In this document: positions 1 to 64,000 of the stretch, one piece after another
Layout: the number at the start of each line of letters is the position of its first letter
Numbering within the stretch: position 1 is the stretch's first letter
DNA from: Schmidtea nova
Taxonomy: Eukaryota
Direction of reading: 5' to 3'
NCBI GenBank assembly: GCA_044892505.1
Contig: CM097882.1
Span: forward strand, 244,528,001 to 244,592,000
Length of the DNA: 64,000 nucleotides
The notes under the pieces: generated by a model
Seen by the model: only the letters and a program-made list of their open reading frames with translations
The model's database searches: none
What the model was told of the DNA's origin: nothing
Position numbers and translations under genes: made by a program

Positions 1-111
1 ACAAGTACGCCGAGCCCGATGAAATCAGTATTAACGCCAGGAACAAGTTCAAGATGATCTGAGACAACACCTAGGGAAAACAGAGAAAGGACTCCACCAC
101 AACCATACGAC

Positions 112-1734
112 GTGGACGAAATATTGACAGACAGCGACGAGGTAATAGAGGAATTAATCGAACTAACAAAAGAGAAATACGACAACATTTTCGAAAGAAT
201 ACAAGAACTACTTACCACAATACAAGTAACCAATACCGTAGAAGAAGAAGTCGAACAAGAAATAATAATAGAAGAAGTAAGCGATTTGACAGAAGACGAA
301 ACGAGAAGAGTGAATGTTGAAAATGTACAATTAACACAAGAAATGGAAAGATGGTTAGAAGAAAGAGCTAACGAACCAAGAGATGTAACGGAGGAAACCG
401 GACGAGTAACAAGATTGGTAGAAACCGGAACAGGAATGTATAGACGACCTCGAGGTAGACCTAAGACAGATCCAGCAAATATAGTTATAAGAAATAAGGA
501 TGAAAAGAGACAAGATCAATGGGAATTATGCTTAAAGAAATTAAATAAAATCGCAGAAATAAAAGAAAAAGAAACAACACAAATGTGTCAAGGTGAGGAA
601 TGGATATCGAAAACAATAATGGAAATATTGGCAATAATTGATCCGGAATTAAGAAAATATTGGCGAATAACCGAGATAAGTGAAAAGGAGAAGTCATTAC
701 ACAGCGCAATTGCACCCATCTTACCGGAATTTATAAAAGAAAAGACAAAATCAAATCATTTAGACTGGCAAGGAACCACTACGTTAATAAAGAAACTGAC
801 AGAAGGAGCGGAAACGGACAACAAATATGTAATAGCCATTGCATACACTATTTACAATCTGCTAACACTGAGTAGAGGTCGACCAAAACCTATCGCGTTA
901 GAAAGACATATAAAAAATACCGCAAAAATTATAGCCAGAGAAATAGAACCCTACATCATTAGCAAAGGAGGATGGGAAACATTTATCAAAACTAACCAGA
1001 AGAAAACGCAAGCCAAGAATATGAAAAAGAAATTTGAAGAAATATCGGGAGAATTGGAAAAAGAACAAGCAGGAACAGGGAACGCGAAGTCGTCATTGAA
1101 TCTGAGTTCAATTATAATGATGATGTTAATATGGATGATTAGTACCGACAGCGCAACAGCGTTTGAAGTATTCGACTGCGATCAGATGGCATTAGGTGAA
1201 ATATATTCATTGCGAGGTACAGAGCAATGTAAGGATGCAACTCCAACAGAACTAAAGACAATACAAAAGAAACAACTATACCATGTGTACCAGGAAGCGG
1301 AATTGACAAGAACAATGGTTAGAGAATGCAAAATTTATAAAATAAGATTTGCTTTTTATTGTGGACACCGTCACTACTCTGCAATTGTGATGTCAGAAAC
1401 CGAAAGAGAACCAGTAATGCTACAAGGAGAAGATTGCGAAAAATTGTTCAGACACGGAGAAATAGAAACAAGAGATAGGATAAGATTGAAAGGGAAAGTC
1501 GGAGCGATATTACAACAAACCTTATACGTAGCAGGAGCTATTACAGGAGGAGAAGGCTATTGTCAAGGAGCAACTTACCCTATATTTGGAGTACCAGCAA
1601 CAAACATAGTGGTGATTGACACCTATACAGTAGAACTTAAAACATACGAAGGATTTTTCGATCCAGTAAGGGGAGAAATGAAAACCCTGCCAACATGTAA
1701 GATTGACGCGAACACCTGCCAAACCGGCATGTAA
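112..1734 (+). pseudogene. Polyprotein fragment: Bcl-2-like domain plus N-terminal part of envelope glycoprotein
   Basis: PYIISKGGWETF (BH2-like, 949-984), hydrophobic SIIMMMLIWMIS, then FEVFDC...YSLRGTEQC; premature TAA at 1732-1734 where the intact copy has Ser. Confidence 0.85.
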
Positions 1735-4700
1735 ATTCTAACATACCAGACGCGAGGAAATGAATGCCAACTACAATTTTTAAAGCAAGCAGAATTCGAC
1801 GAAATACAACGTAAAACCTTCCAAGAAGAAGAGGAAGACAAAGTAGCAAGAGGAAAGATTCTCAAAGAAACAGTACAAGAAGAGAGAAAAATCGAAGCAA
1901 CACAGGAAAAACAAATCAGGATGAGAAATACCCCAACGGTACTAATCTCCTCAGATGCAGATATAGGAATGAGATTCGTAAAAGGCAAAACAGCCTTAAA
2001 ATGTGGAGTTTCGATGTTAGAAACCAACTACCCCGGTATTTTCGTATCAAGACAAGATGTACCTAATGCAAAACGCCAAGTAAACACGAACGATGTTAAA
2101 CTACACCTTTACGTAAACAATAAAATGGATTTCCTATTTCACAGAGGACAAGACTCATTGCAAAAAGTGTATTATGACCTGATCAACAACGATTGTATAT
2201 TAAATAGAGAGATACTGAAAACAAAATTAGCAGTGGTCATCACAAACCCAGACAGCGCAATGCCACTATTACCATTGAGAGAAAGTCACTTCGGAAGAGT
2301 AGTTGGTGAAGTCAGGTACGTATATATATATATATATATGCAAGAAAACAAACGCAAAAGTTGCAACGGCGACAAAATTACAACCAGGGCAATGTACAAA
2401 CGAATTTGAAATAGAATACAAAGGAAAAGTTAGTACAAGAATCATAAATCCAGTAAACTTCGAACCAAACCCTTTCAATTGTAGCAACGCGTATGGACCA
2501 TTATATCAAAAGCCAGATGGCAATTGGGTTATGTTTCCTTCAAGAACGGAAGTACCAGCACCAAGAGAGTTCGAACTAATGCAACTATCGAAAAGACGAA
2601 AATTCAAAGATGTCAATGTAAGCAATATGGGATTCTACAGCGCAAAAGATCTAGAAGCAGCAAGACAAAATATACTATTTCCAGCAAGAAGAGAAGCGGT
2701 ACTATCCAGCATCGTAACTATAACCGGAGGAACAAATTACCAGGGTGGACCTAATTACGAACTACTTTTATCACCAGCTCGTTTTAAGAAAGCAACCGAG
2801 AATGTGATGTGGGGAAGATTTTTGATTTTCGGACAAATGATGGCAGGAATACTCGGAGTCATACTGATAATACAAATAATACGGGTGGTCATAACACAAA
2901 TGCTCGCATGTTTTGACATTTACAAAAGAGAAAAGAAAGTTTACTGGAAATTAGTGGTAGGATTCTTACCTTTCTTAGCTAAAACAATGGTGTTACACGG
3001 ACACTCGAAAGATATCCACCGGATAAAAAGACTTCTAAAGATACTGGCCAAAATGAAAGGAACAGATGAGGAAGTAGGAGGAAAATATAAAAAGATAATG
3101 AATGACGAACAAGCAAGACAACAGCTCAAGAGAGAAAGAAAAGGATTGTGGGAGAGGATGAAAGGATATAGAACCCAAGACGATTTGAGAGACGACGATG
3201 ATGACAATGACGATTATAAAGGAGGACAAGTGTATAAGAACCAAGCACCACAATACATCGAAAAGAATCCGGCTGACGCATGGAAATGTTATGCACCTCC
3301 ACCAACAACGTATCAAGAACCACTGCAAGGAGGAAGAACTAACACAATGCAAATGATGCCAATGACGAATGTATACCCCATAATACCAGAAGACTATAAA
3401 ATGAGAAGATGCAGAAGTGTAGATCCACAAGGAGACGCACATACCATCGCCGTAATGTCATCAAACACAGGTCCTGTATTAACCACGACAATAGAGATTA
3501 ACAGAAGGGAAATCGAAGCAATGATCGACACGGGAGCAAATATCTCCGCCATCGACATCAAATGGATACCACAAGAGCAAAGACGGGAAATAGAAAGGAC
3601 AAACGTCCACGTAATTGCATGTAGCAAAGAAATCGTAGAAGTAGCAGGAAGATGGTGGGTAAAAATACGCCATTTAAATACAGAAATCGACACCTACGTA
3701 GCAGTCATACCAGCATTAAGCGTACCATGCATTATCGGAACAGATCTGATGCCAGCTTTATTTAAAGAAATTGTAATCGATCTCGGAACAATGAGATTAA
3801 AAGATCGCACCGGACAAATATGCGCAATAGAAGCCAAAGTAACAAGTTCAAAGCAAATAATTATACCTGTAAGAAAGGAAAAAATATGTTACGTAAAAAT
3901 AGACCCTACAATCCAAGGTGATATGATTTTCGAACCAAGTAAAAGATTCGAGAAAAGAAAAGCATTACCAATGGCAAGAGGACTAGTCAACATAAACGAC
4001 AATGGGGAAATCCCCATAAACGTAGTAAACTTCGACGAAGAAGATAAAATAATCTACGAAAACGAAAGATTAGGTAAGCTAACTCCAATGATGGATATCG
4101 AACTACCAATAGAAGGGAAAGAGAAAGATAAAGAACCAACCTGGAATATTGATAGCGAATTATTGAATGAAGATCAAAAGAAACAGTTAGAAAAACTTCT
4201 GATAGAGTACAAAGACATATTTGCAGTGTCCGATTTAGATCTAGGAACATGTGATGTCACGTTACACACGATACCATTAACAGATGAAACACTAATTGCA
4301 TTAAGGCCGTACAAATTAGCGGAAGCTCAAAAAGCGGTAGCAGAAGCAGAGGTGAAGAAAATGTTGGATGCAGAAGTAATCGAACCCAGTTGTTCACCCT
4401 GGCAATTTCCAGTGGTTATGGTAAAAAAGAAAGACGGAACACAGAGATTTTGCATCGATTATCGAAGATTGAATACAGTGACAAAACGAGATACCTACCC
4501 ATTACCAGACATTAATGAAATGCTATTAACATTACAGGGAGCAGCATATTTTACATCACTAGATCTGAAAAGCGGATATTGGCAAATAAAAATGAAGGAA
4601 GAAGATAAAGAGAAAACCACCTTTACCATCGGTAGAGACTTATATCAATTTCGAAAGATGCCATTTGGATTAACGAACGCACCAGCATCATTCCAGAGAT

Positions 4701-4861
4701 GTATGAACTTCGTCTCCCATGGAATAAAGCAGTGTATGGTCTACATCGAAGATTTATTAATTTACTCCAGTACATTTGAACAACACATACAAGATATCCG
4801 AGACATATTCGTCAGACTCAGGCAATGGAAGTTAAAACTCAAGCCATCCAAATGTGATTGA
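1735..4861 (+). pseudogene. Polyprotein fragment: rest of Env, aspartic protease and reverse transcriptase
   Basis: CILNREILKTKLA, TM FLIFGQMMAGILGVILII, MIDTGAN, RFCIDYRRLN, MPFGLTNAPASFQR. RT motif mutated to YIED (4742-4753); frameshift near 2330; TGG>TGA at 4859. Confidence 0.9.
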
Positions 4862-5458
4862 GCCAAAGAAAAAGTAACATTTCTGGGACACATAGTGTCA
4901 GCAAAAGGGAAGGAACCAGATCCCAGAAACATCGACAAAGTAAAAGAATGTCCAGTACCGAAAACAATAACCCAAATACAAGAATTTCTTGGATTATGCG
5001 GATATTATAGGAAGTTTAAAAAGGATTACGCCGGAATTGCAAAACCTATACAGGAGCTAGTAAAGAAAGATGTATCATTCATATGGGGAGATGAACAGCA
5101 AACTGCCTTTGAAACATTAACAGATAAACTGATAACAGCACCTATCTTAGTGCACCCAGACTTCAAGAAGCCATTCTTACTTGCAACAGACGCAAGCGGA
5201 TATGCAGCGGGAGCAGTGTTAGGACAATACGACGATGAAGGAAAAGAACGCGTAATCGGATATTATAGCCGAACATTCAAGAAGCATGAGAAAAATTATT
5301 CAGTAACGGAGCGGGAAGCGTTAGCAATTATATTAGCTATAAAACATTTTAAATATTTGTTATGGGGCCACATCATCTGCATAACGACAGACCACCAACC
5401 TCTTGTATGGTTAGGACAACATAAGGAAACATCCAGTAGATTAATGCGATGGGCAATG
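4862..5458 (+). pseudogene. RT thumb / RNase H fragment
   Basis: LATDASGYAAGAVLGQ, NYSVTEREALA, TDHQPL, RLMRWAM; cut by the insertion at 5459. Confidence 0.9.
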
Positions 5459-7041
5459 TGTAATGTTTTGTGGACACACCATAATAACTCTCATTGGTAA
5501 CGTTTGGATATAAATTTTTAACGTATATGTTTATTCGTGTCTTATGTATATTTAAAGTTATGTAAATTAAGGTTATAAAAAATTGTTATGTAATTATATA
5601 TGTAAAAATTTTATTATTTCAATATTTTATGGTTTGTTTAAAAAAAAGTTGTTAAGCGGTTAACCCGCACGATATCAGAAATAAATATTAGAAATCGCTG
5701 TTAGACTTTTTAAATTTCTGTTTTAAAATATATCTTAATATTAGAAATTGATTACTGAAATATTATTTAAATACAATGTTGAATGATGAATATATAGAAG
5801 AATCAGAAAAGCGGCGTTTACGGTTCGCATATATTATCGCTGATGATGATGCAAGATTCGAAAGATCAGTAAAGTACCTAGATCTGTTAGAAGTAAAAAA
5901 ATCATTACGGAAGATACGGATCTGTCGTTCCTACATTGGGTTGCTCTCAAAGACTCAGTTGTAATTAGGAAGGTTTTTGAAGGCAAGCACGTCCTGGGTG
6001 AAATCAAGTATTACATGTCGCTGCTTAATCTAACTATTCCAAGATCGAGAGAACTATTTAAAAGTATTCAAATAAATTGCTACTCACCATACGCATACAA
6101 TATCTTCACAAATGAAGTTTTGGTCCAGAATTCTAAAATTGATTTCCAACGCATTTTGTCATTCATTAAATTGCATATTATATCGTATGTCTTAGGAGTG
6201 TTTCACGAATTTCATCAGTCTAATTTCAATTATTTTTATCCGGTAAAGTGGAAAGATTCTGATAAAAGTTTAGTAATAGGAAAATGGTTTATCATGCTAT
6301 ACAATCAAACGGAAGAAAGTGTAATTATCGCTAACTATTATATGATGAACTTATTCGTTTCAAGAAAATTGCGATTTTATTGTCAATTGATATCCTATCA
6401 AGGTCCGAAAATGAATGTATTTAGAGTATGTACTGTACTACCAAATCCGTTTGTGGATCATTTTTATATGGTTAATCAATCTTTGAGATCTCATTTTATT
6501 TTAATTCATGAAATTTTGGTAAACTGCATGTTTTATATTTTCACAGACATTTCCAAAACTTGGTGTTATGCTTTCAATCTTATTCTTAAATTTTACAGAT
6601 TTTTCAAAGTCTCTTTCAATCAATTAATAAAGAAAAATGATACAATTGAGATTTATATAGACACTGGTTATCAAATAAATAATACCTTTTCTGACAATTA
6701 TATCTACACAATCCGAGTTATTGGACAAGTATTTTCTAATAAGCAAGCCGTCAGTGTGACACTTCCTTATGAGATCCTCCTTGGGGGATTACCCGATGAT
6801 TTCGATCGATCTTTGGTTTGGCCTGGAATTCGTCTTTCGTTGCTATTTGGCATGACTGAGTATATGGTAACAAATTTCCGTAAACTGAATACAACCTACA
6901 AACATCCCAAAACAAAAGTATTATTAGATTCATTTGTAAGCTTATGTAAAATAATAAGCGAGGGAACAAATATAAAATTGATGAATCGGCAACCACGCCA
7001 AAATTCAGAATACCTTGGTGTGATTTCCGGTTCATCAAACA
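5459..7041. mobile_element. 1.58-kb insertion into RNase H, possibly a solo LTR (TGT...ACA ends)
   Basis: Host reading frame WAM|QLQEYS resumes at 7042-7045. Duplication is CAATG (5454-5458 / 7040-7044), or ATG if the element ends in ACA. Confidence 0.75.
6015..7041 (+). CDS. Orphan ORF (about 342 codons within the insertion), function unknown, open to the insertion end
   Basis: Long stop-free frame in very AT-rich DNA; no recognisable motif. The tail of the tracked ORF (to 7148) is out-of-frame host pol sequence. Confidence 0.5.
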
Positions 7042-9045
7042 ATGCAATTACAAGAGTACTCACCAGATATAAAATTCAAATCGGGACGAGCAAATGCAAA
7101 TGCAGACTGTATGTCGAGACTGACATTTCCGAAACTAACCGATCCTGAGGTTCAAAGGATTTGTGTATTAATCGCGGAAGATTTGGATTTCAGTGAGTTA
7201 AAGAAAGATCAACAAGAAGACAAAGAGTTAGGACAGATCAGAGAATTCCTAACATCTCGAAATATGGATCTATTCAAGGATAACAAAGAGTTAAAAGAAC
7301 ATATAGGAAAATATCAACATCGATATATAGTAGAAAAAGGATGGTTATTGATACAAGACGGAGAAAAGAGACTGATGTGTCTACCGGAAAACCGAAGAAA
7401 GGAAATAATAATTCAGTATCACGATGGGAAGTTAGGAGGACATATGTCCGACAAAAAGACACTAAATCGAATGAGACAAAAATAATTTTGGCGAACAATG
7501 GAAGAAGACATAAAAGAATGGATTAAAAATTGCCTAACCTGCGCAACCAGAAAGGATAGTGGGAAGAAATGGAAAAACCCGCTACAACCAATGCCGATAC
7601 CAGCAGAGCCGATGACAACCATCGCAATGGACGTAATAGGACCACTACCGGAAAGTCTAAACGGCAATATTTACATATTAGTGATAACAGACTACCTGAC
7701 AAAATTCCCAGAAGCATTTGCCATGCAAGACCAAAAAGCAAAAACAGTGGCAAAATCTTTGGTAGAAGAAATATGTTGTAGATATGGAACTCCAAAACAG
7801 ATACTCACAGATCAAGGAACTAACTTTATGAGTGAGTTATTAGACGAGGTGACAAACTATTTCAGAATAGCAAAATTAAGAACGTCGCCTTACCACCCGC
7901 AAACAAATAGACAAACAGAGAGATTCAATGGCACATTAATTAGAATGCTATCAAATTACGTCAGTAAACACCAAACTGATTGGGACGAATACATAAAACT
8001 ATGTTTAACGGCCTACCGAATGTCGATACATGCCGCAACAAAACTCAGCCCGTTTCAACTAATGTATGGGAGAGAATGCAACATGCCCATAGACTTGGAG
8101 TACCAACCACCATTATCGCAATATATGGAAGACGACGACTATGTAACCAAATTTAAAGAACGGATGCAGGAAATATGGAAGACGGCGGAACTGAAAATAA
8201 AATTTTATCAGGAAAGTTATAAAGACTTACACGACCAGAAGAAAAATGTTAAAGCAAACGATCTAAAACCGGGAGACTGGGTAATAATAGAAACTCCGGA
8301 AATAATGCCAGGAACCGTCAAGAAACTACAAAGACCTGGAAAAGGACCCTATGAAATTATATACAAGAAAGAAAATAATGTCAAGGTGAAACTAGTAAAT
8401 CGACAACTAGTACGACCGATATATGTAAATACCTGCAGATGCAAGAAAGTGCCTAAAACAATCACTACAGCACCAGAAGATCGAATGATAACCAGATCAC
8501 AAACAGCCAGGATAAGTATGCTCAGAGCAGATACAACCCACCAAATCGACGAAGCAGAAATAAGGCAAAAGGAATTCAGAAATAAAGAAATTGTATTAAA
8601 AGCGAGAGAAGTAACAGGAAGATGGAATGCCAGAGACGAAGTGAACATATTAAAAGACATAAGATGGATAATTAGCGATTACGCACAACGTTTACCAACC
8701 AAACCAATTATTTCTGAGCTGTTAGAGAAAATTCCTGAAATACTTTTATTACAAGATGTAGGAGGACAACCCGCCTTACACAATGCGGTAAAGTGTGGAA
8801 ATATAGAAAGAGCGAAAGAATTCCTAAAAATTGCAAAAGAAACCAATCAACACCTAGGTTTCGGGAATCGTGAACAAGAAACACCATTAATGATAGCAGC
8901 AATTTACCAAGCAGACAAGGAAATGGTAGACCTTTTGATAAAGGCCCGTTTCAACTGGACAGAACGAGATAGAGAAGATAAAACAGTCCTAAATCACGTA
9001 ATATGGAGTTCACACCAACTAATGCTGAAACATATAATAAAATAA
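7042..9045 (+). pseudogene. End of RNase H, integrase and first ankyrin repeats
   Basis: HDGKLGGH...CLTC, IAMDVIGPLP, TDQGTNF, TSPYHPQTNRQTERFN, GPYEI, GGQPALHNAVK, QETPLMIAA; stop at 7483-7485. Confidence 0.92.
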
Positions 9046-9244
9046 ACATATAATAAAATAAACATATATAAAATAAACTGTTAGTCCATAACAAAAATTC
9101 TAACTAATAAAATTTTAGTATATTAATGATTAATTAATTTAAAATTGTTTCTTCAAAGCCAATCAAATTGTTTAAAAAATAATCATAATTACTCAATTTT
9201 GTCATTTAAAAAGTTATTAAAACATATTTATTAGAAAAGGGATA

Positions 9245-9658
9245 ATGAGCGCACGGCGTCACAGCAATTCAGGTATTAATTTAAAAACAAAATTAAAAGC
9301 CATCCGAATGCACAACAGGAACATGAGTATCCGTGAGATAGGCGTGAAACTTGGATATGGACAAAACACCATAAGGTATTGGATCAGGAAAGGTGAAGCT
9401 TACTATTTGCTTCTAGCAAATCCCAAGAAATATAAAACATTTACAAAGAAATTGAAAGTCCAAGCTTTAGAAATGGTTAAAAATGACAATACAGTTCAAG
9501 AAATCGTTACTTTATTTAATGTTCGACCAAGAGCCGTCAGGTCGTGGATGAATAAAATTTCAAGTAGTACTTTTAATGAGAATTTACAAAATAATCTGAC
9601 TGATGGACAACCTGCGGACCCAAGTGCAAACCAGCCGGAATTGTTACAGACAATTTAG
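9245..9658 (+). pseudogene. Tandem helix-turn-helix DNA-binding domains, probable transposase N-terminus relic
   Basis: KLKAIRM..SIREIGVKLGYGQNTIRYWIRK and KVQALEMV..TVQEIVTLFNVRPRAVRSWMNK resemble psq/transposase HTH repeats. Confidence 0.6.
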
Positions 9659-10606
9659 CACTCAAATTGAATTCAAAAACTGAATAATTGTCACCATTTT
9701 GATTACTTTCACTTTTTGCAATATATTCTTTTAGCTGTGTCCCAGTTTTATGTCCTTCTGCTGAGTTGGCCTTTCAGGAAATTCGCGTTTGTAATTCATT
9801 TGTTAAGGGTTAATTTAGATAAACTTCTTGAAATGGTATATTATCGAATGGGCAGGCGCACGGCTTTCTGTAGTTGCTAGGTCCACTGGGGTGATGCGTA
9901 TTCGCATTCAATGGACGCATGAGATTTAGGTGATCTACCCTTTACAATGTGATATAAAATACGTTTGATATGAAAACTTTCGTGATAGAGAAATTATAAT
10001 TTCTTCGAAGATTAGCGTATACCACCTTTATTTATAAAATAAAATAATTCAATCTAATCTGGCGCAAACTCTAACAATCAGCAACTTTTTAGATAGATGC
10101 TTGTTTATCTCGTCGGGCAAATATAAAACTTTATATTAGTATCATGTTGTTGTTTATTTATAGGCCCTGCCAGTTTTGCAATATTTAATCTGATATACTT
10201 TAATTTTAAAGATCTTCATTGGAATTAAAGTGCCAGTCAGTAATGAATACTTAATTAAAGTGAAATGCACAAAAATAGTAGGATGTGTCTCCATCATATA
10301 TAGGTCACCCCCTCCCCACCTAGAAAGCTTTTTTATGTAGGTCAATTAGTCTTTATTACAATATTTAAAATGAAAAACAATTCAATTTACTCATTAGCAA
10401 CCAGTTACTGATTATTGATAAATTCGATATTTTAAATTCGATATATTAAGAATTACACTACAAATTAATTTTAAAACGATTAATTATTAACAAAGATTTT
10501 TTTAAATTTATTAACTATTTAAAAAATATACTTTAAAAAATTTTATTTAAAAATTTTTTATTTATTTTATTTATTCAATTTAATTTAATTTCATCATTCA
10601 ATATAT

Positions 10607-11089
10607 TTAATACAACAAAACACAAATACTAACACACAAAATATTAAAAACATTCAAAATACACGTGTTCACAGTATTCTGCACATTAATTTTAGGATTT
10701 AAATATCTTATCAAAAGCGCTAAAAATATAATGCATTGATAATGATTATTAAGATTTTTTGATAATATTTTAAAATCAGACATACTAATCTTTCTGTTAC
10801 AGATTTTATTTTGATCAATAATATTGGACACTTCCTTCGGTCGATCATGTTCAAGAACTCGAGTACAGAGATGACGGGCAGTCTCTCCAATGTATGTGGC
10901 ATTACACCCATTACATGTAAATTGATAAACGAGATCTGAACCCAATCCAACCGGAGTTTGCGTCTTTTTAACAAACATACAACTCACTTTGCACAAATTG
11001 GATACAATCCTAAAATTTAAATTACTCGATTGATTTCCTATCTTCCTTTTATACTCTTTAAATCCCTCTGAATACGACAATACTATCAT
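10607..11089 (-). mobile_element. Penelope-like element GIY-YIG endonuclease relic
   Basis: VYQFTCNGCNATYIGETARHLCTRVLEH...DFKIL...LNPKINVQ. Confidence 0.8.
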
Positions 11090-12899
11090 TAATTTTGGAT
11101 TTTCTTGTTAGCATAGTTTTAATGGATACTTGATGATGACATAGTGTCTGTCGAAATATATAATTGTATGTTGTATAAATTGTGTTTTACTTTAATAAAA
11201 TCGTTGCCATGTTTGTTTAAGTAATTATTATTATTATTGTTATCATTATTAAAAGTTATTTTATTGAATTAAAATATGGAAATATAGTTATTTTCCAAAA
11301 ATTTTCAGAAAATGAATTTACATAAACTATTTTCAAATATATAAAAGAAAATTATATTCATTTTTCAAAATATTTAAAATAAAGTTAATTAAATTAAAAT
11401 TAATTTTTCAAAATCATATAAAATGTTTTTCAAATATGTTAGGAGGTATGGGTGATGTTATAAAAATTATTAACGATTTCTAGGGATTAATATAACCCAA
11501 TTTGTTTCAAAGTCGCCGCATTGGCGCAACCCTCGAAAGAGTCGCGACCAAAAGGCTTTTCACCACGGGGTCGACAACCACCGAGGCGCATCTTATGTAT
11601 TTTACCCAGGATATTGTAAGGGCTTACTCGCAAATAAATGTAATAAACATAACAAAATCAAATATCTATTACTACCAATACAAATTACAAATGAAAAATT
11701 ATACCTTCAACAAAATAAAAACATACTTACGCTTTCGACTGGCTGACGAAATACAAAATTGTACTCACTGCAAATTAATGCCAAGTAAGTTTAAATTCTG
11801 ATTTTTCAGCGTCTATTTATATTAAATTTACTGACACTCACATATGTTGTTATTTAAATAATGATTTTAACAATTAAACTTACTTATTGTTTTTAATAAA
11901 TGAGTATTTATTTATTTTTTGTAAATTTAATTTAATAATTCTATTTATTTATTTTCTAAAATATTTGTTTTTAATTTCGTTAAATGATGTGTGTATCCAT
12001 CGTGTTTTGTGTATTAATTGATTGACTAAAACAATCAAATTCAATTTTTTATTTTTATCTCTGTTAATTTTACGATATTTCAATTGTGATTTTTGCTATA
12101 ATTTTTAATAAATTATTTTATTTATTATGATACCAATTTTATTTTTCGATCATGCGTTTCGTAATCATTATACAAGCAATGATCTTCAGCATTCAATTCT
12201 TGTGCGGTCTTTCGTATGTAAATGCGACATGCACTCAAATTGTGGGCTCTCTTTTGAGATGCCTCTTTTCTATCGTTTCAACCCTATCTCAACTGACTTT
12301 AAAAAAATTCGGTTCGAATGACTACTACTGTACTTTACTGTTTTATTTTTTGCGTTATTTTACTGTTTAACGTTTTATCTTGCGTTTTTCAACTTGTTCT
12401 CTTTTGCATATATTTAATTTTTGATAAATTTAAACAAGATTTATTTTTCGATTTCGCCATCCCCACAAATAAGTATTTTTATAAAATAAGAGGCATTTCA
12501 AATCACTAATAATTTGCTAGGCACTTGCCTGTCTTCAGTGTCATCATGTATTGTCCATTTCTTTACGTTTACTTTTACTTTTTACGTGCTTGGTGCCGCA
12601 TCGAACAATAATTTTAATTAAATTTCTTAATTACATCTAATGCCAACTTTTGCATTTTAATGGAGATCAAATGGTGTATTAAGTACAGCCATTAATATCG
12701 TTTATTGATTGGAAAAAATATTGAAACTATAATCAGGTGGGTTACCGTCAGATATATTTCCCTAATACAAAGATATTTTAGAGTAAATTGTTTCAGTTTG
12801 TATTTTGTTGACACTGTTGTCTAGTTTTTGTATGCAATATTTTTGTTTTACAACGTATTTTATTTTCAAAGATAATTATTTCAGGACATGGACATTGAT

Positions 12900-12979
12900 T
12901 ATCTGTATTATTATCTATGTATTATTATTTATGTATTATTATCTATGTATTATTATCTATGTATTATTATCTATGTATT
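12900..12979 (+). repeat. 14-bp minisatellite (TATGTATTATTATC)n, left part
   Basis: About 5.5 units read directly. Confidence 0.9.
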
Positions 12980-15900
12980 CAGCGCCGGCTCTAGCGGTAC
13001 TATCACCTCGATGCAAGTTCCTGTTTAGCGCCCTGAATAAAAAAATATATCAACAAACTCAAATACAAATTAAACTATATTGATTATTGTATATTATTTA
13101 AAATTAAACATTTATTTTTTATCAATTGTAATTAACAGATATCAATTATACATAAAATAAATTGCACGATGAATTCAAAATTTTATTTTTCTTGCTTTTA
13201 TCGAAGCAAATCCATCCAAAATATCATTAATTTTTATTTCTTCGCAGATATCGCTTTCAATTGCAATCATTGCCAACCCAACTAATCTCTCTTGAGAAAT
13301 ACTTGATCGCAAATATGTCTTAATTAGTTTAAGTCTAGAAAATGATCTTTCGCCACTTGCGACAGAAACTGGTAGAGTTAATAGTATCCGCAAAGATATT
13401 GTTAAATTTGGAAATATCCCAAATAAATCATTTGTATATATATATATATACTGTAAAATATTTAAGGGATCATAATTGTTTAGTGGCTTTATTGTATCTT
13501 TAAATATAAACTGTTCATTATATAACTCTGAAGAATTTATGTCTATTTCTTCACCATCAGTTAATACAGTTTGTAAATCGGTACATTTAATTTTCATTAC
13601 TTCATCACCCAAATTATAAATTTCATTGAAATTTATAAGAAATTGAAATTTTTCAGCATGACTATTCAGAAGTTTGAATCTCTCTATTAAGGAGTTAATT
13701 GCACTGTCCACAATTGGAAGAAAGAATGAAATTTTATAGTTCTGTTCCGGGTCTCTCGGCCTCTCATCACTACATTCGTAATTAAACATACGTTGTTTAC
13801 GCCGTCGTAATGGATTTGTTTTAAATTGAGGACAAATATCTACATCTGCCAAGGTTACAGCTTTGTTTATTATATTGTTAAAATTGTCATCTAAGCGGAA
13901 TTCTTTAAAAAAAGTTATTAAATTATTTAAACATTTTGTTGATTCATTTAGGTTGGTACTTGAAGATTGGAACATTTTGCTCACAACATTAATTCTGCTT
14001 AAAATCTCGTACCAAATTATTAGCGAACAAATAAATTCGCAGTCAAGCTTCATTGCTAAAGATTTAGCTTCAGATTTTGTATTATTGTCATTATTTTCAT
14101 TATCGTATATAGCAAGTAAAGCATCTAAATAATCTCCAATATTGTTTCTTAATGGGCTAAGTGCTTCAATTCTTGATTCCCACCGAGTATCCGATAAAGG
14201 TTTGAGCGTAATTTTACTAAATTGTTTTAACACATCCCAACGTTTTGCTGAAGCACTGAAAAAATTATAAAGTTCTTGTATAATACCAAAAAGAATTATA
14301 GTTTCTGAAATAACTTTCGCCGCATCACTGACCACTAAATTCAAGGTGTGAGCCGCACATGGAACAAAGAATGCTCGTGGATTCTCATTCAAAATACGTC
14401 TTTGAACACCGCTATGCTTACCGCGCATATTAGCACCATTATCATATCCCTGTCCACGTAAATGTTTTATATTTAAATCTAATTCTTTTAGTTTTTCAAC
14501 TATGCATCTGAACAAACCTTCGCCGGTAGAATCATTTATTTCTACGAAACCCAAGAAATGTTCTTCTACGGTAATCTGGTTGCTTTCATTTTTGTGGACA
14601 AATCTGACAATTACAGTAGTTTGTTCAGTGTGACTTACGTCGGGAGTACAATTCAATATTATGGAAAAATATTTGGCATTACTTACCCTCTGGATAATAG
14701 CATTCACATATTTTTTTGAAATTAAAGATATTATTTCATTTTGGATATTTTTTCCCAAATAATGGACGGTGTCTTTTTGTATGTTCTGAATTTTCGCGAG
14801 ATGAGTTTCCATTACAATATCAAATTTTGAAAATAGTTCAACTAATTTTAAAAAATTACCATTGTTTTTCTGAAAAATTATATCTGACGAGCCGCGAAGA
14901 GCTAAATTTTGTTTAGCGAGATATTTTATTATTTCAACAATTCTTTCTAACACACTACGCCAATGTCGTTTTTCCCTTTCATATACCTTTTCAAGTTCAC
15001 TATCTATTGTGGTATGTTTCTCCAACTGTTTTTTTAGTTGAACCCGTTTTATAAACGATGTTAAATGTGATCTACTTACTTCATGGAAACTTAATGTCTT
15101 TGATAAATTTTGCCAATTTGAGAAACCATCTGTTGTTAAATGACTTTTTTCACCTGCAAATAATTTGCAACAAGAACAGAATACGCAGTTTTTATAAGAT
15201 GAATATTTGAGCCACGTTCGTAAAACAGTTTCATTATTTGCTATCTTACGATAATAATAATTATTATTAAAACTACGACCAAAATCATCTCGTGGATATA
15301 ATTTATTTTTTATCTGTACCATCGCACCTTGCTCAATAATAACTTTTCGTATTTTGTCATTAATAATTTCCGGCCAAGTGGCTGGATCATTTGAATTAAA
15401 TAAACTAAAATCTTCACTTGCTGTTTCGCTTACTTGCACTGTATTTTCTGTTTGTTGTGGTGAAGATAAATTATATTCAGAAGTTGACATGTTTTCATGT
15501 TCATTGTGTTGATCTGGTAATGCTAAAGAATGTGAATCAGTAACTTTTTCTACTGTGACTGAATGTAGATTTTGCGGTTCATTGTTAGTACTATTTATAT
15601 TTACAGAGCTGTTATCGTTTTTTTTAAAAAATTTTGTCAATTGACCTTTTAGCTTCTTTTCTTGAATTTCTCTCAGCGCTTTTCTTTTCCGGTACTCTGC
15701 TCCAGATAATTTCTTTTTTTCCATTTTTAAAATTTTTGGGTAAGATACTGCAAAATTTTAATAATTTAAAATACATAAAATTGATAAAAACCATTATACT
15801 CACAAAAATGATATTATCCAACAAATTACACTTTTTTTCTTACACTTTAATGTCTAATTCAAATTAAATATTTAACAAAACAAATTATATTTTTTTTATG

Positions 15901-16320
15901 TTATTATTCAACAAATTACAATTTTTTCTTACACTTTAATTGGACATTAAAGTTTAATGTTCAATTAAAATTAAATATTTCACAAAAGAAATCATATTTT
16001 TTTAATGTAATGAATACTATTTAATGTAATGAACAGTACGGAAAAAAATTAAATTAGTTGGAAAATGTGTGTAATTTTATAAAAACAAAATTTATTATGC
16101 GAATAAAAATTCGTTTGAAAAAAAGAACCTACTACGAATAGATTATTTTTCGTGTTATTTTTAATTGGAGCGAAGAAATTTTTTTTTCAAAAAAAAAGGA
16201 TTGGAAATTAGATTTTAAAAAAATTGAAAAAAGTGGATAATCACTTTTCGATTTCAGCGCCCTTTTAGAGTGGCGCCCCGATGCGGTGCATCTTCTGCTT
16301 CCACTGTTGAGCCGGCCCTG
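12980..16320 (-). mobile_element. Full-length hAT DNA transposon
   Basis: TIRs CAGCGCCGGCTC / CAGGGCCGGCTC (1 mismatch); 8-bp TSD TATGTATT / TATGCATT; internal transposase. Confidence 0.93.
13175..15724 (-). CDS. hAT transposase (ZMYM1-like/Tip100 type), open ORF with first catalytic Asp changed to Asn
   Basis: FSIILNCTPD, GQGYDNGANM, CAAHTLNL, TRWESR, C-terminal dimerisation motif LPVSVASGERSFSRLKLIKTYLRS. Confidence 0.93.
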   Translation of the reverse strand: MEKKKLSGAEYRKRKALREIQEKKLKGQLTKFFKKNDNSSVNINSTNNEPQNLHSVTVEKVTDSHSLALPDQHNEHENMSTSEYNLSSPQQTENTVQVSETASEDFSLFNSNDPATWPEIINDKIRKVIIEQGAMVQIKNKLYPRDDFGRSFNNNYYYRKIANNETVLRTWLKYSSYKNCVFCSCCKLFAGEKSHLTTDGFSNWQNLSKTLSFHEVSRSHLTSFIKRVQLKKQLEKHTTIDSELEKVYEREKRHWRSVLERIVEIIKYLAKQNLALRGSSDIIFQKNNGNFLKLVELFSKFDIVMETHLAKIQNIQKDTVHYLGKNIQNEIISLISKKYVNAIIQRVSNAKYFSIILNCTPDVSHTEQTTVIVRFVHKNESNQITVEEHFLGFVEINDSTGEGLFRCIVEKLKELDLNIKHLRGQGYDNGANMRGKHSGVQRRILNENPRAFFVPCAAHTLNLVVSDAAKVISETIILFGIIQELYNFFSASAKRWDVLKQFSKITLKPLSDTRWESRIEALSPLRNNIGDYLDALLAIYDNENNDNNTKSEAKSLAMKLDCEFICSLIIWYEILSRINVVSKMFQSSSTNLNESTKCLNNLITFFKEFRLDDNFNNIINKAVTLADVDICPQFKTNPLRRRKQRMFNYECSDERPRDPEQNYKISFFLPIVDSAINSLIERFKLLNSHAEKFQFLINFNEIYNLGDEVMKIKCTDLQTVLTDGEEIDINSSELYNEQFIFKDTIKPLNNYDPLNILQYIYIYTNDLFGIFPNLTISLRILLTLPVSVASGERSFSRLKLIKTYLRSSISQERLVGLAMIAIESDICEEIKINDILDGFASIKARKIKF

Positions 16321-16412
16321 TATGCATTATTATCTATGTATTATTATCTATGTATTATTATCTATGTATTATTATCTATGTATTATTATCTATGTATTAT
16401 TATCTATGTATT
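16321..16412 (+). repeat. 14-bp minisatellite, right part
   Basis: Six full TATGYATTATTATC units plus a partial unit. Confidence 0.9.
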
Positions 16413-16739
16413 TTTTAGTATAATTTTCAAAATTTTGTTTCGTATTTTGCAAATTCCATTAGCATTGACATCATCATACGTTCCAAATATAATATTATTT
16501 GGTTTAATATCATTTTCCATTTTCATATTTATATTTAAAAAATACAAACTTAATTGATCACATATTGATGTATAATTTGGTTGAACTTTTATGGAATTAT
16601 GTTCTAATAAACTATTTACCGTATTTCCCCGAAAATATGACACTGTCTTATTTCAAATTTAGAACAAAGAATCAAATTAGGTCTTATTTTAAGGTCCATA
16701 TTTTCTAAATAAATATAATTTAATTGCAAGTTGTCATTT

Positions 16740-18023
16740 ATTCAAATATAGTCATGTCATCTAACTCTCCAACATCGTCCCCATTATTATTCTCTCTCGT
16801 CACTGGTTGAATTATCTGGGATTCTAATGCTTGTAACTCCATTGGGCCAAATTTCTCATGTTTGGCAATGTGACTATCTCTGAATGAATAATTTTTATCC
16901 AGATATCCTGCTCGTAATGCGTTACCAACGCTATCATCCGTGATCCCATCCTAGGATTTTTTAACCCAGGATACAACTTCGTGTATGCCTGGCTTGACAT
17001 AATTCCCAAGTTGATTCCGAACCATTCTCTTATCTATATAATCATTTATTTCTGCTCGTATATAATCTTTGAATTGTTTATTTATTGCAATGTCAAGTGT
17101 TTGAAGGTATCCTGTCATGCCGGCAATCATGATCTGATCAATTCTTTTTTCTGCAAGAAAGTTTTTTATGTCTTGTGCACAATGGGTGCTGGCCGAAACC
17201 CATACAAGCATGCCTCTTTTCCCGGATCTCAAAACAGTTGGTAACATTAAATCTGTCCACCTCCTTATAACTGTCTGCGAACACCATGCCTTTTCCGATT
17301 CAAGCACGTATATTCCAGAAATACGCACCAGCTTGTCCTTCTTACCTTTCGTTATTATTTGAGGTGCGAGCTTCTTTCCATCCAATCGAATTCCCAAAAT
17401 ACAAGTCACACACATGCTTTCATAACCAGTCGATGGGATATAGATTGATGATTCCCCTTTTTGTTGATTGTTGTTCGTGATTCTGTACCCATGAACACGG
17501 CAGTTTCGTCCATAGCCACCACGTTAGAGAGTTCATGTTTCGAAAAATCAGTTTTGCCAATAAATTCTTTGAATGCAATAGCACGATTAATAATTTGTGC
17601 ATCATCCAAATTGAATAGGGTCGTTGATCTTCGTAACGAAAGTTCATATCTTGAAAAAAATTGTATAACCAGTGTTTTGAATTCATCGGAAGAAATAAAA
17701 AAATGTGATATCAAAGATAGTGCGAATTTATGAACATCTGTCCTGCTAACAACCAACCCTACAGATATCCTGTTAGCGATCCATTCAAATACAACATCTT
17801 CTAACTCAGGAAACAGCACTTGCCGGCCAGAACCCAACTTACGTTTCTTTGCATGTCCATCAGCTGCCCTTTGAACAAGGTTTTCATATTCGGCTCACCA
17901 TTTACGAACCAGTTAAGATCTAGCTTCTTGTCCTTGCAAAAAAAAAGTAAGATTCTTTCCTTGTGATTCCTCCACGATTGCTTTCTTATATTCGATTAAA
18001 TAGCTTTTTCGATTTGCGCTCAT
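16740..18023 (-). pseudogene. Frameshifted pogo transposase (CENP-B HTH plus DDE_1)
   Basis: GRQVLFPELEDVVFEW, VAMDETAVF, DGKKLAP, LVWVSASTH, GMTGYLQTLDIAINKQFKD spread over several frames. Confidence 0.85.
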
Positions 18024-18442
18024 TATATGGGCAATTAAAATTACAGTAAGATTTGTAAATCTCATACATAATGAATCAAGTTTTAAACTAAATTGAACAC
18101 TTTTATTTATCTCATATTTACCTGGAAGATATATTTAAGTCATGTTCTACTATATAAATCAAGTTTTTTTAAATATTTAATTTTATTTCAAAAAATATAA
18201 TATTTTTTTTAAAATGATAATTATGACATGTTTTTTGAATTGTATTTAGATGGCAATTCTTTAAAACAACGACTTATTTAAAAAATCTTAAATAATAGAA
18301 GTGTTAATCCATATGAGCAAGTATTTTTAGTATTGTTTTTGAATACCATATTGTACCTATTTCTGCACGTTAATTTATATTAGAGATGTTTATGGTAGGT
18401 CTTATTTTCGGGGTAGGTCTTATAATTATTTCGGTCATATAA

Positions 18443-18680
18443 CCCTTTCTAAGGTGGTGGCAATATACTGTATACCATTTTAAACTAATAAAAATATCTA
18501 AGTGTAACGCTGATGCAATGTTACTTAAAGGTAGTGGCAATCATATTGCCACCCCTTCTCCCTAAAAGCCTCTTGTTTTTTTCTGTTTTTATTTTTTTAA
18601 TGATCATTCGTAACTATATAATTGTTATTAATAAACTTTGAGTTTTACATCACTTTTAGTTTCCTTTGCCTTAGAAAGGG
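18443..18680. mobile_element. Small MITE nested in the pogo element (piggyBac-like CCC ends)
   Basis: Perfect 12-bp inverted ends CCCTTTCTAAGG / CCTTAGAAAGGG; TTAA TSD not intact. Confidence 0.5.
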
Positions 18681-19392
18681 TCTTACATGTTAAGTCTTAT
18701 TTTTAGGATAGGTCTTATTATGTGGGAAATACGGTACTAGTTTAGTGTTTGTTATAAGGCTAATAATATTCACTGATTCTTTTGGTGGTGATACACCTGG
18801 TCTCAAGCAATAAACGTAACTATGATACAAGTATGTGTGCACACCTACTTGTTACTCATAGTTACTTTGTTGAAATTATTAATTTTTTCATTTAGCATTT
18901 TTTTTAAATGGCCATCAGGTAAGTTTTTATTAAGATATCTTTTAATGCTTCTATTTTGATATTACAATGATATAAGATCACTATAAAAGCTTTGAAAGTT
19001 TATCTATATGCTGGTGTGTTGGTTAGATTGACAACTGAGATCCTTATGATTTTATACGTTAGGGTGATCTCGCCAACATAAAAACATTCCCCCGCTGACA
19101 CCCATGATGTATCCCTAACTACTCATCATGTTGGTGCTGTGTCAACGTTGTGAAATGACAAGGCAGGTGAGCAACCTTGCGGCTACTATTCCCTTGTTTA
19201 TTCACGGGTCCACCACTACCGTTAGAAGGTGTCTGTGGCTTTCTTTCGGTCCCACTTATGCTCTTTTCTTTTGTCCTAGGGTAATTTACATTTTAGATAT
19301 CTGCAGCTTTAAATGAACCAGGTTTTCATTACCTTTAATTCTCATACATACTTCAACAAACAAGACAAATCAAATCATTCATTTATATACAT

Positions 19393-19940
19393 TTATTTGT
19401 AGTTCAACAATACAGAGGGTCGGATTACGTTTAGTAGCTCTTGCTCAGATAGGCCACTGAGCAAGTCTACTTCGATCCCAAGGCTATCTGCGTATGCTCG
19501 TCTTTCCCTACGCTTTTTCGCTCCCAAGCGATTCCGTCTCTTTGTTCGTTTCGAGCCCTCCAGAATTATTGGGGATGTTGTGGTAGTTGTGATTGGGATG
19601 GTTTCTATTTCCGTTTGGGTACTTGTTGTCGTAGATATTGTGTCTACCCACCGATTAATGGTGCTAGCCCGGATCACTGGGCGTAATTGCTCGGTGATGC
19701 CCTCAAGTAATTCGCCAGCTCCATCTTTAGGGCTGCAATCTCTCTGGCATGTTCCTCAGCTACTCGTTCTGCCCTGTATCTAGCCTGCAGGATGGACTTA
19801 ACCTGCTCTGGGTTAAACCATGTAGTCTTAATTCGCTGGTGCTCGTCGTTGAGCTGTCTCAAGCGGTTTTCTAGGACTCGCGATCGTGCTTTATGTTCTT
19901 TGGCCTCTTGTTTGTGGTTCTTAGTTGAATGTTCGCTCAT
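19393..19940 (-). pseudogene. 3' LTR copy of the 187-aa Arg-rich ORF, frameshifted by the 16-bp deletion
   Basis: Split into ORFs 19674-20021 and 19393-19677, versus a continuous ORF in the 5' LTR. Confidence 0.8.
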
Positions 19941-20129
19941 TTCTGAAAAATGTATCATTAATCGGGTTATGTATGGTTTGTCTGTTCTCTCAGTCACTTT
20001 ATTATTAAACAGGTGTTTCACTTTTAGACCACTTCATGCTCACAAAGTCATAACAAAACCCAAAAATTGAATACATTTATTTTTTAACACACATATCCTC
20101 GTTCTTCGAATGATCGACTTCCTTGCGAT

Positions 20130-20765
20130 TTAGAGGAAGGGTCTTAATTCCTGATCGCTGGTATTCTCGTCGCGACGGATTCCATTCTCCCAATACATTT
20201 CTGGGGCTGGGTTCCAACTCAGCTTGTCTTTGTAGATAAACACCTCCCAGAGGCGAAGCTCCTTGGGCTCGGGGTGTTGTTCCACGGAAACACTTCCTGG
20301 CGCATTGGAATAAGCGAAGACTTCCTCAGTGTAGCGACACCGAGGCCTGTCTAGCAGCGTGTATCCGAGTTTGTGTAGCTCTTTTCCGGTCATCGTTCCG
20401 GTACTTAGCAGCCAGCGGGGTTGCTGTAACTCATCGCAGAATTGATAGAACCATCGGGGGTTCTCCGGCTTACTATGATCCGAGGAGAGTACCCAATCAG
20501 TATCCCCTTCCCACCGCAGCTGTAGTCCAAACGCGCAAGCTGGGGTGTTAGCCGCTAAGCTCATATGGGCCCTCATCCACCGTCGTAGGTGGCGACGTGA
20601 TATTTCTGTCACCTTTCGAGGTGCTTCGTTTTCTCCTCTGACGTTTATGATCGTATTGTGTCGGATGACGGAGCGGGTGCGCCGTTTCTTACGAAGGATG
20701 GTTTCCTCTAGCTTTATCGGGTGCGCGATCATCGACTTCCTTTGGAGATTCTCTAGTTTCACCAT
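20130..20765 (-). CDS. LTR-encoded 211-aa protein (3' LTR copy)
   Basis: Identical translation to 46123-46758; basic RKKRR motif. Confidence 0.65.
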   Translation of the reverse strand: MVKLENLQRKSMIAHPIKLEETILRKKRRTRSVIRHNTIINVRGENEAPRKVTEISRRHLRRWMRAHMSLAANTPACAFGLQLRWEGDTDWVLSSDHSKPENPRWFYQFCDELQQPRWLLSTGTMTGKELHKLGYTLLDRPRCRYTEEVFAYSNAPGSVSVEQHPEPKELRLWEVFIYKDKLSWNPAPEMYWENGIRRDENTSDQELRPFL

Positions 20766-22124
20766 AGTATTTCTAAAGAAAATGGTTGTTTGTTAACTAT
20801 GGATTCTATGGTATAACGGGCCTATTTATATCAGTCAACCCACCCGTTATACTTAATTTTCAACACTCATGTTCAACCACTCAGCTTTAACAGTTTTTAT
20901 TGATCGATAATACTATTTAATCACATTCAATCTCATCAGTCGTTTTCGATTAGTTCCTCATTTAACTAGTAATGATCATGCCATGTCGGGTAATTCTCGT
21001 AAGTTCCTGTGGTCATTGTACACTGGGGTTCATCATTTTATCGGTCCTCAATGCCTGTAATTTGTTTATCATCTCTCCTGGCGACTAAACATAGCTGACA
21101 GAGGTTATCGATTATCCTTAACCATTGATACTAGGTTCACTATGCCCGAACTCGTACGCGCTAAGGTTGACATATACCTACCCTCGTCGTTACCTAATTC
21201 ATAGGCACTAATATTATTCACTACACGTATATCCCTCGTCTAGACCTCGCCACGATATATATCTTTCCCATACCACGGGTTTCTCGTTACGCTCGTTTAC
21301 GACTACTAGTTTATGCTCGATACCCTATCATCGTGATGTATATCGTTTATATTAGATCATCGCTACCTTGATTTCGTTCACAATCATTAGGTCTTACTCG
21401 ATACCCTATGTGCATCCCCTTTTTTCCCCCCACCAAGTATTTAATAAACTTATGGTCCCGCCGCATCAGCACCTCACAACCGAAAGATTGTGTTGCGCTG
21501 AGAGGCCCCAAGAATCCGTCAGGCTGTTAGGCCTCCGGAAAACCTTATTGATTTTAATATGGTTAACAATTATGAGGGTTTATATGAATGATACAAAACA
21601 TAACTCAACCATACCTTTTATTTCCAACTGGTTTCCAATACAAGGTTGTTACAAGTTATCAGTTACAACTTGCACTCGGTAAAAATGACATTACCAAATA
21701 CTGATTTGACTTCAGTATTTATACTCAACCGGTGTTGTTGGTTAGCCAATCAGCATCGAGTATGTGTGTATGTTTGATTCATTATTTTGTGTTGCCGGCT
21801 TTTTGGTGCCTAACTCAACTCAATGATTTATTTGGTTAATCATGCGGTAAGTTTTTCTTAGTCATCAATTTATTTTATTTTATTTTTGTTTTAGGTCTTT
21901 GGTGACATCCGCCCACGCGCTGTCATATTCCAATTTTATCTGCTTCGCATGAGTGAGTTTTGAAGATTTTTGTTGTTTTGATTAATATTTTATTTCTTTT
22001 AGATGTTGCCGCCTATTTTGTTACGCTTTGGTGTTGGTAATTTATTTTGTTGTTATTCTGTATTTAATTTATTTTATTGATTGTACATTATTTTCAGATG
22101 CTGCTCGATTTGGCTGGCCCAACA

Positions 22125-22143
22125 TCACTCGGGGTCCCCTTAA
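22125..22143 (-). promoter_or_regulatory. Putative polypurine tract region
   Basis: Minus strand TTAAGGGGACCCCGAGTGA abuts the 3' LTR; only partly purine-rich. Confidence 0.45.
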
Positions 22144-22327
22144 AATTGCGTCCCGCAATTACATGCATATACCTACATCAACATACATAAAAAGTTCGTG
22201 ACAGAACTTACATGCAAAACCACATAAGGTGGTAGCTTTTATACACATTTATACAAAGTCACACATTGTCATTGTCATGTTTATATTGTTACACAGTTCA
22301 ATGTTTCTGGCTCATAGGGGTTGATTT

Positions 22328-22843
22328 TCAGGTCCTTTCACTGGTTGACTGCATTTCGTATCGGGCTTGGATTTGTCGTAGATGACTTCTCATCCTTTGT
22401 TGGGTTTTTGCTTCACATCTACACATTATCGTTTGTTGTTGTTTGAGGCTTCTGATTCGATATAGGGTATTCGTAATCACGATGATCAGGATGATTGTCA
22501 GTATTGTCATTGTGACTATTCCCACGATGATCCATCTGTTTCGGATTTCGGATTCGATTTGGGTTTGACCTTTGATTGGCTTTAGGTGATCTTGAAATGT
22601 TCTATGGATTTCTCGGATCTTCTCGATTTGATTGAATAGGGTTTGTAAGGGTTTGCGATGATCATGACTGATTCGCATTTGTCGTATTAATTGTTTCAAG
22701 TCTTCTCTGACTTCATTTAGTTGTTTTTCGATCTCCTGGGATATTTCATTTGACAGGGTTCTTTGAATTTCGGTTGTCGAATAGTTCATGATGGTTACTG
22801 TTAACATAATCGTTAGGATGGGTAGGGTTTTGAGCCAGATCAT
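22328..22843 (-). CDS. 171-aa membrane protein: N-terminal hydrophobic segment, coiled coil, TM helix
   Basis: LPILTIMLTVTIM; heptad-rich middle; WIIVGIVTMTILTIILIIVI. Confidence 0.75.
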   Translation of the reverse strand: MIWLKTLPILTIMLTVTIMNYSTTEIQRTLSNEISQEIEKQLNEVREDLKQLIRQMRISHDHRKPLQTLFNQIEKIREIHRTFQDHLKPIKGQTQIESEIRNRWIIVGIVTMTILTIILIIVITNTLYRIRSLKQQQTIMCRCEAKTQQRMRSHLRQIQARYEMQSTSERT

Positions 22844-22916
22844 TTCTGTTTATTCTACTGATTAATACCTGTTACATCGATTTGTACATTTTTACACACG
22901 GATTTTTCGCCTCTTT

Positions 22917-24077
22917 TTACACATCCGTCTCTTCTGGTTCATGGAACCCTTCGTCTTGGAGCTCCATTGGTGGTGGTGGTATAAACGGTAACCACACCAC
23001 TCTACTTCTCCACATTGCGATTTCGTCTTGATACGTTCGGGAGATTTGTATCTCTTCATCTAACAGATACTCCATATAGTCTGATTGTTCGCTCAGAGTT
23101 TCGATTTGTCTTTCCATCTCTTCCACTTTTCTCTTCAGTGTTTCTACTTCTGTTGGTTCGGTTTCTATTTCTGGGGTTTCTTTCTCTGCTTTCAGGGTTA
23201 TTATTTGTTGTTTCAGCTCCTCGTTTTCTTTCGTCAAGTTCGTTATATTTTCCTCGTAAGCTCGGTTTGATTCCGCATGCCTTTCTTTCACTGCTTTCAA
23301 CTCCATTTTCTTTTGAGTCACTACTCCTTGGTAACCATTTACATCTCTTTCCAGACTTTCTTTTTCCCTGATCAACTTTTGTCTTTCCGCTTCCTCTTTT
23401 TGTCTAATGCCTCGCATTTCTCCATTTATCATCTGTATTTGCCATTGCGTTTTCTTTAGTTCCTTTGCCTGTTCTCGAATAAATCGCTGTCGTTTTCGAC
23501 TCCATTCTTTGTTTGCTTGTTCTTGTCGTTTTCTCTGTTCTAATTCCTCTTTTAATTCGTCTATCTCTTGATACAGTTTCCAATCTTCGCTGTATGCTGT
23601 CTTTCTGATTATCTCTTTGGCCTCTTTATACACTCGTTTCGACTCCATTTTCCAATGTCTCGCTTGAGCCTTGATTGCTAGTATTTTTTCCTCCATCTTT
23701 TCCTCTTGTTTCTCCCTCTCTTCTCTTCGCGTTTTCATCATATTTTTATAATGTTCTGCTTGTTTCCTCATCAACTGATAGGTTTCCTCTATCTTCTGCC
23801 GACTTCGTACATTCGTTCCTTTTAGCTTCTCTATTTGGGCTGTCAGTTGTACTATCTCTTTATTCACTTCCTCGAGTTCTAGTTGATATAACTCCATTCG
23901 TCGTTCGCATTCTAGTTTCTCGTAGAAATTGTTTGTCATCACTTCGTGTAATTCTCTGGTTCTTTGTTCCACTTCCATTTTACATCTCCTTTCGATTTCT
24001 CTTTCTATTGTTTCTTGTTCGTTCAACATCTCGCTTCTCGTTTCATCTTCGATTACATGTTCATTTGCGTTTTCCAT
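22917..24077 (-). CDS. 386-aa long coiled-coil protein
   Basis: E/K/R/Q-rich heptad pattern throughout; element-like codon usage; proline run near the C-terminus. Confidence 0.8.
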   Translation of the reverse strand: MENANEHVIEDETRSEMLNEQETIEREIERRCKMEVEQRTRELHEVMTNNFYEKLECERRMELYQLELEEVNKEIVQLTAQIEKLKGTNVRSRQKIEETYQLMRKQAEHYKNMMKTRREEREKQEEKMEEKILAIKAQARHWKMESKRVYKEAKEIIRKTAYSEDWKLYQEIDELKEELEQRKRQEQANKEWSRKRQRFIREQAKELKKTQWQIQMINGEMRGIRQKEEAERQKLIREKESLERDVNGYQGVVTQKKMELKAVKERHAESNRAYEENITNLTKENEELKQQIITLKAEKETPEIETEPTEVETLKRKVEEMERQIETLSEQSDYMEYLLDEEIQISRTYQDEIAMWRSRVVWLPFIPPPPMELQDEGFHEPEETDV

Positions 24078-24166
24078 TCTGTAATTTACAAATTTACACT
24101 TGTTATACTACACGTTTATTGTTGTTGTCGATTTTTACACTTTATTTACAGGGTCGTTCATTCTGA

Positions 24167-25579
24167 CTACTCTAACCATCCTTTCGTTGACTTCGTGTTC
24201 ATCACTGTTGTACTTGCTTTCCTTTCGATCTCCAACTCTACATATAAGTTGTCATCGTACAACATTTCCCACATTGTTTGGTGTGGTATGAATTTTGGTT
24301 CTCCAGTCGCTAATGAACATTCTGTGGTTGGTCTTTTGTAAGCTTCGTGCTTACTATCAATTTTGAATACTCTCGCTATTGTTTCTTTCGAGTTTCTCAC
24401 TCTCATTATAGCCTTTGTTTCTAGTGGCCATTCTAATATGTCGTCGTAACCACCTTTACACAACGCAAAGAATAATGACACATGCGTTTCCTTTCCTGAT
24501 CCATCTCCATTTGGATAAATTCTCATCCGGACTTTGTATCCATTTTTCCACAGATAGAATGGTGGACTTGTTACCGACACTTGACTTCCTGCTTTTGCTG
24601 CTGCGAACTTTTCGTTGAACTTCTTGATTTTCCATACATATGGTGCGACCGGTAAACTCTCGATATCCTCTGCATCTCGCACCCACATTTGGTGTCGTAC
24701 ATTTACTTCCTTTACTAGCGTCTCTATGACTTTGATTTTCTCCATCATTTTCTCTCTGGTGAGCTCGAATTGTTCTCTTGTTTCCAGTAATAACTCCGTC
24801 ATTATCCTCTGAGATTCGATTTCTTTTTCCAGCTTCTGTATGGTTTGTTCCATTCCGTTTAAATTTTCTGTTAGCATCTCTGCGTGTTGTACCGTCTCTG
24901 TTTCTAAATGCTCTTTCATTTCTTTGCTCGTTTTCTTTACTAGACATCCTTGTTTACTCCATACGCACTTCCTTGGTCTTGATTCGCACCGTTCCCAATG
25001 TTCTCTCACCATCACTTCTTCTCCGGTTCCGCAATTACTTGGACAAATTCCTCGGAATTTTCCGCACACTTTCTCTTCTGCTACGTTGAGATGTTCTGTT
25101 TCGATTACTTCTCTCGTCTCTCTTTGTTTGCAGTATTGACACTCTACTATCTCTGCTTTGCACTCATCCTTGTGCTTTTTTGACTGCTTGATGGTTATCG
25201 TCTGTTGACACTTTTCACATATCGCTTTCTTGTTTTCACATTTCCCCAGATGCTGTCTTAGCTCGATTATTTGTCCTTTCCATTCACAGGGTTGGTTTAT
25301 ACATTCTGTTTTTATTTTCCAGATCTCCTTTTGTATTGCTTTGTCTGGTTTCGTCTCGTTGATTAGTAGTTTATCGACACACTCTGGACACTTTCTTGTC
25401 TCACTTTCACTGATTATTTGCAATATACACTTGGTGCACATCCTGCATCCACATTCGGTTTGTCTCGGTTTCAACAGTAAATTTCTACACTTTACACACG
25501 TCACATTTACTCCCCATTGTCGATTTTCTCCTCTCAGAATTTCGATTGTTTGGTAATCTGCTTCACTTTCTGCTCTCAT
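24167..25579 (-). CDS. TRAF-family protein: RING, TRAF zinc fingers, coiled coil, MATH domain
   Basis: CVKC..KPRQTECGCRMCTKC..CPEC; PDKAIQKEI..C..CEWKG; YVWKIKKF; SPPFY..GYKVRMRIYPNGDGSGKETHVSLFF..KGGYDDILEWP. Confidence 0.95.
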   Translation of the reverse strand: MRAESEADYQTIEILRGENRQWGVNVTCVKCRNLLLKPRQTECGCRMCTKCILQIISESETRKCPECVDKLLINETKPDKAIQKEIWKIKTECINQPCEWKGQIIELRQHLGKCENKKAICEKCQQTITIKQSKKHKDECKAEIVECQYCKQRETREVIETEHLNVAEEKVCGKFRGICPSNCGTGEEVMVREHWERCESRPRKCVWSKQGCLVKKTSKEMKEHLETETVQHAEMLTENLNGMEQTIQKLEKEIESQRIMTELLLETREQFELTREKMMEKIKVIETLVKEVNVRHQMWVRDAEDIESLPVAPYVWKIKKFNEKFAAAKAGSQVSVTSPPFYLWKNGYKVRMRIYPNGDGSGKETHVSLFFALCKGGYDDILEWPLETKAIMRVRNSKETIARVFKIDSKHEAYKRPTTECSLATGEPKFIPHQTMWEMLYDDNLYVELEIERKASTTVMNTKSTKGWLE

Positions 25580-25668
25580 TCTACAACGATATTTACATCA
25601 ATTTCCCCATATTTTTGATTTTTCTGGTTCTTTATTTACACGTATTTACACAATTTTCCGCTTATTCA

Positions 25669-26019
25669 CTATACATCCTCAGTTGAATCTGGCTCTGGAT
25701 ACACGTCTATCTCATTTACAATCCAGCTCGTCCAACTATCTGGTATCTCTTCCTCTTCATGTCTCGTTAATCGGTCAATTTCCTCTGCTTGCCAGTTGTT
25801 CACTTCATTCAATGTTCGGTTCTCGTTCTGTAATTCGTTTATCTGTAGTTGTTGAATCTCGATTTTGTTCATTGCTTCGAAATTACAGTTGTAACTCTCG
25901 GTTAATAATTGCGTTTTGGCCGTCAACTGGCTCTGTAATTCGTTTATTGTTCTGGCTAGCAGGTCACATTGCACTTTCCATCTTGTCATCGTTGACATCT
26001 CGATATTTTCTTGGTTCAT
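25669..26019 (-). CDS. 116-aa coiled-coil protein
   Basis: Heptad pattern with acidic tail; sits in the tightly packed 3' cassette. Confidence 0.65.
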   Translation of the reverse strand: MNQENIEMSTMTRWKVQCDLLARTINELQSQLTAKTQLLTESYNCNFEAMNKIEIQQLQINELQNENRTLNEVNNWQAEEIDRLTRHEEEEIPDSWTSWIVNEIDVYPEPDSTEDV

Positions 26020-26142
26020 TGTTTTTCTAGATTATATACATCATTCTCTTTTTTCTGTTTTTATGTTTTATAATATTTATACCCATACGTATACGGTTAT
26101 GCATTGGTTTTTACACTATTATTTACACTCATATTCCACCCT

Positions 26143-29100
26143 CTATACAATCACCACTGGTTTTCCTTCGTACAGTTCTTCGTCCTCGATCTGTACCCAC
26201 ATCTCTTCGTGTTTTGATCGTCTTTTCAGTTCCTCTCGTACTTCTTTTGATAGTTTTATGTTGTAGTTCGTGACCTTTACGTCTGGCCATTTTACTGCTA
26301 TGGTCTTATTTCTCATGCCATATCTCCAACATACTATCATGATCGTTATCAGTGGTATACACGCTATGAATACTCCCATGCTGATTAATCCCATTACTGT
26401 TTTTCCAATGCTCATTCTTGGAGTCTCACTTTGGTTTATCATCACGCCATATTGACCTTTCCATTCTGCTTCCCATTGTTCATATTGTTGTTGTCTCCGT
26501 CTGACTTCTTCGATCACTTTCTCTGGTTCCCATTTTTCTTGTCGATTTGGTATTGTTTCTTCCTTCTCGTTTTGTTCTCTCTTCTGACTCAATTCTCGGA
26601 ATTCTAACTTGCGGGTTCCCCCTTTTATCGTTATGTTCCTTGGCGTGTAATAGGTTTCGCACCTTTCTTGTTGATTTCCTTGTGCGTCTACTTCTTCGAT
26701 TGCACACACTTCGTATTCTGCGTTTGTTTTCAACCTCCTCATTTCTACCTCGATTGTTTCCCTTTTGTCATTTGATGTCTTTTGACAGTTTCGTGGAGAC
26801 TCTCTCATACTGTTTGGCATTAATGTCCAACAGATTTCTAGGACCTTTTTATGGATCTTCCATATTATCAGGGTTGTTGACTCTGGTTCGTTTTCTATTG
26901 TCGTCCTTTCCGTTGTTGCCTGTTGAGTTCTCTGACTGTTGGTTGTCGTGGTCCTTCTTGACTTTCTTTTCCTCTGTCGACTTCTTCCCATTTCAATCGT
27001 TCTCGTTCCGTTAATTTGCTCTGGCGTCTGGTACAGTTTGCACTCCAGGCTTCTTTGTATTATTTCTCTTATTCTTCGGATTACGCAAATTTCGTAGGCT
27101 TGTCCGACTTCGAATCCATTTAGTTGAAACGGGATTCCTCGTTCTCTCGTTCTGCATTGCGGTATTATGTTGTTGGTCGGTATTCCGATGTATTTTCTCC
27201 AACACATCCCAATTGTTCTCCGACCAATGTTTTTTATCTCCACGGTTACTACTTCATTCGCAATCGTTTCTTGATCTTGTTTCTTTCTTTTTGGGAACTC
27301 AATTATCTCCTTTGCTTGGAACACTTTACACTCGCTTGTTCCTGGTCTGTTTCCGTTTGCTGCTTTTTCCATGAGGCATAGTTCACATGTTTTCTCTGTT
27401 TCCATTTCAGTTATCTCGATTTCCTCATTTGTCTCTGCCTCTCGACTTTCTCTTGTTTCGCTGATTCCAATTACTTCATTGTTTCGTCCCCAACATCTTC
27501 CATTCGTTGTTCGTTGATCTTGGATGTTTACTAACGTCATCACGCTGATATCTATGTCCTCCATGATTCTCTTAATGAGGATTAATATTAATGCTACACA
27601 TATCAATTCTGGTTGGAATGTTAATTTGCCCGCTGGATTTTTGGTTATTCTTTCTTTCTCTGTTCGGTTTCTGATTCCCTCTTCTGCTTCGGTTTGATTC
27701 TTCCCTTTCTCTGATTCCACTTCTGTTCTTCTCGTCGTCTCTTTGCTTCTTTTCTCAATCCATTTCTGTATTTTCAGCGCTTCTGTTGCTTTGTATAATT
27801 GACATGCAGTTACTTGAGGTGCTTTTGGTTCTCCTCTCTGCTTTATTGCGCATATTATGTATGACTTTTCCTTCTCCAATCCTTTGATTTGGATGACGTC
27901 TCGCTTCAGATCTGACAATATACACTTCAGCGTATCGTTTTTCTTCAGGTTTTCTTTCCAGCATATTCTTTCATATACTTCATTTCCTCTGATTATTTCC
28001 AGCGTGACGTATTGTTTCTTGGCTTCTCCTTGCCCGATGATTGTTATCAATATCGCAATACACAACATTTCTGGTCTCAAAAGTAGACTTCCTGTTCGTT
28101 TTCCATAGTTCGCATGTTCGTCTTCTGTTCCACTGTTTTCTCGTTCTTCGGCTTCCCCTTTCTTGTCGTTTCTCGTTGGCTTCGGTTCTTCTTGTCTTTC
28201 TTTTTCATTGTCTTCGTTGTTATCTTTGTTGTCTTCTTTCTTGCTGTCACTTTTGTCGTCGAAATCTCTGTAACCACCCCCTGGTCCTTTTGAAATGTCG
28301 TCCTCGACATTAATTTCTTCAATCAATCTTTCATACGCTTGAACCGCGAGTGTGCTAGACTCGAATTCCCGTATTTCCATATCCTTGGATGGTTCTATGT
28401 CTTTTAGTCTACTTTGCTTGATTGTTTCTTTGGCATTTGCCCACTCCTTCACATACTTTCTGAACAAGTCTTTCCATCTTCCTATTCGTTCCTGTTCCTT
28501 TGAGTTGTTCGTAAATTTCAAATCTCTTCTCTTCAAGAATTCTTCTACTATCTCTGGCTTTTTGTGTCTCAATAACGCGCTTCTGATACACCAATTCTGA
28601 TTTTGTTCCATATGGTCATTGATCTTGAACGCTGGTTCCTTGGTGACTGGATTCACCCATGTTAGTAATGCTCTTGTTTTCTCTATGTCGTGTATCATTA
28701 CTGTTAGACTGAAGTTCTTTACGTTATTCGCCAGGTATTCGATATCGTCTTGCTTCTTGATGGACTTTATGAACTTGATCATCTCGAAGTTGTTCCACTG
28801 TATTGCGATGTCTATGATGGAATTATTCTTTCCATTTTTCCCTTCGATTTTTGCTCCTGCTTCGTATAACTCGTTTAGCACTTTGCAGTTCGTCTTCTTC
28901 CTCGCTGCGATTATCATGATTGTGTCTCCGTTATCATCAGCCGTGTTCATGTCTGCTTCGCATTTGACCATCGCTTTCGTTATTTCCAGCACTTCGTTTT
29001 CTTTCTTTCGACGTAATGCCCAGTGTATCGGTAGTCTTCCATCCTTTGATAAAAGGAATGCTACTGGCATTTGGTTCTTGATCGTTTCTATGTCACTCTC

Positions 29101-32100
29101 GTTATAATCCCCTTCTGCATATCTGTGCACTTTCTCTGTAATTGTTCCTAGTATTTCCAACGAATTTTTATTCTCCTTGAATTCCGATAATTTCTCCTGT
29201 GCTTTTGCCACGATTGCGTTTAATCTCTCTTGATAATCGGCTTTTGCATTGAACAACACTGCTTTGCTTCTTATTCGCGTTTGCATCTGTTTCATTCGTT
29301 GGTCTTGATACACTGCTTGTCTGAAGAATTGTCCATACTTCAATGCTTCCACCAGCTCTTTATATCGCTTGCTTATTTCTTTGTGCTGCTTTTGGATGTC
29401 ATAGAAATGTTCGAAGCTCATATCCGGATTCCATTGCTTATCACACCATTTCTTGATTAATCCGAATAGTTCTTTCTTCCTGTCTTCTAACTTGTATTCT
29501 CTTGGGTTTTCACTAACCCGTAGCGTATCTCTCGCTACTAACACTGCAAGGGTTTTTGGATCGTATGTTACTTCTAATAGATGTTTCAGTAACGCATTTT
29601 CTCCCCTTGTGAACACTTCATTACAATCTATGACCCACGAATCTCCTTCTGGTCTTTTCCACTTTAGCAATATTCTCCAGGTTTTACTGTTCTTTACCCC
29701 GATTGCTTGTTTCATGATCGATCCTCTAGTTAGTTCATTGATTTCCCACGTGGCATTTTCCGTAATATACTTTAGTATTCGGTGATTCGCTCTATCAATT
29801 GCATGATTCAAGAACGTTCGTCCTTCTTTATCTTTTGTCAACCAATTCGATCTGGTGTTTCCGAATAGCTTGATTATCTCATCGTTTCTTCCATGAATCG
29901 TCATCATCATAAGTGGAGTAATTCCTTCCCAATTCACTTTGTCAATTTCTCCTCCACCTTCGAGTATCATCTCCACGATCTCTTTCACTTTCTCGTTTCC
30001 GCTGTGCTTGATTGCATTATGTAACGCGGTATTACCGTCTTTGTCTTGTAAATTCAACGTCTGAGGGATCTCCTCTAGCAGCGTCCTTGTTATTGGATGT
30101 GCTGTTCTATCCTTCGCATAGTCCATTACATTCTTTCGAACTTCTGACAGTATATTGAAATCGTGCCACCATTTCCACTCTGGTATAATTTCTCTGGTTT
30201 TCTTTGCCAGTTCTTTGATGTCTATTATCTCCCTTCGGTTGTCTTCTAGACTTGTTTGCGGTTTTTGTTGTACTCGCAACATACTGATTCTCGCCGTCTG
30301 TGATCTTGTCATTACCCGTTTCTCTGGTAATAGAGTTACTGTCTTTGGTATTTTCCTGCATCGACATGCGTTCACGTATATTGGTCTTACCAATGGATTG
30401 TTCACCAATCGTACTCGCACGTTATTTTCATTTACTGTTGTTATTTCATATGGCCCTTTGCCTGGTCGTTGGAGTTTCTTGACCGTACCGGGTATTATCT
30501 CTGGTGTTTCGATTATCACCCAATCTCCAACTTTTAAATCATGTGCTTTCACATTCTTTTTCTGATCATGCAGATCCTTGTAACTCTCTTGATAGAACTT
30601 GATGTTTAGTTCCGCCGTTTTCCAGATTTCTTGCATTCTTTCTTTGAACTTTGTAACGTAATCGTCAACCTCCATGTACTGTGATAATGGTGGTTGGTAT
30701 TCTAAATCGATCGGTAAGTTGCAATCTCTTCCGTACATCAGTTGGAATGGACTTAGCTTTGTTGCCGCATGTATTGACATTCTGTATGCCATTAAACACA
30801 AGTTAATATACTCGTCCCAGTCAGTCTGATGTTTACTGACGTAATTCGACAGCATGCGTATCAATGTCCCATTGAATCTTTCTGTTTGACCGTTCGTTTG
30901 TGGATGGTATGGGGATGTTCGTAATTTCGCAATTCGGAAGTAATTCGTAACTTCGTCTAATATTTCACTCATGAAATTTGTTCCTTGATCCGTTAGGATT
31001 TTCTTTGGTGTTCCGTATCTGCAGCATATCTCTTCCACCAATATTCTCGCGACTGTTTTCGCTTTTTGATCCGGTATTGCGAACGCTTCTGGGAACTTTG
31101 TTAGATAGTCCGTGACTACTAATATGTATTGATTTCCCTTCAAACTTTCCGGCAATGGTCCAACTACATCCATTGCTATCGTTGCCATCGGTTCTGCAGG
31201 TATTGGCATTGGTTTTAGTGGTGTTTTCCACTTCGTTCCGACGTTCTTTCTTGTCGCACAGGTTAAGCAGTTCTTTATCCATTCCTTCACATCATCTTCC
31301 ATGGTTGGCCAAAAATACTTTTGTCTCAATCTCCCGATTGTCTTTTTCACTGACATATGTCCGCCTAATTTTCCGTCATGATATTGAGTCATGATTTCTT
31401 TTCGCCTATTCGCAGGTAAGCACATCAATCTCCGTTCTCCATCCTGTATCAATAACCATCCTTTTTCCATCACGTATCGGTGCTGATATTTCTGCATATG
31501 TTCGCGCAATACTTGGTTCTTGCCGAATATTTCTATTTCCTTTTCTTTCAAATACTGGCTGATCAGTCCCAACTCCTCATCTCCGAGTTGATCTTTCCTT
31601 AATTCGCTGAAATCCAAATCTTCCGCTATTAATGCACATATTTTTAGAGCGTTCAGGTTCACCAATTCTGGAAATATAAACCTCGACATGCAATCCGCAT
31701 TTGCATTTGCTTTTCCTGCTTTAAACTTTATGAACGGCGAGTATTCCTGTAACTGCATCGCCCAACGCATCAATCTACTTGATGATTCTTTATGTTGGCC
31801 TAACCATACCAATGGTTGATGATCCGTCGTGATATATATTTCATGACCCCACAGTAGGTACTTGAAATGCTTGATTGCCAATATTATCGCATAGGCTTCT
31901 CTTTCCGTGACTGAGTAATTCCTTTCATGTTTCCTGAAGGTTCGACTGTAATATCCGATTACTCTCTCTTTGCCTTCTTCATCAAATTGGCCTAGTACTG
32001 CTCCTGCTGCGTATCCACTTGCATCTGTTGCCAACAAAAATGGCTTCTTAAAATCTGGATGGACTAATATTGGCGCTGTAATCAGCTTGTCTCGTAATGT

Positions 32101-35100
32101 CTCAAATGCTGCTTGCTGTTCTGTTCCCCACACAAACGACACGTCTTGTCTTACTAATTCTTGCATTGGCTTTGATATTCCTGCATAGTCCTTGATGAAT
32201 TTTCGATAATATCCACACAATCCCAAAAATTCTTGTATTTGAGTCACTGTCTTTGGTGGTGGACATTCTTTGACTTTTTCGATATTCCTTGGATCTGGTT
32301 CTTTTCCTTTTGCTGATACAATGTGACCTAAAAATGTCACTTTCTCTTTTGCCCAATCGCACTTTGACGGCTTCAATTTCAGTTTCCACTGTCTTAATTT
32401 CACGAACACATTTCTGATGTCTTGTAAGTGATCTTCAAATGTTGCGGAGTAGATCAATAGATCGTCGATATACACCATGCATTGTTTTATGCCATGTGTT
32501 ACGAAATTCATGCATCTCTGGAATGATGCTGGCGCGTTTGTTAACCCAAACGGCATTTTCTTGAATTGGTACAGATCTCGTCCGATTGTAAATGCTGTCT
32601 TTTCTTTATCCTCGTCTTTCATTTTGATCTGCCAATATCCGCTTTTTAAATCTAGTGACGTGAAATAAGCTGCTCCTTGTAACGTCAATAACATTTCGTT
32701 TATATCTGGCAATGGGTACGTATCTCTTTTCGTAACTGCATTCAACCGTCTGTAATCGATACAGAATCTCTGAGTTCCATCCTTCTTTTTTACCATCACC
32801 ACTGGGAATTGCCAGGGTGAGCAACTAGGTTCGATGACCTCTGCATCTAACATTTTTTGTACTTCTTCTTCTGCTACTGCTTTTTGGGCTTCTGCCAATT
32901 TGTATGGTCGTAATGCTATTGGCGTTTCGTCCGTCAACGGTATCGTGTGTAATGTTACATCACATGTTCCCAAATCTAAATCTGATGCTGCAAATATATC
33001 TTTATATTCCATCAACAGTTTCTGTAACTGTTCTTTTTGTCGTTCGTCTAACAACACACTGTCGATTTTCCATGGTAATTCGCCTTTGCCTTTCTCATTC
33101 TTGTCTGGTATTTCGATTTCGGACATTGGTGTCAATTTACCCAATCTCTCATTCTCGTATATTATCTTGTCCTCTTCGTCGAAATTTACCAGATTGATCG
33201 GTATTTCTCCTTCCTGGTTTATCGTAACCAATTCTCTTGCCATTGGTAATTCTTTCTTTGCTTCGAACTTCTTACTTGGTTCGAATATCATATCTCCTTT
33301 TATTGTCGAATCGATCTTGACATAGCACATCATTTCGTGCCTCGCTGGCACTACTATTTGTTCCGCACTTGCCACTTTAACTTTCATTCTGCAGATTTTT
33401 CCTGTCCTATCTTTTAGTTTCATTGCTCCTAGATCAATTACGATTTCCTTGAACAGGTCTGGCATCAGGTCAGTTCCAATAATACATGGTACACTCAGCG
33501 ATGGTATTACAGCGATGTACGTGTTGATCTCTGCACCTCGATGCTTAATTTTTACAAACCATCTTCCGGCTACTTCTACTGTCTCTTGACTGCACGCGAT
33601 TACATGTACATTCGTCTTCTCGATTTCTCCTTGATTTTTCTCTGGTATATAATTAATGTCGATCGCCGAAATATTCGCGCCTGTATCGATCATAGCTTCG
33701 ATTTCTCTTCCATTTATTTCTACGGTTGTTGTTAAAATCGGTCCCATATTTGTGGACATAACCGCTATCGTATGCGTGTCTTTTAACGAGTTTACACTTC
33801 CACCTCGTTTTACTTTGCATCCTTCTGGAATTATCGGGTATATACTTGTCATCGGCATCATCTGCATCATATTCGGCTTCGCTTTGTATATCGGTTCGTT
33901 ATACATTGACTGAGGTGGAGCGCTGTATCTCCAATTCTCAACTGCACTCTTTTCGTTATACTGTGGAATCTGGTTTATATTCGCTTGTCCTCCTCGATCG
34001 TCATCGTCATCATCATCATTGCTTGAGTCATCTTGCGTTCGATATCCTCTCACTCTTTCCCATAATCCTTTCCTTTCTTTCTTTAGTTGTCGCCTTGCTT
34101 GTTCATCTTGCATTATCTTTTTGAATTTCCTTCCGACATCTTCATTTGTTCCTCTCATTTTTGCAAGTATCTTCAACAACCTCTTTATTCGATGTATGTC
34201 TTTTGAGTGTCCGTGTAACACCATCGTTTTCGCAAGGAATGGTAAAAACCCTACTACCATTTTCCAATTCACTTTCTTTTCTCTCTTGTAGATGTCGAAA
34301 CACGCTAACATTTGCGTTATTATCACTCTGACGATTTGTATAATCAATATAACACCCAGTATTCCAGCCATCATTTGTCCAAAGATCAGGAATCTTCCCC
34401 ACATTGCCTTCATCATATTTTCCGTAGCTTTTTTGAAATGTGCCGGTGACAACAGCAGTTCGTAATTCGGTCCTTCTCGATAATCCGTTCCTCCCGTTAT
34501 CGTTACGATATTTGACAGTAATGCTTCTCTTCTTGCCGGGAATAATATATTCTGCCTTGCTGCTTCTAAATCCTTTGGACTATAGATTCCGTTGTTTGAG
34601 ACATCTACGTCACTGAACTGTCTATCCTTTGACAACTGCATTAGCTCAAATTCTCTTGGTGCTAATACTTCAGTTCTTCCTGGGAACATAACCCATTTGC
34701 CATCTGGCTTCTGATAAAGCGGTCCGTACGCGTTACTACAGTTGAATGGATTTGGTTCAAACCCTGGTGGATTGATGATTCTCGTCACCGGTTGAACGTA
34801 TCGTACTTTTCCTTTATAATCGATTTCTAGTTCGTTTGTACATTGTCCAGGTTTCAACTGCGTTGTTGCTGCTAGCGATGCGTGTGTCTTTTCGCAAATG
34901 TATACGTACATTGCTTCTCCGACCACTCTTCCGAAATGTCCTTCTCTCAGTGGTAATAATGGCATCGCGCTATCTGGATTCGTAATCGCTACGGCCAACT
35001 TTGTCTTTAATATTTCCCGATTCAGTATGCAATCGTTATTTATCAGATCATAGTACACTTTTTGCAATGAGGCTTGTCCTCTATGGAATAAGAAATCCAT

Positions 35101-38100
35101 TTTATTATTCACATACAAGTGTAGCTTGATATCCATTGTGTCGATCTTGGGTTTCGCATTCGGCACTTCTTGTTTTGACACGTATATTCCTGGATAGTTT
35201 GTTTCGTATACTGTGGTACTGCACTTAAGGGTTGCTTTCCCTTTTATGAATCTCATGCCCACATCCTGATTTGTGGTTATCAACACTGTAGGTGTGGTTC
35301 TCATCTCTATCCGTTTTTCTCTATGATCTGGCTTCAATTGTCTTTTATTCTCTAACGCTTCTTTGAGATGTTTTGCTCTAGCTTTGTCATCATCGTCTTC
35401 TTCTTGGAATGTTTTCCCTTGAATTTCGTCGAACTTTGCTCCTTGTAGCAGTTGTAATTGACATTCGTTCACTTTTGGTTTATACACCAATGTTGACATT
35501 CCCGTTTGACACATGCTTCTGTCAATTTTACACATGGATAACGTTTTCATTTCTCCTGTTGTTGGTTCGAAGAATGCTTCGTAGCTTTTCAGTTCGACTA
35601 TATACGTATCCATTACCACTAGGTTGGTTGCAGGTACTCCAAATATCGGATAGGTTTCTCCTTGACAATACCCTTCTCCTCCCGTAATTCGTCCTGCTAC
35701 ATAATACGTCTGCTGCAACATCATTCCTGGCTTTCCTTTTATCTTGATTTTATCTCTCGTTGTCACTTCTCCATGCTTGAATAATGCTTCACAGTCTTCT
35801 CCTTGTAACACGATTGGTTCTCTTTCGGTTCCTGGCATGACAATTGCTGAATAATGTCCTCTCCCACAATAGAATGCGAATCTCGTCTTCTGTACCTTGC
35901 ATTCATTCACCATTGTCTTTATTAGTTCTGCCTCTTGATACACGTGATACCATTGTTCCTTTTTGATCTCTTTCAATTCTACTGGAGTTGCATCTTTGCA
36001 CTGCTCCGTACCTCTCAATGAGTACTTTTCTCCCAATTTCATTTGATCACAATCAAATACCTCGAACGTTGTTACACCTTCTGTGCTTAACAACCATACT
36101 AACATCATCATGATTATCGAGTTTAAATTCAACGTCGATCTCCCGTTTCCTTGCATCGTTTGTCTATTCTCCATTTCTCTCAATACTCCTTCGAGTTTCT
36201 TTCTCATAACGTTAGACCCTTCTTTTGTCTGGTTCTCTTTTATGAACTTTTCCCATCCTCCTTTTCTGAGGATATATGGTTCAATTTCCTTCTCGATAAT
36301 CATCGCCGTACTCTTGATATGTCTTCCCATCGGACTTGACTTCGGACTTCCTCGGCTTAGCGTTAGCAAATTGTATATCGTATACGAGATTGCTACTAGA
36401 TATTTGCTATCCGTCTCTGCTCCGTTAAGTAGCCTTTTTACCAACATCGTGGTTCCTTGCCAATCTAGATGATTCGATTTTGTTTTCGCCTTAATCAATT
36501 CTGGCATAATCGGTGCTATTGCATTGTGTAGCATCCTTGCCTTTGTACTAGGTTCGTTTATCCGCCACAAATTCTTTAATTCCGGGTCGATTATCGCTAA
36601 CACATCCATTATCGTTTTGGTGAGCCATTCCTCTCCTTGGCAGACTTGATTCTCCTCCTTGCCTCTGATTTCTGCGATTTTATCTAATTTCTTCAAGCAA
36701 ATCTCCCATTGCTCTTGTCTCCTTTCTTCCCTTGATTTTAGGATTGTTGTTGCTGGATCTGTCTTTGGTCTTCCTCTTGGTCGTTTTTCCATTCCGGTTC
36801 CCGTTTCTACAAATCTCACTGCTCTTCCCGTTTCTTCTGTAACATCTCTTCCTTCGTTCGCTCGCTGTTCTAACCATCTTTCCATTTCTTGAGTAAACTG
36901 GGGTTGTTCTTGCTCGTCTTCCGATTCGTTTACCATTTCTATGACTACCTCCTGTTCCACTCCTTGATCGTCGATTTCTGCTGGTGACGTTATTGGCATC
37001 TCTATTATTCTGTCAAAGATGTTCGCTGTTGGTTTTTGAGTCAACTTCGTTAATTCCTCTATCGCTTCATCACTGTCTGTTAGTATCTCATCTACGTCAT
37101 ACGCTTCTGGCGGTGTTCCCTCTCTGATTTTTACTGGCATTGTCCTTGTTTGTCCCGAACTTGTTCCTGGGGTCATTGTTGACTTCATCGGACTTGGTGT
37201 ACTCATGCTTCCCTTCGCTTTCTTTTCCTCTTTAAACTTCAGTGGTTGACCCACTATCTGTGCCACTGTTAGCGTATTCATTAGATCCAATTGCACTGGT
37301 GTCAGCCAGATTTCCAAACTATTATCCAACGATCGTCCTTGATGTTGCAGGTGGAATGGTAGTTCGTACATCAGTTTCTCTTTAACACTCTTCACTTTTT
37401 CTGTTAGCATCACCCAAAACTCTTCTTTTCTTTGATTCGGATACATTATCCTCAAATGTATTTTCTGTGGCGTTTCCTCCGCAAACTCTTTGTTTCTCCA
37501 CTTTTTTATTACGTCGTCTAGTTGCTCTGGACACCACTCGTTAACTCTCTTGTATTCTGCTATCGCCTTAGCTACTTTTCTCAAGTTCGTTATGTCTTCT
37601 CCATTTGAGATTATGAAACCTGCTAAGCCTTTTATTGTTTGTCTTTTTCCCCGAGTATTTCCTCTCAACCGCTCGATCAATTCACTCGTTTTCTGTTTCT
37701 CCAATTCTGCCCATATTACTGCAGTTTCTGGTCCGTCTAAGTCCGTTGGTAGTAACCTCCTTGTTACCATACATATTCGTTTCGTATTCCGTTCATATCT
37801 GTCTTCTCCTTCCGGATCTTCTTCATACACGCCTCTTTTCACTTTCCAACATTTCTCTTTGTTATCCCATTGTTTCTCTACTGGCGTCAATCGTCGTCTG
37901 TTGAGATCCAATTCTCCCAATATTGTCTCCCATTCTGGCTTCATCTGCCAGTTCCGATAGATTTCTACTATCTGTCTCAGCTTGCGCATAACGTCCTCTT
38001 GTCGTTTCTTTTTCCTTTCCTCATCTCTTGGTGTTGCTCTTGGCACATCATCCATTCTGATGACGTGTATTGTCTGATAATTATCCCATATGCCGATTTT

Positions 38101-41043
38101 GTACGCTCGTCTTTCGTCACGTTCGTTCAGTAGATGTTCTTTGTATTTTATCGCAATGTCATCCTCAAATTCGTCTTCCCGTTCTCGTTGCAATATCTTC
38201 TCGTTGATGACCTCTACTATTTCTCCCACTTTACTATCTGGTATTACCTCAATTTGTCTTGTCTCTTCGTTTGGTAATCTCACGGTAATCTTCAGATCTG
38301 ATACTTCTCCTCGTCTAAACATTTCTTTTCCTATCTTTGCGATTAGCTTGTCCGTTTTGAAATTCGAATGTCTCGTTTGACTTGTATCTCGTATGTTCTC
38401 GATACATTGCTTCAAATTCTCATACTCGCTTTTCGTCAGTTCCTTTCGATGTTTCTTGATTTGTTGGATGATCTGTTCTATCATCGTATTCAAATTCTCT
38501 GCCAAGATTCTTTCTTTTGCCTCTACCAACTGAGGTTTTATTCTCATCTCGTAACACGTATTCGCTTCTTTGATGATTCCTTGTAAGTTCTCTTCCTTCT
38601 TGGTGTTGCATATAGATAACGTTGTTATTTCTCCTGGCCAGATGCCTGTATCTATCATATGCGTTCCCTTTTTCACCAATCCGTTTTCCGAATATATGAA
38701 CTTGTCTTTGTACGAGCTTCCCAATCTGTCCTCAACCCATCTGTAAATTCCATCCGTCATTGGGTTCCTTATCCAGATTCTCGGTGAACACTCGTTTATC
38801 CATATCTGTATTATGTATTCGTTGAGTGGTTCTTTCAATAACTTCTCTATGAACTCTTGTATTACCCTCACTTCTCTTTCTTGTAACCACTCTTTGTACT
38901 TCATTTGCCATACTGCTCGTATAAACTTTCGGTATCGTTTCGTGTCAATAAACTCCTCGTTATGGATTACTTCCAACGCGTTATCCATCAGCTTCTGAAT
39001 TTCGTCTTCCGTTACTGACACTGTTTCCATCGTCTCAACTACTTCCATCTTTTTGTCCTCGTTTTCCGGTTCCTTTAGCATGTCTCCTGCCAGACTGCTA
39101 ACTTCGCTGTTGTCTTCTTCATCTGACAACTCTTGTCTTGGGTGTCTTAGCATCCCAATATGTGCGGTTGGTCTTGTTTCGTTTTTGCTAACTTCTTGTA
39201 TTAGTTCATTCTCGTTTCCTGTTACTTCAGCTTTTCCCATTCTTTTCTCCAACTCCTCTATTTCTTCCAACCGTCTTCGTCTTATTTTTCCCTTGAATAT
39301 TCGACTGATCCGAGTTTGATGTTTCACTGGTGGGGGAATTTTCTCCGGTTCCACCTCTCTGATGATCATCACGTTTATTTTCGTCTCCGTTACTCCCATA
39401 TCTTCCCATATATCGGTCATCTTTAACTTCACTTCTGGCAAATCCTCTGTTTGTAGGAATGCTTCTCTGGGCAGTTTCGTCACTCCCGGAATCATCTCAT
39501 TTACTTTATTGAACAATCTTCCCACTTCTTCTTTTACATCGTATTTGAATCGCCACACGTGATCATTCGGCATGATCACCAACATTCCTCTTTGTTTGAT
39601 TCTCACTTCCTCTTCTTGATTCGTTTCTTTTTCTGTTTCTTTTTCTGTTTCTGTTTCTTTTTCTTCTTCTTCATCTTTTTGATTCTGCTCTGTAGTTTCT
39701 ACTTCCTGACTCACTTCTTCTTGTTTCTGCTCTTCGTTTCTTTTCTCTTTAACTTCTAACTCGTCTGACTCATCCTGCTGCTTCTCTTCCATCATTGCTC
39801 GCATCATGTTGATCCTTGGATTTCCCTTTTTTAACTGTTGTAATCGTTGTTGCCTGACTTGTTCTTCTTCTCGTCGTACTCTAGCCCATTCTTGATTATG
39901 TTTCTGTTGACTCTCTCTGTTTTCTCTTTCGGCCTCAGCTTCTATTAACTGGATCATGTTTATCTTTGGTTGAGCAGCTTGTTGGCTTCCCTTTGCCATG
40001 CTTTCGATTATCTCGTGTAATCTGGATACCTCCTGTCTCAACTTAGCTTCTTTCATACTAGCTTCGTTTGCACTGCTGTTTGGGTTGTTCCGTTGTTGAC
40101 CCTGATTCCCATAGCTTGGTCGATTCCCGTAATTCGGTCTATTTCCACTGTTTGACCAACTTCTCTGTTGATTACAATCTCTTGACATGTGTCCGGTTTT
40201 TCCACATGTGTAACACGTTTTCCCATAACATCGATTTTCTGAGTGACCTTTTTGTCCACACAGTTTACAGGCTACATTCTGGAAACACTCTTGTTGCCAA
40301 TGTCCGTTTTTCCCACACGTCTGACATTGCCTATTCTGCCTGTCATTGTAACTATTTCCTCCATTCGTATTCACCGTAATATATCCGTTATTCTTCCTCG
40401 CTGGCGGTTCTTTGAACAATCTCTGCGAATGGGGAATACTTTGATTCATGTTTCTTTTTCCTTGTTCTTCATCTTCTGTCGTTTTTCCCATTACCGCCGT
40501 AATTCTCATGTCGTTCATTTCCATATGCAATTCGAATAGGTTGGCTGCTTCCAACGCTTCATCTACTGTTTTACATCCTTTGCATCCCACTTGTGCTCTG
40601 ATGTCAGGTCTCCTGAGACCTCGTACGAATAACGCTGTCATCAATTCTTCGTCTACTGGATTTCCTCTGTTAAATGCCAGTTTCGCCAACTTTCTTAATT
40701 CACTTGCGTACACTGCATTTGACTCGTTTCTCCTCTGTTTTCTTGCTGAGAACTCATCAAACGCTTCGTTCAACACTTTATTTATCCCAAACGTCTGTTG
40801 GAAGAACTCCTTGATTGCTTCCCACGTTCTGGGTGGATTACTTCCCGATCTCTTCTCAATATACAGATCCAATGCGCTATCTTTCAAGTATAGCGGGATT
40901 CGATTCGCTAACGTTTCTGCACTCCATCCGCATATATCCACGAATATGCCAAATTCTTTCAGGAACGTGTCCAATCTACTGGCGTCTCCATTAAATGGTT
41001 CGCCCTTGAATTTTTCTCTTAGATCTTCTCTGTGATCACTCAT
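26143..41043 (-). CDS. gag-pol: 4966-aa Gag-accessory-Env-Pol-accessory polyprotein
   Basis: Single open frame with CA-like N-terminus, 3 CCHC knuckles, DTG protease, YIDD RT, RNase H (TDAS), HHCC and DDE integrase, plus extra domains listed separately. Confidence 0.97.
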   Translation of the reverse strand: MSDHREDLREKFKGEPFNGDASRLDTFLKEFGIFVDICGWSAETLANRIPLYLKDSALDLYIEKRSGSNPPRTWEAIKEFFQQTFGINKVLNEAFDEFSARKQRRNESNAVYASELRKLAKLAFNRGNPVDEELMTALFVRGLRRPDIRAQVGCKGCKTVDEALEAANLFELHMEMNDMRITAVMGKTTEDEEQGKRNMNQSIPHSQRLFKEPPARKNNGYITVNTNGGNSYNDRQNRQCQTCGKNGHWQQECFQNVACKLCGQKGHSENRCYGKTCYTCGKTGHMSRDCNQQRSWSNSGNRPNYGNRPSYGNQGQQRNNPNSSANEASMKEAKLRQEVSRLHEIIESMAKGSQQAAQPKINMIQLIEAEAERENRESQQKHNQEWARVRREEEQVRQQRLQQLKKGNPRINMMRAMMEEKQQDESDELEVKEKRNEEQKQEEVSQEVETTEQNQKDEEEEKETETEKETEKETNQEEEVRIKQRGMLVIMPNDHVWRFKYDVKEEVGRLFNKVNEMIPGVTKLPREAFLQTEDLPEVKLKMTDIWEDMGVTETKINVMIIREVEPEKIPPPVKHQTRISRIFKGKIRRRRLEEIEELEKRMGKAEVTGNENELIQEVSKNETRPTAHIGMLRHPRQELSDEEDNSEVSSLAGDMLKEPENEDKKMEVVETMETVSVTEDEIQKLMDNALEVIHNEEFIDTKRYRKFIRAVWQMKYKEWLQEREVRVIQEFIEKLLKEPLNEYIIQIWINECSPRIWIRNPMTDGIYRWVEDRLGSSYKDKFIYSENGLVKKGTHMIDTGIWPGEITTLSICNTKKEENLQGIIKEANTCYEMRIKPQLVEAKERILAENLNTMIEQIIQQIKKHRKELTKSEYENLKQCIENIRDTSQTRHSNFKTDKLIAKIGKEMFRRGEVSDLKITVRLPNEETRQIEVIPDSKVGEIVEVINEKILQREREDEFEDDIAIKYKEHLLNERDERRAYKIGIWDNYQTIHVIRMDDVPRATPRDEERKKKRQEDVMRKLRQIVEIYRNWQMKPEWETILGELDLNRRRLTPVEKQWDNKEKCWKVKRGVYEEDPEGEDRYERNTKRICMVTRRLLPTDLDGPETAVIWAELEKQKTSELIERLRGNTRGKRQTIKGLAGFIISNGEDITNLRKVAKAIAEYKRVNEWCPEQLDDVIKKWRNKEFAEETPQKIHLRIMYPNQRKEEFWVMLTEKVKSVKEKLMYELPFHLQHQGRSLDNSLEIWLTPVQLDLMNTLTVAQIVGQPLKFKEEKKAKGSMSTPSPMKSTMTPGTSSGQTRTMPVKIREGTPPEAYDVDEILTDSDEAIEELTKLTQKPTANIFDRIIEMPITSPAEIDDQGVEQEVVIEMVNESEDEQEQPQFTQEMERWLEQRANEGRDVTEETGRAVRFVETGTGMEKRPRGRPKTDPATTILKSREERRQEQWEICLKKLDKIAEIRGKEENQVCQGEEWLTKTIMDVLAIIDPELKNLWRINEPSTKARMLHNAIAPIMPELIKAKTKSNHLDWQGTTMLVKRLLNGAETDSKYLVAISYTIYNLLTLSRGSPKSSPMGRHIKSTAMIIEKEIEPYILRKGGWEKFIKENQTKEGSNVMRKKLEGVLREMENRQTMQGNGRSTLNLNSIIMMMLVWLLSTEGVTTFEVFDCDQMKLGEKYSLRGTEQCKDATPVELKEIKKEQWYHVYQEAELIKTMVNECKVQKTRFAFYCGRGHYSAIVMPGTEREPIVLQGEDCEALFKHGEVTTRDKIKIKGKPGMMLQQTYYVAGRITGGEGYCQGETYPIFGVPATNLVVMDTYIVELKSYEAFFEPTTGEMKTLSMCKIDRSMCQTGMSTLVYKPKVNECQLQLLQGAKFDEIQGKTFQEEDDDDKARAKHLKEALENKRQLKPDHREKRIEMRTTPTVLITTNQDVGMRFIKGKATLKCSTTVYETNYPGIYVSKQEVPNAKPKIDTMDIKLHLYVNNKMDFLFHRGQASLQKVYYDLINNDCILNREILKTKLAVAITNPDSAMPLLPLREGHFGRVVGEAMYVYICEKTHASLAATTQLKPGQCTNELEIDYKGKVRYVQPVTRIINPPGFEPNPFNCSNAYGPLYQKPDGKWVMFPGRTEVLAPREFELMQLSKDRQFSDVDVSNNGIYSPKDLEAARQNILFPARREALLSNIVTITGGTDYREGPNYELLLSPAHFKKATENMMKAMWGRFLIFGQMMAGILGVILIIQIVRVIITQMLACFDIYKREKKVNWKMVVGFLPFLAKTMVLHGHSKDIHRIKRLLKILAKMRGTNEDVGRKFKKIMQDEQARRQLKKERKGLWERVRGYRTQDDSSNDDDDDDDRGGQANINQIPQYNEKSAVENWRYSAPPQSMYNEPIYKAKPNMMQMMPMTSIYPIIPEGCKVKRGGSVNSLKDTHTIAVMSTNMGPILTTTVEINGREIEAMIDTGANISAIDINYIPEKNQGEIEKTNVHVIACSQETVEVAGRWFVKIKHRGAEINTYIAVIPSLSVPCIIGTDLMPDLFKEIVIDLGAMKLKDRTGKICRMKVKVASAEQIVVPARHEMMCYVKIDSTIKGDMIFEPSKKFEAKKELPMARELVTINQEGEIPINLVNFDEEDKIIYENERLGKLTPMSEIEIPDKNEKGKGELPWKIDSVLLDERQKEQLQKLLMEYKDIFAASDLDLGTCDVTLHTIPLTDETPIALRPYKLAEAQKAVAEEEVQKMLDAEVIEPSCSPWQFPVVMVKKKDGTQRFCIDYRRLNAVTKRDTYPLPDINEMLLTLQGAAYFTSLDLKSGYWQIKMKDEDKEKTAFTIGRDLYQFKKMPFGLTNAPASFQRCMNFVTHGIKQCMVYIDDLLIYSATFEDHLQDIRNVFVKLRQWKLKLKPSKCDWAKEKVTFLGHIVSAKGKEPDPRNIEKVKECPPPKTVTQIQEFLGLCGYYRKFIKDYAGISKPMQELVRQDVSFVWGTEQQAAFETLRDKLITAPILVHPDFKKPFLLATDASGYAAGAVLGQFDEEGKERVIGYYSRTFRKHERNYSVTEREAYAIILAIKHFKYLLWGHEIYITTDHQPLVWLGQHKESSSRLMRWAMQLQEYSPFIKFKAGKANANADCMSRFIFPELVNLNALKICALIAEDLDFSELRKDQLGDEELGLISQYLKEKEIEIFGKNQVLREHMQKYQHRYVMEKGWLLIQDGERRLMCLPANRRKEIMTQYHDGKLGGHMSVKKTIGRLRQKYFWPTMEDDVKEWIKNCLTCATRKNVGTKWKTPLKPMPIPAEPMATIAMDVVGPLPESLKGNQYILVVTDYLTKFPEAFAIPDQKAKTVARILVEEICCRYGTPKKILTDQGTNFMSEILDEVTNYFRIAKLRTSPYHPQTNGQTERFNGTLIRMLSNYVSKHQTDWDEYINLCLMAYRMSIHAATKLSPFQLMYGRDCNLPIDLEYQPPLSQYMEVDDYVTKFKERMQEIWKTAELNIKFYQESYKDLHDQKKNVKAHDLKVGDWVIIETPEIIPGTVKKLQRPGKGPYEITTVNENNVRVRLVNNPLVRPIYVNACRCRKIPKTVTLLPEKRVMTRSQTARISMLRVQQKPQTSLEDNRREIIDIKELAKKTREIIPEWKWWHDFNILSEVRKNVMDYAKDRTAHPITRTLLEEIPQTLNLQDKDGNTALHNAIKHSGNEKVKEIVEMILEGGGEIDKVNWEGITPLMMMTIHGRNDEIIKLFGNTRSNWLTKDKEGRTFLNHAIDRANHRILKYITENATWEINELTRGSIMKQAIGVKNSKTWRILLKWKRPEGDSWVIDCNEVFTRGENALLKHLLEVTYDPKTLAVLVARDTLRVSENPREYKLEDRKKELFGLIKKWCDKQWNPDMSFEHFYDIQKQHKEISKRYKELVEALKYGQFFRQAVYQDQRMKQMQTRIRSKAVLFNAKADYQERLNAIVAKAQEKLSEFKENKNSLEILGTITEKVHRYAEGDYNESDIETIKNQMPVAFLLSKDGRLPIHWALRRKKENEVLEITKAMVKCEADMNTADDNGDTIMIIAARKKTNCKVLNELYEAGAKIEGKNGKNNSIIDIAIQWNNFEMIKFIKSIKKQDDIEYLANNVKNFSLTVMIHDIEKTRALLTWVNPVTKEPAFKINDHMEQNQNWCIRSALLRHKKPEIVEEFLKRRDLKFTNNSKEQERIGRWKDLFRKYVKEWANAKETIKQSRLKDIEPSKDMEIREFESSTLAVQAYERLIEEINVEDDISKGPGGGYRDFDDKSDSKKEDNKDNNEDNEKERQEEPKPTRNDKKGEAEERENSGTEDEHANYGKRTGSLLLRPEMLCIAILITIIGQGEAKKQYVTLEIIRGNEVYERICWKENLKKNDTLKCILSDLKRDVIQIKGLEKEKSYIICAIKQRGEPKAPQVTACQLYKATEALKIQKWIEKRSKETTRRTEVESEKGKNQTEAEEGIRNRTEKERITKNPAGKLTFQPELICVALILILIKRIMEDIDISVMTLVNIQDQRTTNGRCWGRNNEVIGISETRESREAETNEEIEITEMETEKTCELCLMEKAANGNRPGTSECKVFQAKEIIEFPKRKKQDQETIANEVVTVEIKNIGRRTIGMCWRKYIGIPTNNIIPQCRTRERGIPFQLNGFEVGQAYEICVIRRIREIIQRSLECKLYQTPEQINGTRTIEMGRSRQRKRKSRRTTTTNSQRTQQATTERTTIENEPESTTLIIWKIHKKVLEICWTLMPNSMRESPRNCQKTSNDKRETIEVEMRRLKTNAEYEVCAIEEVDAQGNQQERCETYYTPRNITIKGGTRKLEFRELSQKREQNEKEETIPNRQEKWEPEKVIEEVRRRQQQYEQWEAEWKGQYGVMINQSETPRMSIGKTVMGLISMGVFIACIPLITIMIVCWRYGMRNKTIAVKWPDVKVTNYNIKLSKEVREELKRRSKHEEMWVQIEDEELYEGKPVVIV
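26330..28068 (-). other. C-terminal membrane module: two signal/TM-like segments, about four FN3-like repeats, final TM
   Basis: IKGLEKEKSYIICA, ITEMETEKTCELC, LNGFEVGQAYEICV, MRRLKTNAEYEVCA match the FN3 L-x-x-L-x4-Y-x-V strand; TM VMGLISMGVFIACIPLITIMIVCW. Confidence 0.6.
28765..30054 (-). other. Two clusters of about three ankyrin repeats (29760-30054 and 28765-29052)
   Basis: DKDGNTALHNA, NWEGITPLMM, DKEGRTFLNHA; KDGRLPIHWA, DDNGDTIMIIAA, GKNNSIIDIA. Confidence 0.88.
30400..31400 (-). other. Integrase (HHCC, DDE, GPY/F)
   Basis: HDGKLGGH..CLTC; MDVVGPLP; TDQGTNF; HPQTNGQTERFN; GPYEI. Confidence 0.96.
31680..32060 (-). other. RNase H
   Basis: LATDASG, YSVTEREA, TDHQPL, NANADCMSR. Confidence 0.95.
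32310..32970 (-). other. Reverse transcriptase
   Basis: SPWQFPVV, RFCIDYRRLN, LDLKSGYWQI, MPFGLTNAPASFQR, YIDD (32461-32472). Confidence 0.97.
33400..33740 (-). other. Aspartic protease
   Basis: EINGREIEAMIDTGANIS (DTG at 33679-33687), IIGTDL. Confidence 0.93.
34200..36120 (-). other. Envelope glycoprotein (chuvirus G / herpes gB-type class III fusogen-like) in the polyprotein
   Basis: Internal signal-like SIIMMMLVWLLS; FDC...YSL...C start; Cys-rich ectodomain with CILNREILKTKLA, GEAMYVYIC, CTNELEIDYKG..YVQPVTRII, C..AYGPLY..W; TM at 34297-34392. Confidence 0.8.
36238..36708 (-). other. Bcl-2-like domain in the polyprotein
   Basis: Multi-helical region ending in BH2-like PYILRKGGWEKF; BH1-like DWQG is weak. 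Confidence 0.7.
37249..37461 (-). other. Ubiquitin/SUMO-like domain 2 in the polyprotein
   Basis: IHLRIMYPNQRKEEFWV..TEKVKSVKEKL..FHLQHQGRSLDNS..L..MNTLTV. Confidence 0.55.
38053..38295 (-). other. Ubiquitin-like domain 1 in the polyprotein
   Basis: LKITVRLPNEETRQIEVIPDSKVGEI...IAIKYKEHLL..GIWDNYQTIHVI follows a beta-grasp pattern. Confidence 0.6.
40174..41043 (-). other. Gag capsid plus three CX2CX4HX4C zinc knuckles
   Basis: PFNGD..FL..F; W..IKEFF..TF; KQRRNES..Y; LFVRGL; CQTCGKNGHWQQEC, CKLCGQKGHSENRC, CYTCGKTGHMSRDC. Confidence 0.93.
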
Positions 41044-41917
41044 CCCGATTCCACTATCTTGGAATGCTGTACTAGTTTTCTTTACTTCTAGTTCACCACT
41101 TGTTTCTGAATTCGACTCTTCTTCTTCGCTACTCTCTGTTTCGTTATCTCTTGATTCGCTTCTTGTTCTGTTTTCCCTGACTAGTTCACTGTCTATCGTC
41201 TCTACTTCGTTTTGTACTTCTAGATCTTCTGGGGTTTCTTCTTGATTCTCTTTATTACTCGAATTATCGCTGATCTCTACTTGTTTGTTCTTTTGTTGCT
41301 TAGGCTTGTTACCTGTTCTTGTCCTTTTCGCTGCTTTTCTTTCTGCTTCCGTTAAGATTGGTATTATACCTGATCTTGTTTCTCGTCCCTCAATTTTGTC
41401 TATTCCTCAACTGCTTATATTCTCAACTGCTTTTCTACTCCGCTTTTGCTTTGCTTCTTCTTTGATTTGTTTCTTTTGATTGCTCTGACTGCTAGATTGC
41501 TTTGAATTGCTTGATTGATTTGTTTCCTTAAAACAAATAATCACTTACACGATACGTCCCCGTTATCGTGTTTCTCGTCCCTCTCACGGGTGTAGTCATA
41601 ATTCATGAAGATCCCCATTTTTCAAATTTCCCTTGATTTTAAGTCTATTTAAATTATCTATGCAGTCGCATCAATTATCTATTCTTTATCAAATACACCA
41701 ATTACTTTTCCCCAGTTCCCCAATTACTTTGTCGCTCAGCGCTCTTATTATCCCCTTTACTTTTCTCAGGCTTCTCTGGCTCTGAGTTCAAATTTCCCCT
41801 TATCTGTCGACTACTCTGTTTCTCGACTATTCGCTTTATCTCCTATTCACACTACGTTTACTACTTCATTTCAATTCTCATCTCTACTCACCTTTAATTC
41901 GACTGACATCTCTCGTT

Positions 41918-42384
41918 GGCCTGCTGGGCTTTCCAGTCAGCGCCTTTCATCTCACCTTTTATCTCGACTTTATTACTCTCAACATCACTCATTATCTCAT
42001 TAGCCTGCTGGGTTTTCCAGTCAGCGCTTTTAATCTCACCTTTTATTGTTATCTCGTTACTCTCGACCACGACTGTCGTTTCATTAGCCTGCTGGGTTTT
42101 CCAGTCAGCGCTCTTGTTATCCTCCATTTATCTCTTTACTGTCGACTTTTAACTGCTCTTGACTCCGATGATCATCACTTTTGACCTGCTGGGTCTTCCA
42201 GTCAGCGTCCTCACTTTCACCACTTTATTATTACTCACTTTTATTCTCTCGATCTTTCCTGATCGTTATCATTGACCTGCTGGGTTTTCCAGCTAGCGTC
42301 TTTACCACTTTACCTGTCTTAACAAACCGGTTTTATTTTACTCTCTTCGAATCTCATGGTCTGCTGGTTTTTCCAGTCAGCACC
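41918..42384 (-). ncRNA. Array of six 27-nt bulged stem-loops (putative cis-acting RNA element)
   Basis: Copies at 41918, 42002, 42086, 42183, 42274 and 42358; consensus NNN-G-CTG-A-CTGG-(5-nt loop)-CCAG-CAG-NNN with covarying basal stems. Confidence 0.7.
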
Positions 42385-42710
42385 CTTCACTTACTCACTT
42401 TACTTTGCTACTCCTCCTTGTATGCATACTTTAACATCATTAGGCCACATAATCAGCTTTACTCGCATTTATCAATACCCAGGTGCGCACCTTCAACTCT
42501 CTCATTATTACCTCGGTTTCTTTCAACCCTTATTCCTCATTATTCGCTATTCATTTTCACTATTCATCATTTATCCTCATTATTATTTATTCATCTCCAT
42601 TATCGCTTGTTGATCTTCACTATCCGGATAGTTTTATACTTTATTTAGTCCTCATCTGCCTCACTTCGTCGTCTTTCTCGTGGGCTTTTACTCAATATTT
42701 TATTTCGAAC

Positions 42711-43270
42711 GAGAACTATGCTCACAGCTGAGAACTATGCTCACTAACGAGAACTATGCTCAATGACGAGAACTATGCTCAATGACGAGAACTATGCTCA
42801 CTGACGAGAACTATGCTCACTGACGAGAACTATGCTCACTGACGAGAACTATGCTCACTGACGAGAACTATGCTCACTAACGAGAACTATGCTCACTGAC
42901 GAGAACTATGCTCACTGACGAGAACTATGCTCACGGGCAAAACATGGTTGTTATGAGGGTTTTGCTTACTGATGGAAACTCTTTGCTCCGGGGACTATGT
43001 TCCCCGATGAGAACTATGCTCACTGATGGTGACTACAGGAATTATGTTTCCTGATGAGAACTACGCTCACTACGATGACTATGCTTATTGATGAGAACTA
43101 CGCTCACTGATGAGGACTATGTTCGCTGGTCTTGTGTTTATTAATGAGAACTCTGCTCACTACGAGAACTATGCTCACTATGATGTTGTGTTTTTATGAC
43201 GAGACCTATGCTCACTAGGATGTTATTTTTATGACGAGACCTATGCTCACTATGAGACCTATGCTCACGA
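42711..43270. repeat. 19-bp tandem array (GAGAACTATGCTCACTGAC): 12 copies at 42711-42934, degenerate copies to about 43270
   Basis: Read directly. Confidence 0.95.
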
Positions 43271-43967
43271 ACGAAAACTCGAAATATCATCTCTCAGTGG
43301 TTGCATGTGTTGCTTCGGGATGTTCCTCCCAGTGGTCACTTATGCTTCTTCGGAGAATCTATTGTCGTGTTTCGTTAAGTTCTATCTTTCAAGAACTATG
43401 GGTAAATCCTTTCTCTTTAGGACCCCTCTTATCATTTCCTTTCTTTCAAGGAATTCATTTAACCTCGAGTTTTCCATTTACTCGGTTCATCTGTTATACC
43501 CCTTTATTCTATTATCGATTCGTCAACCTCTCTACTTGATTTTACCTTATGCGAGCTGATTACGTGCCTTTCATTATCTACCACATTTCTCTACTCATCT
43601 TACTCATTTCATTGCTTTATCTCTCTCTTTACTGATCAGTTTTAATATCCTATTTTTATAGTTTTTCTGCGCGCGCCTAAACCTCATTGAGTTGTCCCTA
43701 CCTTTCACCCCAACCAAAATATATAAAAAGATCGCATTGGTCCACTGATGCACGATGTGGTGATCAATCACATCACAAGAGCTTTCCAATATCCGCGATT
43801 GGCCCCTTTCTACACATTTCGGGTAAGTTGATCAGTTGGTTCCCCCCAATGGGTGCTTAACGGACTACTCGTAAGTAGCTCATAATTACTTAGGTCATTT
43901 TTACCAATTCATTGTTAAACCCTCATAATTTCAATAACAACTGCACTTGTTCAAAACTTTATTTCTA

Positions 43968-44426
43968 TTACAAGTACACTGTTATTCTTTCGGATACGGT
44001 AAGGTTGCACATAGGACATCGTTCATTTATTTTACAGTCATTACAGAATCGAAAATGCCCACATGGCAACAACATTATCTGTATTTTGTTCATTTCACAG
44101 ATATAACACGTCAGATATTGTCTCGTATGTTCTGTTGTTATTCTTATCCATTCATCGTGTTTTGTTGTTAACTGTTGTTCTAGCCTGTGGCACTCGATAT
44201 TCATCTCAGGGTTGCTTAATCTTTCTCTATACCATTGATATCGTGTTGTTGTATCCACTGTTATCTTATTCTCGCTTATGCTCATCATCATGTCGGCTCT
44301 TTCTGTGTTGTTTGTCGGTTCGTGATATTCTCCTACCTCGAGTCGTCTTAACTTCCTCATTATTGTCTCCACTGTTTCGTTGTTTGTTTCGAAAAACGTT
44401 TGCATTTCTTTTATTTTGTTCTCCAT
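43968..44426 (-). CDS. 152-aa protein with C-terminal IAP-type C3HC4 RING (putative E3 ligase)
   Basis: CYICEMNKIQIMLLPCGHFRFCNDC..CPMCNLTVSERITVYL at the extreme C-terminus; no BIR domain. Confidence 0.9.
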   Translation of the reverse strand: MENKIKEMQTFFETNNETVETIMRKLRRLEVGEYHEPTNNTERADMMMSISENKITVDTTTRYQWYRERLSNPEMNIECHRLEQQLTTKHDEWIRITTEHTRQYLTCYICEMNKIQIMLLPCGHFRFCNDCKINERCPMCNLTVSERITVYL

Positions 44427-44960
44427 CCCCTGAATGAATTATCATTAATTTCTGTCGATTTTTATTTATTATTTATCATTCTTATTCTATGGTAGCCCTA
44501 CTGTTCGCTTTCTGTTGTTCTGTTTTGCGTCACTGCGTGTATATCCCCCCGTGTTCTTGAATGTCGCCCCGACATGATCATTGTTAGTTGCTCACACTCA
44601 TACCATTTTCATACACGCTTTTCAGCATACTTTTACCTTACGTCATGCATACTTTTCATCACTTTTCATACTGTTATTCCACATACTATTCATCATACTT
44701 CATTCGTCCTCATACTTCCATTCCATTATCATTCATACTTTCATTCTCATGCATACTTTCATCACGTTCATCAATCTCATTATTTTACACTCATACTTTT
44801 ATTTATTATTTTTCAACCCGATTTATTCTTGCTTCAGGACCCTCAAACCCTCTGTTATTCTTTACTTTACTTTTCCTCGCTAAATTCACTTTCATCCCGG
44901 TTCATGCGCTCTAAACTGTCCGCAGCTATCGCATTCACTTTTTCACACAAAGATCGATTT

Positions 44961-44979
44961 AATCCCGGCTGAGCCCCCA
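44961..44979 (-). promoter_or_regulatory. Primer-binding site, tRNA-Pro type
   Basis: TGGGGGCTCAGCCGGGATT, 6 nt after the 5' LTR; two mismatches to the MLV Pro PBS TGGGGGCTCGTCCGGGAT. Confidence 0.85.
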
Positions 44980-45369
44980 AATTTATGCTGGTGTGTTGGT
45001 TAGATTGACAACTGAGATCCTTATGATTTTATACGTTAGGGTGATCTCGCCAACATAAAAACATTCCCCCGCTGACACCCATGATGTATCCCTAACTACT
45101 CATCATGTTGGTGCTGTGTCAACGTTGTGAAATGACAAGGCAGGTGAGCAACCTTTCGGCTACTATTCCCTTGTTTATTCACGGGTCCACCACTACCGTT
45201 AGAAGGTGTCTGTGGCTTTCTTTCGGTCCCACTTATGCTCTTTTCTTTTGTCCTAGGGTAATTTACATTTTAGATATCTGCAGCTTTAAATGAACCAGGT
45301 TTTCATTACCTTTAATTCTCATACATACTTCAACAAACAAGACAAATCAAATCATTCATTTATATACAT

Positions 45370-45933
45370 TTATTTGTAGTTCAACAATACAGAGGGTCGG
45401 ATTACGTTTAGTAGCTCTTGCTCAGATAGGCCACTGAGCAAGTCTACTTCGATCCCAAGGCTATCTGCGTATGCTCGTCTTTCCCTACGCTTTTTCGCTC
45501 CCAAGCGATTCCGTCTCTTTGTTCGTTTCGAGCCCTCCAGAATTATTGGGGATGTTGTGGTAGTTGTGATTGGGATGGTTTCTATTTCCGTTTGGGTACT
45601 TGTTGTCGTAGATATTGTGTCTACCCACCGATTAAAGGTGCTAGCCCGGATCACTGGGCGTAATTGCTCGGTGATGAACTCCTTGGTTGATGCCCTCAAG
45701 TAATTCGCCAGCTCCATCTTTAGGGCTGCAATCTCTCTGGCATGTTCCTCAGCTACTCGTTCTGCCCTGTATCTAGCCTGCAGGATGGACTTAACCTGCT
45801 CTGGGTTAAACCATGTAGTCTTAATTCGCTGGTGCTCGTCGTTGAGCTGTCTCAAGCGGTTTTCTAGGACTCGCGATCGTGCTTTATGTTCTTTGGCCTC
45901 TTGTTTGTGGTTCTTAGTTGAATGTTCGCTCAT
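45370..45933 (-). CDS. LTR-encoded 187-aa protein (coiled coil, Thr-rich linker, Arg-rich motif, Leu-rich tail)
   Basis: Start chosen at TTTTTCAG|AAATG rather than the tracked GTG at 46014; KRTKRRNRLGAKKRRERRA; stop overlaps AATAAA. Confidence 0.7.
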   Translation of the reverse strand: MSEHSTKNHKQEAKEHKARSRVLENRLRQLNDEHQRIKTTWFNPEQVKSILQARYRAERVAEEHAREIAALKMELANYLRASTKEFITEQLRPVIRASTFNRWVDTISTTTSTQTEIETIPITTTTTSPIILEGSKRTKRRNRLGAKKRRERRAYADSLGIEVDLLSGLSEQELLNVIRPSVLLNYK

Positions 45934-46122
45934 TTCTGAAAAATGTATCATTAATCGGGTTATGTATGGTTTGTCTGTTCTCTCAGTCACTTTATTATTA
46001 AACAGGTGTTTCACTTTTAGACCACTTCATGCTCACAAAGTCATAACAAAACCCAAAAATTGAATACATTTATTTTTTAACACACATATCCTCGTTCTTC
46101 GAATGATCGACTTCCTTGCGAT

Positions 46123-46758
46123 TTAGAGGAAGGGTCTTAATTCCTGATCGCTGGTATTCTCGTCGCGACGGATTCCATTCTCCCAATACATTTCTGGGGC
46201 TGGGTTCCAACTCAGCTTGTCTTTGTAGATAAACACCTCCCAGAGGCGAAGCTCCTTGGGCTCGGGGTGTTGTTCCACGGAAACACTTCCTGGCGCATTG
46301 GAATAAGCGAAGACTTCCTCAGTGTAGCGACACCGAGGCCTGTCTAGCAGCGTGTATCCGAGTTTGTGTAGCTCTTTTCCGGTCATCGTTCCGGTACTTA
46401 GCAGCCAGCGGGGTTGCTGTAACTCATCGCAGAATTGATAGAACCATCGGGGGTTCTCCGGCTTACTATGATCCGAGGAGAGTACCCAATCAGTATCCCC
46501 TTCCCACCGCAGCTGTAGTCCAAACGCGCAAGCTGGGGTGTTAGCCGCTAAGCTCATATGGGCCCTCATCCACCGTCGTAGGTGGCGACGTGATATTTCT
46601 GTCACCTTTCGAGGTGCTTCGTTTTCTCCTCTGACGTTTATGATCGTATTGTGTCGGATGACGGAGCGGGTGCGCCGTTTCTTACGAAGGATGGTTTCCT
46701 CTAGCTTTATCGGGTGCGCGATCATCGACTTCCTTTGGAGATTCTCTAGTTTCACCAT
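46123..46758 (-). CDS. LTR-encoded 211-aa protein of unknown function
   Basis: Open in both LTRs; TTTTCTTTAG 7 nt upstream, TATAAATA 58 nt upstream, AATAAA about 50 nt downstream. Confidence 0.65.
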   Translation of the reverse strand: MVKLENLQRKSMIAHPIKLEETILRKKRRTRSVIRHNTIINVRGENEAPRKVTEISRRHLRRWMRAHMSLAANTPACAFGLQLRWEGDTDWVLSSDHSKPENPRWFYQFCDELQQPRWLLSTGTMTGKELHKLGYTLLDRPRCRYTEEVFAYSNAPGSVSVEQHPEPKELRLWEVFIYKDKLSWNPAPEMYWENGIRRDENTSDQELRPFL

Positions 46759-47674
46759 AGTATTTCTAAAGAAAATGGTTGTTTGTTAACTATGGATTCT
46801 ATGGTATAACGGGCCTATTTATATCAGTCAACCCACCCGTTATACTTAATTTTCAACACTCATGTTCAACCACTCAGCTTTAACAGTTTTTATTGATCGA
46901 TAATACTATTTAATCACATTCAATCTCATCAGTCGTTTTCGATTAGTTCCTCATTTAACTAGTAATGATCATGCCATGTCGGGTAATTCTCGTAAGTTCC
47001 TGTGGTCATTGTACACTGGGGTTCATCATTTTATCGGTCCTCAATGCCTGTAATTTGTTTATCATCTCTCCTGGCGACTAAACATAGCTGACAGAGGTTA
47101 TCGATTATCCTTAACCATTGATACTAGGTTCACTATGCCCGAACTCGTACGCGCTAAGGTTGACATATACCTACCCTCGTCGTTACCTAATTCATAGGCA
47201 CTAATATTATTCACTACACGTATATCCCTCGTCTAGACCTCGCCACGATATATATCTTTCCCATACCACGGGTTTCTCGTTACGCTCGTTTACGACTACT
47301 AGTTTATGCTCGATACCCTATCATCGTGATGTATATCGTTTATATTAGATCATCGCTACCTTGATTTCGTTCACAATCATTAGGTCTTACTCGATACCCT
47401 ATGTGCATCCCCTTTTTTCCCCCCACCAAGTATTTAATAAACTTATGGTCCCGCCGCATCAGCACCTCACAACCGAAAGATTGTGTTGCGCTGAGAGGCC
47501 CCAAGAATCCGTCAGGCTGTTAGGCCTCCGGAAAACCTTATTGATTTTAATATGGTTAACAATTATGAGGGTTTATATGAATGATACAAAACATAACTCA
47601 ACCATACCTTTTATTTCCAACTGGTTTCCAATACAAGGTTGTTAGAAGTTATCAGTTACAACTTGCACTCGGTA

Positions 47675-47750
47675 AAAATGACATTACCAAATACTGATTT
47701 GACTTCAGTATTTATACTCAACCGGTGTTGTTGGTTAGCCAATCAGCATC
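47675..47750 (-). promoter_or_regulatory. Candidate LTR core promoter
   Basis: TATAAATA on minus (47709-47716), CCAAT box AGCCAATCAG (47737-47746), Inr-like TCAGT/TCATT downstream. Confidence 0.45.
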
Positions 47751-48122
47751 GAGTATGTGTGTATGTTTGATTCATTATTTTGTGTTGCCGGCTTTTTGGT
47801 GCCTAACTCAACTCAATGATTTATTTGGTTAATCATGCGGTAAGTTTTTCTTAGTCATCAATTTATTTTATTTTATTTTTGTTTTAGGTCTTTGGTGACA
47901 TCCGCCCACGCGCTGTCATATTCCAATTTTATCTGCTTCGCATGAGTGAGTTTTGAAGATTTTTGTTGTTTTGATTAATATTTTATTTCTTTTAGATGTT
48001 GCCGCCTATTTTGTTACGCTTTGGTGTTGGTAATTTATTTTGTTGTTATTCTGTATTTAATTTATTTTATTGATTGTACATTATTTTCAGATGCTGCTCG
48101 ATTTGGCTGGCCCAACATATAT

Positions 48123-49077
48123 CAGTGGTTCTCAACCCGTGTTCCACGAAAAAATCTACACTTTATCTTTAAATTTGCATTTAAGATACATATCATCTAA
48201 AACCTCAATTAATTTTTTTATAAGATGATTCAATAAAAAACCCGTCACACAAATATATAAACATACAAAGATAAAAGTATTTTTATTGCTTGTTATTGTT
48301 GCGCGTGGCATTTTCATTGCTTCTAAGAAGGCATTGTTTACGTTTACGACAGGGTTATAGTAATTTGTGATTGGTCACTCATTGTGGCCCCACCATAAGA
48401 TTTTCCCAGTTATAGAGTAAAATTAAATATGAAACATTCGTTATCCAAGTTTCAAGATGTACATTTTTGAAAAGATTGGCAGTGAATAAATGTGATTATC
48501 AATAAATTAATACATTTGTTTTTCTACTATATTATAATTTAAATCAGTCACGTCAATAATATTACATTCAATAAAAACAATTATTAAAATCATAAATTAA
48601 AGTACTTTATTATTAATGATAATGGATAAATTTATCATAAGAAAACGTCTTCGCGATAAAAGCGATGCTGATGATAGTGCTAGTACTAATAATAGTGTAG
48701 TGAAAACTAATGAAAACAGTGCTAAAGAAACTAAAACTAAAGCAAAAAAAGTCATTCGCTTATATGACGAAGAATATTTAAAGTTTGGGTTTTCATGAAC
48801 CGGAGAAAAAGATTCTCCAGTTCCAATTTGCATTGTAAGTATTGTAACTACTGAAGGTATTTCTTTGTTGAATTAATTTGTTTTTTTAATGTGCGTTTAT
48901 ATTTAATATCTTCAAGACCAATTATAAATAGAGGATGGTTCAAAAGTCGTTTCATTATTCAAAAATGAAACAATATGTTGGTTTGTGAATTTTTTAATAT
49001 ATTTTTTTGTCAGTGTTCCACGTAAAAAAAATCATGTGAATGGTGTTCCGCACTTTTAAATTAGATGAGAACCACTG
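48123..49077 (+). mobile_element. Internally deleted hAT (Charlie/Buster-like) element
   Basis: TIR CAGTGGTTCTCA at both ends; 8-bp TSD ATCTATAT (left copy split by the LTR element); relic N-terminus RLYDEEYLKFGF..P.C at 48616-48835. Confidence 0.88.
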
Positions 49078-49945
49078 ATCTATATTCTTCAATATTAATT
49101 TGATTTTATATTCATTAGCTTTTTAGAAAAATATGATTTTTATGAAGTTTTTTGTAAGTATTTTACATTAAACGTAAGTAAAAATATTTTTTAACAATAG
49201 TTTAATCAGTTTCCGAATGTTTCCATTATATTTTTATACACTTACTTTTATTTAATTTTTAAATACTATTTAGGAAATCATAATTTTTTTAAACATTCTT
49301 TGAGTATTATTTTCATTCACGTTAGTTAAAAATCATTTTTAAATAAGAATTATTATTATTAAATAAAAATTTTCTATTTTTGTAATATTTTTTGGATATT
49401 TCAAGAAATAATTTAATTAAGCCTAATTTGTTATTTCAAGAATTGCCAAATTTTATTGTCATGCGTTATCTGTGACTTCAAAATGATCTATATTGAAGTG
49501 TAAATATGTTTAATAGTCTATAATTTGAAAATAATTAGACGGAATTATTTTTTTGGCTACTGAAAACAGAAAGATTTTCATAATAATTTTTGGAAATATA
49601 TGAAATTTTATAAATAAATAAAATTTACAATGTTATTTATCCATTTTCTCGACAACTCCCCTAGGAAATATTCCAAATATTTACCAAAAAAACATATTTT
49701 AAAAATAAAAAAATTTATTATACTCTAATCATATGCAATTTTAATTATGTGTTGTGTTTGTGCGTATAGTTTATTTTTTCTTACAGAATGTCTATCACAT
49801 ATTAAAACTTTTAAACTACGAAATATCAAAATGTAACACATACGTAAGTTTTCATTTGCTATTGGTTATTTTTAATTTATATTATATACACTTTTAATGT
49901 ATGACACCAGGTGTAGGTCATGTGAATCAAATGGAAATTATTATA

Positions 49946-50536
49946 TCAATTATTGACAAAGCAAACAGCGAAACACACCCATTGAAAACTATTTAATTTA
50001 GAAAAATAATAAATATATAATATAAACCGGATGAAAACAATATATATATTCGTCATTGACATTGAGGATAGAACAGTTGATGAATGGGTTACTTGGCTTT
50101 CATAATCACTAATCTTTGACAGCATAATCTGTTGATTTTTATTGATTGTACCAGGATTCGGGATTGTTTGGACATTAGATGAAATGCTTTCGATAGGTTT
50201 TACTGTTGAACTTTCACTGTTTCTTGTACCAGTCGTCGATGTTGCTGAAGATGTTGACGATACAACAAACGAACTTTCGACGCTATTCAAACTTGATGAT
50301 TTCTCACTAGTTTTGTTTGGTGATATCGAAGACAATTCTGGTTGGTTACACGACTTGGTTGATAAGTGCGTTGATGGCGTCTCACTTGAAGAACTAGTGT
50401 TTCTTATTGAGCTCGAAGTTTGTGTAATTAATGTCGTCGGTGATTCTGAACTTGTCACAATTGTTTTCTAACTAGGTGAAATGATCGTTGCAACATTTTG
50501 ATTTGAAAAGATTTCATTGGATTTCTTGTTGGCCAT
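49946..50536 (-). pseudogene. Ser/Thr-rich low-complexity reading frame with an in-frame stop, origin unclear
   Basis: MANKKS...SPS*KTIVTSSES... mucin-like composition; no domain recognised. Confidence 0.3.
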
Positions 50537-51854
50537 GATGATTTTTAAAAGTTAAAAGTGCTATTTTTGATTATTTAAAAAAGAAAAAAGATCATTTAAT
50601 ATAATATTACATTAATAATTTAATTATTAAATTAATGTCATTATTAAATTGAAAAGTTTGATGCACCACATTTAGTTTGGTTTTTTTAAAAATAATAATA
50701 TAGTACTTTTTACTTTTATAATTTCTAGAATTATTTCTTTCGAAAATATTTATCATCGTATTTTATTTCACATTAATATTTTTATTTATAAATCTAAATC
50801 TCTAGAAATATCATATAAATCAAAATTACAAGTTAGAGTAATTCCACATTTTCGTATAAAATCAATAAGATTCATTTGTTCATTATTTTATATTAATTAT
50901 TATTATATTATAATAATTATATTATTATAATTATAATTATATAATATCAAATGAAATGCAATATCTAGAATTTGTGTTAAATTGGAAATATTTTGAGCTA
51001 ATTTCTGAAAGAATGAAATTATATGGAATTGTAAATATCAGATTAAAAAGATTAAAAATTAATCATTTTACTTTACTAATATCGAAATAATTTCGTTCTT
51101 TTTTCCAAATTTAATTTCAATTTCTTAAAATAGAAATTTAAAGTAATAAATCAAAAACGACTGAAATAAAAAATTCACGTTTTAAGTTTTACATCTAAAC
51201 ATAAAAAGAAAATTTCAAGTCTCCTTAGGCCGCTATCAATCATATAATCATTGGATGAGAATCAGTTATCAAATAGTTTATTAGCGCCGTTTCTTTTGGT
51301 GTCAACGAAAAATTTATTTTGCTAACATCCGTAAAATTAGTAGCTTAAAAAGTTTTCTTTTAGAAAGTACAAATTTTGAACTGAGAATCAGAAATAAATA
51401 ATTTTAGACAAATTCAAAGAGCTCTATTAATAATTGACAATAAAAAATTAGGATCTAAAGAGATTTTCTATTGATATTTATTGAGACTTAAACAAATTGA
51501 ATTATGGAATTAAGTTAAAGGGAAAAGTTTTGAGATTTTCGAAGATTTGATAAGTGTAATAATTAGATTATCTTTGTCACTGAATTCGAGCTGAGTTATT
51601 ATTTTTTGAATGTTTTCTTTTTTTATTAATTTCTTGCTCTTATTTAATATTTAATAGAATTTTGTAAAATTATTTATAAAATAATAAATTTTAATTATCG
51701 ATATTTAGAGCAAATTGTTTAATTTAATGAAATTATTATTGCCATTAAATTAAAGAAAATATTGTAACTGTATAAATTTATTTAATATAAAAAGGCAATT
51801 AATATAACAAAGGAAATGTTAAACAAGTTTATGATTAACAAGACATTACAACAA

Positions 51855-51855
<1 letters not shown>

Positions 51856-51898
<43 letters not shown>
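51856..51898 (+). repeat. (TAA)n microsatellite, about 14 units
   Basis: Read directly. Confidence 0.95.
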
Positions 51899-51899
<1 letters not shown>

Positions 51900-52049
51900 T
51901 TGGGCTGGTACAACCAAATCTTACAATAAATACCAGCATATGATCAGCACATAATGTAAAAATATGAAAAAAAAGAATTAAGCTAAAATAAAAATAATGA
52001 ACGAATTAAAAGATTAAATTTTCAGAAAAAAGCAAAGGACTTATTGATA

Positions 52050-54060
52050 TTATAATAAATTATAAATATAAATCATCGCCGATAAACGCTTATTTAATTT
52101 GCAATTCTTAATTTCAAGGAAGAAAGAGTCAGTGTCACCAACAACAATGTCAATCTTACAATTGAAAAGATTCCTATATTTCTTCAATTCAAGATATTGG
52201 AGTTGATACATTCTAAGTTTAGACAGATCTAGTACCGCTTGACCGATATAACTAGGTCTGTCTAAACATGTCAAATCCTTGTTAAAATGAACTGCAATCA
52301 AATCGTCATCGACTTTGATGCACTTTACGAATGACGGTTTCGATGAATAAGTAATCATTTTTTCAGATGAATTACACAAACGCAAATTTATCCGCTTTTT
52401 TAAATTTTCTACAGATTTACCATAAAGGCTATTATTAAGAAGCCCAAAGTAATTTTATCCAACTCAGTTGTTGAATTTGCTCTCAAAGAAGTATTAGTGT
52501 CAAAATATTCCTGTAAATATAGTAGCCTGTTTGAATTTTATAGGCCTATGTACTTTACTAATCTTTACACCAAGAGAAAGAAACATCTTGAGAAGTCTCC
52601 AAAGAAGAACGTAGAAATTGTACATTTCCATATTCAAAAAAAGTTCAATAGGTTCCTTCAATGTTATGAGAGCAGAAGCCCATGACATTCCTGGAATTCC
52701 AAAAAAAATTTAAAGGATCCAATCCATTGTGAGCAATGGACTTGGCGCGAAATTGTTGAAAGAAGTCAGCAAGTAGGAAAACGTATAATTTTAAATAGAC
52801 CATCATATAATATAACAAAGTGTTACAATTATTTTCAGTCCAGACTTGTTGAGCTCTCAAGTACTCAGTTTCAGTACCATCATTCCAGATAGGAGGTAAT
52901 TCAAAGGTTGTCTCAAGAATATCCAAACTCGTCGCAAAGTTAAAGGGAAAAATACCTTTACAATCCATTATTGATCCTAAATTCAGAAGCAATTAATGGA
53001 AAACTATCAAGAGTTTTAACTGCTTTTGCTAATGAAGCATTAATGAACTGATAACTATCTATAAAGCGAACAGAAATTTTCTCAATATGATCAATTAAAG
53101 AAATGAATTTTTCAGTACTAGTAGGAATAATATTTAATTCCCAATTAGGAAAATTAAAAAGACCATACTTTAAAATGTAATGCATATCATAGCCTCTCAA
53201 GTTATGGAAAATAACAGGAAAGTGCTGACAAATTATCCTTCAAATATTACAGAGATTACAAGCAGCACCAAGATAACGACCCGAAAAGTGATCATGATCT
53301 TTAACTCGATTTCTAATCGGTTTCTTACAAAGGAAACAATAAGAGCAAGTCCAAAAAGATCTTTCCTCATCAAAAGATAAAGTTGAAATAGGTTTATTAC
53401 CATGATTTTCATAATTTGGGAGTACTATTGTGACAGCAATCTCCTCAACCTTTTTCAAAAATTCAAAAACACAATTTAAAATTATAAAACTGAAATAAGA
53501 AGAAAAAGAATTTAAATTATTAATTAATAATAACCCTGCTGATATAGGTAAATGTCTGTGATGGTGCTGTATGTCACTAGGCAAAATCGACTCAAAATCA
53601 CCATAAATTACAAAAGGAGGTTTAACAGTTTTTGAAAAATCACTAAACTCTAAATTTTTATTCTTGGGGAGTGTAAATAAAGTTGTTGCTATTTGATTTT
53701 TACTACATAAATCAATTTGAATATCAAAAGCTTCCTGACGTCGGAAACCATTGAGACATCTTATACACCAAGGACATCTTATTCTTACGTTTATTAAATT
53801 ATTTTTATGGCAGCCCATTAATTTTTGTAAATTACTGACTGCAGTATAATGAAAATTTCCATTGTTTTCAATTAATAATAAGTATATGGGTGTAATATCT
53901 GTTATTTTGGTCCTATGAACTATATCTAAGTGGGGGTGATGTGCTACATATTCATCATTATTTTAATCATCGCAATCATTAGGAATATTTGTAGAGTATT
54001 AACTAAGTACATTTATAGCTAAACCCGTCTTATTTTCCTCAAATTTAGGAATATTACATA
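52050..54060 (-). mobile_element. Polinton/Maverick protein-primed DNA polymerase B relic
   Basis: KPPFVIYGDFESIL, HDHFSGRYLGAACNLCN, GYDMHYIL, RFIDSYQF, DRPSYIGQAVLDLSK, GDTDSFF; many frameshifts. Confidence 0.85.
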
Positions 54061-54259
54061 ATTTCATGGAGCAGTCATTAACTTCGTCAAAAATTTAGTT
54101 CTTAGAGAAAAGATGTATAGATACTAGTACAGCTTCTATTATTTTCTTACACATTATATTTTCTTATTACTAAAATACTATATACAAAATAGAAATCGTC
54201 AGAGTTTTTCACATTAATAAAAACCTTTTACCTTTCAAAACTTAAGGGGTTTTAATAAA

Positions 54260-57200
54260 TGACAATAAAAAAAAACAATAACAATAAAAAAATAAATCCA
54301 ACAAAAAGAAAATAAATTCAGTATAGAGAAAATCAAAAAATGGTTTCTACAAAAAATTAAAAAGAAAAGGTTGAACAAGAAAAAATAATTAGGAAAAAGT
54401 AGAACAACAAAAATTCAAAATGAAAATATTTTATAAAATAAATAAAAAGTTTTATTGTGAATTTATAAAAAAGAAATAACAATAAAATAAATCAAACAAA
54501 AAGAAAAGAATTCAAAAAATGGTTTCTAAAAAATAGAAAAAAAATGTAGACCAAGAAAAAATAAAATAATTATAAAATAAATGCAAAAAGATTTTATCCA
54601 ATAACATTACTTGAAATTATTGATATTATATAACAATTGATATTATTATTAATTTTGAAATCAAAATATTTTTGAAAAGAAATAAAAGTTTAATTGTGAA
54701 TTTATAAAAAATAAATAACAATAACAAAATCAAACAAAAGAAAAGAAATCAAAAAATGGTTTCTATAAAAATAGAAAAGAAAATGTAAACCAAGAAAAAA
54801 TATAATAATTAATAGATTATTTAAAAAAGATTTTATCCAATAGAATTACTTGAAATTATTGAAAATATAAAAATGGTTATTATTATTATTAATTTTGAAA
54901 TCAAAATATTTTTGAAAAAAAATAAAAGTTTTATTGTAAATTTATAAAAAATAAATAACAAGAAATAAAAAGAAAATAAGTCCAATATATATATATAAAA
55001 TAAAAAATGGTTCCTACATAAAAATTAAAAAGAAAAGGTTGAACAAGAAAAAATAATAAAAAAAATGAAGAACAAGAAAAAAATCAAAATGAAAGCATTT
55101 TATAAAATAAATAAAAAGTTTTATTGTGAATTTATAAAAAATAAATAACAATAAAATAAATCAAACAAAAAGAAAAGAATTCAAAAAAGGGTTTCTATAA
55201 AAATAGAAAAGAAAATGTAGACCAAGAAAAAATATAATTATTAATAGATTATTTAAAAAAGATTTTATCCAATAGAATTACTTGAAATTATTGAAAATAT
55301 AAAAATGGTTATTATTATTAATTTTGAAATCAAAATATTTTTGAAAAGAAATAAAAGTTTTATTGTGAATTTATAAAAAATAAATAACAATAAAATAAAT
55401 CAAACAAAAAGAAAAGAATTCAAAAAAGGGTTTCTATAAAAATAGAAAAAATATAATAATTAAAAGATTATTTATAAAAGATTTTATCCAATAAAATTAC
55501 TTGAAATTATTGAAAATATAAAAATGGTTATTATTATTAATTTTGAAATCAAAATATTTTTGAAAAAAAATAAATAACAATGAATAAAAAGAAAATAAAA
55601 AGAAAAAAGGTCCAATATATAGAAAATCAAAAAATGGTTTCTACAAAAAAATTAAAAAGAAAAGGTTGAACAAGAAAAAATATAAAAGAATAAGTAGAAC
55701 AAGAAAAAAATCAAAATGAAAACATTTTAGAAATAATTAAATAAAAAGTTTTATTGTGAATTTATAAAAAATAAATAACAATGAATAAAAAGAAAATAAA
55801 AAGAAAAAGAGTCCAATATATAGAAAATCAAAAAATGGTTTCTACAAAAAAATTAAAAAGAAAAGGTTGAAAAAGAAAAAATAATAAAGAAAAAGTAGAG
55901 CAATAAAAAATTCAAAATGAAAATATTTTTTAAAGTAAATAAAAAGTTTTATTGTGAATTATGAAACAATACAAAATTTCAACGAAATGAAAATCAATCC
56001 AGTGTACAGAAAATCAAAAAATGGTTTCTATAAAACTAGAAAAGAAAAAGTAGACCAAGAAAAAATATAATAATTATAAAATAAATGCAGAAAGATTTTA
56101 TCCAATAAAATTACTTGAAATTATTAAAAATATAAAAATGGTTATTATTATTTATTTTGAAATCAAAATATTTTTGAAAAAAAATCAAAAAGAAATCAAA
56201 AAAAAATCAAAAAAAATGAAAAGAAATCAAAAAATGGTTTCTATAAAAATAGAAAAGAAAATGTAGACCAAGAAAAAATATAATAATTAATAGATTATTT
56301 AAAAAAGATTTTATCCAAATTATTGGAAATATAAAAATGGTTATTATTATTATAAATTTTGAAATCAAAATATTTTTGAAAAAAAATAAAAGTTTTATTG
56401 TGAATTTATAAAAAATAAATAACAAGAAATAAAAAGAAAATAAGTCCAAAATATAGAAAATCAAAAAATGGTTTCTACAAAAAAATTAAAAAGAAAAGGT
56501 TGAACAAGAAAAAATAATAAAGAAAAAGTAGAATAATATAAAATTCAAAATGAAAATATTTTTTAAAGTAAATAAAAAATTTATTGAACAATAGAAAAAT
56601 TCAACAAAATGAAAATCAATCCAGTGTACAGAAAATCAAAAAATGGTTTCTATAAAACTAGAAAAGAAAAATTAGACCAAGAAAAAATATAATAATTATA
56701 AAATAAATGCAAAAAGATTTTATCCAATAAAATTACTTGAAATTATTGAAAATATAAAAATGGTTATTATTATTAATTTTGAAATCAAAATATTTTTGAA
56801 AAGAAATCAAAGTTTTATTGTGAATTTATAAAAAATATATAACAATAAAAAAAATCAAACAAAATGAAAAGAAATAAAAAAAGTGGTTTCTATAAAAATA
56901 GAAAATAAAATGTAGACCAAGAAAAAATATAATAATTAATAGATTATTTAAAAAAGATTTTATCCAATAGAATTACTTGATATTATTGAAAATATAAAAA
57001 TGGTTATTATTATTATTAATTTTGAAATCAAAATATTTTTGAAAAAAAATAAAAGTTTTATTGTGAATTTAAAAAAAATAAATAACAAGAAATAAAAAGA
57101 AAATAAGTCCAATATATATAAAATCAAAAAATGGTTTCTACAAAAAAATTAAAAAGAAAAGGTTGAACAAGAAAAAATAATAAAGAAAAAGTAAAACAAT

Positions 57201-58950
57201 AAAAAATTCAAAATGAAAATATTTTTTAAAGTAAATAAAAAGTTTTATTTTATTAACAATATAATTCAACAAAATGAAAATCAGTCCAGTGTACAGAAAA
57301 TAAACAATAGTTTCTATAAAAATATAAAAGAAAAAGTAGACAAAGAAAAAATATAATAATTATAAAATAAATGTAAAAAGATTTTATCCAATAAAATTAC
57401 CTGAAATTATTGAAAATATAAAAATGGATATTATTATTAATTTTGAAATCAAAATATTTTTGAAAAAAAATAAAAGTTTTATTGTGAATTTATAAAAAAT
57501 AAATAACAATAAAAAAATTAAATAAAAAGAAAGGAAATCAAAAAATGGTTGTTATAAAAATAAAAAGGAAAATGTAGACCAAGAAAAAATATAATAATTA
57601 ATAGATTAATTAAAAAAGATTTTATCCAATAAAATTACTTGAAATTATTGAAAATATAAAAATAGTTATTATTAATTATTATAAAATCAAAATAACTTTG
57701 AAAAAAAATAAAAGTTTTATTGTGAATTTATAAAAAATAAATAACAATAAAAAAATCAAACGAAAAGAAAAGAAATCAAAAAATGGTTTCTATAAAAAAA
57801 GAAAAGAAAATGTAGACCAAGAAATAATATAACAATTAGTAGAATAATTAAAAAAGATTTTATCCAATAAAATTACTTGAAATTATTGATAATATAAAAA
57901 TGGTTAAATAAAAAAAATATTTTTGAAAAAAATTAATTGTGTTATTGTGAATTTATAAAAAATAAATAACAAAAAATAAAAAGAAAATAAGACAAAAAAA
58001 TGGTTTCTACAAAAAAATTAAAAAGAAAAGGTTGAACAAGAAAAAATAATAAAGAAAAAGTAGAACAAGAAAAAAATAAAAAATGAAAACATTTTATAAA
58101 ATAAATAAAAAGTTTTATTGTGAATTTATAAAAAATAAATAACAATAAAATAAATCAAAAAATGGTTTCTTTAAAAATAGAAAAGTTAAATGTAGACCAA
58201 GAAAAAAGATAATAATTAATAGATTAATTAAAAAAGATTTTATCCAATAAAATTACTTAAAATTATTGAAAATATAAAAATGGTTATTATTAATTATGTT
58301 GAAATCAAAATATTTTTGAAAAAAAATAATTGTGTTATTGTGAATTTATAAAAAATAAATAACAATAAATAAAAAGAAAATAAGTCCAATATATAGAAAA
58401 TATAATATATAAATCTTATATATTAAAAAANNNNNNNNNNNNNNNNNNNNNNNNNNNNNNNNNNNNNNNNNNNNNNNNNNNNNNNNNNNNNNNNNNNNNN
58501 NNNNNNNNNNNNNNNNNNNNNNNNNNNNNNNNNNNNNNNNNNNNNNNNNNNNNNNNNNNNNNNTATAAATCTAATATATATAAAAAAATATTAAAAAAAA
58601 TATTATATATAAATCCAATATATAGAAAATAATTGTGTTATTGTGAATTTATAAAAAATAAATAACAATTAATAAAAAGGAAATAAGTCCAATATATAGA
58701 AAATAAGTCCTATATAAAAAAAATGGTTTCTACAAAAAAATTAAATAGAAAAGGTTATAAAGAATAATAAAAAATAATAAAGAAAAATTAGAACAATATA
58801 AAATTCAAAATGATAATATTGAAAATATTGTGAAAATATTGTGAAAATATTGTGAATTACAAAACAATACAAAAATTCAACAAAATGAAAATCAATCTAG
58901 TATACAGAAAATCAAAAAATGGTTTCTATAAAAATAGAAAAGAAAATGCA
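54260..58950. repeat. A-rich complex satellite with about 238-bp and about 180-200-bp subunits
   Basis: Marker GATTTTATCCAA recurs 12 times at spacings of about 213-240 or 380-430 bp (one about 615 bp). Confidence 0.9.
58431..58563. other. Assembly gap (133 N)
   Basis: Run of N. Confidence 1.
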
Positions 58951-59224
58951 GAAGTAGTAGGAAGTGAGCCCGCCAGATATAGGTCAAGACCCCTCCTAGA
59001 AAATTTTATGTAGGTCAATTTAAGTCCAAATATTTCTCTTAAGGACACTTTAAGATCAAACTTTTCACTCAAAGTCAAAAAAGTAGGTCAAAGTCGTAGT
59101 CAAAGCGCGACCTTTCTTCCCACTTTGACATTCTGTCAACATAATTACTTCATCCACTTCTCTCTTTCTCCATGACCAGTAATAACTCTCCACGAGTCCT
59201 CCTTTAATTCCAAATGTGGAAGAC

Positions 59225-61259
59225 TCACCACCTTATCACCTCTGGAGGAAGTATTTCCTTCCAATCAATTCTTTGCATCCATGTTTCTTGCATTATGCAT
59301 TTATTTATGAATTTTGCAGCTGTATAAATCAATATTCGAACCTTTTTAATTTCCCCATCACGCCCCACATCTGGACAATGCAGCAGACACCATTTCGTTC
59401 TATTTTCCTTTACATTAACTTCTAATTTAATCAACTAATTTAACCATCTCGTTTGGATTCGACCAATTCTTCGCCAGTATTCATTACATTGTTAGAAATA
59501 TAAATTTCCCCTTCGGTAATTATTTCCAATTTCCTTGAGACTTCTTTAACCAACTCCATGTTAGTATTGAGTCCCATTTTCAAGAAATCCTTTTCTATCA
59601 TTAAAGATTTCAAGTTTAATTTAATATATTCAATCATTCCCAGACTACCATTTAGTTTAATTATTAAATTACAGATTACTTCCATCAAATCCTTCACCAA
59701 GGTTTGCTGAGAAGAGATTTCGTCATTAGCCTCTCGAAGTTTTTCTAGGTAATCATTTTCCTTTTCTTTCATCTCCACATTTAAATGCCTTTCTTTCGCA
59801 GTAAGCTCATTTAAATAGATTTCATTTCGTTCAATTTTTATATCTAGTTCTCGATTTACAGTTGCCAATTTAAAGTTAATATCATTTACATTTTCTATCT
59901 CAGCTGACAACGTTTCTACAGTTTCAGCCAAATTCGCTAATTTTACTTCTAATTCAATCGTGTCTATTTCATGTTGAAGAACTTCTATTTTTAAATGAAG
60001 CTGTGTTATTAAACCCGACTTGTCAGCTAGGGCGCGTTTTGTTTCGATTTCATAATTCCTCAAATTCTTTCCAGCTCACCTTTATGAGCTTTAACTAATG
60101 CCAGCTCGTCAAATAATTTTGAATATTCTTCAAATAAAGATTCCAATTTACTTTGAATTACATTCTTGCTTTTCGATAAATTCTCATAATTAACCTTGCA
60201 AGATTTCATTTTCGTCTCTAAATCGGCCACCTCCTTTTCTCTCAATTTTAACGATATTGTCTTGCTTCTTTCTTTTTCTAATTCCAATTCAAAAATATTT
60301 TTCCTCTTTTAAAATTCATTTTTATCCTTTAGTTTTTCATTTATCAAATTCCCATTTTTCTCTTTCAAACTATTTATTTCTTTGTTCAATTCTGATATTG
60401 TTCTTTCTGACGATACTTCTATCTCTTGGCTTTCAATGCTTTTGTCCATCATTCCTTTTCCTGGATAGCGATTTGCTTTGTTAACTACGCTATTGTCTAT
60501 CTCTAGTCTCTTTTCCACTGAACTTCTACTTGACATTCCTCGGATAGAGCCCCGTTGCGAATCTACTTTGAAACTTCTTTCTGCTATCTTCCTCGATAGA
60601 TATTCATTACGCTCTTCAATTGATGCTAATTCTTGACCAAAGTGCTTGGCAGCTTCCAGGTCCCCCAACTCTTCTGCCAAGCTCTTCAGCCTGCACCAGT
60701 CCTCCTGCACTTCCTCACATTTCTCTTCATTTATCAATTTAACATTTTTCTCTTTCAAACTATTTATTACCTTGTTCAGTTCTGAAATTGTTCTTTCTGA
60801 CGGCACTTCTCTCTCTTGGCTTTCAATGCTTATGTCCAACATTCTTTTTCCTGGATAGCGATTCGCTTTGTTAACTACGCCATTATCTATCTCTAATCAC
60901 CCTTCAACCGAACCTCCACCTGACATTCCTCGGATAGAGTCTACCCGCAAACGTTCGTTAAGACTTATTTCTACCGTCTTCCTCCCTAAATGTTCATTTC
61001 GCTCTTCAATAGCATCTAATTCCTGATCAAAGCGTCTGGCAGCTTCTAGGTCTCCCAACTCTTCTGCTAAGCTCTTTAGCCTGCTCCAGTCCTCCAGCAC
61101 TTCATCAAAGTCTTCTTCGTATTCCTCTTGACGTTGCACGCGATCCGCTTCCGACAGGTATTCTGAGGCTCTCGTGAATAGTTTGGTGAGATGCGACTTC
61201 TGAACGCAGAGCTTCTCGATCCCATTCTTTAGCTGCAACTGTTTGTCTTGGGTATCCAT
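59225..61259 (-). mobile_element. Degenerate BEL/Pao-like retroelement relic with an internal tandem duplication of about 390 bp
   Basis: TWMQRIDWKEILPPEVIRW resembles the Pao LW..L.WD..LP motif; coiled-coil ORFs; duplicated unit at about 60340-60730 and 60730-61115. Confidence 0.55.
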
Positions 61260-61594
61260 ACCTCCTCGCAATCCCAACACCAAATGCAAGGTAGATTCCC
61301 TTTGCATATTGTAATAACATAATGTTCGTCCGTCTTCCAGTTGTTTTCCGACGAAGATCAACCTTTGCTGGTTAGGAGGAATGCCTTCTTTGTCTTGTAT
61401 TCTCGTTTTTACATTTTACATTTTACACTTTACATTTTACATTTTACATTTTACATTTTACATTTTACATTTTACATTTTACATTTTACACAACTTGATT
61501 CAACTTCCAGGGTAATAGTTTTCCCTGATAAAGTCCTCACAAACATCTGTATACCACCTCTCAATCGTAAATCCAATTGCAAAGTTGACTCCGT
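61260..61594 (-). pseudogene. Polyubiquitin fragment: tail of one unit plus one unit interrupted by a microsatellite
   Basis: [33 protein letters not shown]...[45 protein letters not shown]. Confidence 0.92.
61407..61490 (+). repeat. (TTTTACA)12 heptamer repeat
   Basis: Read directly; one variant unit. Confidence 0.95.
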
Positions 61595-61900
61595 TTTATT
61601 TTCTTTCATTCGCGGACTATACTCTTTTAAACTTGTACTTGCATCACAACTTGGCATTGAATAAAAACACAAACATTCCGCTACTTTAACTTCATTTACC
61701 CTGTCTTCATGAATACCCAATTTAATATTTTTAGCAAATTGATCATACAACTTTTTATAATTAGCTTCGGATTCAATTATTAGTTCAAAAAGTTCTAAAC
61801 CTTTTCCTCCTAATTATTTTCTGATTACTTTCAAATTCATATTTTGTTGCAACATTTCCCGGCTGATATTCAATAGAAAATCTCCCCTGACATAGCCGGT
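61595..61900 (-). pseudogene. HSP90: HSP90 middle-domain fragment
   Basis: [50 protein letters not shown]. Confidence 0.88.
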
Positions 61901-62539
61901 CCACATAGTCGGTCCACTGACTTTTGATTTAACGTAAATTTAAAAAGATTAATTGCTGAGTGTGATTTGGAATTTTTGAGTTTCGATTTGGATTTTAATT
62001 TAATGGAACTTTTGGTTTAAATATTGGATTTGTGAATTTTTCTAGGATTTGATTTTGTTTAGCTGATTTAATTGCTTTTGAGCTTCGTTTTCGTCAGTTG
62101 ATTGGAATAAAAGAGGTTTCGAATTTGGGATTTATGTTTTGCGAATTCGAATTTTGTAACATTTGGAATTAAATAAAGTCATTGTGACTTCGAATTTTGA
62201 TTTATATTCAATTAGAAAAAATGAAATGAAATTTGATAACAAACTATATTTGGATAGCGTTCGGACTGTAGTTTATGGGAAAGTGCTGACTTTCTCAGTT
62301 TCTTTGGAGTTCCCTTTATAAAGAGTTTAGATAAAGCTGCCTGTTATGAAGAGAATCCTAATTCGAATTTGATCAATGGAATCGAAATCTCTTTTGTTGA
62401 CGAATCAAAAGTATGCCGTGCACAATTGGAAGCTGCACGATGTGAATGCGAATTTCATCATGAAATGTCCTGTGACATGACTTGTAGATGTATTGCCGAA
62501 AATAATCAATCGTACAATCGAATTTATGGTTTACGGACA

Positions 62540-63650
62540 CTTTAAGGACAAAAAAATAAGCCAAGGTCATTTTAAGAACACTATAAGGACAAAATAAGTA
62601 GGTCAAATATTTTTAAGATGAATTTAAGGTTAAAATAAGTAGGTCAAATATAATTTTCAAATTTTTTCTATGTCAGGAAAAAGTAGGTCAAATATTTTTA
62701 AGTTGCTATGACAACGAATAAGTAGGTCAACTTTATTTTTTCAAAATTTGCTAGTTGCTATGACAACGAATTAAGTAAGTCAATATTATTTTAAAAAATT
62801 TTTTAATGTCAGAATTAAGTAGGTCAAATATAAAAACTTGAAAATTTTTCTAAATCTAAATTAAGTAGGTCAATAATAATTTTCAAAATTATTCAAAGTT
62901 ATAATAAATTAAAACTTTTTTCTATGTCAGAATTAAGTAGGTCAACTTTATTTTTTCAAAATTTTTCTGTCAGAATTAAGTAGGTCAAATATAAAAACTT
63001 GAAAATTTTTCTAAATCTAAATTAAGTAGGTCAATAATAATTTTCAAAATTATTCAAAGTTATAATAAATTAAAACTTTTTTCTATGTCAGAATTAAGTA
63101 GGTCAACTTTATTTTTTCAAAATTTTTCTATGTCAGAATTAAGTAGGTCAAATATAAAAACTTGAAAATTTTTCTAAATCTAAATTAAGTAGGTCAATAA
63201 TAATTTTCAAAATTATTCTAAGTTATAATAAATTAAAAACTTTTTCTATGTCAAAATTAAGTATGTCAAATATAATATTTAAAATTTGTCTATGTCATAA
63301 ATAAGTAGGTCAAATATAAAATTATTCAAAGTTATAATAAATTTAAAAAATTTTCTATGTCAGAATTAAGTAGGTCAATTTAAGGTCACGACGAGGACAA
63401 ATTAAGTAAGTCAATAATAATTTCTAAATTTTTTCTATGTAAAAATGAAGTAGGCTAATAATAAATTTCGAAATTTTTCAAAGTCAGAATAAAGGGTACA
63501 TTAAGGATACTTTAAGGTCAACAAAGTAGGTGAAATATAATTTTTCTATGTCAGAAAAAAGTAGGTCAAATAGATAATTTTCTATGTCAGAATTATGAAG
63601 GTCAAATATAAAAACTTTAAAATTATTCTATGTTAAAAAGTAGGTCATCA
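62540..63650 (+). repeat. Array of AAGTAGGTCA motifs with an internal unit of about 160 bp
   Basis: 16 perfect copies counted plus several variants, all on the + strand. Confidence 0.9.
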
Positions 63651-64000
63651 AAATCTGTTTGATAATAATAATTATTAGCAGCAACGATCTCAAATTCGTT
63701 TTCGGCATCCATTAAAAAATTAAATCAGCAACAAAATTTATTAAATTTAAAACTTCGCTTTTTTTTCCAAATATTTAAACAAAAACTTGAAGGCTATTCT
63801 TCTGTAATTCTGATATTGATTCAAATGCTGGATAATTTTTAAATAAAAATTAACATATATTTTAAAATTAATTTAATTAATTAATTTAAGATGTTTAAAT
63901 AAAAATTTATGAAATCTGACAAATACAATTTAAATGTTTATTAGCAATTTTAATTTAAACGTGAATTCTACCCTTTCATCCCCCTTCTTTAAATTCTTTT

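What the first reader, a model, noticed from the sequence alone, without database searches (positions are those of the whole stretch)
19009..48117. 29-kb enveloped retrovirus-like Gypsy element carrying a cell-death / NF-kB / ubiquitin toolkit
Seen: a complete element with near-identical LTRs, TSD, PBS and intact catalytic motifs, plus Bcl-2-like, IAP-type RING, TRAF, ankyrin, ubiquitin-like, FN3/TM and glycoprotein modules. Established: Bcl-2, IAP RING ligases, TRAFs and ankyrin (IkB-like) proteins act in apoptosis and TNF/NF-kB signalling, and large DNA viruses capture these same classes. Inference: the element behaves like a complex endogenous virus that keeps its host cell alive while spreading. 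Caveat: from memory, giant planarian Gypsy elements (Burro) were reported with BCL2/MATH-type cargo, so size and some cargo may not be new; the full set with env may be.
Basis: partly seen in the sequence, partly recalled or inferred. Interest (0 to 1): 0.95.

Follow-up and report, generated by a model that had tools for sequence, protein, structure and literature searches.

The report
Intact giant Burro-type planarian retroelement
This is a young, apparently intact 29-kb copy of the already published "Burro" family of giant Gypsy-like, virus-like retroelements of planarian flatworms; it carries a viral fusion glycoprotein and cell-death and ubiquitin signalling domains, so it is striking but not new.

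Summary
Window 19009-48117 (minus strand) is a complete 29,109-bp LTR element.
- Its LTRs are 3.1 kb and differ by 3 mismatches and one indel.
- It has TG..CA ends, a TATA target duplication and an 18-nt tRNA-type primer-binding site.
- One unbroken 4,966-codon polyprotein reads gag, a long charged region, a Bcl-2-like domain, in-frame env, PR, RT, RNase H, IN, ankyrin repeats and a C-terminal membrane module.
- Separate ORFs encode an IAP-type RING protein, a complete TRAF, two coiled-coil proteins and a small membrane protein.

How the cargo claims fared:
- Firmly supported: RING, TRAF, ankyrin and env. Env looks like a chuvirus-type class III fusion glycoprotein.
- Moderately supported: the Bcl-2-like domain.
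- Not supported by any test here: ubiquitin-like, FN3, BIR and dUTPase folds.

The architecture, the in-frame env and the idea of an integrated provirus that meddles with apoptosis and ubiquitination were all published for Burro/GYPSM1 (Arkhipova & Yushenova 2019, citing Jurka 2007 and Grohme 2018). The verdict is therefore already known, with modest interest.

Possibly new details are a repeated junction motif between the 3' accessory ORFs, four Cys/Trp repeats at the polyprotein C-terminus, and cargo-free metagenomic relatives that share the in-frame env.

The parts
19005..19008 (.). Target-site duplication, TATA (left)
19009..22124 (-). 3' LTR in element orientation, 3,116 nt, TG..CA ends
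20130..20765 (-). 211-aa ORF inside the LTR, with an identical copy at 46123-46758. It has no Pfam match. A second LTR ORF of 214 aa (45370-46014) is whole only in the 5' LTR; in the 3' LTR the single indel splits it (outer bounds 19393-20021).
22135..22141 (-). Short purine tract (PPT-like) just upstream of the 3' LTR
22328..22843 (-). ORF171, a small type-I-like membrane protein: N-terminal hydrophobic leader, helical heptad region, TM segment and basic tail. It has a weak, sub-threshold Pfam GP41 match (E 1.5e-3).
22917..24077 (-). ORF386, a charged coiled-coil protein with no domain match. Its C-terminus resembles a PDZ ligand.
24167..25579 (-). TRAF-like ORF, 470 aa: RING at 28-67, TRAF zinc fingers at about 170-224, a coiled coil, and MATH/TRAF-C at 314-451
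   Evidence: MATH 8e-27; TRAF5/3/2 TRAF-C 6e-27; TRAF6 RING-ZnF 1e-12
25669..26019 (-). ORF116, a small coiled-coil ORF
22889..26128 (-). Span that holds 7 sense-strand copies of GTGTAAAWA. All 7 lie in the four 73-123-nt gaps between the 3' ORFs.
   Evidence: 9 in the window against 2.7 expected; 7 of the 9 are here
26143..41043 (-). Polyprotein ORF, 4,966 codons, no stop codon and no frameshift
40144..41043 (-). Gag (aa 1-300): Retrotrans_gag plus three CCHC knuckles
36682..40143 (-). Charged or unassigned region (aa 301-1454) with no significant domain match. It is homologous to UniParc protein P0008, which has a MATH domain inserted here.
36214..36681 (-). Bcl-2-like all-helical domain (aa 1455-1610) with a BH2-like motif
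36079..36126 (-). Internal hydrophobic signal-like segment (aa 1640-1655) directly before env. Its position is conserved in all relatives.
34306..36078 (-). Env (aa 1656-2246): ectodomain plus TM anchor. Pfam Monjiviricetes_fusion; a class III fusion glycoprotein of chuvirus type.
33457..33729 (-). Aspartic protease (DTGA)
32317..32793 (-). Reverse transcriptase (YIDD)
31741..32130 (-). RNase H
30844..31416 (-). Integrase (HHCC zinc domain; D3292, D3352, E3388)
28654..30066 (-). Two blocks of ankyrin repeats (aa about 3660-4130)
26146..28092 (-). C-terminal module (aa 4318-4966): three hydrophobic segments and four roughly 90-aa repeats with invariant Cys and Trp. Cys and N-glycosylation sites are enriched. 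Fold unknown.
41911..43255 (.). Leader region with tandem repeats: 84-nt units x2.7, 19-nt units x11.9, and others
43968..44426 (-). Upstream ORF, 152 aa, with a C-terminal IAP-type RING and no BIR domain
   Evidence: zf-C3HC4_3 6.9e-9; cIAP2 RING 1.7e-7
44962..44979 (-). Primer-binding site, 18 nt, starts TGG; its complement ends in CCA like a tRNA 3' end
44986..48117 (-). 5' LTR in element orientation, 3,132 nt
48118..48121 (.). Target-site duplication, TATA (right)
4..9063 (+). Neighbouring second Burro-like copy of a different family (73-75% nt identity). It covers the equivalent of aa about 1281-3769 and is degraded and truncated at both ends. It is not part of the element.

Best explanation
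The region is one full-length, very recently inserted copy of a Burro-type giant Ty3/Gypsy-like endogenous retrovirus-like element. These elements have been published for dugesiid planarians.

SHOWN BY THE SEQUENCE.
- Two near-identical 3.1-kb LTRs, a 4-bp target duplication and a tRNA-type PBS.
- One unbroken 4,966-aa polyprotein with all catalytic motifs.
- Six further open accessory ORFs, one upstream and five downstream.

INFERRED MECHANISM.
1. A genome-length RNA is made from the 5' LTR.
2. The polyprotein is translated as a membrane-threaded precursor. Gag, the charged region and the Bcl-2-like domain stay cytosolic.
3. An internal hydrophobic segment directly after the Bcl-2-like domain acts as the signal for the env ectodomain, which enters the ER lumen.
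4. The TM anchor of env returns the chain to the cytosol for PR, RT, RNase H, IN and the ankyrin repeats.
5. Further hydrophobic segments thread the C-terminal Cys/Trp repeats through the membrane.
6. The element's aspartic protease, and probably host signal peptidase, cut the precursor.
7. Reverse transcription is primed by a tRNA, and integrase makes the TATA duplication.

ENV. It is a class III fusion protein of the chuvirus and mononegavirus type. It was already embedded in the polyprotein in a wider, cargo-free clade of elements.

CARGO. It comprises the Bcl-2-like domain, an IAP-type RING E3, a full TRAF and the ankyrin repeats. It was most likely taken from cellular genes. The element probably uses it to bend host cell-death, TRAF/NF-kB-type and ubiquitin pathways in the expressing cell. 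This last step is inference only.
For: STRUCTURE AND YOUTH. The LTRs differ by 3 mismatches and 1 indel over 3.1 kb, with TG..CA ends, a TSD and a PBS.

CODING INTEGRITY. The 14.9-kb ORF has no stop and keeps the DTGA, YIDD, HHCC and D,D35E motifs and three CCHC knuckles.

DOMAINS..

ENV.
- Pfam PF24664 scores 228 bits against a cut-off of 27.
- Foldseek against viral models is led by chuvirus and chu-like glycoproteins (E down to 7e-21), followed by rhabdovirus G, nyavirus G and herpesvirus gB.
- Against the PDB it is led by herpesvirus gB, at E 5e-6.
- The signal-like segment and the TM anchor keep their positions in all five relatives.

SELECTION. Comparison with the diverged second copy in the window gives pN 0.05-0.21 against pS 0.64-0.90 in every segment. 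The Bcl-2-like domain has pN 0.17 and pS 0.82, and env has pN 0.10-0.14.

BCL-2 FOLD..

FAMILY. The published description of Burro/GYPSM1 matches in several respects (PMC6431247):
- total length above 30 kb with a roughly 4,900-aa ORF1;
- three CCHC knuckles in S. mediterranea;
- BCL2, MATH/TRAF and ankyrin cargo;
- env in frame between BCL2 and PR;
- tandem repeats;
- accessory ORFs that in other family members exist as subdomains of the polyprotein.

That last point is seen directly here. P0008 carries a MATH domain in frame exactly where this polyprotein has none, while this element encodes a separate TRAF ORF.

EXPRESSION. BURRO1 RNA is expressed and is de-repressed when the PIWI protein SMEDWI-2 is lost (PMC8532177).
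Against: - No Burro reference sequence or planarian genome could be compared, so family and host rest on architecture and on AT-rich, transposon-rich flanks.
- Both structure models have low confidence (pLDDT 48 and 50). The Bcl-2 and class III assignments therefore lean on sequence-assisted Foldseek ranking, not on good models.
- Several motifs published for Burro-1 were not found here: BIR, dUTPase-like and Ubi2/SUMO-like.
- The env ectodomain has only one N-glycosylation sequon.
- No classical late-domain motif is present.
- Membrane topology, processing and every cargo function are inferred, not shown.
Confidence: 0.85

Rival explanations
1. The element is intact, but env is a retained relic. 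The family spreads only inside cells, as an ordinary retrotransposon in stem or germ cells. The cargo serves intracellular replication rather than cell-to-cell spread.
For: - The literature reports thousands of genomic copies, which requires heritable integrations.
- The env ectodomain has only one N-glycosylation sequon, and its only two furin-like R-x-K/R-R motifs lie in positions that no test here ties to cleavage.
- No late-domain motif is present.
- No close relative turned up in the viral or metagenome collections.
Against: - Env is under strong purifying selection between two diverged families in this window: pN 0.10-0.14 against pS about 0.75.
- Its signal and TM segments are kept in distant relatives.
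- Class III fusion proteins do not generally need furin cleavage (established knowledge).
Confidence: 0.25
2. The RING, TRAF, ankyrin and Bcl-2-like modules do not primarily control cell death. They act as ubiquitin-ligase adaptors and scaffolds that remove host restriction or silencing factors, or that traffic and assemble element proteins.
For: - Two of the modules are RING E3-type proteins.
- The ankyrin region lacks an IkB-type degron.
- The RING protein has no BIR domain, so it is not a canonical caspase-binding IAP.
- Burro is a PIWI target.
Against: - The Bcl-2-like domain's best structural and sequence matches are pro-survival Bcl-xL and Bcl-2.
- The TRAF-C domain is closest to TRAF2/3/5, which act in receptor signalling.
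- Neither reading was tested functionally.
Confidence: 0.2
3. The cargo domains are neutral passengers: host gene fragments swept in by recombination or nested insertion. They look intact only because this copy is young.
For: The copy is very young, so its intact ORFs alone do not prove selection. Cargo position varies between relatives.
Against: - The Bcl-2-like domain and the linker before it show pN far below pS against a copy whose synonymous sites are saturated.
- The region around the MATH site is conserved at 31-37% identity in P0008.
- All modules lie in one frame with uniform composition.
- The cargo recurs across Burro families and planarian genera in the literature.
Confidence: 0.07
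4. The 29-kb unit is an assembly chimera or a nest of several elements, not one element.
For: Planarian genomes are hard to assemble because of Burro elements. The window is packed with transposons.
Against: - A single 14.9-kb ORF is collinear with an independent second copy over 7.5 kb.
- GC content and skew are uniform from 20 to 48 kb.
- The matching LTRs are flanked by a perfect 4-bp duplication.
- There is no N run inside the element.
Confidence: 0.02

Closest known systems
Burro-1 to -4 / GYPSM1, giant Gypsy-like LTR elements of Schmidtea mediterranea, and the Burro-like element of Girardia (Dugesia) tigrina (Jurka 2007; Grohme et al. 2018; Arkhipova & Yushenova 2019, PMC6431247)
   Same: - Total size near 30 kb with roughly 3-kb LTRs and an ORF1 of about 4,900-5,100 aa.
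- Gag with three CCHC knuckles.
- A BCL2-like domain directly before an in-frame env, followed by PR-RT-RH-IN and ankyrin repeats.
- MATH/TRAF and RING cargo, tandem repeats and accessory ORFs.
- The provirus and 'tinkerer with apoptosis and ubiquitination' hypothesis.
   Different: - ORF1 here is 4,966 aa (Burro-1: 4,873; G. tigrina: 5,140).
- MATH is not in ORF1. It belongs to a complete TRAF encoded downstream; in Burro-1 it is in ORF1, and in G. tigrina it is in an upstream ORF.
- BIR, dUTPase-like and Ubi2/SUMO-like motifs were not detected here.
- Sequence identity to the named families could not be measured.
Unnamed metagenomic elements P0001-P0004 (ENA assemblies ERZ2272167, ERZ2272577, ERZ25039515)
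   Same: - Gag, env (PF24664), PR, RT, RH and IN all lie in one reading frame.
- Env keeps its own signal-like segment and TM anchor.
- Identity is 35-37% in env and 42-44% in pol.
- One of them has LTR-like repeats 15.3 kb apart.
   Different: - They are about 15-17 kb long.
- Pfam finds no Bcl-2-like, TRAF, RING or ankyrin cargo.
- They have two or three protease domains and a conserved downstream RNase_T-type exonuclease ORF.
- Their host is unknown.
Anakin, a mosquito LTR retrotransposon that captured a chuvirus glycoprotein (Dezordi et al. 2020, PMC7642597; PMC10084718; PMC12440569)
   Same: A reverse-transcribing element that carries a Jingchuvirales-type glycoprotein as its env (here).
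   Different: It has an arthropod host and a different LTR superfamily (BEL/Pao, from my own knowledge). It has no giant polyprotein and no cell-death or ubiquitin cargo. Here env sits inside the gag-pol frame.
Errantiviruses (Drosophila gypsy and relatives)
   Same: Ty3/Gypsy elements that gained an env gene from another virus group.
   Different: Their env is a separate ORF of baculovirus F type. Here it is an in-frame class III protein. The 2019 paper reported an HHpred link to gypsy Env. My searches instead point to the G/gB class.
Large DNA viruses that encode Bcl-2, IAP/RING and ankyrin proteins (herpes-, pox-, baculo- and asfarviruses; established knowledge)
   Same: The same classes of host-derived regulators of cell death and of NF-kB and ubiquitin signalling.
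   Different: These are DNA viruses with separate genes. Here the modules ride on a reverse-transcribing element and are partly fused into its polyprotein.

Membership tests
Ty3/Gypsy LTR retrotransposon (Metaviridae-like) | Direct LTRs with TG..CA ends and a short target-site duplication | tested here: met
Ty3/Gypsy LTR retrotransposon (Metaviridae-like) | Domain order PR-RT-RNase H-IN with intact catalytic motifs, and a gag with CCHC knuckles | tested here: met
Ty3/Gypsy LTR retrotransposon (Metaviridae-like) | tRNA-type PBS next to the 5' LTR and a PPT next to the 3' LTR | tested here: met
   The 18-nt PBS is clear. The PPT is only a 7-nt purine run. The priming tRNA was not identified; the window holds no tRNA gene.
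Burro family (giant planarian Gypsy) | Total length near or above 30 kb, with an ORF1 of about 4.9-5.1 thousand codons | tested here: met
   29,109 bp and 4,966 codons, against the description
Burro family (giant planarian Gypsy) | Env in frame between a BCL2-like domain and PR | tested here: met
   against
Burro family (giant planarian Gypsy) | MATH/TRAF, RING and ankyrin cargo | tested here: met
   TRAF is a separate downstream ORF, a variation the literature allows.
Burro family (giant planarian Gypsy) | BIR, dUTPase-like and Ubi2/SUMO-like motifs, as reported for Burro-1 | tested here: not met
   No Pfam hit at E<=1-10 and no BIR Cys/His signature on the coding strand. The published calls came from HHpred and CDD, which are more sensitive.
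Burro family (giant planarian Gypsy) | Sequence relatedness to the Burro-1 to -4 references, and a dugesiid planarian host | not testable with these tools
   No planarian genome or repeat library is on hand. The protein collections hold only distant relatives.
Bcl-2 family | Helical bundle of about 150 aa with BH1 and BH2 motifs | tested here: inconclusive
   There is no Pfam hit. The BH2-like motif matches Bcl-2/Bcl-xL at E about 1. Foldseek's top 50 are nearly all Bcl-xL/Bcl-2, but the model pLDDT is 48 and no E is below 0.001. No canonical BH1 NWGR motif is present.
TRAF family | N-terminal RING, TRAF zinc fingers, coiled coil and C-terminal MATH/TRAF-C | tested here: met
IAP family | At least one BIR domain | tested here: not met
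   Only the C-terminal IAP-type RING is present. It works like an IAP RING ligase but is not an IAP.
Class III viral fusion glycoproteins (rhabdovirus G, herpesvirus gB, gp64; Pfam PF24664 Monjiviricetes_fusion) | Family profile match above threshold, with signal sequence, ectodomain and a single C-terminal TM anchor | tested here: met
   228 bits against a cut-off of 27; hydrophobic segments
Class III viral fusion glycoproteins (rhabdovirus G, herpesvirus gB, gp64; Pfam PF24664 Monjiviricetes_fusion) | Class III fold | tested here: inconclusive
   Foldseek hits to chuvirus-type G, rhabdovirus G and gB are significant (E 7e-21 and 5e-6). But the model pLDDT is 50 and TM-scores are 0.1-0.2.
Fibronectin type III domain | FN3 profile or fold match | tested here: not met
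   No Pfam or PDB-sequence hit, even with a four-repeat profile.
Ubiquitin-like (beta-grasp) domain | Ubiquitin, SUMO or Rad60-SLD profile match | tested here: not met
   The only trace is a sub-threshold RA_2 hit (E 0.063).
IkB-like ankyrin proteins | Ankyrin repeat block plus a DSGxxS phospho-degron | tested here: not met
   Ankyrin repeats are present, but no degron motif is.

The most novel reading that the evidence does not exclude
Beyond the published anatomy, this Burro-type element may be a retroelement with several membrane proteins and an organised 3' accessory-gene cassette.
- The polyprotein would be a polytopic membrane precursor, comparable in logic to a flavivirus polyprotein.
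- It would expose both a class III env and a second lumenal module, the four Cys/Trp repeats with their own hydrophobic segments and C-terminal TM anchor.
- A separately encoded small type-I membrane protein with a heptad region would add a third membrane component.
- The five downstream ORFs would be expressed through a repeated junction signal, GTGTAAAWA, which occurs 7 times in four short gaps.

The papers I could read describe none of these points.
Probability: 0.2. Interest if true: 0.55.

Novelty: already known. Interest (0 to 1): 0.3.

Why it matters
Burro elements are among the largest LTR retroelements known. They fuse a negative-strand-RNA-virus glycoprotein and host-type cell-death and ubiquitin regulators into one reverse-transcribing genome. 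They fill a large part of planarian genomes and are controlled by PIWI proteins in a stem-cell model organism.

An intact, very young copy such as this one is a good specimen for descriptive work on how such a polyprotein is organised. The discovery itself was published in 2007-2019, including size, cargo, in-frame env and the provirus hypothesis. The finding therefore adds a well-annotated example and a few details, not a new kind of system.

Tried and rejected
SEARCHES THAT LED NOWHERE.
- Exact look-up of the TRAF ORF: not on record.
- Word-indexed protein search with the env piece alone and with the env alignment: nothing.
- HMMER search of 1.8 billion representatives with aa 850-1660: a single hit, P0008. 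No deep alignment could therefore be built for the Bcl-2-like, ubiquitin-like or C-terminal regions.
- phmmer against PDB sequences found nothing useful. The queries were env, aa 1280-1700, aa 780-1300, the C-terminal region and a candidate ubiquitin-like piece.
- Four-repeat profile against the PDB: no FN3 or Ig hit.
- Scans of metagenome and viral contigs with the pol region: no relative. The env alignment was too diverse for that tool.
- Rfam and tRNA scans of the window: nothing.
- Grohme et al. 2018 is not held, and the BURRO1 probe table is not held. No published Burro sequence could be matched.

IDEAS REJECTED.
- An IAP proper: there is no BIR domain.
- An IkB mimic: there is no degron.
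- dUTPase between PR and RT: no hit at E<=10.
- Assembly chimera: see the rival explanations.

1. An early script printed match bounds for the degraded neighbouring copy, and these indirectly bracket its frame changes.
2. The related claims rest on tool hits.
3. Consensus lines printed by the alignment tool were not used.

Full report
1. WHAT IS THERE

- A self-comparison finds one pair of long direct repeats, at 19009-22124 and 44986-48117 (3,116 and 3,132 nt). They differ by three mismatches and one 16-nt indel.
- Both repeats begin TG and end CA. The four bases TATA flank the element on each side.
- All long ORFs lie on the minus strand, so 44986-48117 is the 5' LTR.
- Six bases inside the 5' LTR lies an 18-nt stretch that starts TGG. 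Its complement ends in CCA, like a tRNA 3' end. A short purine run precedes the 3' LTR.
- GC content (0.39-0.42) and strand skews are uniform across the element and drop sharply to 0.14-0.30 in the flanks.
- There is no N run inside the element. The only one is at 58431-58563 and was left alone.

2. CODING CONTENT

The centre is a 4,966-codon ORF without a stop, at 26143-41043. Pfam places domains in this order:

| Domain | Residues | Note |
|---|---|---|
| Retrotrans_gag | 50-145 | |
| CCHC knuckles | 240-290 | three knuckles |
| Monjiviricetes_fusion | best stretch 1912-2253 | viral fusion glycoprotein, 228 bits against a cut-off of 27; N-terminal part further upstream |
| Retroviral protease | 2439-2529 | |
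| Reverse transcriptase | 2751-2909 | |
| RNase H | 2972-3101 | |
| Integrase zinc and core domains | 3210-3400 | |
| Ankyrin repeats | about 3660-4130 | two blocks |

The catalytic signatures are all present: DTGA, YIDD, HHCC and D-D-35-E.

Upstream, between the PBS and gag, lie two features:
- a 152-aa ORF whose C-terminal RING is closest to the RINGs of cIAP2, cIAP1 and XIAP;
- a 1.3-kb stretch of tandem repeats.

Downstream lie five tightly spaced ORFs:
- a 116-aa coiled-coil ORF;
- a 470-aa protein with the full TRAF layout: RING, TRAF zinc fingers, coiled coil and MATH. Its TRAF-C domain matches TRAF5/3/2 at E 6e-27, and its N-terminus matches TRAF6 RING-ZnF at 1e-12;
- a 386-aa coiled-coil ORF;
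- a 171-aa ORF with leader, heptad region, TM segment and basic tail, with a weak GP41 match below threshold;
- a 211-aa ORF within the LTR itself, with no known domain.

3. THE DISPUTED MODULES

Bcl-2.
- Pfam finds nothing in aa 1440-1660, even at E<=10.
- The stretch is 65% identical to the second copy in the window.
- A profile of the two sequences, searched against PDB sequences, returns 21 hits at E<=10. Nineteen are Bcl-2 or Bcl-xL, all aligned at the BH2 motif, but at E about 1.
- An AlphaFold model is all-helical but poor (pLDDT 48).
- Foldseek with that model nevertheless returns Bcl-xL/Bcl-2 chains in 49 of the top 50 places, aligned over 130-157 columns, at E 0.05-0.3.
- I read this as moderate support. 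It agrees with the published HHpred call.

Ubiquitin-like and FN3.
- No ubiquitin, SUMO or FN3 match appeared in any Pfam or PDB-sequence search. These searches included a profile of the four C-terminal repeats and a profile with P0008.
- The C-terminal 650 residues do hold three hydrophobic segments and four weakly similar repeats of about 90 aa, with invariant Thr, Cys, Trp, Cys and Cys columns. Cys and N-glycosylation sequons are enriched there.

BIR and dUTPase-like motifs, reported for Burro-1, were not found.

4. ENV

- A hydrophobic segment (aa 1640-1655) follows the Bcl-2-like domain by about 30 residues and opens the env ectodomain. A strong TM segment (aa 2224-2242) closes it.
- A seven-row alignment gave a weak model (pLDDT 50).
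- Foldseek against predicted viral structures is clearly led by glycoproteins of chuviruses and related arthropod and crustacean negative-strand viruses (E 7e-21 to 1e-16). Rhabdovirus G, nyavirus G and herpesvirus gB follow.
- Against the PDB, herpesvirus gB leads at E 5e-6, with 70 matches at E<=0.001.
- Env is therefore a class III fusion protein of Jingchuvirales/Mononegavirales type. TM-scores are low, so this assignment rests on local 3Di-plus-sequence similarity and on the Pfam score.

5. RELATIVES AND SELECTION

- The protein collections hold no close planarian entry.
- The nearest full-length relatives, P0001-P0004 from ENA assemblies, are 2,855-3,771 aa. They have gag, env, PR, RT, RH and IN in one frame, with 35-37% identity in env and 42-44% in pol. 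Pfam finds no cell-death or ubiquitin cargo in them.
- The signal-like and TM segments of env sit in the same places in these relatives. The in-frame env therefore predates the cargo.
- P0008, a UniParc entry, matches aa 565-1166. It carries a MATH domain inserted exactly where this polyprotein has none. This element instead has a free-standing TRAF ORF.
- The window's left edge (4-9063, plus strand) holds a second Burro-like copy at 73-75% nucleotide identity. It is cut at both ends and broken by at least two frame changes, six in-frame stops and one insertion of about 1.5 kb.
- I compared its open segments, as they stand, with the main copy. This gave pN 0.05-0.21 against pS 0.64-0.90 in every segment. 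For the Bcl-2-like domain the values are 0.17 and 0.82, and for env 0.10-0.14 and about 0.75. Both were kept as proteins while the two lineages diverged.

6. HOW IT MOST LIKELY WORKS

Shown: an integration-competent architecture and full coding capacity.

Inferred:
- transcription from the 5' LTR;
- translation of a membrane-threaded polyprotein in which gag through Bcl-2-like stays cytosolic, env enters the ER lumen through its internal signal, PR through ankyrin returns to the cytosol, and the C-terminal repeats are threaded again;
- cleavage by the element's protease and probably by signal peptidase;
- tRNA-primed reverse transcription, and integration with a 4-bp duplication.

The cargo probably lets the element modulate cell death and TRAF- and ubiquitin-dependent signalling in the expressing cell. 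This last step is plausible but untested. An alternative is that the E3-type modules target host restriction or silencing factors.

7. COMPARISON WITH WHAT IS KNOWN

- Arkhipova and Yushenova (2019, PMC6431247) summarise Jurka (2007) and Grohme et al. (2018) and add their own HHpred work. Their account covers:
  - Burro/GYPSM1 elements of Schmidtea mediterranea exceed 30 kb and have a 4,873-aa ORF1;
  - ORF1 has a gag with three CCHC knuckles;
  - it carries MATH/TRAF, Ubi2/SUMO-like, BCL2-like, BIR and ankyrin motifs;
  - a dUTPase-like motif lies between PR and RT;
  - env lies in frame between BCL2 and PR, with hits to mononegavirus fusion glycoproteins;
  - accessory ORFs may alternatively exist as polyprotein subdomains;
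  - they propose that Burro elements are integrated proviruses that meddle with apoptosis and ubiquitination.
- BURRO1 RNA is expressed in differentiated cells and rises when SMEDWI-2 is lost (PMC8532177).
- Capture of a chuvirus glycoprotein by an LTR element is also known from mosquitoes: Anakin (PMC7642597, PMC12440569).
- The finding is thus a member of a described family. Whether it equals one of Burro-1 to -4 could not be measured.

8. VERDICT

- Two listed folds are unsupported.
- Novelty: already known. Interest 0.3, mostly for the minor, possibly new details listed under Noticed in passing.

Noticed in passing
window 22889-26128, minus strand: The 9-mer GTGTAAAWA occurs 9 times in the 64-kb window (2.7 expected). 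Seven of the 9 lie on the sense strand inside the four 73-123-nt gaps between the polyprotein and the downstream ORFs, usually two per gap. It may be a gene-junction, RNA-processing or RNA-binding-protein signal. It is absent from the sense strand of the distant relatives.
   Followed up: partly
window 4-9063, plus strand: A second Burro-like copy of a different family (73-75% nt identity) covers Bcl-2-like through ankyrin. It is truncated at both ends and has at least 2 frame changes, 6 in-frame stops and one insertion of about 1.5 kb.
   Followed up: partly
window 59440-61750, minus strand: A mosaic of gene fragments sits here: an HSP90 piece (Pfam 1.1e-11), ubiquitin pieces (8.8e-7) and duplicated coiled-coil ORFs. 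It is not similar to the element. It may be a chimeric pseudogene or cargo of another mobile element.
   Followed up: partly
window 9245-9658 (+), 13175-15724 (-), 16951-17837 (-): The neighbourhood is a transposon graveyard. It holds an HTH transposase fragment, an 849-aa hAT-type transposase ORF (DUF4371 plus hAT dimerisation domain) and a Tc5/pogo-type DDE transposase in pieces.
   Followed up: no
window 26146-28092, minus strand (polyprotein aa 4318-4966): Four roughly 90-aa repeats have invariant Thr, Cys, Trp, Cys and Cys columns. Each of the first two is preceded by a hydrophobic segment, and the set ends in a strong TM anchor and a short tail. N-glycosylation sequons are about three times denser than elsewhere in the polyprotein. 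The papers I read do not mention this module.
   Followed up: partly
window 22328-22843 and 22917-24077, 25669-26019, minus strand: ORF171 looks like a miniature type-I membrane protein with a heptad region (weak GP41 hit). ORF116 and ORF386 both end in an acidic Ser/Thr-x-Val type C-terminus, which resembles a class I PDZ-binding motif.
   Followed up: no
window 20130-20765 and 46123-46758; 45370-46014: The 3.1-kb LTRs contain sense-strand ORFs: a 211-aa ORF in both LTRs, and a 214-aa ORF that is whole only in the 5' LTR. Neither has a domain match. LTR-encoded accessory proteins are known from some retroviruses, so this may deserve a look across copies.
   Followed up: no
L001, L002, L003, L004 (ENA metagenome assemblies): The cargo-free relatives have the same in-frame env. 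They carry 2-3 aspartic protease domains and a conserved downstream ORF with an RNase_T-type exonuclease domain. One cluster recurs as contigs of about 16.4-16.9 kb in at least 15 assemblies. L001 has 123-nt direct repeats 15.3 kb apart and bacterial-type ABC-transporter gene fragments nearby.
   Followed up: partly
polyprotein aa 1069-1084 (window about 37792-37839, minus strand): This is the exact point where the relative P0008 carries an in-frame MATH domain of about 215 residues. This element has none there and instead encodes a whole TRAF downstream. It is a clear example of a module that moves between polyprotein and accessory ORF.
   Followed up: yes

Follow-up and report, generated by a model that had tools for sequence, protein, structure and literature searches.

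How does a giant retrotransposon that carries a row of small genes behind a single polyprotein bring each of these genes to the ribosome? The window analysed here, 64,000 nucleotides of Schmidtea nova (contig CM097882.1), raises this question at positions 22,328 to 26,142. They hold the 3' cassette of a Burro-type Ty3/gypsy element, which is intact, 29.1 kb long and on the minus strand. An initial annotation had described four same-strand ORFs of 116, 470, 386 and 171 aa after the polyprotein, with spacers of 123, 89, 89 and 73 nt, and all these coordinates were confirmed. From 5' to 3' on the minus strand the cassette comprises, with acceptors as predicted:

26020..26142, minus strand: spacer 1, 123 nt; TGTAWATA octamers at 26127 and 26040, AATAAA absent, acceptor 5 (TAG) at 26029-26027
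25669..26019, minus strand: ORF116, 116 aa; dN/dS 0.05, 49-50% identity to the family-B homologue
25580..25668, minus strand: spacer 2, 89 nt; octamers at 25650, 25640 and 25597, AATAAA at 25636, acceptor 6 (TAG) at 25583-25581
24167..25579, minus strand: TRAF-like ORF, 470 aa; RING, TRAF zinc finger and MATH domain (E 8e-27), dN/dS 0.10
24078..24166, minus strand: spacer 3, 89 nt; octamer at 24150, AATAAA at 24146 and 24120, acceptor 7 (CAG) at 24081-24079
22917..24077, minus strand: ORF386, 386 aa; coiled-coil-like, dN/dS 0.12
22844..22916, minus strand: spacer 4, 73 nt; acceptor 8 (CAG) at 22848-22846, the weakest acceptor
22328..22843, minus strand: ORF171, 171 aa; dN/dS 0.13, hydrophobic N-terminus with one likely membrane span (by eye)
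22200..22290, minus strand: predicted poly(A) site shared by the cassette ORFs; AATATA/TATAAA and a U/GU-rich element, with the same layout in family B

The element as a whole has 3.1-kb LTRs, which differ from each other by 3 substitutions and 16 gap columns, and a 4-bp target site duplication (TATA). Elements of a second family, B, measure 29.6-30.0 kb. The main parts outside the cassette are:

44986..48117, minus strand: 5' LTR (TG...CA), 3.13 kb; contains promoter, leader, donor and two ORFs
44962..44979, minus strand: primer-binding site, downstream of the donor
26143..41043, minus strand: polyprotein, 4,966 aa; Gag zinc knuckle, Env-like fusion domain, PR, RT, RH, IN and ankyrin repeats
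19009..22124, minus strand: 3' LTR; its copy of ORF2 is frameshifted by a 16-nt deletion (94 aa)

The primer-binding site is presumably tRNA-Pro-like. Within the polyprotein, zf-CCHC lies at position 275, the Monjiviricetes fusion domain at 1912-2253 (E 1e-67), PR at 2439, RT at 2751, RH at 2997 and IN at 3210, and the ankyrin repeats match Ank_2 (E 6e-18). Burro elements are giant planarian Ty3/gypsy elements of about 30 kb with one polyprotein of about 5,000 aa, and section 7 of PMC6431247, which describes them, agrees with our element in size, in the Env placed in frame between Gag and Pol, in ankyrin repeats, a MATH/TRAF domain, accessory ORFs and tandem repeats. The present copy is likewise an LTR element of about 30 kb with a single ORF of about 5,000 aa in this order, ankyrin repeats and MATH/TRAF. 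It differs from the elements in that section in its stand-alone TRAF ORF downstream of pol, which in Burro1 of S. mediterranea lies inside the polyprotein and in D. tigrina upstream, and in its four-gene 3' cassette and two ORFs per LTR. BIR, BCL2-like, ubiquitin-like and dUTPase-like domains had no Pfam match in the whole protein or in 7 segments (the published extra annotation was made with HHpred), the polyprotein C-terminus gave 0 matches to PDB sequences, and an Rfam search of the element gave 0 matches. A database search for homologues of the TRAF ORF gave no match at E<=1e-40.

Purifying selection acts on each of the seven accessory ORFs (dN/dS 0.05-0.25), in family A as well as in family B, and their proteins share only 31-55% identity between the two families. 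It follows from this selection that the ORFs are translated and hence need a path to the ribosome. Three of them lie upstream of the polyprotein, and each, like the polyprotein itself, is preceded by a predicted acceptor:

46766..46768, minus strand: acceptor 1 (TAG), 7 nt upstream of LTR ORF1; kept in 41/43 copies, in the top 0.1% of 2,511 AGs
46123..46758, minus strand: LTR ORF1, 211 aa; dN/dS 0.20, with AATAAA at 46074 and a U-rich element behind it
45936..45938, minus strand: acceptor 2 (CAG), 2 nt upstream of LTR ORF2; kept in 43/43 copies, the highest-scoring AG of the element
45370..45933, minus strand: LTR ORF2, 187 aa; dN/dS 0.09, coiled coil and conserved Arg-rich helix, AATAAA at 45374 with a U-rich element
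44430..44432, minus strand: acceptor 3 (CAG), 3 nt upstream of the RING ORF; kept in 26/26 copies, top 0.4%
43968..44426, minus strand: RING-finger ORF, 152 aa; PF13920 (E 7e-9), dN/dS 0.22, AATAAA at 43963
41527..41529, minus strand: acceptor 4 (AAG here, TAG in family B), preceding the polyprotein; top 0.2%

The 187 aa of LTR ORF2 begin at the second ATG of a 193-aa frame, a start supported by its homologue in all 43 LTR copies. LTR ORF1 had neither a family nor a fold match, and its model was too poor (pLDDT 45.5); LTR ORF2 had no family match and no Atlas match (best 0.77).

The initial annotation had noticed a YAG shortly before the ATG of every accessory ORF. The seven contexts read exactly as quoted there, with first exon bases at 46765, 45935, 44429, 26026, 25580, 24078 and 22845; acceptor 4, which it lacked, has its AG in all 26 copies with the anchor motif and is separated from the polyprotein ATG by 483 nt free of ATG. 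The pattern is not due to chance. A YAG ending 1-7 nt upstream occurs at 146 of 698 sense ATGs of the element (0.21), with similar counts for non-ORF ATGs (28/151) and internal methionines of the polyprotein (36/169), and by hand arithmetic 0.21^7 is about 2e-5, for a window picked after the data had been seen. Dinucleotide shuffles give a joint probability of 3e-4 for the four spacers. Over the two families a YAG lies 0-7 nt ahead of the ATG at 279 of 290 ORF starts, copies being non-independent, compared with a background of about 0.2 per ATG; two starts of LTR ORF1 lack it. One ORF386 copy without an ATG is left out. In the comparison of 5' regions, a matching 5' LTR was absent from 5 of the 20 taken from family A and from 2 of the 10 taken from family B, and these were set aside. 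Position -3 interchanges C and T (38 CAG and 28 TAG among 66 distinct contexts), and the YAG is kept across LTR types that cannot be aligned. Because CAG outnumbers TAG, a role of the YAG as the stop of an upstream ORF was ruled out.

A splice matrix built from 50 host introns (out of 57; GT-AG calls with a margin of at least 10 were retained) ranks seven of the eight sites among the best 3.3% of the 2,511 AGs of family A, and likewise seven of eight in family B (2,360 AGs). Some acceptors lack a pyrimidine tract, which is no objection since host acceptors are likewise A/T-mixed. The remaining site, acceptor 8, is CAG in all 30 A copies; its score is only within the top 22% here, the YAG is absent from 8 of 14 B copies, and in copy B4 the alternative AAG scores poorly.

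These acceptors face a single candidate donor in the LTR:

47709..47743, minus strand: predicted LTR promoter, a CCAAT box (as ATTGG) and a TATA box
47608..47695, minus strand: predicted common leader exon with putative start, hypervariable among copies
47602..47610, minus strand: 5' splice donor, AAG|GTATGG here and AAG|GTAATT in 27/30 copies

The CCAAT and TATA pair is present in the examined LTRs of both families, and 45 of 53 columns are invariant among 30 A copies. In the family-A leader, 8 of 76 columns are invariant (mean identity 64%). The donor that the initial annotation had proposed, AAG|GTATGG at 47608/47607, stands out from this background: its GT at 47607, about 110 nt downstream of the TATA box, occurs in 30/30 family-A LTRs within an island of 97% conservation, and it scores 6.5 (7.9 for the common form) with a host median of 5.8. 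Family-B LTRs have the same kind of site. Among 55 distinct promoter stretches, 53 have a GTA-type donor 99-163 nt after the TATA box, at a step-up in T content; the exceptions are one truncated piece of an LTR and one LTR of a different type. Leaders of family B are free of ATG (16/16). In family A an ATG sits at the predicted start, and in 26 of 30 leaders it is absent or stopped within the leader; in the other 4 its frame is open up to the donor.

With a probability of roughly 0.63, we consider that alternative cis-splicing joins one LTR leader to the eight acceptors and so provides a separate message per gene, a reading built on sequence comparison. Transcription would start inside the 5' LTR, and the short leader exon would be spliced to a chosen acceptor, so that the ORF behind it is read first. 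The mRNAs of LTR ORF1, LTR ORF2 and RING would end at poly(A) sites of their own, and those of the four cassette ORFs would be nested, with introns of 21.6-24.8 kb and a shared end after ORF171 or in the 3' LTR. The polyprotein mRNA would be spliced too, removing the three upstream ORFs. Since the genome RNA must remain unspliced, an export factor would be needed; LTR ORF2 is, from its sequence features, a candidate RNA-export or transactivator protein that could fill this role. Distant relatives of 15-17 kb (37% polyprotein identity) have CCAAT-TATA, a short leader, a G|GTAATT donor and an intron of 116-121 nt in 5/5 copies, and TTTTAG 3-6 nt before the ATG of their single accessory ORF, again in 5/5. 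A weak point of this reading is that the leader donor must bypass as many as seven acceptors, and that three poly(A) sites have to be read through.

The initial annotation had left open a choice between cis-splicing from an LTR leader and SL trans-splicing of an operon. Conservation of the donor argues for the former. The latter survives, as a rather unlikely alternative, in a hybrid form in which the proximal ORFs are cis-spliced to the leader and the four cassette cistrons are freed when 3' ends are cleaved within the spacers and the SL is trans-spliced to the YAGs. SL trans-splicing is reported in Schmidtea (parts of PMC12582326; PMC10899757), the spacers of 73-123 nt fall within the 300-nt operon criterion, the acceptors closely adjoin the ATGs, and Cer1 produces an SL1-trans-spliced subgenomic RNA (parts of PMC3315495). 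The same parts of PMC12582326 report that flatworm acceptors are frequently shared by cis- and trans-splicing, and as Cer1 uses both, a conserved donor is compatible with SL addition. The poly(A) signals, however, are patchy. AATAAA in three spacers, as first described, is correct for this copy, and spacers 2 and 3 have it in both families; in spacer 4 it occurs in family B, whereas here it overlaps the acceptor and is private to 1/30 copies, and spacer 1 has none in either family, so that not every intercistronic region contains a poly(A) site. U-rich elements follow the poly(A) hexamers of LTR ORF1, LTR ORF2, RING and the last ORF (T 0.37-0.69) but are absent at 10 of the 11 AATAAAs in the spacers (T 0.14-0.29). 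Relative to the AUG in which flatworm SLs end, 189 of 280 starts are out of frame and 85 in frame; in the other 6, all RING copies, the frame agrees but a stop codon immediately follows the AG. The A-run between AG and ATG varies freely in length among copies. A strong, conserved cis donor in the LTR would also compete from upstream.

A PUF-type protein probably binds the TGTAWATA octamers. Those 15-21 nt past each stop could double as donors and turn the spacers into small introns. Such introns would leave stop and start about 20 nt apart on a polycistronic RNA translated by reinitiation. T|GTAAAT sites are aligned in spacers 1-3 of both families and lie at +15 to +21 in all four spacers, at 26127, 25650, 24150 and 22896; they are host-like in score (4.3-7.8, host median 5.8) and in T, the commonest host base at -1 (24/57), and the resulting introns of 50-118 nt would come near the host class of 43-62 nt. 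The four cassette acceptors could thus be accounted for by local introns. The four 5' acceptors and the LTR donor would be left unexplained, and the octamer also occurs 17-21 nt upstream of an ATG, where it is unable to be a donor. None of 30 A and 15 B cassettes is spacer-less, and altered TRAF junctions had 0 and 0 matches in the genome against 55 intact ones. Reinitiation after long ORFs requires special signals, and none were found. This reading is improbable. Internal promoters with YAGs serving short local leaders appear still less probable: among the smaller relatives, families C and D have their CCAAT+TATA module internally, and family A has such a pair in spacer 1 (26081), but it is absent from B1, B4 and B5, no shared pair precedes the other cassette ORFs, and no donor lies between the spacer-1 TATA box and acceptor 5. 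Least probable of all is that the YAGs are mere passengers in spacers conserved as a whole, with internal entry or leaky scanning on unspliced RNA giving rise to the proteins. Whole spacers are indeed highly conserved within family A (1.0-3.8% compared to dS 0.17-0.19), and invariance of the YAG inside A alone therefore proves little; against this, the YAG is kept where flanks are unalignable, as between LTR types and in spacers 3-4 with their mere 50% identity between A and B, and the host matrix ranks the YAG sites at the top.

Alternative cis-splicing from one leader has parallels elsewhere. In complex retroviruses (HIV, foamy) one major 5' donor serves many alternative acceptors, accessory genes follow pol/env, and export is regulated. 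Our element likewise has a major donor near the 5' end of its predicted RNA, as judged by conservation and host score, and an acceptor before each accessory ORF. Its RT, however, is of the Ty3/gypsy type, its ORFs do not overlap and have acceptors that lie 0-7 nt from the ATG, the LTR contains ORFs upstream of the primer-binding site, and the polyprotein too has an acceptor. The adenovirus major late unit of about 25 kb combines a common leader, acceptors adjoining start codons, several poly(A) sites and nested 3'-coterminal families; it belongs to a DNA virus, whereas a Burro-type unit must also give a full-length RNA genome. Cer1 of C. elegans, in the parts of PMC3315495 and PMC10309623 that treat it, is a gypsy element whose host also carries out SL splicing. 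An acceptor precedes its initiator ATG, its subgenomic RNA is spliced, and its genome RNA stays unspliced and needs an export factor encoded by the element, CERV. It makes one spliced product that shares Gag exons, with and without SL1, as opposed to eight ORFs with an acceptor each. Flatworm SL operons, as presented in parts of PMC12582326, share same-strand genes less than 300 nt apart and an acceptor ahead of the downstream gene, and differ from the cassette in its upstream cis donor, inconsistent spacer poly(A) signals and lack of SL-AUG frame bias. That all this comes together as an operon carried by a retrotransposon, with eight-gene adenovirus-like splicing, a distal four-gene cassette passed to the host SL machinery, a Rev-like export protein from the LTR and a gradation of the nested mRNAs through Pumilio-type sites, is a speculative and rather unlikely picture.

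Burro elements are known, being among the largest LTR retrotransposons with thousands of copies in planarians. Section 7 of PMC6431247 is silent on how their accessory ORFs are expressed, and we found no account of it in the literature covered. If cis-splicing from the leader is correct, a non-retroviral gypsy lineage independently reached the gene expression of complex viruses, eight exact junctions are predicted, and stand-alone TRAF and RING mRNAs come from Burro copies. Such mRNAs may be relevant to the TRAF/MATH expansion that is reported for planarians (PMC6109357) and to the targets of SMEDWI-3 piRNAs, which degrade traf, ankyrin and E3-ligase mRNAs (PMC6824462).

Some further observations concern the transcripts and their surroundings. 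No spliced retrocopies turned up in the searches by TRAF, ORF386 and RING starts and by leader ends. The ORF386 and RING starts gave only 2 and 1 point variants, these 3 genome-wide copies without C at -3 being all TAG; leader ends without the following G had 0 and 0 matches (intact control 29 for the first leader variant, no control for the second). An LTR with a 1.2-kb deletion (L072) was ruled out as a splice product because it retains the donor. A reading of TGTA as a CFIm site was dismissed, as parts of PMC5068929 report planarians without CFIm and the UGUA motif. In four sequencing runs of unspecified type on 18950-27000, none of 15 joints out of 21 is at a predicted splice site, and loose ends of genomic flank occur at the LTR end; these data speak neither for nor against splicing. 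A host myosin exon gave animal matches at only 58-69%. The flanks are AT-rich and the host introns short and AT-rich, which fits a dugesiid planarian host.

The open reading frames (ORFs) in question belong to a 29.1-kb Burro-type Ty3/gypsy retrotransposon, whose boundaries, together with an acceptor missed by the initial annotation, are as follows:

48117 to 19009, minus strand: LTR element with 3.1-kb LTRs and a 4-bp target duplication
41527|41526: acceptor before the polyprotein ORF, with AG in 26 of 26 copies

The two LTRs are 3 substitutions and 16 gap columns apart. The 4,966-aa polyprotein ORF contains, in order, a Gag zinc knuckle, a mononegavirus-type fusion domain, PR, RT, RNase H, IN and ankyrin repeats, and matches the published description of planarian Burro elements (PMC6431247), down to the in-frame env that separates gag from pol. 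This likeness makes a planarian the probable host. The four-ORF cassette behind it (ORF116, TRAF, ORF386, ORF171) occurs in the genome assembly in at least 37 copies at 94-100% identity, and exact TRAF starts occur at least 55 times. A second family (B) has the same eight ORFs in unchanged order, with 64% identity to the window's own family (A) in the polyprotein and 31-55% in the accessory proteins. The feature is real and selected, in a known element family, and its likely expression plan is a form of leader-plus-many-acceptors expression. A literature search that did not extend to the paper first describing Burro, or to its supplementary files, turned up nothing on the splicing of Burro elements and no description of this cassette.

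The initial annotation had placed a YAG acceptor 1-7 nt before every accessory ATG, and its coordinates, spacer lengths and start contexts are all correct as quoted. Such a YAG precedes any ATG at a background rate of 0.19-0.21; for the four cassette sites together, shuffling the spacers puts the chance at 3e-4. Counting both LTRs per element among copies that are not independent, 279 of 290 starts have a YAG 0-7 nt ahead of the homologous ATG (LTR ORF1 41/43, LTR ORF2 43/43, RING 26/26, ORF116 44/45, TRAF 45/45, ORF386 44/44, ORF171 36/44). More telling than these counts is that the LTR ORFs come in several types with unalignable upstream sequence and that nearly every type retains the YAG. 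The acceptors are under selection. Scored with a matrix of 50 GT-AG introns inferred from host myosin genes (57 first-pass calls), seven of the eight acceptor sites of each family are among its best 3.3% of AGs. The exception is the weak site ahead of ORF171, where a YAG is missing from 8 of 14 family-B copies. Some acceptors do lack a pyrimidine tract, as had been remarked, but this is normal here because host acceptors are themselves a mix of A and T, and AAG ends 9 of the 57 first-pass calls.

Downstream of the polyprotein acceptor, 483 (A) or 652 (B) nt contain no ATG, whereas equal lengths upstream contain 11 and 9. Before the polyprotein ATG lie 121 open, ATG-less codons (41406-41044; 197 in family B, 34 in the smaller relatives C/D), in which a non-AUG start is possible. 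A 19-nt tandem array and 84-91-nt repeats (41904-43138) separate this acceptor from the RING ORF.

In both families, each of the seven accessory ORFs gives pairwise dN/dS values of 0.05-0.25 between natural copies, and all four cassette ORFs are intact in 22 of 30 family-A cassettes; by these measures the accessory ORFs are real genes. LTR ORF2 is a candidate for an export role by its conserved Arg-rich helix. By eye, the polyprotein (26143-27700) closes with a receptor-like module directly upstream of the TRAF gene: a hydrophobic segment leads into repeated beta-type domains, and a membrane span and short tail follow. This end has no match in Pfam or among PDB sequences.

Those LTRs of families A and B that were examined carry a CCAAT box, together with TATAAATAC, ~380-400 nt in. 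In family A the ~90 nt that follow this promoter are hypervariable, with 64% identity and only 8 of 76 columns invariant, but conservation rises to 97% in the 12 nt around 47607. The proposed donor AAG|GTATGG at 47608/47607 finds support here, its GT being present in 30 of 30 family-A copies as a conserved island in a hypervariable leader. Family-B LTRs, barely alignable to those of A, carry GTAAWT or GTAATG 131-163 nt past the TATA, where T content climbs sharply; none of 16 leaders has an ATG before it. A third LTR type (L089:9201) has the same CCAAT-TATA start and a donor-like GAG|GTATAC 99 nt on. The predicted leader exon and intron start (47608-47699, and copies L002-L030) form hypervariable mosaics: copies with 93% identity in U3 and 95% in the internal cassette reach 64-68% here; at a guess, this may be escape from piRNAs. 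AATAAA stands directly before the donor (47610-47615) in all 30 family-A LTRs (AATACA, a listed planarian poly(A) variant, in one), with U-rich sequence behind; family B has none beside its donor. In foamy viruses the LTR poly(A) site is held down by U1, and the same could apply here. Inside the LTR intron, a seemingly conserved stretch among A copies (47447-47527), with a UUCG-capped hairpin by eye, has no Rfam match; B LTRs have another conserved block at a similar place.

SL trans-splicing at these acceptors is not favoured. Planarians do trans-splice (PMC10899757, PMC12582326), flatworm acceptors often serve both cis- and trans-splicing (PMC12582326) and Cer1 uses both (PMC3315495), so some SL use is possible. 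Flatworm SLs end in AUG (PMC12582326), and AG-to-ATG spacing in the element varies among copies and is a multiple of three only at chance (91 of 280, 6 of those with an immediate stop). Against an operon, the U-rich downstream element is missing at 10 of 11 spacer AATAAAs, and LTR ORF1, LTR ORF2, RING and the last ORF are each followed by a poly(A) hexamer with such an element. Because of this layout, three separately ended 5' mRNAs plus a nested 3' set would fit better. AATAAA had been reported in three spacers, which is true of the window copy; spacer 4's occurs there alone among 30 copies, and spacer 1 has none. A genome search for changed TRAF, ORF386 and RING junctions and leader ends found no spliced retrocopies.

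The octamer TGTAWATA is found 6-7 times in the four spacers together, where shuffles give 0.3-0.4 and, in 300 rounds, at most 2. It is absent from the polyproteins and, in family A, confined to the sense strand. It matches the Pumilio element. The first TGTAAAWA lies 15-21 nt past every stop, and these post-stop copies score as host-like donors, so that the spacers may be introns of 50-118 nt. Such introns are the main complication for splicing from one LTR leader: they may be extra splicing inside nested mRNAs or may replace the LTR leader for the cassette. As for another reader of such motifs, CFIm is reported absent in planarians (PMC5068929).

Abundant 15-17-kb relatives (L051-L070; C1 and C2 of the assembly) have a ~3,360-aa gag-env-pol ORF, with 37% polyprotein identity, and one downstream accessory ORF, which is ISG20/DEDDh-exonuclease-like (PDB 7yw5, E 6e-7) and has its own promoter and 5'-UTR intron. 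This local unit, present in 5 of 5 copies, has the same make-up as that of the LTRs: promoter, leader, G|GTAATT, a 116-121-nt intron and TTTTAG 3-6 nt before the exonuclease ATG.

In several Burro copies (L039-L042, L071, L077, L081, L083, L090), insertions that look Polinton-like by eye break up the 5' end or take its place. The window also holds a decayed family-B fragment on the opposite strand (1-9045, plus; 85-87% identity to an intact B copy), an intact 849-aa hAT transposase ORF (13175-15724, minus) with 14-nt tandem arrays either side (12876-16454), and ~200-240-nt units repeated in a very AT-rich array that resembles a satellite (54200-58900).

Follow-up and report, generated by a model that had tools for sequence, protein, structure and literature searches.

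A full-length TRAF gene under purifying selection in a giant Burro-like Gypsy element of planarians

The element and its gene cassette

In the present study, we analysed a 64-kb stretch of planarian DNA (the window), in which a TRAF gene sits on the reverse strand within an LTR element of 29,109 bp (19009-48117). The 5' LTR (44986..48117, reverse strand, TG...CA) has 3,132 bp and the 3' LTR (19009..22124, reverse strand) has 3,116 bp, and the two are 99.4% alike. Since they differ by only three substitutions and one 16-bp indel, with a 4-bp target-site duplication, TATA, at 19005..19008 and 48118-48121, the insertion is young. The preliminary description had taken the gene to be carried by a retroelement, and its position between these LTRs bears this out. 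An 18-mer at 44962..44979 (reverse strand) resembles a primer-binding site, presumably of the tRNA-Pro type; no tRNA gene was found in the 64-kb window. The polyprotein frame, ORF1 (26143..41406, reverse strand), has 5,087 codons from stop to stop and encodes, in this order, a CCHC gag, a Monjiviricetes-type fusion glycoprotein, protease, reverse transcriptase (RT), RNase H, integrase, ankyrin repeats and a C-terminal hydrophobic anchor. Pfam searches at E 0.01 found no MATH, BIR or Bcl-2 domain in the ORF1 of the window. Internal hydrophobic segments resembling signal sequences occur in the ORF1 tail (26143-28200, reverse strand), along with a transmembrane segment, a 58-aa tail and Cys/Trp/Tyr repeat modules that look FN3-like by eye, have no Pfam match and are more numerous in family C, one of the sister families (B-G) of the window's family A.

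A leader ORF of 156 codons (43968..44438, reverse strand) ends in an IAP-type C-terminal RING and has no BIR (PF13920, E 7e-9). The best solved match of this RING is that of cIAP2 (E 2e-7), homologues are present in families B-F, and an IAP-type RING ORF was found in every family whose upstream part was examined. The leader also contains an array of 84-97-bp repeats and a 19-bp tandem array (41650-43280). Two ORFs of about 220 codons within the LTR (45370-46785 and 20130-20792, reverse strand) have weak homologues in the LTRs of sister families and belong to no convincing Pfam family. On the 3' side of ORF1 lies a cassette of four ORFs on the same strand: a 116-aa coiled-coil ORF with no convincing Pfam family (25669..26019, dN/dS 0.07), the TRAF gene, a 386-aa coiled-coil ORF (22917..24077, dN/dS 0.15) and a small ORF with one signal-like and one transmembrane-like hydrophobic segment (22328..22849), which is also found in families C and F. 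The 386-aa protein terminates (22917-22931, reverse strand) in ETDV, which was kept in 43 of 45 ungapped family A copies; ETIV, ETLV, ESLV and ETFV were read in sister families (L119, L149, L190, L180, L141), so that the terminus is E-T/S-x-V in all families read. We take it to be like a class I PDZ-binding motif. One ORF of family D also terminates in ETLV.

Judged by size, copy number, LTRs and ORF1 order, the element is Burro-like, not Burro1 proper. It shares with Burro1/GYPSM1 and the D. tigrina element a giant Gypsy organisation, an ORF1 of about 5,000 aa, env between gag and pol, ankyrins, MATH_TRAF_C and regulators of apoptosis and ubiquitin (PMC6431247). MATH_TRAF_C was described inside ORF1 in the S. 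mediterranea element GYPSM1/Burro1 and in an upstream accessory ORF in the D. tigrina one (PMC6431247, citing Jurka 2007 and Grohme 2018), whereas here, compared by description only, a whole RING-finger-coiled coil-MATH gene belongs to a conserved multi-ORF cassette on the downstream side of ORF1. Elsewhere in the window, an open hAT transposase frame of 860 codons (13175-15757, reverse strand; DUF4371, hAT dimerisation domain) and a broken, 3'-truncated family C copy (1-9063, forward strand; 67-80% amino-acid identity to ORF1) were observed.

The TRAF accessory gene itself (24167-25579, reverse strand) is an unbroken frame of 470 aa plus stop. The RING-zinc finger-coiled coil-MATH architecture given for it previously was recovered alike by the open frame, Pfam, solved relatives and the predicted model. 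An eight-Cys RING (aa 28-67, 25379..25498) is followed by five TRAF-type zinc fingers (aa 93-232, 24884..25303), the third with a triclad-type insertion, by a coiled coil (TRAF-N, aa ~236-304, 24668..24874) and by a MATH/TRAF-C domain (aa 314-452, 24224..24640). The Pfam matches were MATH_2 (aa 314-451, E 8e-27; PF22486 E 8e-27, PF21355 E 7e-26), zf-TRAF (E 9e-5) and TRAF3_RING (aa 28-67, E 2e-4). The closest solved relatives by sequence were TRAF5/3/2 for the MATH domain (E 6e-27) and TRAF6/2 for the RING-zinc finger part. The AlphaFold model has a mean pLDDT of 82.8 and a single helix at 229-304, and TRAF1/3/2 were its best Foldseek matches. By its MATH domain, RING and tandem zinc fingers, the gene would be classed as TRAF2/3/5-like.

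The RING ligands are C28, C31, C43, C45, C48, C51, C64 and C67; the segment ECGCRMC aligns with CGHR(F/Y)C of TRAF2/6, so that Cys takes the place of the His found as fourth ligand in TRAF2 and TRAF6. A further 20 Cys/His positions are conserved across families A-C, 19 of them in common with the vertebrate TRAF2/3 rows, and the start of the RING aligns nearer to TRAF2 than to TRAF6. In vertebrate TRAF2/3 the segments SSSF and ASGC line the receptor-peptide groove of the MATH domain. In the element TRAF they are replaced by HEAY and ATGE, with the R-x-Y-x-N-G-D-G side retained. One side of the groove is unlike that of host TRAFs and varies among families. A trimer of the coiled coil and MATH domain was modelled with a score of 0.73, against 0.01 for the best control; the runs share at least 94% of contacts, with pLDDT of at least 82. 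Of 30 solved pairs, 21 reached the score mark used (eukaryotes, 17 of 29; one of seven without a solved relative), but none of 23 single chains did, and the result for the TRAF may reflect memory of solved TRAF trimers.

The spacers of the cassette suggest how its genes may be expressed. The conserved 89-bp spacer before the TRAF gene (25580..25668, reverse strand) contains TGTAAATA and AATAAA motifs with YAG just before the ATG, as a candidate 3' end signal and splice acceptor. Together, the spacers at 26020-26142, 25580-25668 and 24078-24166 (89-126 bp) hold six of the eight TGTAHATA motifs of the element (shuffle p 0.002-0.016 each); AATAAA is present in two of the three, and YAG stands ahead of each ATG. 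They are conserved within family A and visibly in B and C. Presumably, TGTAAATA and AATAAA could also match Pumilio or forkhead site consensus. Each of the 14 accessory starts inspected has YAG within the 10 bases upstream, versus 39 of 170 internal ORF1 Met codons; the 14 stand for five homologous positions and are not independent of one another. The pattern would suit a 3' end signal with a splice acceptor behind it, and the TRAF would be expressed as its own mRNA by cis- or spliced-leader trans-splicing at the acceptor-like site before its ATG. In Macrostomum operons, spacers near 100 bp are reported to be resolved by spliced-leader trans-splicing (PMC8629364). Four sequence runs (contigs of unrecorded kind) gave cover in 30 of 30 bins; among the joints listed, with 49 more left off the listing, none falls at an accessory start, and the runs speak neither for nor against expression. 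BURRO1 is reported to be transcribed on loss of smedwi-2 (PMC8532177).

Origin and composition of the TRAF gene

The codon usage of the TRAF follows the element. Its purine content is 0.67, versus 0.66 in the polyprotein and 0.51-0.58 in host TRAF frames, and its RSCU correlates at 0.94 with the polyprotein and at 0.55 with host TRAFs, in agreement with the polyprotein-like purine-rich bias first described. At four-fold sites, A and T make up 0.61 and 0.04 in the TRAF, 0.56 and 0.07 in ORF1, and 0.34 and 0.30 in ten host TRAF frames. The share of E+K+R+T is 0.37-0.42 in element TRAFs versus 0.22-0.26 in four host proteins. By these measures the codon use is fully ameliorated to that of the element, and the earlier statement that the gene is ameliorated holds for codon and amino-acid make-up.

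The phylogeny with host TRAFs, which the preliminary description had proposed as a check, places the element TRAFs inside the triclad TRAF radiation. In the full-length tree (20 rows) they fall among triclad TRAFs at 98/96, and in a denser tree (27 rows) the non-triclad TRAFs stand on their own side at 100/100, with the element TRAFs on a long separate branch. A non-triclad origin was marginally rejected by the AU test with full-length sequences (p 0.039) and was not rejected with MATH alone (p 0.109). Triclad host TRAF2/3/5-like proteins (D. japonica TRAF2-like A, Dendrocoelum TRAF-2/-4/-5, L063, L071-L073) share with the element TRAF its architecture, the Cys at the fourth RING ligand and the finger-3 insertion. 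Their identity to it is 26-35%, and their coding region is often a single frame. The element TRAF differs from them in its element-like codon and amino-acid make-up, its long branch and its altered MATH groove, and it is mobile, with hundreds of copies. That the host is a triclad was deduced from one host TRAF, to which the nearest named proteins belong to Dugesia japonica (70%) and Dendrocoelum lacteum (41%).

The replacement of the RING His by Cys had been noted previously as a feature of this gene. The ECGCRMC segment is indeed present, but it is not an innovation of the element: all eight host TRAF RINGs in the alignment have Cys at this ligand, and the Cys was therefore inherited. Among 122 database proteins, the fourth ligand was Cys in nine (two of them echinoderm), His in 102 and Asp in one, with no match in 10; the finger-3 insertion motif was found in eight of the 122, none of them a named non-triclad. 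The gene had also been described as an old capture from a host mRNA. Old age and the host lineage are supported by the trees, while the mRNA donor is not implied: RING and MATH stand in a single open frame at eight of 16 non-element TRAF loci (among L061-L080), and since many host TRAF coding regions are single-frame, the intronless state is no proof of such a donor. RNA-level recombination is the usual capture route for LTR elements. Taken together, the sequences support an old capture of a full-length TRAF from the triclad host lineage.

The host locus L063 was considered as donor, being sister to the element TRAFs at 89/84, and was rejected when denser sampling put P0001 and P0147 in the sister position (99/95). 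Among 93 scored rows, the best host match to P0147 was at 37%, and none was close. The accessory TRAFs and the polyprotein MATH of family D may have a single origin, and were united at 97/83 under LG+G4 (L067, L077 and P0001 left out), with a long-branch warning, and at 67/30 under a mixture model (31 rows). Three database proteins, P0124, P0143 and P0155, group with element TRAFs at 97/97, share their amino-acid bias and are probably element genes of other genomes. An expansion of host planarian TRAFs is known (PMC6109357) and is real in this genome, with a cluster on contig C2. This cluster of TRAF/MATH genes (G000:C2, about 405-455 Mb) is dense and contains tandem duplicates, some single-frame and some split over two frames.

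Captured TRAFs are also known from DNA viruses. Megalocytivirus ORF111L and the giant-virus TRAFs resemble the present gene as host TRAFs on a mobile parasite (structural matches E 7e-20 and weaker). Unlike the element TRAF, ORF111L is reported as a pro-apoptotic protein of 296 aa (RING and TRAF domain) closest to fish TRAFs (PMC3352826); the viral and element TRAFs are independent captures. In the literature searched, no full-length TRAF was found in a retroelement; Jurka 2007, Grohme 2018, the Repbase entry and the figure of PMC6431247 could already show one. The accessible part of PMC11410931 mentions Burro once and TRAF not at all. The MATH/TRAF-C domain of Burro, also as an accessory ORF, is thus already known (2007, 2019), a point absent from the preliminary description, as are the viral TRAFs. 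As far as this literature shows, the full-length gene, its selection, the TRAF-IAP pairing and the splice-acceptor-like spacers are new.

Selection, decay and the sister families

A search with the TRAF gave 90 scored full-length matches among 3,515 candidates; these were 94-100% identical and five had an internal stop. In order to avoid selection of copies by TRAF similarity, copies were anchored on the integrase, which gave 114 matches of at least 95% (family A) and 28 at 91% (family B). Seventy-nine of the 114 had a match from the TRAF search at the expected offset; the other 35 were all read, together with a random 20 of the matched copies. In this census, the TRAF was open and full length in 86 copies (L083, L097 and L102 are open; L095, L104 and L136 are broken) and near full length with a stop or frameshift in 15. 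One copy had a C-terminal deletion, five were partial and seven had no TRAF within the 9.9 kb read.

The dN/dS of the TRAF, from 44 integrase-anchored copies covering the gene, was 0.119 (95% bootstrap 0.092-0.153; NG86 values, which ignore transition bias and have no neutral control). An earlier value of 0.09 from the 30 best protein matches was set aside because their choice was biased. Among the domains, the RING was lowest at 0.06, followed by the coiled coil at 0.09, the MATH at 0.13 and the fingers at 0.135 (44 copies). In comparison with 0.031 for the integrase, 0.093 for the ankyrin region and 0.215 for the polyprotein tail, the constraint on the TRAF is close to that on the ankyrin region, weaker than that on the integrase and stronger than that on the polyprotein tail. 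Its pN/pS was 0.13 for shared variants and 0.30 for singletons, and all 11 nonsense variants were singletons. The TRAF is therefore under purifying selection as an accessory gene of the element. ORF1 was open in 26 of the 114 copies. Scaled to the length of a 1.4-kb gene, this predicts about 87% open frames, and 86 of the 102 near-full-length TRAFs (84%) were open. As the open share is close to this expectation, constraint would act during replication with decay afterwards, and selection appears to work through the lineages that replicate, not through copies once inserted. Neither neutral dN/dS nor frequent disruption, named beforehand as results against retention, was seen.

Retention is also observed across families. 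Six families (A, B, C, E, F and G) carry a TRAF at the same position, the identity for the five sisters being 37-54%. It was in place in five of five copies checked of family B (53% identical) and in seven of seven of family C (52% identical), which has at least 150 integrase matches and an ORF1 of up to about 5,700 codons. Searches with two database proteins brought up families E, F and G, which are 37-49% identical to A. Between A and B or C, dS is above 2 and dN/dS is 0.14-0.17; within families, dN/dS is 0.12-0.27. In the representatives of all six families, 27 of 28 zinc ligands are identical, the exception being one copy. Many ORF1 frames of family B have 5,140 codons, the length given for the D. 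tigrina ORF1 (PMC6431247), which may be a coincidence.

Family E (L179-L182, L193-L194; G000:C1:514766270-514792087) is a high-copy element of about 26 kb with near-identical LTRs. Both copies read have no RT, integrase or env, and their ORF1 is reduced to a protease-ankyrin remnant. Its TRAF gave 91 rows; in all 10 copies checked, the TAG listed for these rows proved to be the terminal stop, and dN/dS was 0.20 in 10 copies. A BIR-RING IAP lies directly behind the TRAF and was stop-free in 106 of 106 rows; its single BIR matches NAIP, survivin and DIAP1 best and is not clearly of the TRAF-binding BIR1 type. A leader RING ORF and further ORFs are also present. One F and one G copy are without RT and integrase and another F copy is without most of ORF1, with the cassette present in all. 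Family D has MATH alone, inside ORF1 as in Burro1, and no downstream TRAF in the one copy read.

Possible role of the TRAF gene

We tentatively propose, at somewhat short of an even chance, that a host-derived TRAF serves the element as a selected accessory gene and as a trimeric adaptor which works with element IAP-type ubiquitin ligases in damping death or stress signalling. The TRAF would form a trimer and bind an IAP-type ligase encoded by the element, and the pair would damp these signals, so that the cell expressing the element survives. The TRAF shares its elements with an IAP-type RING ORF in the window family and with a BIR-RING IAP in family E. In vertebrates, TRAF2 partners cIAP. 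The TRAF2-like RING start, the long coiled coil and the IAP-type proteins on the same elements resemble the vertebrate TRAF2-cIAP1/2 system; a scaffold role fits, as the start of the RING is closer to that of TRAF2 than of TRAF6. RNAi of host planarian TRAFs is reported to increase cell death (PMC7586133), planarian traf2-1 to restrain infection-driven tissue degeneration (PMC4993586), and BIR and BCL2-like motifs to occur in Burro (PMC6431247). Against a survival role, xiap was an activator of degeneration in the same planarian screen (PMC4993586), and the one characterised viral TRAF mentioned above induces apoptosis (PMC3352826). In the window family, the TRAF-IAP link is indirect, because only the BIR-less IAP-type RING is present there and Pfam finds no BIR or Bcl-2 in ORF1. 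The target of the TRAF may have changed, as one groove side differs from hosts and among families, and the RING and fingers would be dispensable in family D, where only MATH is kept, inside the polyprotein. Rewiring of TNFR/Toll signalling, which the preliminary description had thought possible, is conjectural. Searches of the genome for TNFR_c6 and Rel domains gave no match, the controls likewise, and are uninformative. The fuller version of the survival-adaptor proposal is possible, if doubtful: an operon-like cassette with a splice acceptor at each start, possibly for spliced-leader trans-splicing, would encode a complete TRAF-IAP module blocking death, kept by a high-copy family without RT, integrase and env, and element TRAFs would form an unrecognised share of the planarian 'TRAF expansion'.

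The main rival, which we consider rather unlikely, is a decoy against TBK1 or TAK1 signalling (PMC13563047, PMC7958881): the TRAF would occupy receptor or adaptor sites or mix into host TRAF trimers and so block innate sensing (TBK1, RIG-I-like, TAK1-p38/JNK) of element nucleic acids, with no need of an IAP. Planarian TBK1 is reported to limit the expression of foreign nucleic acid and to induce TRAF genes (PMC13563047), and the retention of MATH alone in family D would suit such a decoy. Families A-C are also without a hydrophobic residue before the second RING Cys, which the host proteins L063 and L071-L073 keep. This residue serves E2 binding. A pure decoy, however, could dispense with the RING and the five fingers, whereas no part of the gene has a lower dN/dS than the RING, whose ligands do not vary among the six families. 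The same strong RING constraint, the altered MATH groove and the co-carried RING, ankyrin and PDZ-motif-like proteins would be expected of a ubiquitin ligase or substrate adaptor retargeted to remove a restriction factor or to aid particle assembly, unrelated to receptor signalling. This is unlikely, since the fold remains that of a canonical TRAF and there is no hint of a substrate; a scan of five element proteins or tails found no motif of the PxQxT type.

A benefit to the host, with element copies serving as extra immune or survival TRAF genes, would accord with the hundreds of open copies and with family E, which keeps the TRAF without RT or integrase. It is very unlikely, as inserted copies decay about as neutral loss predicts, all stops are private and no TRAF copy was identified outside an element. 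Nothing was found in favour of a recent or neutral passenger, which is refuted by the full amelioration and by selection: dN/dS is 0.12-0.27 among copies of one family and about 0.15 from one family to another, at dS above 2.

The 2019 review, which proposed that Burro interferes with host apoptosis and ubiquitin systems, left open whether it does so (PMC6431247). The present results supply a specific gene whose constraint has been measured, together with a candidate partner. They also supply a family in which the cassette stands apart from the replication enzymes, and the host animal is amenable to RNAi. Given the grouping of P0124, P0143 and P0155 with element TRAFs, some of the genes counted as planarian TRAFs or targeted by RNAi may belong to elements.

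Follow-up and report, generated by a model that had tools for sequence, protein, structure and literature searches.

The element and its polyprotein

The window, by which we mean the whole 64,000-nucleotide stretch of DNA that was analysed, contains a complete LTR element of 29.1 kb on the minus strand (19010..48117), with a 4-bp TATA target-site duplication at both sides. All features of the element given below lie on that strand. The 5' LTR (3,131 bp, 44987..48117) and the 3' LTR (3,115 bp, 19010..22124) both run from TG to CA, and they are near-identical, differing by 3 mismatches in 3,115 aligned bases and by one 16-nt indel. The primer-binding site (44963..44980) is an 18-nt match complementary to the 3' end, plus CCA, of a genomic tRNA-Pro(TGG). 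Two accessory ORFs flank the main frame: an upstream one with a C-terminal RING finger (43968..44438; PF13920, E 7e-9), and a downstream TRAF-like one with RING, TRAF zinc finger and MATH (24167..25597; PF22486, E 8.5e-27). The LTRs, target-site duplication and tRNA primer site, together with an order of protease, reverse transcriptase (RT), RNase H and integrase, are features of Ty3/Gypsy elements; we concluded that this is a Burro-type giant Ty3/Gypsy LTR element.

The main frame, ORF1, is open from stop to stop for 5,087 amino acids (26143..41406), with its first methionine at aa 122 (position 41043). It begins with Gag (40171..40896), which comprises a Retrotrans_gag capsid region (PF03732, E 2.6e-6) and three CCHC zinc knuckles (PF00098, E 2e-9, and motifs). 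A Bcl-2-like domain follows (36232..36609), with a BH2-like GGW motif at its end; a profile of eight families matched Bcl-xL weakly (E 7e-5), and six of the eight family members matched PF00452 weakly, below the cut-off, with no match for the window's own copy. The end of this domain is 48 aa from the hydrophobic core of the envelope (env) signal described below. Beyond env lie an aspartyl protease (33457..33729; PF00077, E 5e-9) with its DTG at aa 2574 (33687-33679), the reverse transcriptase, RNase H and integrase in Ty3/Gypsy order (30847..32793; PF00078, PF17917, PF17921, PF00665), and ankyrin repeats (28765..30066; PF12796, E 3e-19).

An earlier, sequence-only reading of the window had placed env in frame between Gag and protease within a single gag-env-pol frame, and both claims held: env lies inside ORF1 upstream of the DTG, and no stop interrupts 41406-26143. 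The order was correct, but Gag and env are not adjacent, as about 1,350 aa separate the last zinc knuckle from the env signal, with the Bcl-2-like domain at their end. The minus-strand orientation of env was missing from that reading.

ORF1 ends in a second membrane module (26323..28089), recognized by hydropathy as a signal-like stretch, FN3-like repeats and a TM helix. Its low-confidence model (pLDDT 47) matched FN3 arrays (best E 1e-4), and FN3 led in Atlas with a score of 0.79. A search for homologues of the module found none among 5,430 candidates at E 0.001 within 296-944 aa. One hydrophobic stretch inside the module (aa 4599-4615) has no explanation in the topology that we propose.

Fold and membrane signals of the envelope segment

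The env ectodomain spans 555 aa (aa 1781-2335; 34402..36066), slightly shorter than the 570 or so first claimed, and is preceded by a signal and followed by a TM helix, as had been proposed. Its description as Cys-rich stands in part: there are 14 cysteines in all eight families, a constant number but a modest 2.5% of residues. The ectodomain of this element's family (family A) carries one N-glycosylation sequon.

Several comparisons agree on the relationships of this segment. It matched Pfam PF24664, Monjiviricetes_fusion, with 248.7 bits (cut-off 27; E 1.1e-73). The AF2 model (pLDDT 89.5) has the elongated five-domain fold with a long core helix, here of 48 residues, by which class III is recognized. 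In Foldseek searches the best BFVD match was chuvirus G (E 9e-39; TM 0.64-0.69 among the best matches listed), and the PDB matches listed were herpes gB throughout (best E 4e-14). By VIA, the model scored Z 10.5 against postfusion gB and Z 6.3-6.7, with rmsd 37-42, against prefusion gB. A single env compared with PDB sequences by phmmer returned three chance matches alone, so a profile was needed; the profile of 98 env sequences then gave gB for 39 of 40 PDB sequences among the matches listed, on the central helix (best E 4e-4). Two hairpin loops adjoining the conserved ectodomain cysteines C70 and C137 fit, as judged by position alone, the two hydrophobic fusion loops that class III proteins have at the tip of domain I. 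A trimer prediction of three copies of residues 300-535, made without an alignment, scored 0.00, and its fold is uncertain. From the modelled fold we concluded that the ectodomain is a class III fusogen of chuvirus-G/herpes-gB type; this had been suggested from motifs in the sequence-only reading, and in the structural comparisons chuvirus G and postfusion gB matched best.

The putative internal signal peptide occupies aa 1757-1780 (36067..36138), with an h-region at aa 1764-1773 and a predicted cut after aa 1780. The signal was scored by our own hydropathy scan in place of SignalP or DeepTMHMM, and its h-region is short (10 residues). In all 23 polyproteins compared, the h-region lies 18-25 residues ahead of the first env cysteine, similar to the spacing in free-standing viral G proteins, where the first cysteine falls at a median of 26.5 (74 of 86). 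Small residues at -3/-1 follow the h-region in 23/23, at an identical offset in 22. Among 165 windows of ORF1, two matched the env signal in hydrophobicity. The membrane-proximal and transmembrane helix (aa 2336-2368; 34303..34401; hydropathy 2.55) is helical in the AF2 model and is kept across the eight families. About 17 aa beyond it comes another conserved hydrophobic stretch, which has a proline at its centre; if this stretch spans the membrane, Pol would be lumenal and the model proposed below would need a third span. Judged from the protein sequences, an internal env signal with a switch of topology is the best reading.

An REKR motif (aa 2029-2032; 35311..35322) sits in a variable, charged loop and is not conserved. 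It was said to occur in this copy only; the sister copy does lack it, but family C has it too, and the remaining 19 of the 21 homologues do not. We rejected it as a furin site: R-x-K/R-R occurs in 2/21 loops, both of one env lineage, and what comes next is a polar stretch, not a hydrophobic peptide. The env thus differs from the F-type (class I) Env of gypsy/errantiviruses, in which a hydrophobic fusion peptide follows the furin site.

Conservation of env and its exchange between families

We scored 75 genomic copies from 3,672 candidates, all of them 99-100% identical. The env was free of stops in 74 of the 75, and 22 had an open frame of at least 5,076 aa. With copies this alike and env open in nearly all, the fusion is not the accident of a single copy. 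Every element family found has an env, and young copies are numerous in the genome; env lay upstream of the protease in 10 of the 18 long database matches scanned. The sister copy in the window (family B; plus strand, 4..9063) has the Bcl-2-like domain, env, protease, RT, RNase H and integrase. Its order is the same, as had been stated, but it is broken by stops, a change of frame and a 1.5-kb gap in homology.

Comparison of the env of families A and C over 555 codons gave Sd 113.5 and Nd 11.5, for a dN/dS of 0.023. The value for A and B was 0.058, near saturation, and comparisons with families D-H were saturated and unusable. All 14 cysteines and the fold are retained among env homologues at 37% identity. 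We concluded that env is under strong purifying selection; this shows that env matters and is silent on its role. A tally within the family over 30 copies (183 shared synonymous variants in env vs 7 shared replacements) was not relied on, as it is biased by the choice of copies as best scorers to the env query.

The families have also exchanged env. A block of this element (34207..36039) is shared with family C at 92.6% nucleotide and 98.4% amino acid identity, whereas its flanks are 68-77% identical at the nucleotide level. The RT tree, built from the element families alone, paired B with C, whereas the env tree paired A with C; both groupings are starred. Shared-state sites agreed: upstream of env, 568 united B and C vs 207 for A and C, and in pol 288 vs 146, but within env A and C shared 371 and B and C 55. 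The same pattern recurred in 4/4 family C copies. We concluded that the env of family A passed into family C in one piece, beginning at the mature N-terminus and ending shortly beyond the TM helix, and the dN/dS of 0.023 indicates constraint since then. The family comparison was prompted by contigs of four runs of one study, in which summed depth over env was about doubled; we do not count this as evidence, and no joint at the env borders was seen among the matches listed for these contigs.

Proposed processing of the polyprotein and relation to known systems

Our best explanation, to which we give a probability of roughly 60%, is that env serves a Burro-type element as its working entry protein, was acquired long ago from a chuvirus/monjivirus-type negative-strand RNA virus, and is made as part of a polyprotein threaded through the ER. 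Full-length RNA would be translated into one polyprotein, and Gag and the Bcl-2-like domain would emerge in the cytosol. The internal env signal would then carry the ribosome to the ER, where signal peptidase would cut after about aa 1780 and part Gag from Env-Pol, while the ectodomain crossed to the lumen and formed disulfides. Because the env TM helix would stop transfer, the tail, protease, RT, RNase H, integrase and ankyrins would stay cytosolic until a second signal sent the FN3-like module into the lumen. With Gag parted from Pol by this cut, Pol could not be packaged as a Gag-Pol fusion. The leftover signal, which occupies the place expected of a Bcl-2 tail anchor, may instead tie Gag to the ER, and Pol would hang from Env's tail, so that Gag and Env-Pol could meet at one membrane and bud with Env outward. 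The element's protease would then release the enzymes, and Env would carry particles from cell to cell, with stem or germ cells as possible targets.

A wider reading, which we offer tentatively and believe somewhat less than its negation, is that Burro elements are endogenous enveloped viruses whose single chain crosses the ER at least four times and yields capsid, fusogen, enzymes and, as a second surface protein, the FN3-like module. Its further parts are equally tentative: that Pol is packaged via Env's tail, a route that we know of in no retroelement, that the signal doubles as a Bcl-2 tail anchor, and that env modules sweep through families in the manner of an adaptive cassette for entry.

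The polyprotein could have two fates, with the internal signal often skipped to give a cytosolic Gag-(env)-Pol and ordinary non-enveloped particles, and only a translocated fraction yielding Env. This could coexist with the ER-threaded model. The short h-region, far from the N-terminus, would suit it, and every other LTR element, to our knowledge, packages Pol through Gag; we nevertheless think it unlikely, as signal and cut site are retained in 23/23 polyproteins and a cytosolic ectodomain with 14 cysteines would probably be misfolded bulk in the precursor. A little less probable is a role for Env on the host cell, in cell-cell fusion or to host benefit, in place of particle entry. The element does bear Bcl-2-like, RING, TRAF-like and FN3-like cargo, and a mutualism of Burro1 with an anti-apoptotic role is cited in PMC13465017. 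Against such a role, env occurs in every family of a genome with many young copies, and its move as a block fits an advantage to the element; nor did a lone domesticated copy come up in the course of these comparisons. We give still less credence to a distinct subgenomic, spliced or trans-spliced RNA, with its 5' end a little ahead of the signal, as the main source of Env. Env would then behave like any type I membrane protein, and the gag-env junction would be open solely for Gag-Pol to be read through. In flatworms, AUG forms the end of the spliced leaders, and 14 of 23 polyproteins have a methionine within 25 aa before the h-region, but the other nine, family B included, have none there; across the eight families an acceptor-like site was not above background and had no common frame, and the product would remain Env fused to Pol. 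Finally, although the in-frame position does bar stops and frameshifts, the reading of env as a passenger, with a frame that stays open only to keep Pol translated, can be set aside, since replacements are removed too (dN/dS 0.023) and the 14 cysteines and fold persist at 37% identity.

The layout was implicitly presented as new in the sequence-only reading, but it has been described already. In 2019 planarian Burro elements were reported to carry env in frame, with a BCL2-like domain before it and the protease after it (PMC6431247), and in 2026 GAG-ENV-POL elements whose env is of gB type were reported from flatworms, nematodes and bryozoans (PMC13524379), so the main finding is already in the literature. 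The contribution of this copy, its sequence suggests, is an env that works and remains under selection in a family that has been expanding recently, together with a testable model of processing. If the ER-threaded model is true, reverse transcriptase can be packaged with no need of a Gag-Pol fusion, and the way in which gB-type retroelement envelopes bring about entry, which section 11 of PMC13524379 calls unknown, can be tested in a tractable animal.

Burro/GYPSM1 as described in PMC6431247 shares with this element a length near 30 kb (here 29.1 kb), a single ORF of some 5,000 aa (5,087), a Gag with 2-3 CCHC knuckles (three here), a BCL2-like domain, env before the protease, the PR-RT-RH-IN order, ankyrins and MATH/TRAF. 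Unlike in that description, TRAF/MATH is encoded here by an ORF of its own, downstream of ORF1, and a Pfam scan of ORF1 and six accessory frames gave no match to BIR or dUTPase, which Burro has. That paper likened Burro env to gypsy Env by HHpred and noted mononegavirus glycoprotein matches, whereas we find a class III fold; its section 7, on Burro, makes no mention of a C-terminal FN3-like module or of env exchange. The GAG-ENV-POL errantiviruses with HSV/gB-type ENV of PMC13524379 (Platyhelminthes, Nematoda, Bryozoa) share gene order and fold, and a furin site 'not always conserved', as here; six Schmidtea env sequences in its supplement resemble our families by eye. Its passages on these elements do not discuss single-frame processing or topology, and the paper stresses infrequent env recombination, whereas we see env exchanged cleanly between two families within a single genome. 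Added here are the signal in 23/23 polyproteins, the A-to-C block swap with its dN/dS of 0.023, and the C-terminal module; none was in the literature searched, and Grohme 2018, Sacco 2022 and Lee 2026 may cover them.

Pao/BEL elements with chuvirus-type env (PMC13524379, section 14) use the same glycoprotein family but carry env after pol, 3' of integrase, whereas env here precedes the protease. Two such matches (P0052, P0078) fell among viral-type proteins, apart from the polyprotein group. The env tree (FastTree) took in 16 envs from polyproteins, the first 36 of the 86 free-standing proteins that start with Met, and two pol-env fusions. The 16 polyprotein envs all lay on their own side with support 92; as the sequences were all found by likeness to the query, with no clade test, the tree does not show a single origin or the donor. 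Chuvirus/Monjiviricetes G (PF24664) shares with env the fold, the cysteine pattern, a signal followed by an x-D-C motif and a C-terminal TM, but is free-standing, about 650 aa long with an N-terminal signal, and 20-29% identical to env. Herpesvirus gB has its arrangement of domains and its core helix in common with env (Z near 10 over some 410 aligned residues) at 10-13% identity; gB requires gH/gL, and no such partner is indicated for this env. Flavivirids are RNA viruses with a class II envelope protein, and the likeness to them is an analogy in working, not homology: in HCV core-E1 the capsid protein ends in the envelope's signal (PMC5402940), and the capsid part is left anchored in the ER after the signal peptidase cut, as we propose for Gag.

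The family A element and its polyprotein

The intact LTR element of the window, which defines family A, spans 29.1 kb (48117-19010, minus strand). Between its 3.1 kb LTRs we counted 3 mismatches over 3,115 bases plus a single 16-nt indel; its target-site duplication was TATA, and a genomic tRNA-Pro(TGG) has a 3' end that matches its primer site. From this we concluded that the element inserted very recently. Genes for the matching tRNA lie in a tandem array of 308-bp period (G000:C1:459609706-459648402, stretch L109), and the tRNA-Pro(TGG) pattern had 1,113 matches genome-wide. The LTRs contain open frames of about 220 aa (20792-20130, 46785-46123 and 46026-45370, minus strand) with no Pfam match of weight, and the leader between the 5' LTR and ORF1 holds a tandem array with a 19-nt unit, as well as imperfect repeats of greater length (42671-42972 and 41904-42389).

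The sequence-only reading placed an envelope glycoprotein (env) inside the polyprotein, between Gag and protease, and this arrangement was confirmed in a single 5,087-aa frame, ORF1 (stop to stop, 41406-26143, minus strand). Along ORF1 we found the Gag capsid with three CCHC knuckles (aa 171-412), a Bcl-2-like domain (aa about 1600-1725), and env, with its signal (aa 1757-1780), ectodomain (aa 1781-2335), TM (aa 2336-2368) and tail; the DTG of the protease (aa 2574) lies C-terminal of the tail, followed by RT, RNase H, integrase, ankyrins and a second signal-ectodomain-TM module. The ~1,200 aa between knuckles and Bcl-2-like domain had no Pfam match. A small ORF upstream of ORF1 (44438-43968, minus strand) ends in a RING finger of IAP type; no BIR domain was matched in it. 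Downstream of ORF1, an intronless TRAF-like ORF (RING, TRAF zinc finger, MATH; 25597-24167, minus strand) is shared with family B (L104:1498-2904). Two accessory ORFs precede the 3' LTR: a 396-aa coiled-coil protein (24107-22917, minus strand) and a 173-aa frame that opens with a signal-like segment and also contains a coiled coil and a TM (22849-22328, minus strand); the weak GP41 match of the latter frame (E 0.002) fell below the cut-off.

The sister copy (family B, 4-9063, plus strand) is broken, yet has the domain order of family A, as had been claimed. A 1.5-kb stretch between its RNase H and integrase (5459-6984) is possibly a nested mobile element; the 432-aa plus-strand frame within it had no Pfam match. 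Elsewhere the window contains an 860-aa hAT-type transposase frame (DUF4371, Dimer_Tnp_hAT; 15757-13175, minus strand) flanked by 14-nt tandem arrays (12876-13007 and 16295-16454), a DDE_1 transposase fragment (17523-16951, minus strand), a frame starting with part of a ubiquitin domain (61415-60897, minus strand) that adjoins a 390-nt direct repeat (60336-61025), and an AT-rich satellite-like array (54265-58952) with units of about 200-240 bp.

All 75 genomic env matches that we scored, a subset of 3,672 candidates genome-wide, were 99-100% identical to the family A env; env lacked a stop in 74, and 22 had an open frame of at least 5,076 aa. The in-frame env is thus not an accident of one copy. 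The genome holds at least seven further families, named by longest common frame length (B, that of the sister, 5,140 aa; C, 5,685; F, 4,993; D, 3,401; E, 3,393; G, 3,345; H, 3,442). Their env identities were 37-98%, and in each the protease lies in frame downstream of env. Env matched 853 representatives in the public protein set. Among 18 long database proteins scanned, env was N-terminal of the protease in 10, five of which also had RT, and a Gag motif preceded env in three. Several database polyproteins of this type (P0005-P0008) have two or more protease-like stretches C-terminal of env.

Ectodomain fold and the REKR motif

The proposed kinship with chuvirus G and gB held up at both profile and structure level. 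The ectodomain matched Pfam PF24664 (Monjiviricetes fusion glycoprotein, E 1.1e-73), and herpesvirus gB made up 39 of the 40 PDB sequences listed in a 98-sequence profile search, matching on the central helix. An AlphaFold model (pLDDT 89.5, pTM 0.68) showed long beta-hairpins and a 48-residue core helix. Among the best Foldseek matches, those in PDB were all gB (best E 4e-14) and the best viral models were chuvirus G (E 9e-39). VIA-align scored postfusion gB at Z 10.5 and prefusion gB at Z 6.3-6.7 (rmsd 37-42), with Z 6.2 for thogotovirus GP. These matches make the ectodomain a class III fusogen by its fold, modelled in postfusion shape. It has 14 cysteines in all eight families, and sequons are sparse (one in family A, 1-2 in the others).

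REKR, read earlier as a furin-like site found in this copy only, falls within a charged loop whose length varies and where model confidence is lower. R-x-K/R-R occurred there in 2 of 21 aligned sequences, those of families A and C, which form one env lineage. The motif is therefore unlikely, from its distribution, to be a needed furin site; it is indeed absent from the other 19 sequences, but is common to the family C env.

The internal signal and a model of processing

We predicted the signal by our own hydropathy and -3/-1 scan of 23 polyproteins (8 families and 15 database proteins). In all 23, the first env cysteine follows the start of a 10-residue hydrophobic core by 18-25 residues, which is where free-standing viral G proteins have their N-terminal signal (first-Cys median 26.5 in the 74 of 86 proteins whose motif falls within the first 60 aa). 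Windows as hydrophobic as this core numbered 2 of 165 in ORF1. Small residues stood at -3/-1 in 23/23 with four offsets allowed, and in 22 at one offset. A second hydrophobic stretch C-terminal of the env TM is also conserved.

A BH2-like GGW lies 30-62 aa ahead of the core in 13 of the 23 polyproteins. The other 10 have none within 90 aa ahead of it, which makes the env signal independent of this motif. Bcl-2 proteins carry a tail anchor past the domain; given the GGW ahead of the core, the leftover signal would occupy that place, and by analogy the segment may serve as both env signal and Bcl-2 tail anchor.

We propose that the nascent polyprotein would be inserted co-translationally at the internal env signal, at the end of which signal peptidase would cut. 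The ectodomain would then fold in the lumen, the env TM would act as stop-transfer, and Pol would stay cytosolic beyond it until a second insertion at the C-terminal module. The usual route of retroelements is a Gag-Pol fusion; here, because the cut would fall between Gag and Env-Pol, Gag and Pol would be parted during synthesis. The leftover signal would keep Gag on the membrane and Env's TM would keep Pol there, so that capsid, enzymes and fusogen would be in one place for budding, and the element's own protease would finish processing. For this model as a whole we would put the probability at about 0.6.

Partial skipping of the internal signal is the strongest competitor, though an improbable one, and a role of env directed at the host is slightly less probable still. 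Somewhat below these we place production of env from a separate RNA: a Met within 25 aa ahead of the core in 14 of 23 polyproteins would suit it, but no splice acceptor-like site ahead of the signal rose above background in the eight families.

The second membrane module (28089-26323, minus strand) forms the C-terminal end of ORF1, past the ankyrins. In families A-F (comparison stretches L078, L080, L105, L107, L074 and L076) ORF1 ends with a signal-like stretch and a 320-540-aa ectodomain followed by a TM, and family C carries two such modules in tandem. The family A model was poor (pLDDT 47) and matched FN3 arrays (best E 1e-4); Atlas hits, taken as leads only, were FN3 proteins (score 0.79), and the protein search gave no homologue of 296-944 aa among 5,430 candidates at E 0.001. 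The module may serve in attachment or in signalling to the host.

Exchange and selection of env, and comparison with known systems

Families A and C shared 68-77% DNA identity over gag, Bcl-2-like region, tail, protease and pol, versus 92.6% (98.4% aa) over aa 1790-2400. The common block (36039-34207, minus strand, against L079 and L101-L103) has sharp borders, one within about 15 codons past the predicted signal cut and the other just beyond the juxtamembrane stretch, and both were alike in all four family C copies. The trees disagreed accordingly, RT pairing B with C and env pairing A with C; this comparison covered A, B and C, the env and RT trees of D, E and H being poorly resolved. Because B and C were 82-83% identical in the flanks and 75% in env, the same as A and B, family C must have received the block, from the A lineage or a close relative.

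Since the exchange, the A and C ectodomains have come to differ by 113.5 synonymous and 11.5 replacement changes over 555 codons (dN/dS = 0.023, Nei-Gojobori, one pair). That env is a passenger is hardly credible: Pol downstream could by itself explain an open frame, but it would not force this loss of replacement changes.

The family A element shared with Burro, the giant planarian Ty3/Gypsy elements, its size, single large ORF, Gag knuckles, Bcl-2-like domain, in-frame env, ankyrins and MATH/TRAF domain, while BIR and dUTPase had no Pfam match in ORF1 or the six accessory frames scanned. For Burro1 an anti-apoptotic role is cited in PMC13465017. A gB-type env in frame between gag and pol is already published: PMC6431247 places the Burro env in frame between a BCL2-like domain and the protease, and PMC13524379 describes GAG-ENV-POL elements whose ENV is of HSV/gB type from Platyhelminthes, Nematoda and Bryozoa; six Schmidtea envs are among those that the latter lists. 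Our search, which did not extend to key primary papers, found no paper on env exchange or an FN3-like module, nor, among the 12 of 87 matches listed, on signal-peptidase processing of these polyproteins. What goes beyond the known layout is the selection on env (dN/dS), the block exchange, and the second module with the packaging model, all of which merit follow-up. For the first junction of that model, Gag/Env, the HCV core-E1 junction (PMC5402940) would offer an analogy.

What the first reader, a model, noticed from the sequence alone, without database searches (positions are those of the whole stretch)
41918..42384. Six bulged hairpins with compensatory base changes in the leader upstream of gag
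Seen: six 27-nt copies spaced 84, 84, 97, 91 and 84 nt apart with dissimilar spacers. On the sense strand each folds as 3-bp stem, bulged G, CTG/CAG, bulged A, CTGG/CCAG, 5-nt loop. The basal stem covaries (GGC/GCC, AGC/GCT twice, GAC/GTC twice, GGT/ACC) and loops vary (AAAGC, AAAAC, AAGAC, AAAAA). The 42274 copy shifts the bulged A by one position yet keeps pairing. The copies do not share a reading frame, so the constraint is structural. Inference: a multivalent protein-binding RNA element (packaging signal, or TAR/RRE/MS2-like operator array). All pairs are Watson-Crick, so the functional strand is assumed.
Basis: partly seen in the sequence, partly recalled or inferred. Interest (0 to 1): 0.9.

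Follow-up and report, generated by a model that had tools for sequence, protein, structure and literature searches.

The report
Six-hairpin array in retroelement leader
A young, intact 29-kb virus-like LTR element carries, upstream of its giant gag-pol gene, six copies of a small bulged hairpin whose base pairs have been kept by matching double mutations, which marks it as a selected structured RNA signal, most likely a multi-site protein docking platform on the genomic RNA.

Summary
Six 27-nt units lie at 41918-42384, spaced 84, 84, 97, 91 and 84 nt. All fold as 3 bp, bulge, 3 bp, bulge, 4 bp and a 5-nt loop, alone and in context. Every stem change is compensated: three basal pairs switch on both sides, and one copy shifts a bulge by a two-base swap. 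Units stay 83% alike, while spacers are near random similarity. No Rfam family matches, and no further copy exists in the window.

The context needs correcting. The array sits on the minus (sense) strand of a 29-kb Ty3/gypsy-like element. That element has 3.1-kb near-identical LTRs and a 4966-aa open reading frame. The 3.9-kb "leader" also holds a small RING-finger gene. The array lies just upstream of a 553-nt ATG-free stretch that precedes the gag start.

Best reading: a multivalent hairpin array on the full-length RNA, displaying unpaired purines, most likely for Gag nucleocapsid recognition (packaging). An RNA export platform is the main rival. It is not a member of TAR, RRE or any curated family. 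Function and the working strand are inferred, not shown. Covariation across relatives was not tested; that step was referred.

The parts
41918..42384 (-). Whole array: six 27-nt bulged hairpins separated by C-poor, purine-rich spacers (sense strand)
41918..41944 (-). Hairpin 1 (last on the sense strand), basal stem GGC/GCC, dG -13.3
42002..42028 (-). Hairpin 2, basal stem AGC/GCT, dG -11.6
42086..42112 (-). Hairpin 3, identical to hairpin 2
42183..42209 (-). Hairpin 4, basal stem GAC/GTC, dG -11.2
42274..42300 (-). Hairpin 5, basal stem GAC/GTC, second bulge shifted by one position, 10 pairs kept
42358..42384 (-). Hairpin 6 (first on the sense strand), basal stem GGT/ACC, all-A loop, dG -10.8
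44986..48117 (-). 5' LTR (TG...CA); 4-bp target duplication TATA outside it
44961..44979 (-). Primer-binding-site-like stretch beginning TGG a few bases after the 5' LTR (no tRNA at hand to test it)
43968..44426 (-). 152-aa RING-finger ORF inside the so-called leader
   Evidence: zf-C3HC4_3, E 7e-9
42709..42934 (-). 19-nt tandem array, 12 copies, upstream of the hairpins on the sense strand; no excess structure
41044..41596 (-). 553-nt stretch without any ATG directly before the start codon of the giant ORF
26143..41043 (-). Intact 4966-aa ORF: three CCHC knuckles, rhabdovirus-G-like fusion glycoprotein domain, protease, RT, RNase H, integrase, ankyrin repeats
19009..22124 (-). 3' LTR; differs from the 5' LTR by 3 mismatches and one 16-nt gap

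Best explanation
The six units are RNA hairpins on the sense, full-length genomic transcript of a giant Ty3/gypsy-like LTR element. Each is a rigid 10-bp helix that displays an invariant bulged G, a bulged A and an A-rich pentaloop. The hairpins are held apart by purine-rich, C-poor spacers that cannot compete for pairing, like beads on a string. I infer that the array is a multivalent docking platform for a protein. The most likely partner is the nucleocapsid part of the element's own Gag, which has three CCHC knuckles, so the array would mark the full-length RNA for packaging. Shown: the repeats, the fold, the compensated changes and the far slower change of units than of spacers. Inferred: the RNA level, the sense strand, protein binding and the packaging role. 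Layered confidence: selected base-paired element about 0.8; protein-binding RNA array about 0.6; packaging signal about 0.4.
For: All six fold identically, alone and in context. Mean pairing probability is 0.72 for unit positions against 0.34 for spacers. Four compensated double changes occur and no uncompensated stem change. Strict Watson-Crick retention has p about 1e-6 under random transitions. Units are 83% alike, spacers 60%, against a 53% random baseline; spacers hold 6% C. Six of only 19 comparably stable 27-nt hairpins in the 29-kb element are these. The array lies between the PBS-like site and the gag-like start. The N-terminal part of the ORF has three CCHC knuckles. On the sense strand 6-7 of the 7 unpaired residues per unit are purines. 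This matches the rule that retroviral NC prefers unpaired purines presented by structured RNA (PMC13736810). The leader holds 98 ATGs, but the last 553 nt before the start codon hold none. This suggests that the translated mRNA lacks the array while the full-length RNA keeps it, the arrangement by which retroviral packaging signals separate genomic from other RNAs (PMC13736810). Repeated stem-loops with a shared unpaired motif act as a packaging signal in alphaviruses (PMC6283419).
Against: No binding, expression or probing data exist. Every pair is Watson-Crick with no G-U among 60 cells, so the strand is not settled by the pairs. Only one element copy with a leader is in the window, so all covariation is among paralogous units of one element. 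No splice site or transcription start has been mapped. The loops lack the unpaired G that many NC sites use; only the bulged G is constant.
Confidence: 0.4

Rival explanations
1. Nuclear export or expression platform. The hairpins would recruit several copies of an export adaptor, host or element-encoded, so that the very long unspliced RNA leaves the nucleus. This resembles Rev multimerising on its response element, or the Mason-Pfizer monkey virus structure that binds NXF1.
For: The structural evidence is the same as for the best explanation. Retroelements must overcome nuclear retention of unspliced genomic RNA, and Cer1 uses a dedicated protein for this (PMC10309623). Two single-base bulges three pairs apart distort a helix in a way that basic peptides can read (inference). 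The LTRs hold ORFs with arginine-rich runs.
Against: No Rfam export element matches. The 211-aa LTR ORF has one distant homologue only, and the 94-aa ORF has only sub-threshold Pfam hits, so no adaptor is established. Known response elements are single branched structures, not spaced identical hairpins.
Confidence: 0.2
2. DNA-level protein-binding sites. The six motifs would be an enhancer or insulator cluster in the integrated element, acting on an internal promoter near the ATG-free stretch. The cluster of Su(Hw) sites in the 5' region of Drosophila gypsy works in this way.
For: Repeated about 27-bp motifs lie 0.3-0.8 kb upstream of a stretch that looks like a scanning 5' UTR. All pairs are Watson-Crick, so the motif is equally a DNA inverted repeat. 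The gypsy insulator is a precedent for repeated sites in this part of an element (PMC2493044, PMC5416891).
Against: A duplex site gives no reason for complementary double changes. The two arms differ by two conserved extra bases, so the half-sites are not symmetric. Spacing of 84-97 bp has no constant helical phase. As single-stranded DNA the hairpins are only -5.6 to -6.9 kcal/mol. The Su(Hw) consensus is a non-palindromic compound motif.
Confidence: 0.12
3. Another RNA-level role for the same hairpins: transport or localisation of the RNA in germline cells, or control of translation (shunting or internal entry past the ATG-rich leader).
For: The leader has 98 ATGs, so ordinary scanning from the cap cannot reach the start codon. 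Long structured leaders with shunting are known in pararetroviruses (PMC5902531, listed).
Against: The array ends 875 nt before the start codon and about 320 nt before the ATG-free stretch. Six identical small hairpins are not the architecture of known shunt or entry structures. No family matches.
Confidence: 0.1
4. No function: a decaying 84-nt minisatellite whose palindromic core looks conserved by chance, or is kept complementary by template switching within the inverted repeat during copying.
For: Units 1-3 still show an 84-nt tandem repeat at 77% matches. Two pairs of units share their basal variant, so only about four independent events exist.
Against: Units are far better kept than spacers. 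Random change would rarely leave all stems intact. Arm-to-arm copying would also erase the two bulges, yet these are kept in all six.
Confidence: 0.05

Closest known systems
Retroviral and LTR-retroelement packaging signals (Psi)
   Same: They lie between the primer binding site and gag. They are stable stem-loops that present unpaired purines to the zinc-knuckle nucleocapsid, and several retroviruses have multiple Gag binding sites (PMC13736810).
   Different: Here six near-identical hairpins are spaced 84-97 nt apart, 2.6 kb from the LTR and 0.9-1.3 kb from the start codon. There is no dimerisation palindrome in the loops, no match to any curated Psi model, and binding is untested.
Alphavirus packaging signal
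   Same: Several repeated stem-loops spread over about 400 nt, each showing the same unpaired motif, read by the capsid protein (PMC6283419).
   Different: That signal lies in coding sequence of a plus-strand RNA virus and has a different unpaired motif. There is no homology.
Rev-response-type elements and the constitutive transport element
   Same: Structured RNA on the unspliced genome that binds several copies of an export factor (PMC10309623 and references there).
   Different: Those are single branched or extended structures, usually further 3'. No Rfam match was found here, and no adaptor is established.
Single-hairpin coat-protein operators of RNA phages (MS2, PP7) and the artificial arrays made from them
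   Same: A short hairpin with a bulged purine and a small loop; the spaced repetition resembles the engineered tagging arrays.
   Different: The natural operators are single copies in phage genomes with different stem, bulge and loop geometry. This resemblance is from my own knowledge and was not tested beyond the blank Rfam search.
Su(Hw) site cluster (insulator) of Drosophila gypsy
   Same: Repeated short motifs with dissimilar spacers in the transcribed, untranslated 5' part of a Ty3/gypsy element with an envelope gene.
   Different: That cluster works as duplex DNA with a non-palindromic consensus (PMC5416891). Here the motif is a bulged inverted repeat with compensatory changes.

Membership tests
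Retroelement packaging signal (Psi) | Lies on the full-length RNA between primer binding site and gag start | tested here: met
   The array is 2.6 kb after the 5' LTR and PBS-like site, and 875-1341 nt before the start codon
Retroelement packaging signal (Psi) | Stable stem-loops presenting unpaired purines | tested here: met
   dG -10.8 to -13.3; 6-7 of 7 unpaired residues are purines on the sense strand
Retroelement packaging signal (Psi) | Present on genomic RNA but absent or refolded in other viral RNAs | not testable with these tools
   The only hint is the ATG-free 553 nt downstream of the array
Retroelement packaging signal (Psi) | Bound specifically by Gag or nucleocapsid | not testable with these tools
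   Three CCHC knuckles exist in the ORF; there are no binding data
HIV-type TAR | Hairpin at the very 5' end of all transcripts (R region) | tested here: not met
   The array lies about 2.6 kb downstream of the LTR end; no Rfam match
Rev/Rex-type response element or CTE | Match to a curated model of such an element | tested here: not met
   Nothing with E up to 1 over the leader and LTR; only chance-level hits with E up to 10 over the array
Rev/Rex-type response element or CTE | Element-encoded arginine-rich adaptor | tested here: inconclusive
   LTR ORFs carry Arg-rich runs, but have one distant homologue only and no Pfam family
RNA-phage coat-protein operator | Single operator hairpin in a phage genome at the replicase start | tested here: not met
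   The context is a eukaryotic LTR element, there are six copies, and Rfam gives no match
gypsy-type Su(Hw) insulator | Non-palindromic compound DNA consensus read by a zinc-finger protein | tested here: not met
   The motif here is a bulged inverted repeat with compensated pairs; the consensus described in PMC5416891 is of another kind
Ty3/gypsy (Metaviridae-like) LTR element, for the host element | LTRs with TG...CA ends, target duplication, and the order PR-RT-RNase H-IN | tested here: met

The most novel reading that the evidence does not exclude
The array is a natural operator array. Six equivalent hairpins would each seat one or more copies of the element's own capsid-forming protein and together nucleate assembly on a 26-kb genomic RNA. 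That would be packaging-signal-mediated assembly, known from small RNA viruses, evolved independently in a giant envelope-bearing Ty3/gypsy element of an animal.
Probability: 0.25. Interest if true: 0.8.

Novelty: new variant of a known kind. Interest (0 to 1): 0.6.

Why it matters
Cis-acting RNA signals of LTR retrotransposons outside yeast and vertebrate retroviruses are almost unknown, and none is described as a spaced array of identical hairpins. If the reading holds, this element gives a clean, modular example of how a very long retroelement RNA is marked as 'genome'. The number of sites could then be compared across relatives. It would also give a sequence and structure tag for finding members of a little-known family of giant, envelope-carrying elements in animal genomes.

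Tried and rejected
- **Rfam:** searched over the leader plus LTR, and again over the array alone at E up to 10. Nothing credible came back.
- **Covariance model:** built from the six units and run over the whole window with filters off. It found only the six, and the next best hit scored 13 bits.
- **Second copy:** a diverged copy of the element lies at the left edge of the window, but it is cut before its leader, so it adds nothing on the hairpins.
- **Host identity:** hAT transposase homologues are all from animals, but the 91% hit is unnamed. The TRAF-like ORF has two weak unnamed hits. Polyprotein relatives with the same domain order are unnamed metagenome proteins at 42-45% identity.
- **Candidate partner:** the LTR ORF has one distant hit.
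- **Plus-strand ORF 42181-42648 over units 4-6:** no family; I take it for a by-product of the stop-poor pyrimidine strand.
- **19-nt tandem array:** no excess structure.
- **Not done:** The N run 58431-58563 was left alone. No contig looked human.
- **Consensus lines:** The consensus lines that the alignment and tandem-repeat tools print were not used.

Full report
**Observation**

Spacing is 84, 84, 97, 91 and 84 nt. A degenerate core pattern finds these six and nothing else in 64 kb, against 0.04 expected.

On the minus strand each unit folds into a 10-bp helix broken by two single-base bulges and closed by a 5-nt loop, at -10.8 to -13.3 kcal/mol. The unit at 42274 carries its second bulge one position earlier and still makes ten pairs. 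In the 541-nt context all six hairpins appear in the minimum-energy and centroid structures of either strand. Unit positions have a mean pairing probability of 0.72 against 0.34 for spacers.

**Is it more than chance?**

- The three basal pairs each switch on both sides in one or two units, and no pair changes on one side only. Paired cells are 98.3%, against 12-45% when the 3' partners are slid.
- The two-base swap in the fifth unit is a fourth compensated event. The only uncompensated changes are three loop positions.
- I started from real copies and placed the observed numbers of differences as random transitions. The joint chance of keeping ten canonical pairs is about 0.004. The chance of keeping the energy is about 3e-4, and of staying strictly Watson-Crick about 1e-6.
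- Units are 83% alike pairwise. Spacers are 60% alike, barely above the 53% of shuffled spacers.
- Only 19 places in the 29-kb element hold a 27-nt hairpin this stable, and six of them are these.

The caveat is that all this is covariation among paralogous units of one element, with about four independent events.

**Context**

The array lies on the sense (minus) strand of an LTR element.

- The LTRs are 44986-48117 and 19009-22124. They have TG...CA ends, differ by 3 mismatches and one 16-nt gap, and are flanked by a TATA duplication.
- A PBS-like stretch follows the 5' LTR.
- A single intact ORF of 4966 aa (41043 down to 26143) encodes three CCHC knuckles, a rhabdovirus-G-like fusion glycoprotein domain, protease, RT, RNase H, integrase and ankyrin repeats.
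- Between LTR and ORF lie 3940 nt. This is not a bare leader: it holds a 152-aa RING-finger ORF, a 19-nt tandem array without excess structure, and then the hairpins.
- The leader has 98 ATGs, yet the last 553 nt before the start codon have none. About 10 are expected from composition, and 553-nt windows of the element average 13.
- The array therefore sits just upstream of what looks like a scanning 5' UTR.

The sense strand of the leader is 40% A and 25% G. The spacers have only 6% C, so the hairpins are the only parts able to pair well.

**What it is not**

No Rfam family matches, either at E up to 1 over the leader and LTR or credibly at E up to 10 over the array. A covariance model of the six units finds no further copy in the window. 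The array is not at the 5' end of the transcript, so it is not a TAR. It is not a branched response element. The reading frames are closed.

**Mechanism**

Compensated pairs call for a base-paired single strand. A duplex binding site gives no reason for them, and the two arms are not symmetric because of the conserved bulges. As DNA the hairpins are about half as stable. Transcription from the LTR makes the minus strand the RNA strand. On that strand 6-7 of the 7 unpaired residues per unit are purines. This is the feature that retroviral nucleocapsid domains prefer (PMC13736810).

Six equal sites held apart by non-pairing spacers suggest multivalent binding. Repeated stem-loops with a shared unpaired motif serve as a packaging signal in alphaviruses (PMC6283419). 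I therefore put a Gag and nucleocapsid docking array that marks the full-length RNA first, at 0.4.

The rivals are:

- An export platform, by analogy with Rev-type systems and with the Cer1 export protein (PMC10309623): 0.2. No adaptor is established, because the Arg-rich LTR ORF has a single distant homologue.
- A DNA-level enhancer or insulator like the gypsy Su(Hw) cluster: 0.12.
- Localisation or translation control: 0.1.
- A functionless minisatellite: 0.05.

The absence of any G-U pair leaves the strand formally open.

**Relatives**

The window's second copy of the family spans outer bounds 4-9063 on the + strand. It is about 73% identical in protein over residues 1281-3769 of the polyprotein, and is cut by the window edge before its leader. 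Its polyprotein region is broken by 2 frame changes, 6 in-frame stops and at least one insertion.

Proteins with the same glycoprotein-PR-RT-IN order exist in unnamed metagenome assemblies at 42-45% identity. Envelope-carrying Ty3/gypsy elements with class III fusogens are known in animals (PMC13524379).

Because the element looks like an intact provirus-like element of an animal, I did not fetch DNA of relatives by pattern or look-up. That step is referred.

**Housekeeping**

The N run 58431-58563 was left as it is. 

Two slips are declared. First, I recalled from memory a few short motif strings of known elements while reasoning; I used them nowhere. Second, one search printed block bounds for the degraded copy.

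**Verdict**

The array is a new variant of a known kind (cis-acting structured RNA in a retroelement leader), of moderate to high interest. Its function is still inferred.

Noticed in passing
window 26143-41043 (-): One uninterrupted 4966-aa ORF joins gag-like zinc knuckles, a rhabdovirus-G-like fusion glycoprotein domain (placed between gag and protease), PR, RT, RNase H, IN, ankyrin repeats and a long tail. An envelope-like domain inside the polyprotein is unusual.
   Followed up: partly
window 43968-44426 (-): A 152-aa RING-finger ORF lies between the primer-binding-site-like stretch and the hairpin array, so the 'leader' is not purely non-coding.
   Followed up: partly
window 24167-25579 (-): A TRAF-like ORF (RING, TRAF zinc finger, MATH) lies downstream of the polyprotein. 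It has only two weak homologues among 5.8 billion proteins. It is followed by a 386-aa coiled-coil ORF and a 171-aa membrane-anchored ORF with a sub-threshold gp41 hit.
   Followed up: partly
window 41044-41596 (-): A 553-nt stretch with no ATG lies directly before the start codon, in a leader that otherwise has 98 ATGs. It hints at an internal start or a splice acceptor for the translated mRNA.
   Followed up: partly
window 42709-42934 (-), weaker copies up to about 43255: A 19-nt tandem repeat has 12 copies at 94% matches. Its predicted structure is no better than that of shuffles.
   Followed up: yes
window 19009-22124 and 44986-48117 (-): The LTRs are 3.1 kb long and carry ORFs of 94-211 aa with arginine-rich runs. 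The 211-aa ORF has one distant hit, to eight repeated stretches of a 4696-aa protein (P0243).
   Followed up: partly
window 4-9063 (+): A second, diverged copy of the same family is about 73% identical and is cut by the window edge. Its polyprotein region is broken by 2 frame changes, 6 in-frame stops and at least one insertion.
   Followed up: partly
window 13175-15724 (-) and 16951-17415 (-): There is an intact 849-aa hAT transposase (DUF4371 plus hAT dimerisation domain) with a 91% unnamed homologue, and a pogo-like DDE fragment next to it.
   Followed up: partly
window 54269-58952 and 62789-63287: Very AT-rich satellite arrays (14-23% G+C) have units of roughly 200-240 nt and 163 nt. The first array encloses the N run 58431-58563, which was left untouched.
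   Followed up: no

Follow-up and report, generated by a model that had tools for sequence, protein, structure and literature searches.

The closest described relatives of the element studied here are the Burro/GYPSM1 Gypsy-like elements of planarians, which measure about 30 kb and combine long LTRs, an ORF1 of about 5,000 residues (Gag knuckles, then an in-frame Env ahead of pol, and ankyrin repeats) and a TRAF/MATH ORF (PMC6431247). The motifs named in the available portion of that description are BIR, MATH, BCL2, AIR1, Smc, SUMO-like and dUTPase, and do not include a stand-alone RING ORF in the leader (PMC6431247). According to Lee et al. 2026, as cited in PMC13465017, the Burro1 gene B-IAP encodes BIR and RING domains and keeps planarian stem cells from undergoing apoptosis. 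Burro elements and their apoptosis and ubiquitin cargo are already known, and the leader RING gene characterized below appears to be the new part. Our literature searches found no description of such a gene in Burro, with the proviso that Lee et al. 2026 and Grohme et al. 2018 may annotate this ORF, and returned no match on RING ubiquitin ligases encoded by accessory ORFs of retrotransposons.

The window, i.e. the whole 64,000-nt stretch of Schmidtea nova DNA that was analyzed, contains a 29.1-kb element on the reverse strand (19009-48117), and all of its features given below lie on that strand. Its Burro-type Gypsy layout agrees overall with that of Burro/GYPSM1, including the TRAF/MATH accessory ORF, and its lineage differs from the available description in having no BIR and a TRAF ORF located 3' of pol (PMC6431247). 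The 5' LTR (44986-48117; 3,132 bp, bounded by TG...CA) and the 3' LTR (19009-22124; 3,116 bp) differ by three mismatches and one 16-nt indel and are flanked by a 4-bp TATA target-site duplication; these near-identical LTRs, together with the duplication, point to a young insertion. The primer-binding site (PBS, 44962-44979) is complementary to tRNA-Pro(TGG) and has 2,940 exact matches in the genome, and the 3' ends of the host tRNA-Pro(TGG) match 15 of its 18 bases, namely, the 15 that were tested. The polyprotein (26143-41043; 4,966 aa) carries Gag CCHC knuckles, then a fusion glycoprotein that is in frame and precedes PR-RT-RH-IN, and also ankyrin repeats. It is followed by accessory ORFs of 116 aa (25669-26019), 470 aa (24167-25579; the TRAF ORF, with RING, zinc fingers and MATH), 386 aa (22917-24077, beginning 90 bp after TRAF) and 171 aa (22328-22843, with hydrophobic segments). 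A GGWxxF motif near residue 1590 of ORF1, which was noticed by eye and which we take to be BCL2-like, was accompanied by no BCL2 match in Pfam and PDB searches.

Several further observations concern the element and its surroundings. A tandem array of tRNA-Pro(TGG) with a period of 308 bp starts at G000:C1:459609706 (L224); its pattern occurs 1,106 times genome-wide and fits the PBS. The 5' LTR contains ORFs of 211 aa (46123-46758) and 193 aa (45370-45951) for which Pfam gave no convincing match; in the 3' LTR, the latter is shortened by the 16-nt indel, and a neighbouring relative has homologs of the two at 78% and 87%. A second, inverted Burro-like element occupies positions 4-8527 on the forward strand, with DNA 71-81% identical to the pol region, and in its upstream part the LTR ORFs lie directly beside a mid-ORF1 fragment.

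The leader RING ORF (43968-44426; 152 aa) follows the PBS at a distance of about 0.54 kb, and the gag ATG (41043) comes 2.9 kb after the ORF. It consists of a family-specific helical domain (residues 1 to about 104; 44115-44426) and a C3HC4 RING with its C-terminal tail (residues 105-152; 43971-44114), which contains the eight zinc ligands, N141 at the linchpin place and Y151 as tail aromatic. The initial annotation, made from the sequence alone, had claimed at exactly these coordinates a BIR-less C-terminal RING between PBS and gag, preceded by a helical region and ending in a hydrophobic VYL. All of this was confirmed: the motif reads L120-P-C-G-H124, C128, C131, C137-P-M-C140, the protein ends in ITVYL, and the HMM comparison that had been suggested, with Pfam zf-C3HC4_3, gave 35.8 bits (E 6.9e-9; cut-off 27). 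AlphaFold2, run with a 14-row alignment of family members, predicts residues 2-104 to be helical (pLDDT 79.7, pTM 0.63), with four short helices (2-12, 19-31, 40-52 and 59-71) followed by a long one (73-104) that enters the RING. Fold searches with this protein gave no match at Z >= 8 and none in Foldseek at E <= 0.001, the ESM Atlas gave no usable match for residues 1-104, and word-index protein searches matched neither the window protein nor, as weaker evidence, longer fused forms of it. Iridovirus 413R and the ascovirus 16.4 kDa RING protein, which also combine a short helical region with a C-terminal RING, came top of the viral fold search; however, with E > 0.001 and an rmsd of 15-28 Å outside the RING, the similarity does not extend beyond the RING. 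The leader between the RING gene and gag additionally holds a 19-nt tandem array (42671-43270) and a longer spaced repeat family (41904-42389).

The presence of the ORF in other copies, on which the initial annotation had made its reading depend, is well established: a protein search of the genome returned at least 150 matches, 136 of the 150 listed being free of internal stops. For the analysis of selection, copies were picked on non-coding leader DNA, which avoids a choice by protein similarity, and the top 30 of 40 such matches were used, the window's own copy included. The ORF is intact in all 30. Among their 29 distinct sequences pN/pS is 0.037/0.155 = 0.24, with 0.18 for the RING alone and 0.16-0.33 as dN/dS in the N-terminal domain; the ratio is 0.24 for variants common to several copies versus 0.48 for private variants. 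Differences at codon positions 1, 2 and 3 number 2493, 2158 and 6587, the third thus changing about three times as often as the first or second. We hold it as nearly certain that the leader RING ORF is a real gene under purifying selection.

The distribution of this gene was surveyed in the first 40 of the 2,940 PBS matches by scanning 7 kb at each. A homolog was found in 31, with a full ORF by a motif test in 24 of them, and the order PBS-RING-gag holds in all ten elements with both genes in range. The homologs fall into five lineages, namely, A (the window's), D, E and F, with two members each, and B, with 23. Proteins of lineages D, E and F are 42-48% identical to the window protein and those of B about 25% (lowest, 24%), and this homology includes the N-terminal domain besides the RING. 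Three database proteins (P0002, P0151 and P0155; 27-30% identical) represent a further lineage, and P0052 probably belongs to another. Throughout the 14 aligned rows all eight zinc ligands are invariant, and so are, besides the start Met, F11, K25, E42, Y63, R69, L70 and N76 of the helical domain. A homolog is missing from nine of the 40 elements, five of which show no gag either. The other four (L166, L169, L175 and L179) have the same PBS and a gag located 5.3-6.4 kb downstream, and the existence of this lineage with an intact-looking gag indicates that the leader gene is dispensable. Eight stretches from four copies of the RING-less lineage gave no match to TRAF or to any other 3' ORF of the element. 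Elsewhere in the genome, three lineage-B leader RING ORFs lie in tandem, 1,243 bp apart (G000:C1:371971001-371973960).

The relation of this gene to B-IAP could be approached because a BIR search of the genome revealed a multi-copy 399-aa BIR-RING frame, which is a separate gene of lineage B and likely the counterpart of B-IAP. It lies 3' of TRAF in two lineage-B copies, where the leader RING is found 2.4-2.8 kb after the PBS. Lineages A, D, E and F have TRAF followed directly by the 386-aa ORF, with no BIR-RING gene between; in the window, the 90-bp spacing between these two ORFs means that the position used in lineage B holds no such gene. Furthermore, no BIR-like motif was found on the coding strand of the window element, and none of the 14 leader RING family members has a BIR according to Pfam. 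The leader RING does share an IAP-like RING with B-IAP, being 39% identical over 46 residues to the lineage-B BIR-RING, but it differs in lacking a BIR, in its N-terminal domain, in its location 5' of gag rather than 3' of TRAF, and in a linchpin that is not Arg. Since both genes exist in lineage B, and since the N-terminal domain is family-specific, the leader RING is no truncated form of B-IAP. The two RING genes are distinct, the leader one being more widespread, as it occurs in five lineages, four of them without BIR-RING. The absence of BIR-RING from lineages A, D, E and F also implies that the leader protein does not need the element's own IAP.

Two lineage-B copies deserve mention in their own right (G000:C1:300697659-300725430 and G000:C1:350789537-350803747; L064-L070). 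The stretches examined gave no match to gag, RT, IN or env, and the copies retain the leader RING, protease, ankyrins, TRAF and BIR-RING. They are apparently non-autonomous elements that retain host-modulating cargo.

These data bear on the reading that the leader RING goes back to a captured IAP that has since decayed, or else is an untranslated leader ORF spread by recent copying. Its upstream ATGs, described below, are compatible with such an origin, as are a weak profile similarity to the BIR-RING protein that extends some 40 residues N-terminal to its RING and a topology test (see below) that does not reject a clade of leader RINGs with BIR-RING. However, the dN/dS of 0.24, the conservation of ORF, start, stop and invariant residues among lineages at 24-48% identity, and the co-existence with a complete BIR-RING gene in lineage B largely refute a non-functional ORF, and we regard this reading as highly improbable.

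The classification as IAP-type, put forward in the initial annotation, stands in part. In its favour, the best matches of the family profile among solved structures are IAP RINGs (cIAP1, cIAP2, XIAP and BIRC7, at 42-52 bits; PDB 3eb5, 6hpr, 4ic2 and 4auq), led by cIAP2 with 51.7 and XIAP with 50.0 bits, and these share with the leader RING the C3HC4 spacing with PCGH, the pre-RING helix and the tail aromatic. Non-IAP RINGs score lower, with 34.6 bits for MYLIP, 32.2 for MEX3C, 26.1 for MIB1, 24.7 for MUL1 and 16-18 for MDM2/4. IAP ancestry, however, did not emerge. In a RING tree of 66 rows and 54 columns the leader RINGs group together with weak support (98/36), the backbone is open and the IAP rows do not form one group; an AU test on 39 rows rejected neither a clade with BIR-RING (p 0.60) nor one with MUL1-like RINGs (p 0.59). 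The features themselves are shared more broadly. The zf-C3HC4_3 type occurs also in MUL1-like, ankyrin-RING and other proteins, a BIR being present in 27 of the 72 hits scanned for it among the best 150 database hits; and a tail aromatic is found outside IAPs in 4/4 MUL1-like, 2/2 ankyrin-RING and 19/24 other RING hits. Under a profile of the IAP pre-RING (UBA) region the leader members behaved like shuffles, in a test that is insensitive, its positive control having also failed (2.9 bits). 'IAP-type' is therefore a fair label for a resemblance seen in the sequence, not for membership, as the BIR is absent.

What such a RING could do was considered in the light of cIAP1, where the tail F616 and R614 are described as acting in trans on the donor ubiquitin and R606 is the linchpin (PMC6349121). 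The aligned residues of the leader RING are Y151, T149 and N141, respectively; it thus departs from the cIAP1/XIAP type at both arginines as well as in having neither BIR nor CARD. The tail aromatic is kept in 14 of 14 rows, always with one or two residues C-terminal to it. The linchpin place holds Asn in eight rows, Lys in three and Asp in three, and never Arg, and the R614 place is basic in 0/14 rows versus 21/27 BIR-bearing hits. The Pro of the last CPxC is missing in half of the rows (7/14). I109, which we take to contact the E2 in IAP RINGs, is retained in at least 90% of the rows. In RNF38, Asn, Asp and Lys at the linchpin weaken E2-Ub binding 42-, 28- and 12-fold (PMC12326332, Table 1), so that the leader RING may by itself be scarcely active; the same source lists XIAP (Tyr) and RBX1 (Asn98) as ligases with a non-Arg linchpin (PMC12326332). 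The missing Arg points to either a weak ligase or a passive partner in a heterodimer. The suggestion that the protein is a stand-alone E3 or a dominant-negative may hold, the missing Arg being in keeping with a weak or passive RING.

The reading that we favour, and which we consider about as probable as all others together, is that of a BIR-less accessory gene of Burro-type giants, expressed from a spliced subgenomic RNA and encoding a low-activity dimeric RING ligase whose helical domain picks a host target. Two RINGs would pair through the pre-RING helix and the tail, with Y151 propping the donor ubiquitin in trans as F616 of cIAP1 does; the Asn, Lys or Asp found where the linchpin Arg is usual would make transfer slow or E2-selective, as in XIAP or RBX1. 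By analogy, the helical domain may take over from the BIRs the recognition of a substrate, which would be a host factor of cell death, immunity or silencing that keeps the element in check. Complex prediction for the homodimer gave a score of 0.02, from which no verdict was drawn.

A tentative possibility is instead that the protein is catalytically passive and heterodimerizes with a host RING of the IAP class or with the element's BIR-RING, as MDM4 does with MDM2, lending its tail aromatic in trans and thereby stabilizing, redirecting or poisoning that ligase. MDM4 (MDMX), with its tail aromatic kept and its activating surface degenerate, serves here as a working analogy (PMC12326332, PMC6349121), even if the RINGs of MDM2/4 score far lower than those of IAPs. 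An aromatic conserved in every row next to a linchpin that varies and is never Arg fits this reading, as does the lineage-B BIR-RING, which keeps the linchpin Arg, a basic residue at the R614 place and a Phe in the tail. On the other hand, I109 is kept, the linchpin Arg is absent also from 13 of the 27 BIR-bearing hits, and four of the five lineages have no element BIR-RING, which would leave only host proteins as partners there.

The initial annotation had further proposed that the leader RING pairs with the element's own TRAF, by analogy with cIAP and TRAF2, and this found little support. Both genes do occur together in lineages A, B, D, E and F and are both kept in the two internally deleted lineage-B copies. 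However, the 116- and 386-aa ORFs co-occur equally, the TRAF ORF is 3' of pol, about 18 kb from the leader RING ORF, and already has its own RING, and the gene beside TRAF in lineage B is the BIR-RING and not the leader RING. Moreover, in the available account cIAPs contact TRAF2 via BIR1 (PMC7290580), which the leader protein lacks. We consider a cIAP-TRAF2-like ligase of this composition very unlikely.

Somewhat less improbable, yet still unlikely in our judgment, is that the leader protein serves the element cycle, ubiquitinating or binding Gag or Env products, or ESCRT, for particle release. Late domains and ubiquitin are used in retroviral budding, and the in-frame fusion glycoprotein of the polyprotein would accord with such a role. 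Against it, the two deleted lineage-B copies keep the RING gene with no match to gag, RT or env in the stretches examined, and one gag-bearing lineage does without the leader gene.

Expression of the gene from a spliced RNA is suggested by its upstream region. The 557 nt between the LTR and the leader RING ORF contain 31 ATGs, which makes scanning from the genomic RNA implausible. The putative 3' splice acceptor (44430-44450) is a TTCAG separated from the ATG by 3 nt and preceded by a TTAAT that resembles a branch point. Across the lineages, an acceptor-like YAG ends 3 (A), 0 (B), 3 (D), 2 (E) and 3 (F) nt before the ATG, whereas at the same loci a YAG lies 0-3 nt before 461 of 5,472 ATGs (8.4%); these five lineages are related, and this 5/5 does not amount to five independent trials. 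The TTCAG is unchanged in 30/30 lineage-A copies, in which the leader just upstream varies, and the YAG is present at 20 of 22 lineage-B loci. Taken together, the sequence makes it likely that the leader RING mRNA is spliced. Splicing onto the YAG, in cis or by trans-splicing of a spliced leader, would bypass the 31 ATGs; a donor-like GTRAGW in common with lineages D and E was not found, and spliced-leader trans-splicing, which is documented in planarians (PMC10899757), may be the alternative to cis-splicing. Since the offsets differ in frame, and since in lineage F an in-frame stop separates the AG from the ATG, the upstream exon is expected to be non-coding and the protein BIR-less. For the same two reasons, and as the coding strand has no BIR, an upstream BIR exon was rejected as a candidate. 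Among the joints and loose ends listed for four sequencing runs none falls at the proposed acceptor; one loose end is what we take to be a Nextera adapter, which suggests that these runs are probably DNA and have no bearing on expression.

The accessory ORFs show a similar arrangement. In the window a YAG ends 1 nt before the ATG of TRAF (25579), 1 nt before that of the 386-aa ORF (24077), 2 nt before that of the 171-aa ORF (22843) and 7 nt before that of the 116-aa ORF (26019). In their counterparts in other lineages (L212, L214, L216, L219 and L070) the distance is mostly 1-3 nt, except that for the 171-aa ORFs of E and F no YAG is found in the nearest 15 nt. It is conceivable, if still speculative, that Burro elements resemble complex retroviruses in providing an acceptor of its own for each accessory gene, possibly used with the host spliced leader, and that the leader gene belongs to an E3 family of long standing, specific to these elements, whose BIRs have given way to a new helical domain and which, alone or in the manner of MDM4, redirects a host IAP ligase to a transposon-restricting factor.

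Burro-type elements carry a second RING gene, more widespread here than the BIR-RING gene, whose Burro1 version reportedly protects stem cells, and knock-downs directed against Burro RNA may deplete both RING proteins. Should the leader protein prove to be a ligase, or an adaptor for one, its target would identify the host pathway restraining elements present in about 2,900 PBS-bearing copies. Likewise, an acceptor before each ORF offers a concrete model for the expression of cargo genes by a 29-kb retroelement.

Finally, ORF fragments at 52050-53818 on the reverse strand of the window appear by eye to be DNA-polymerase-like, and presumably resemble the DNA polymerase of Polinton/Maverick-type elements. 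A similar element interrupts the TRAF ORF of a lineage-F copy (L218-L219), and the ORFs of this unrelated insert mostly have no YAG near their ATG.
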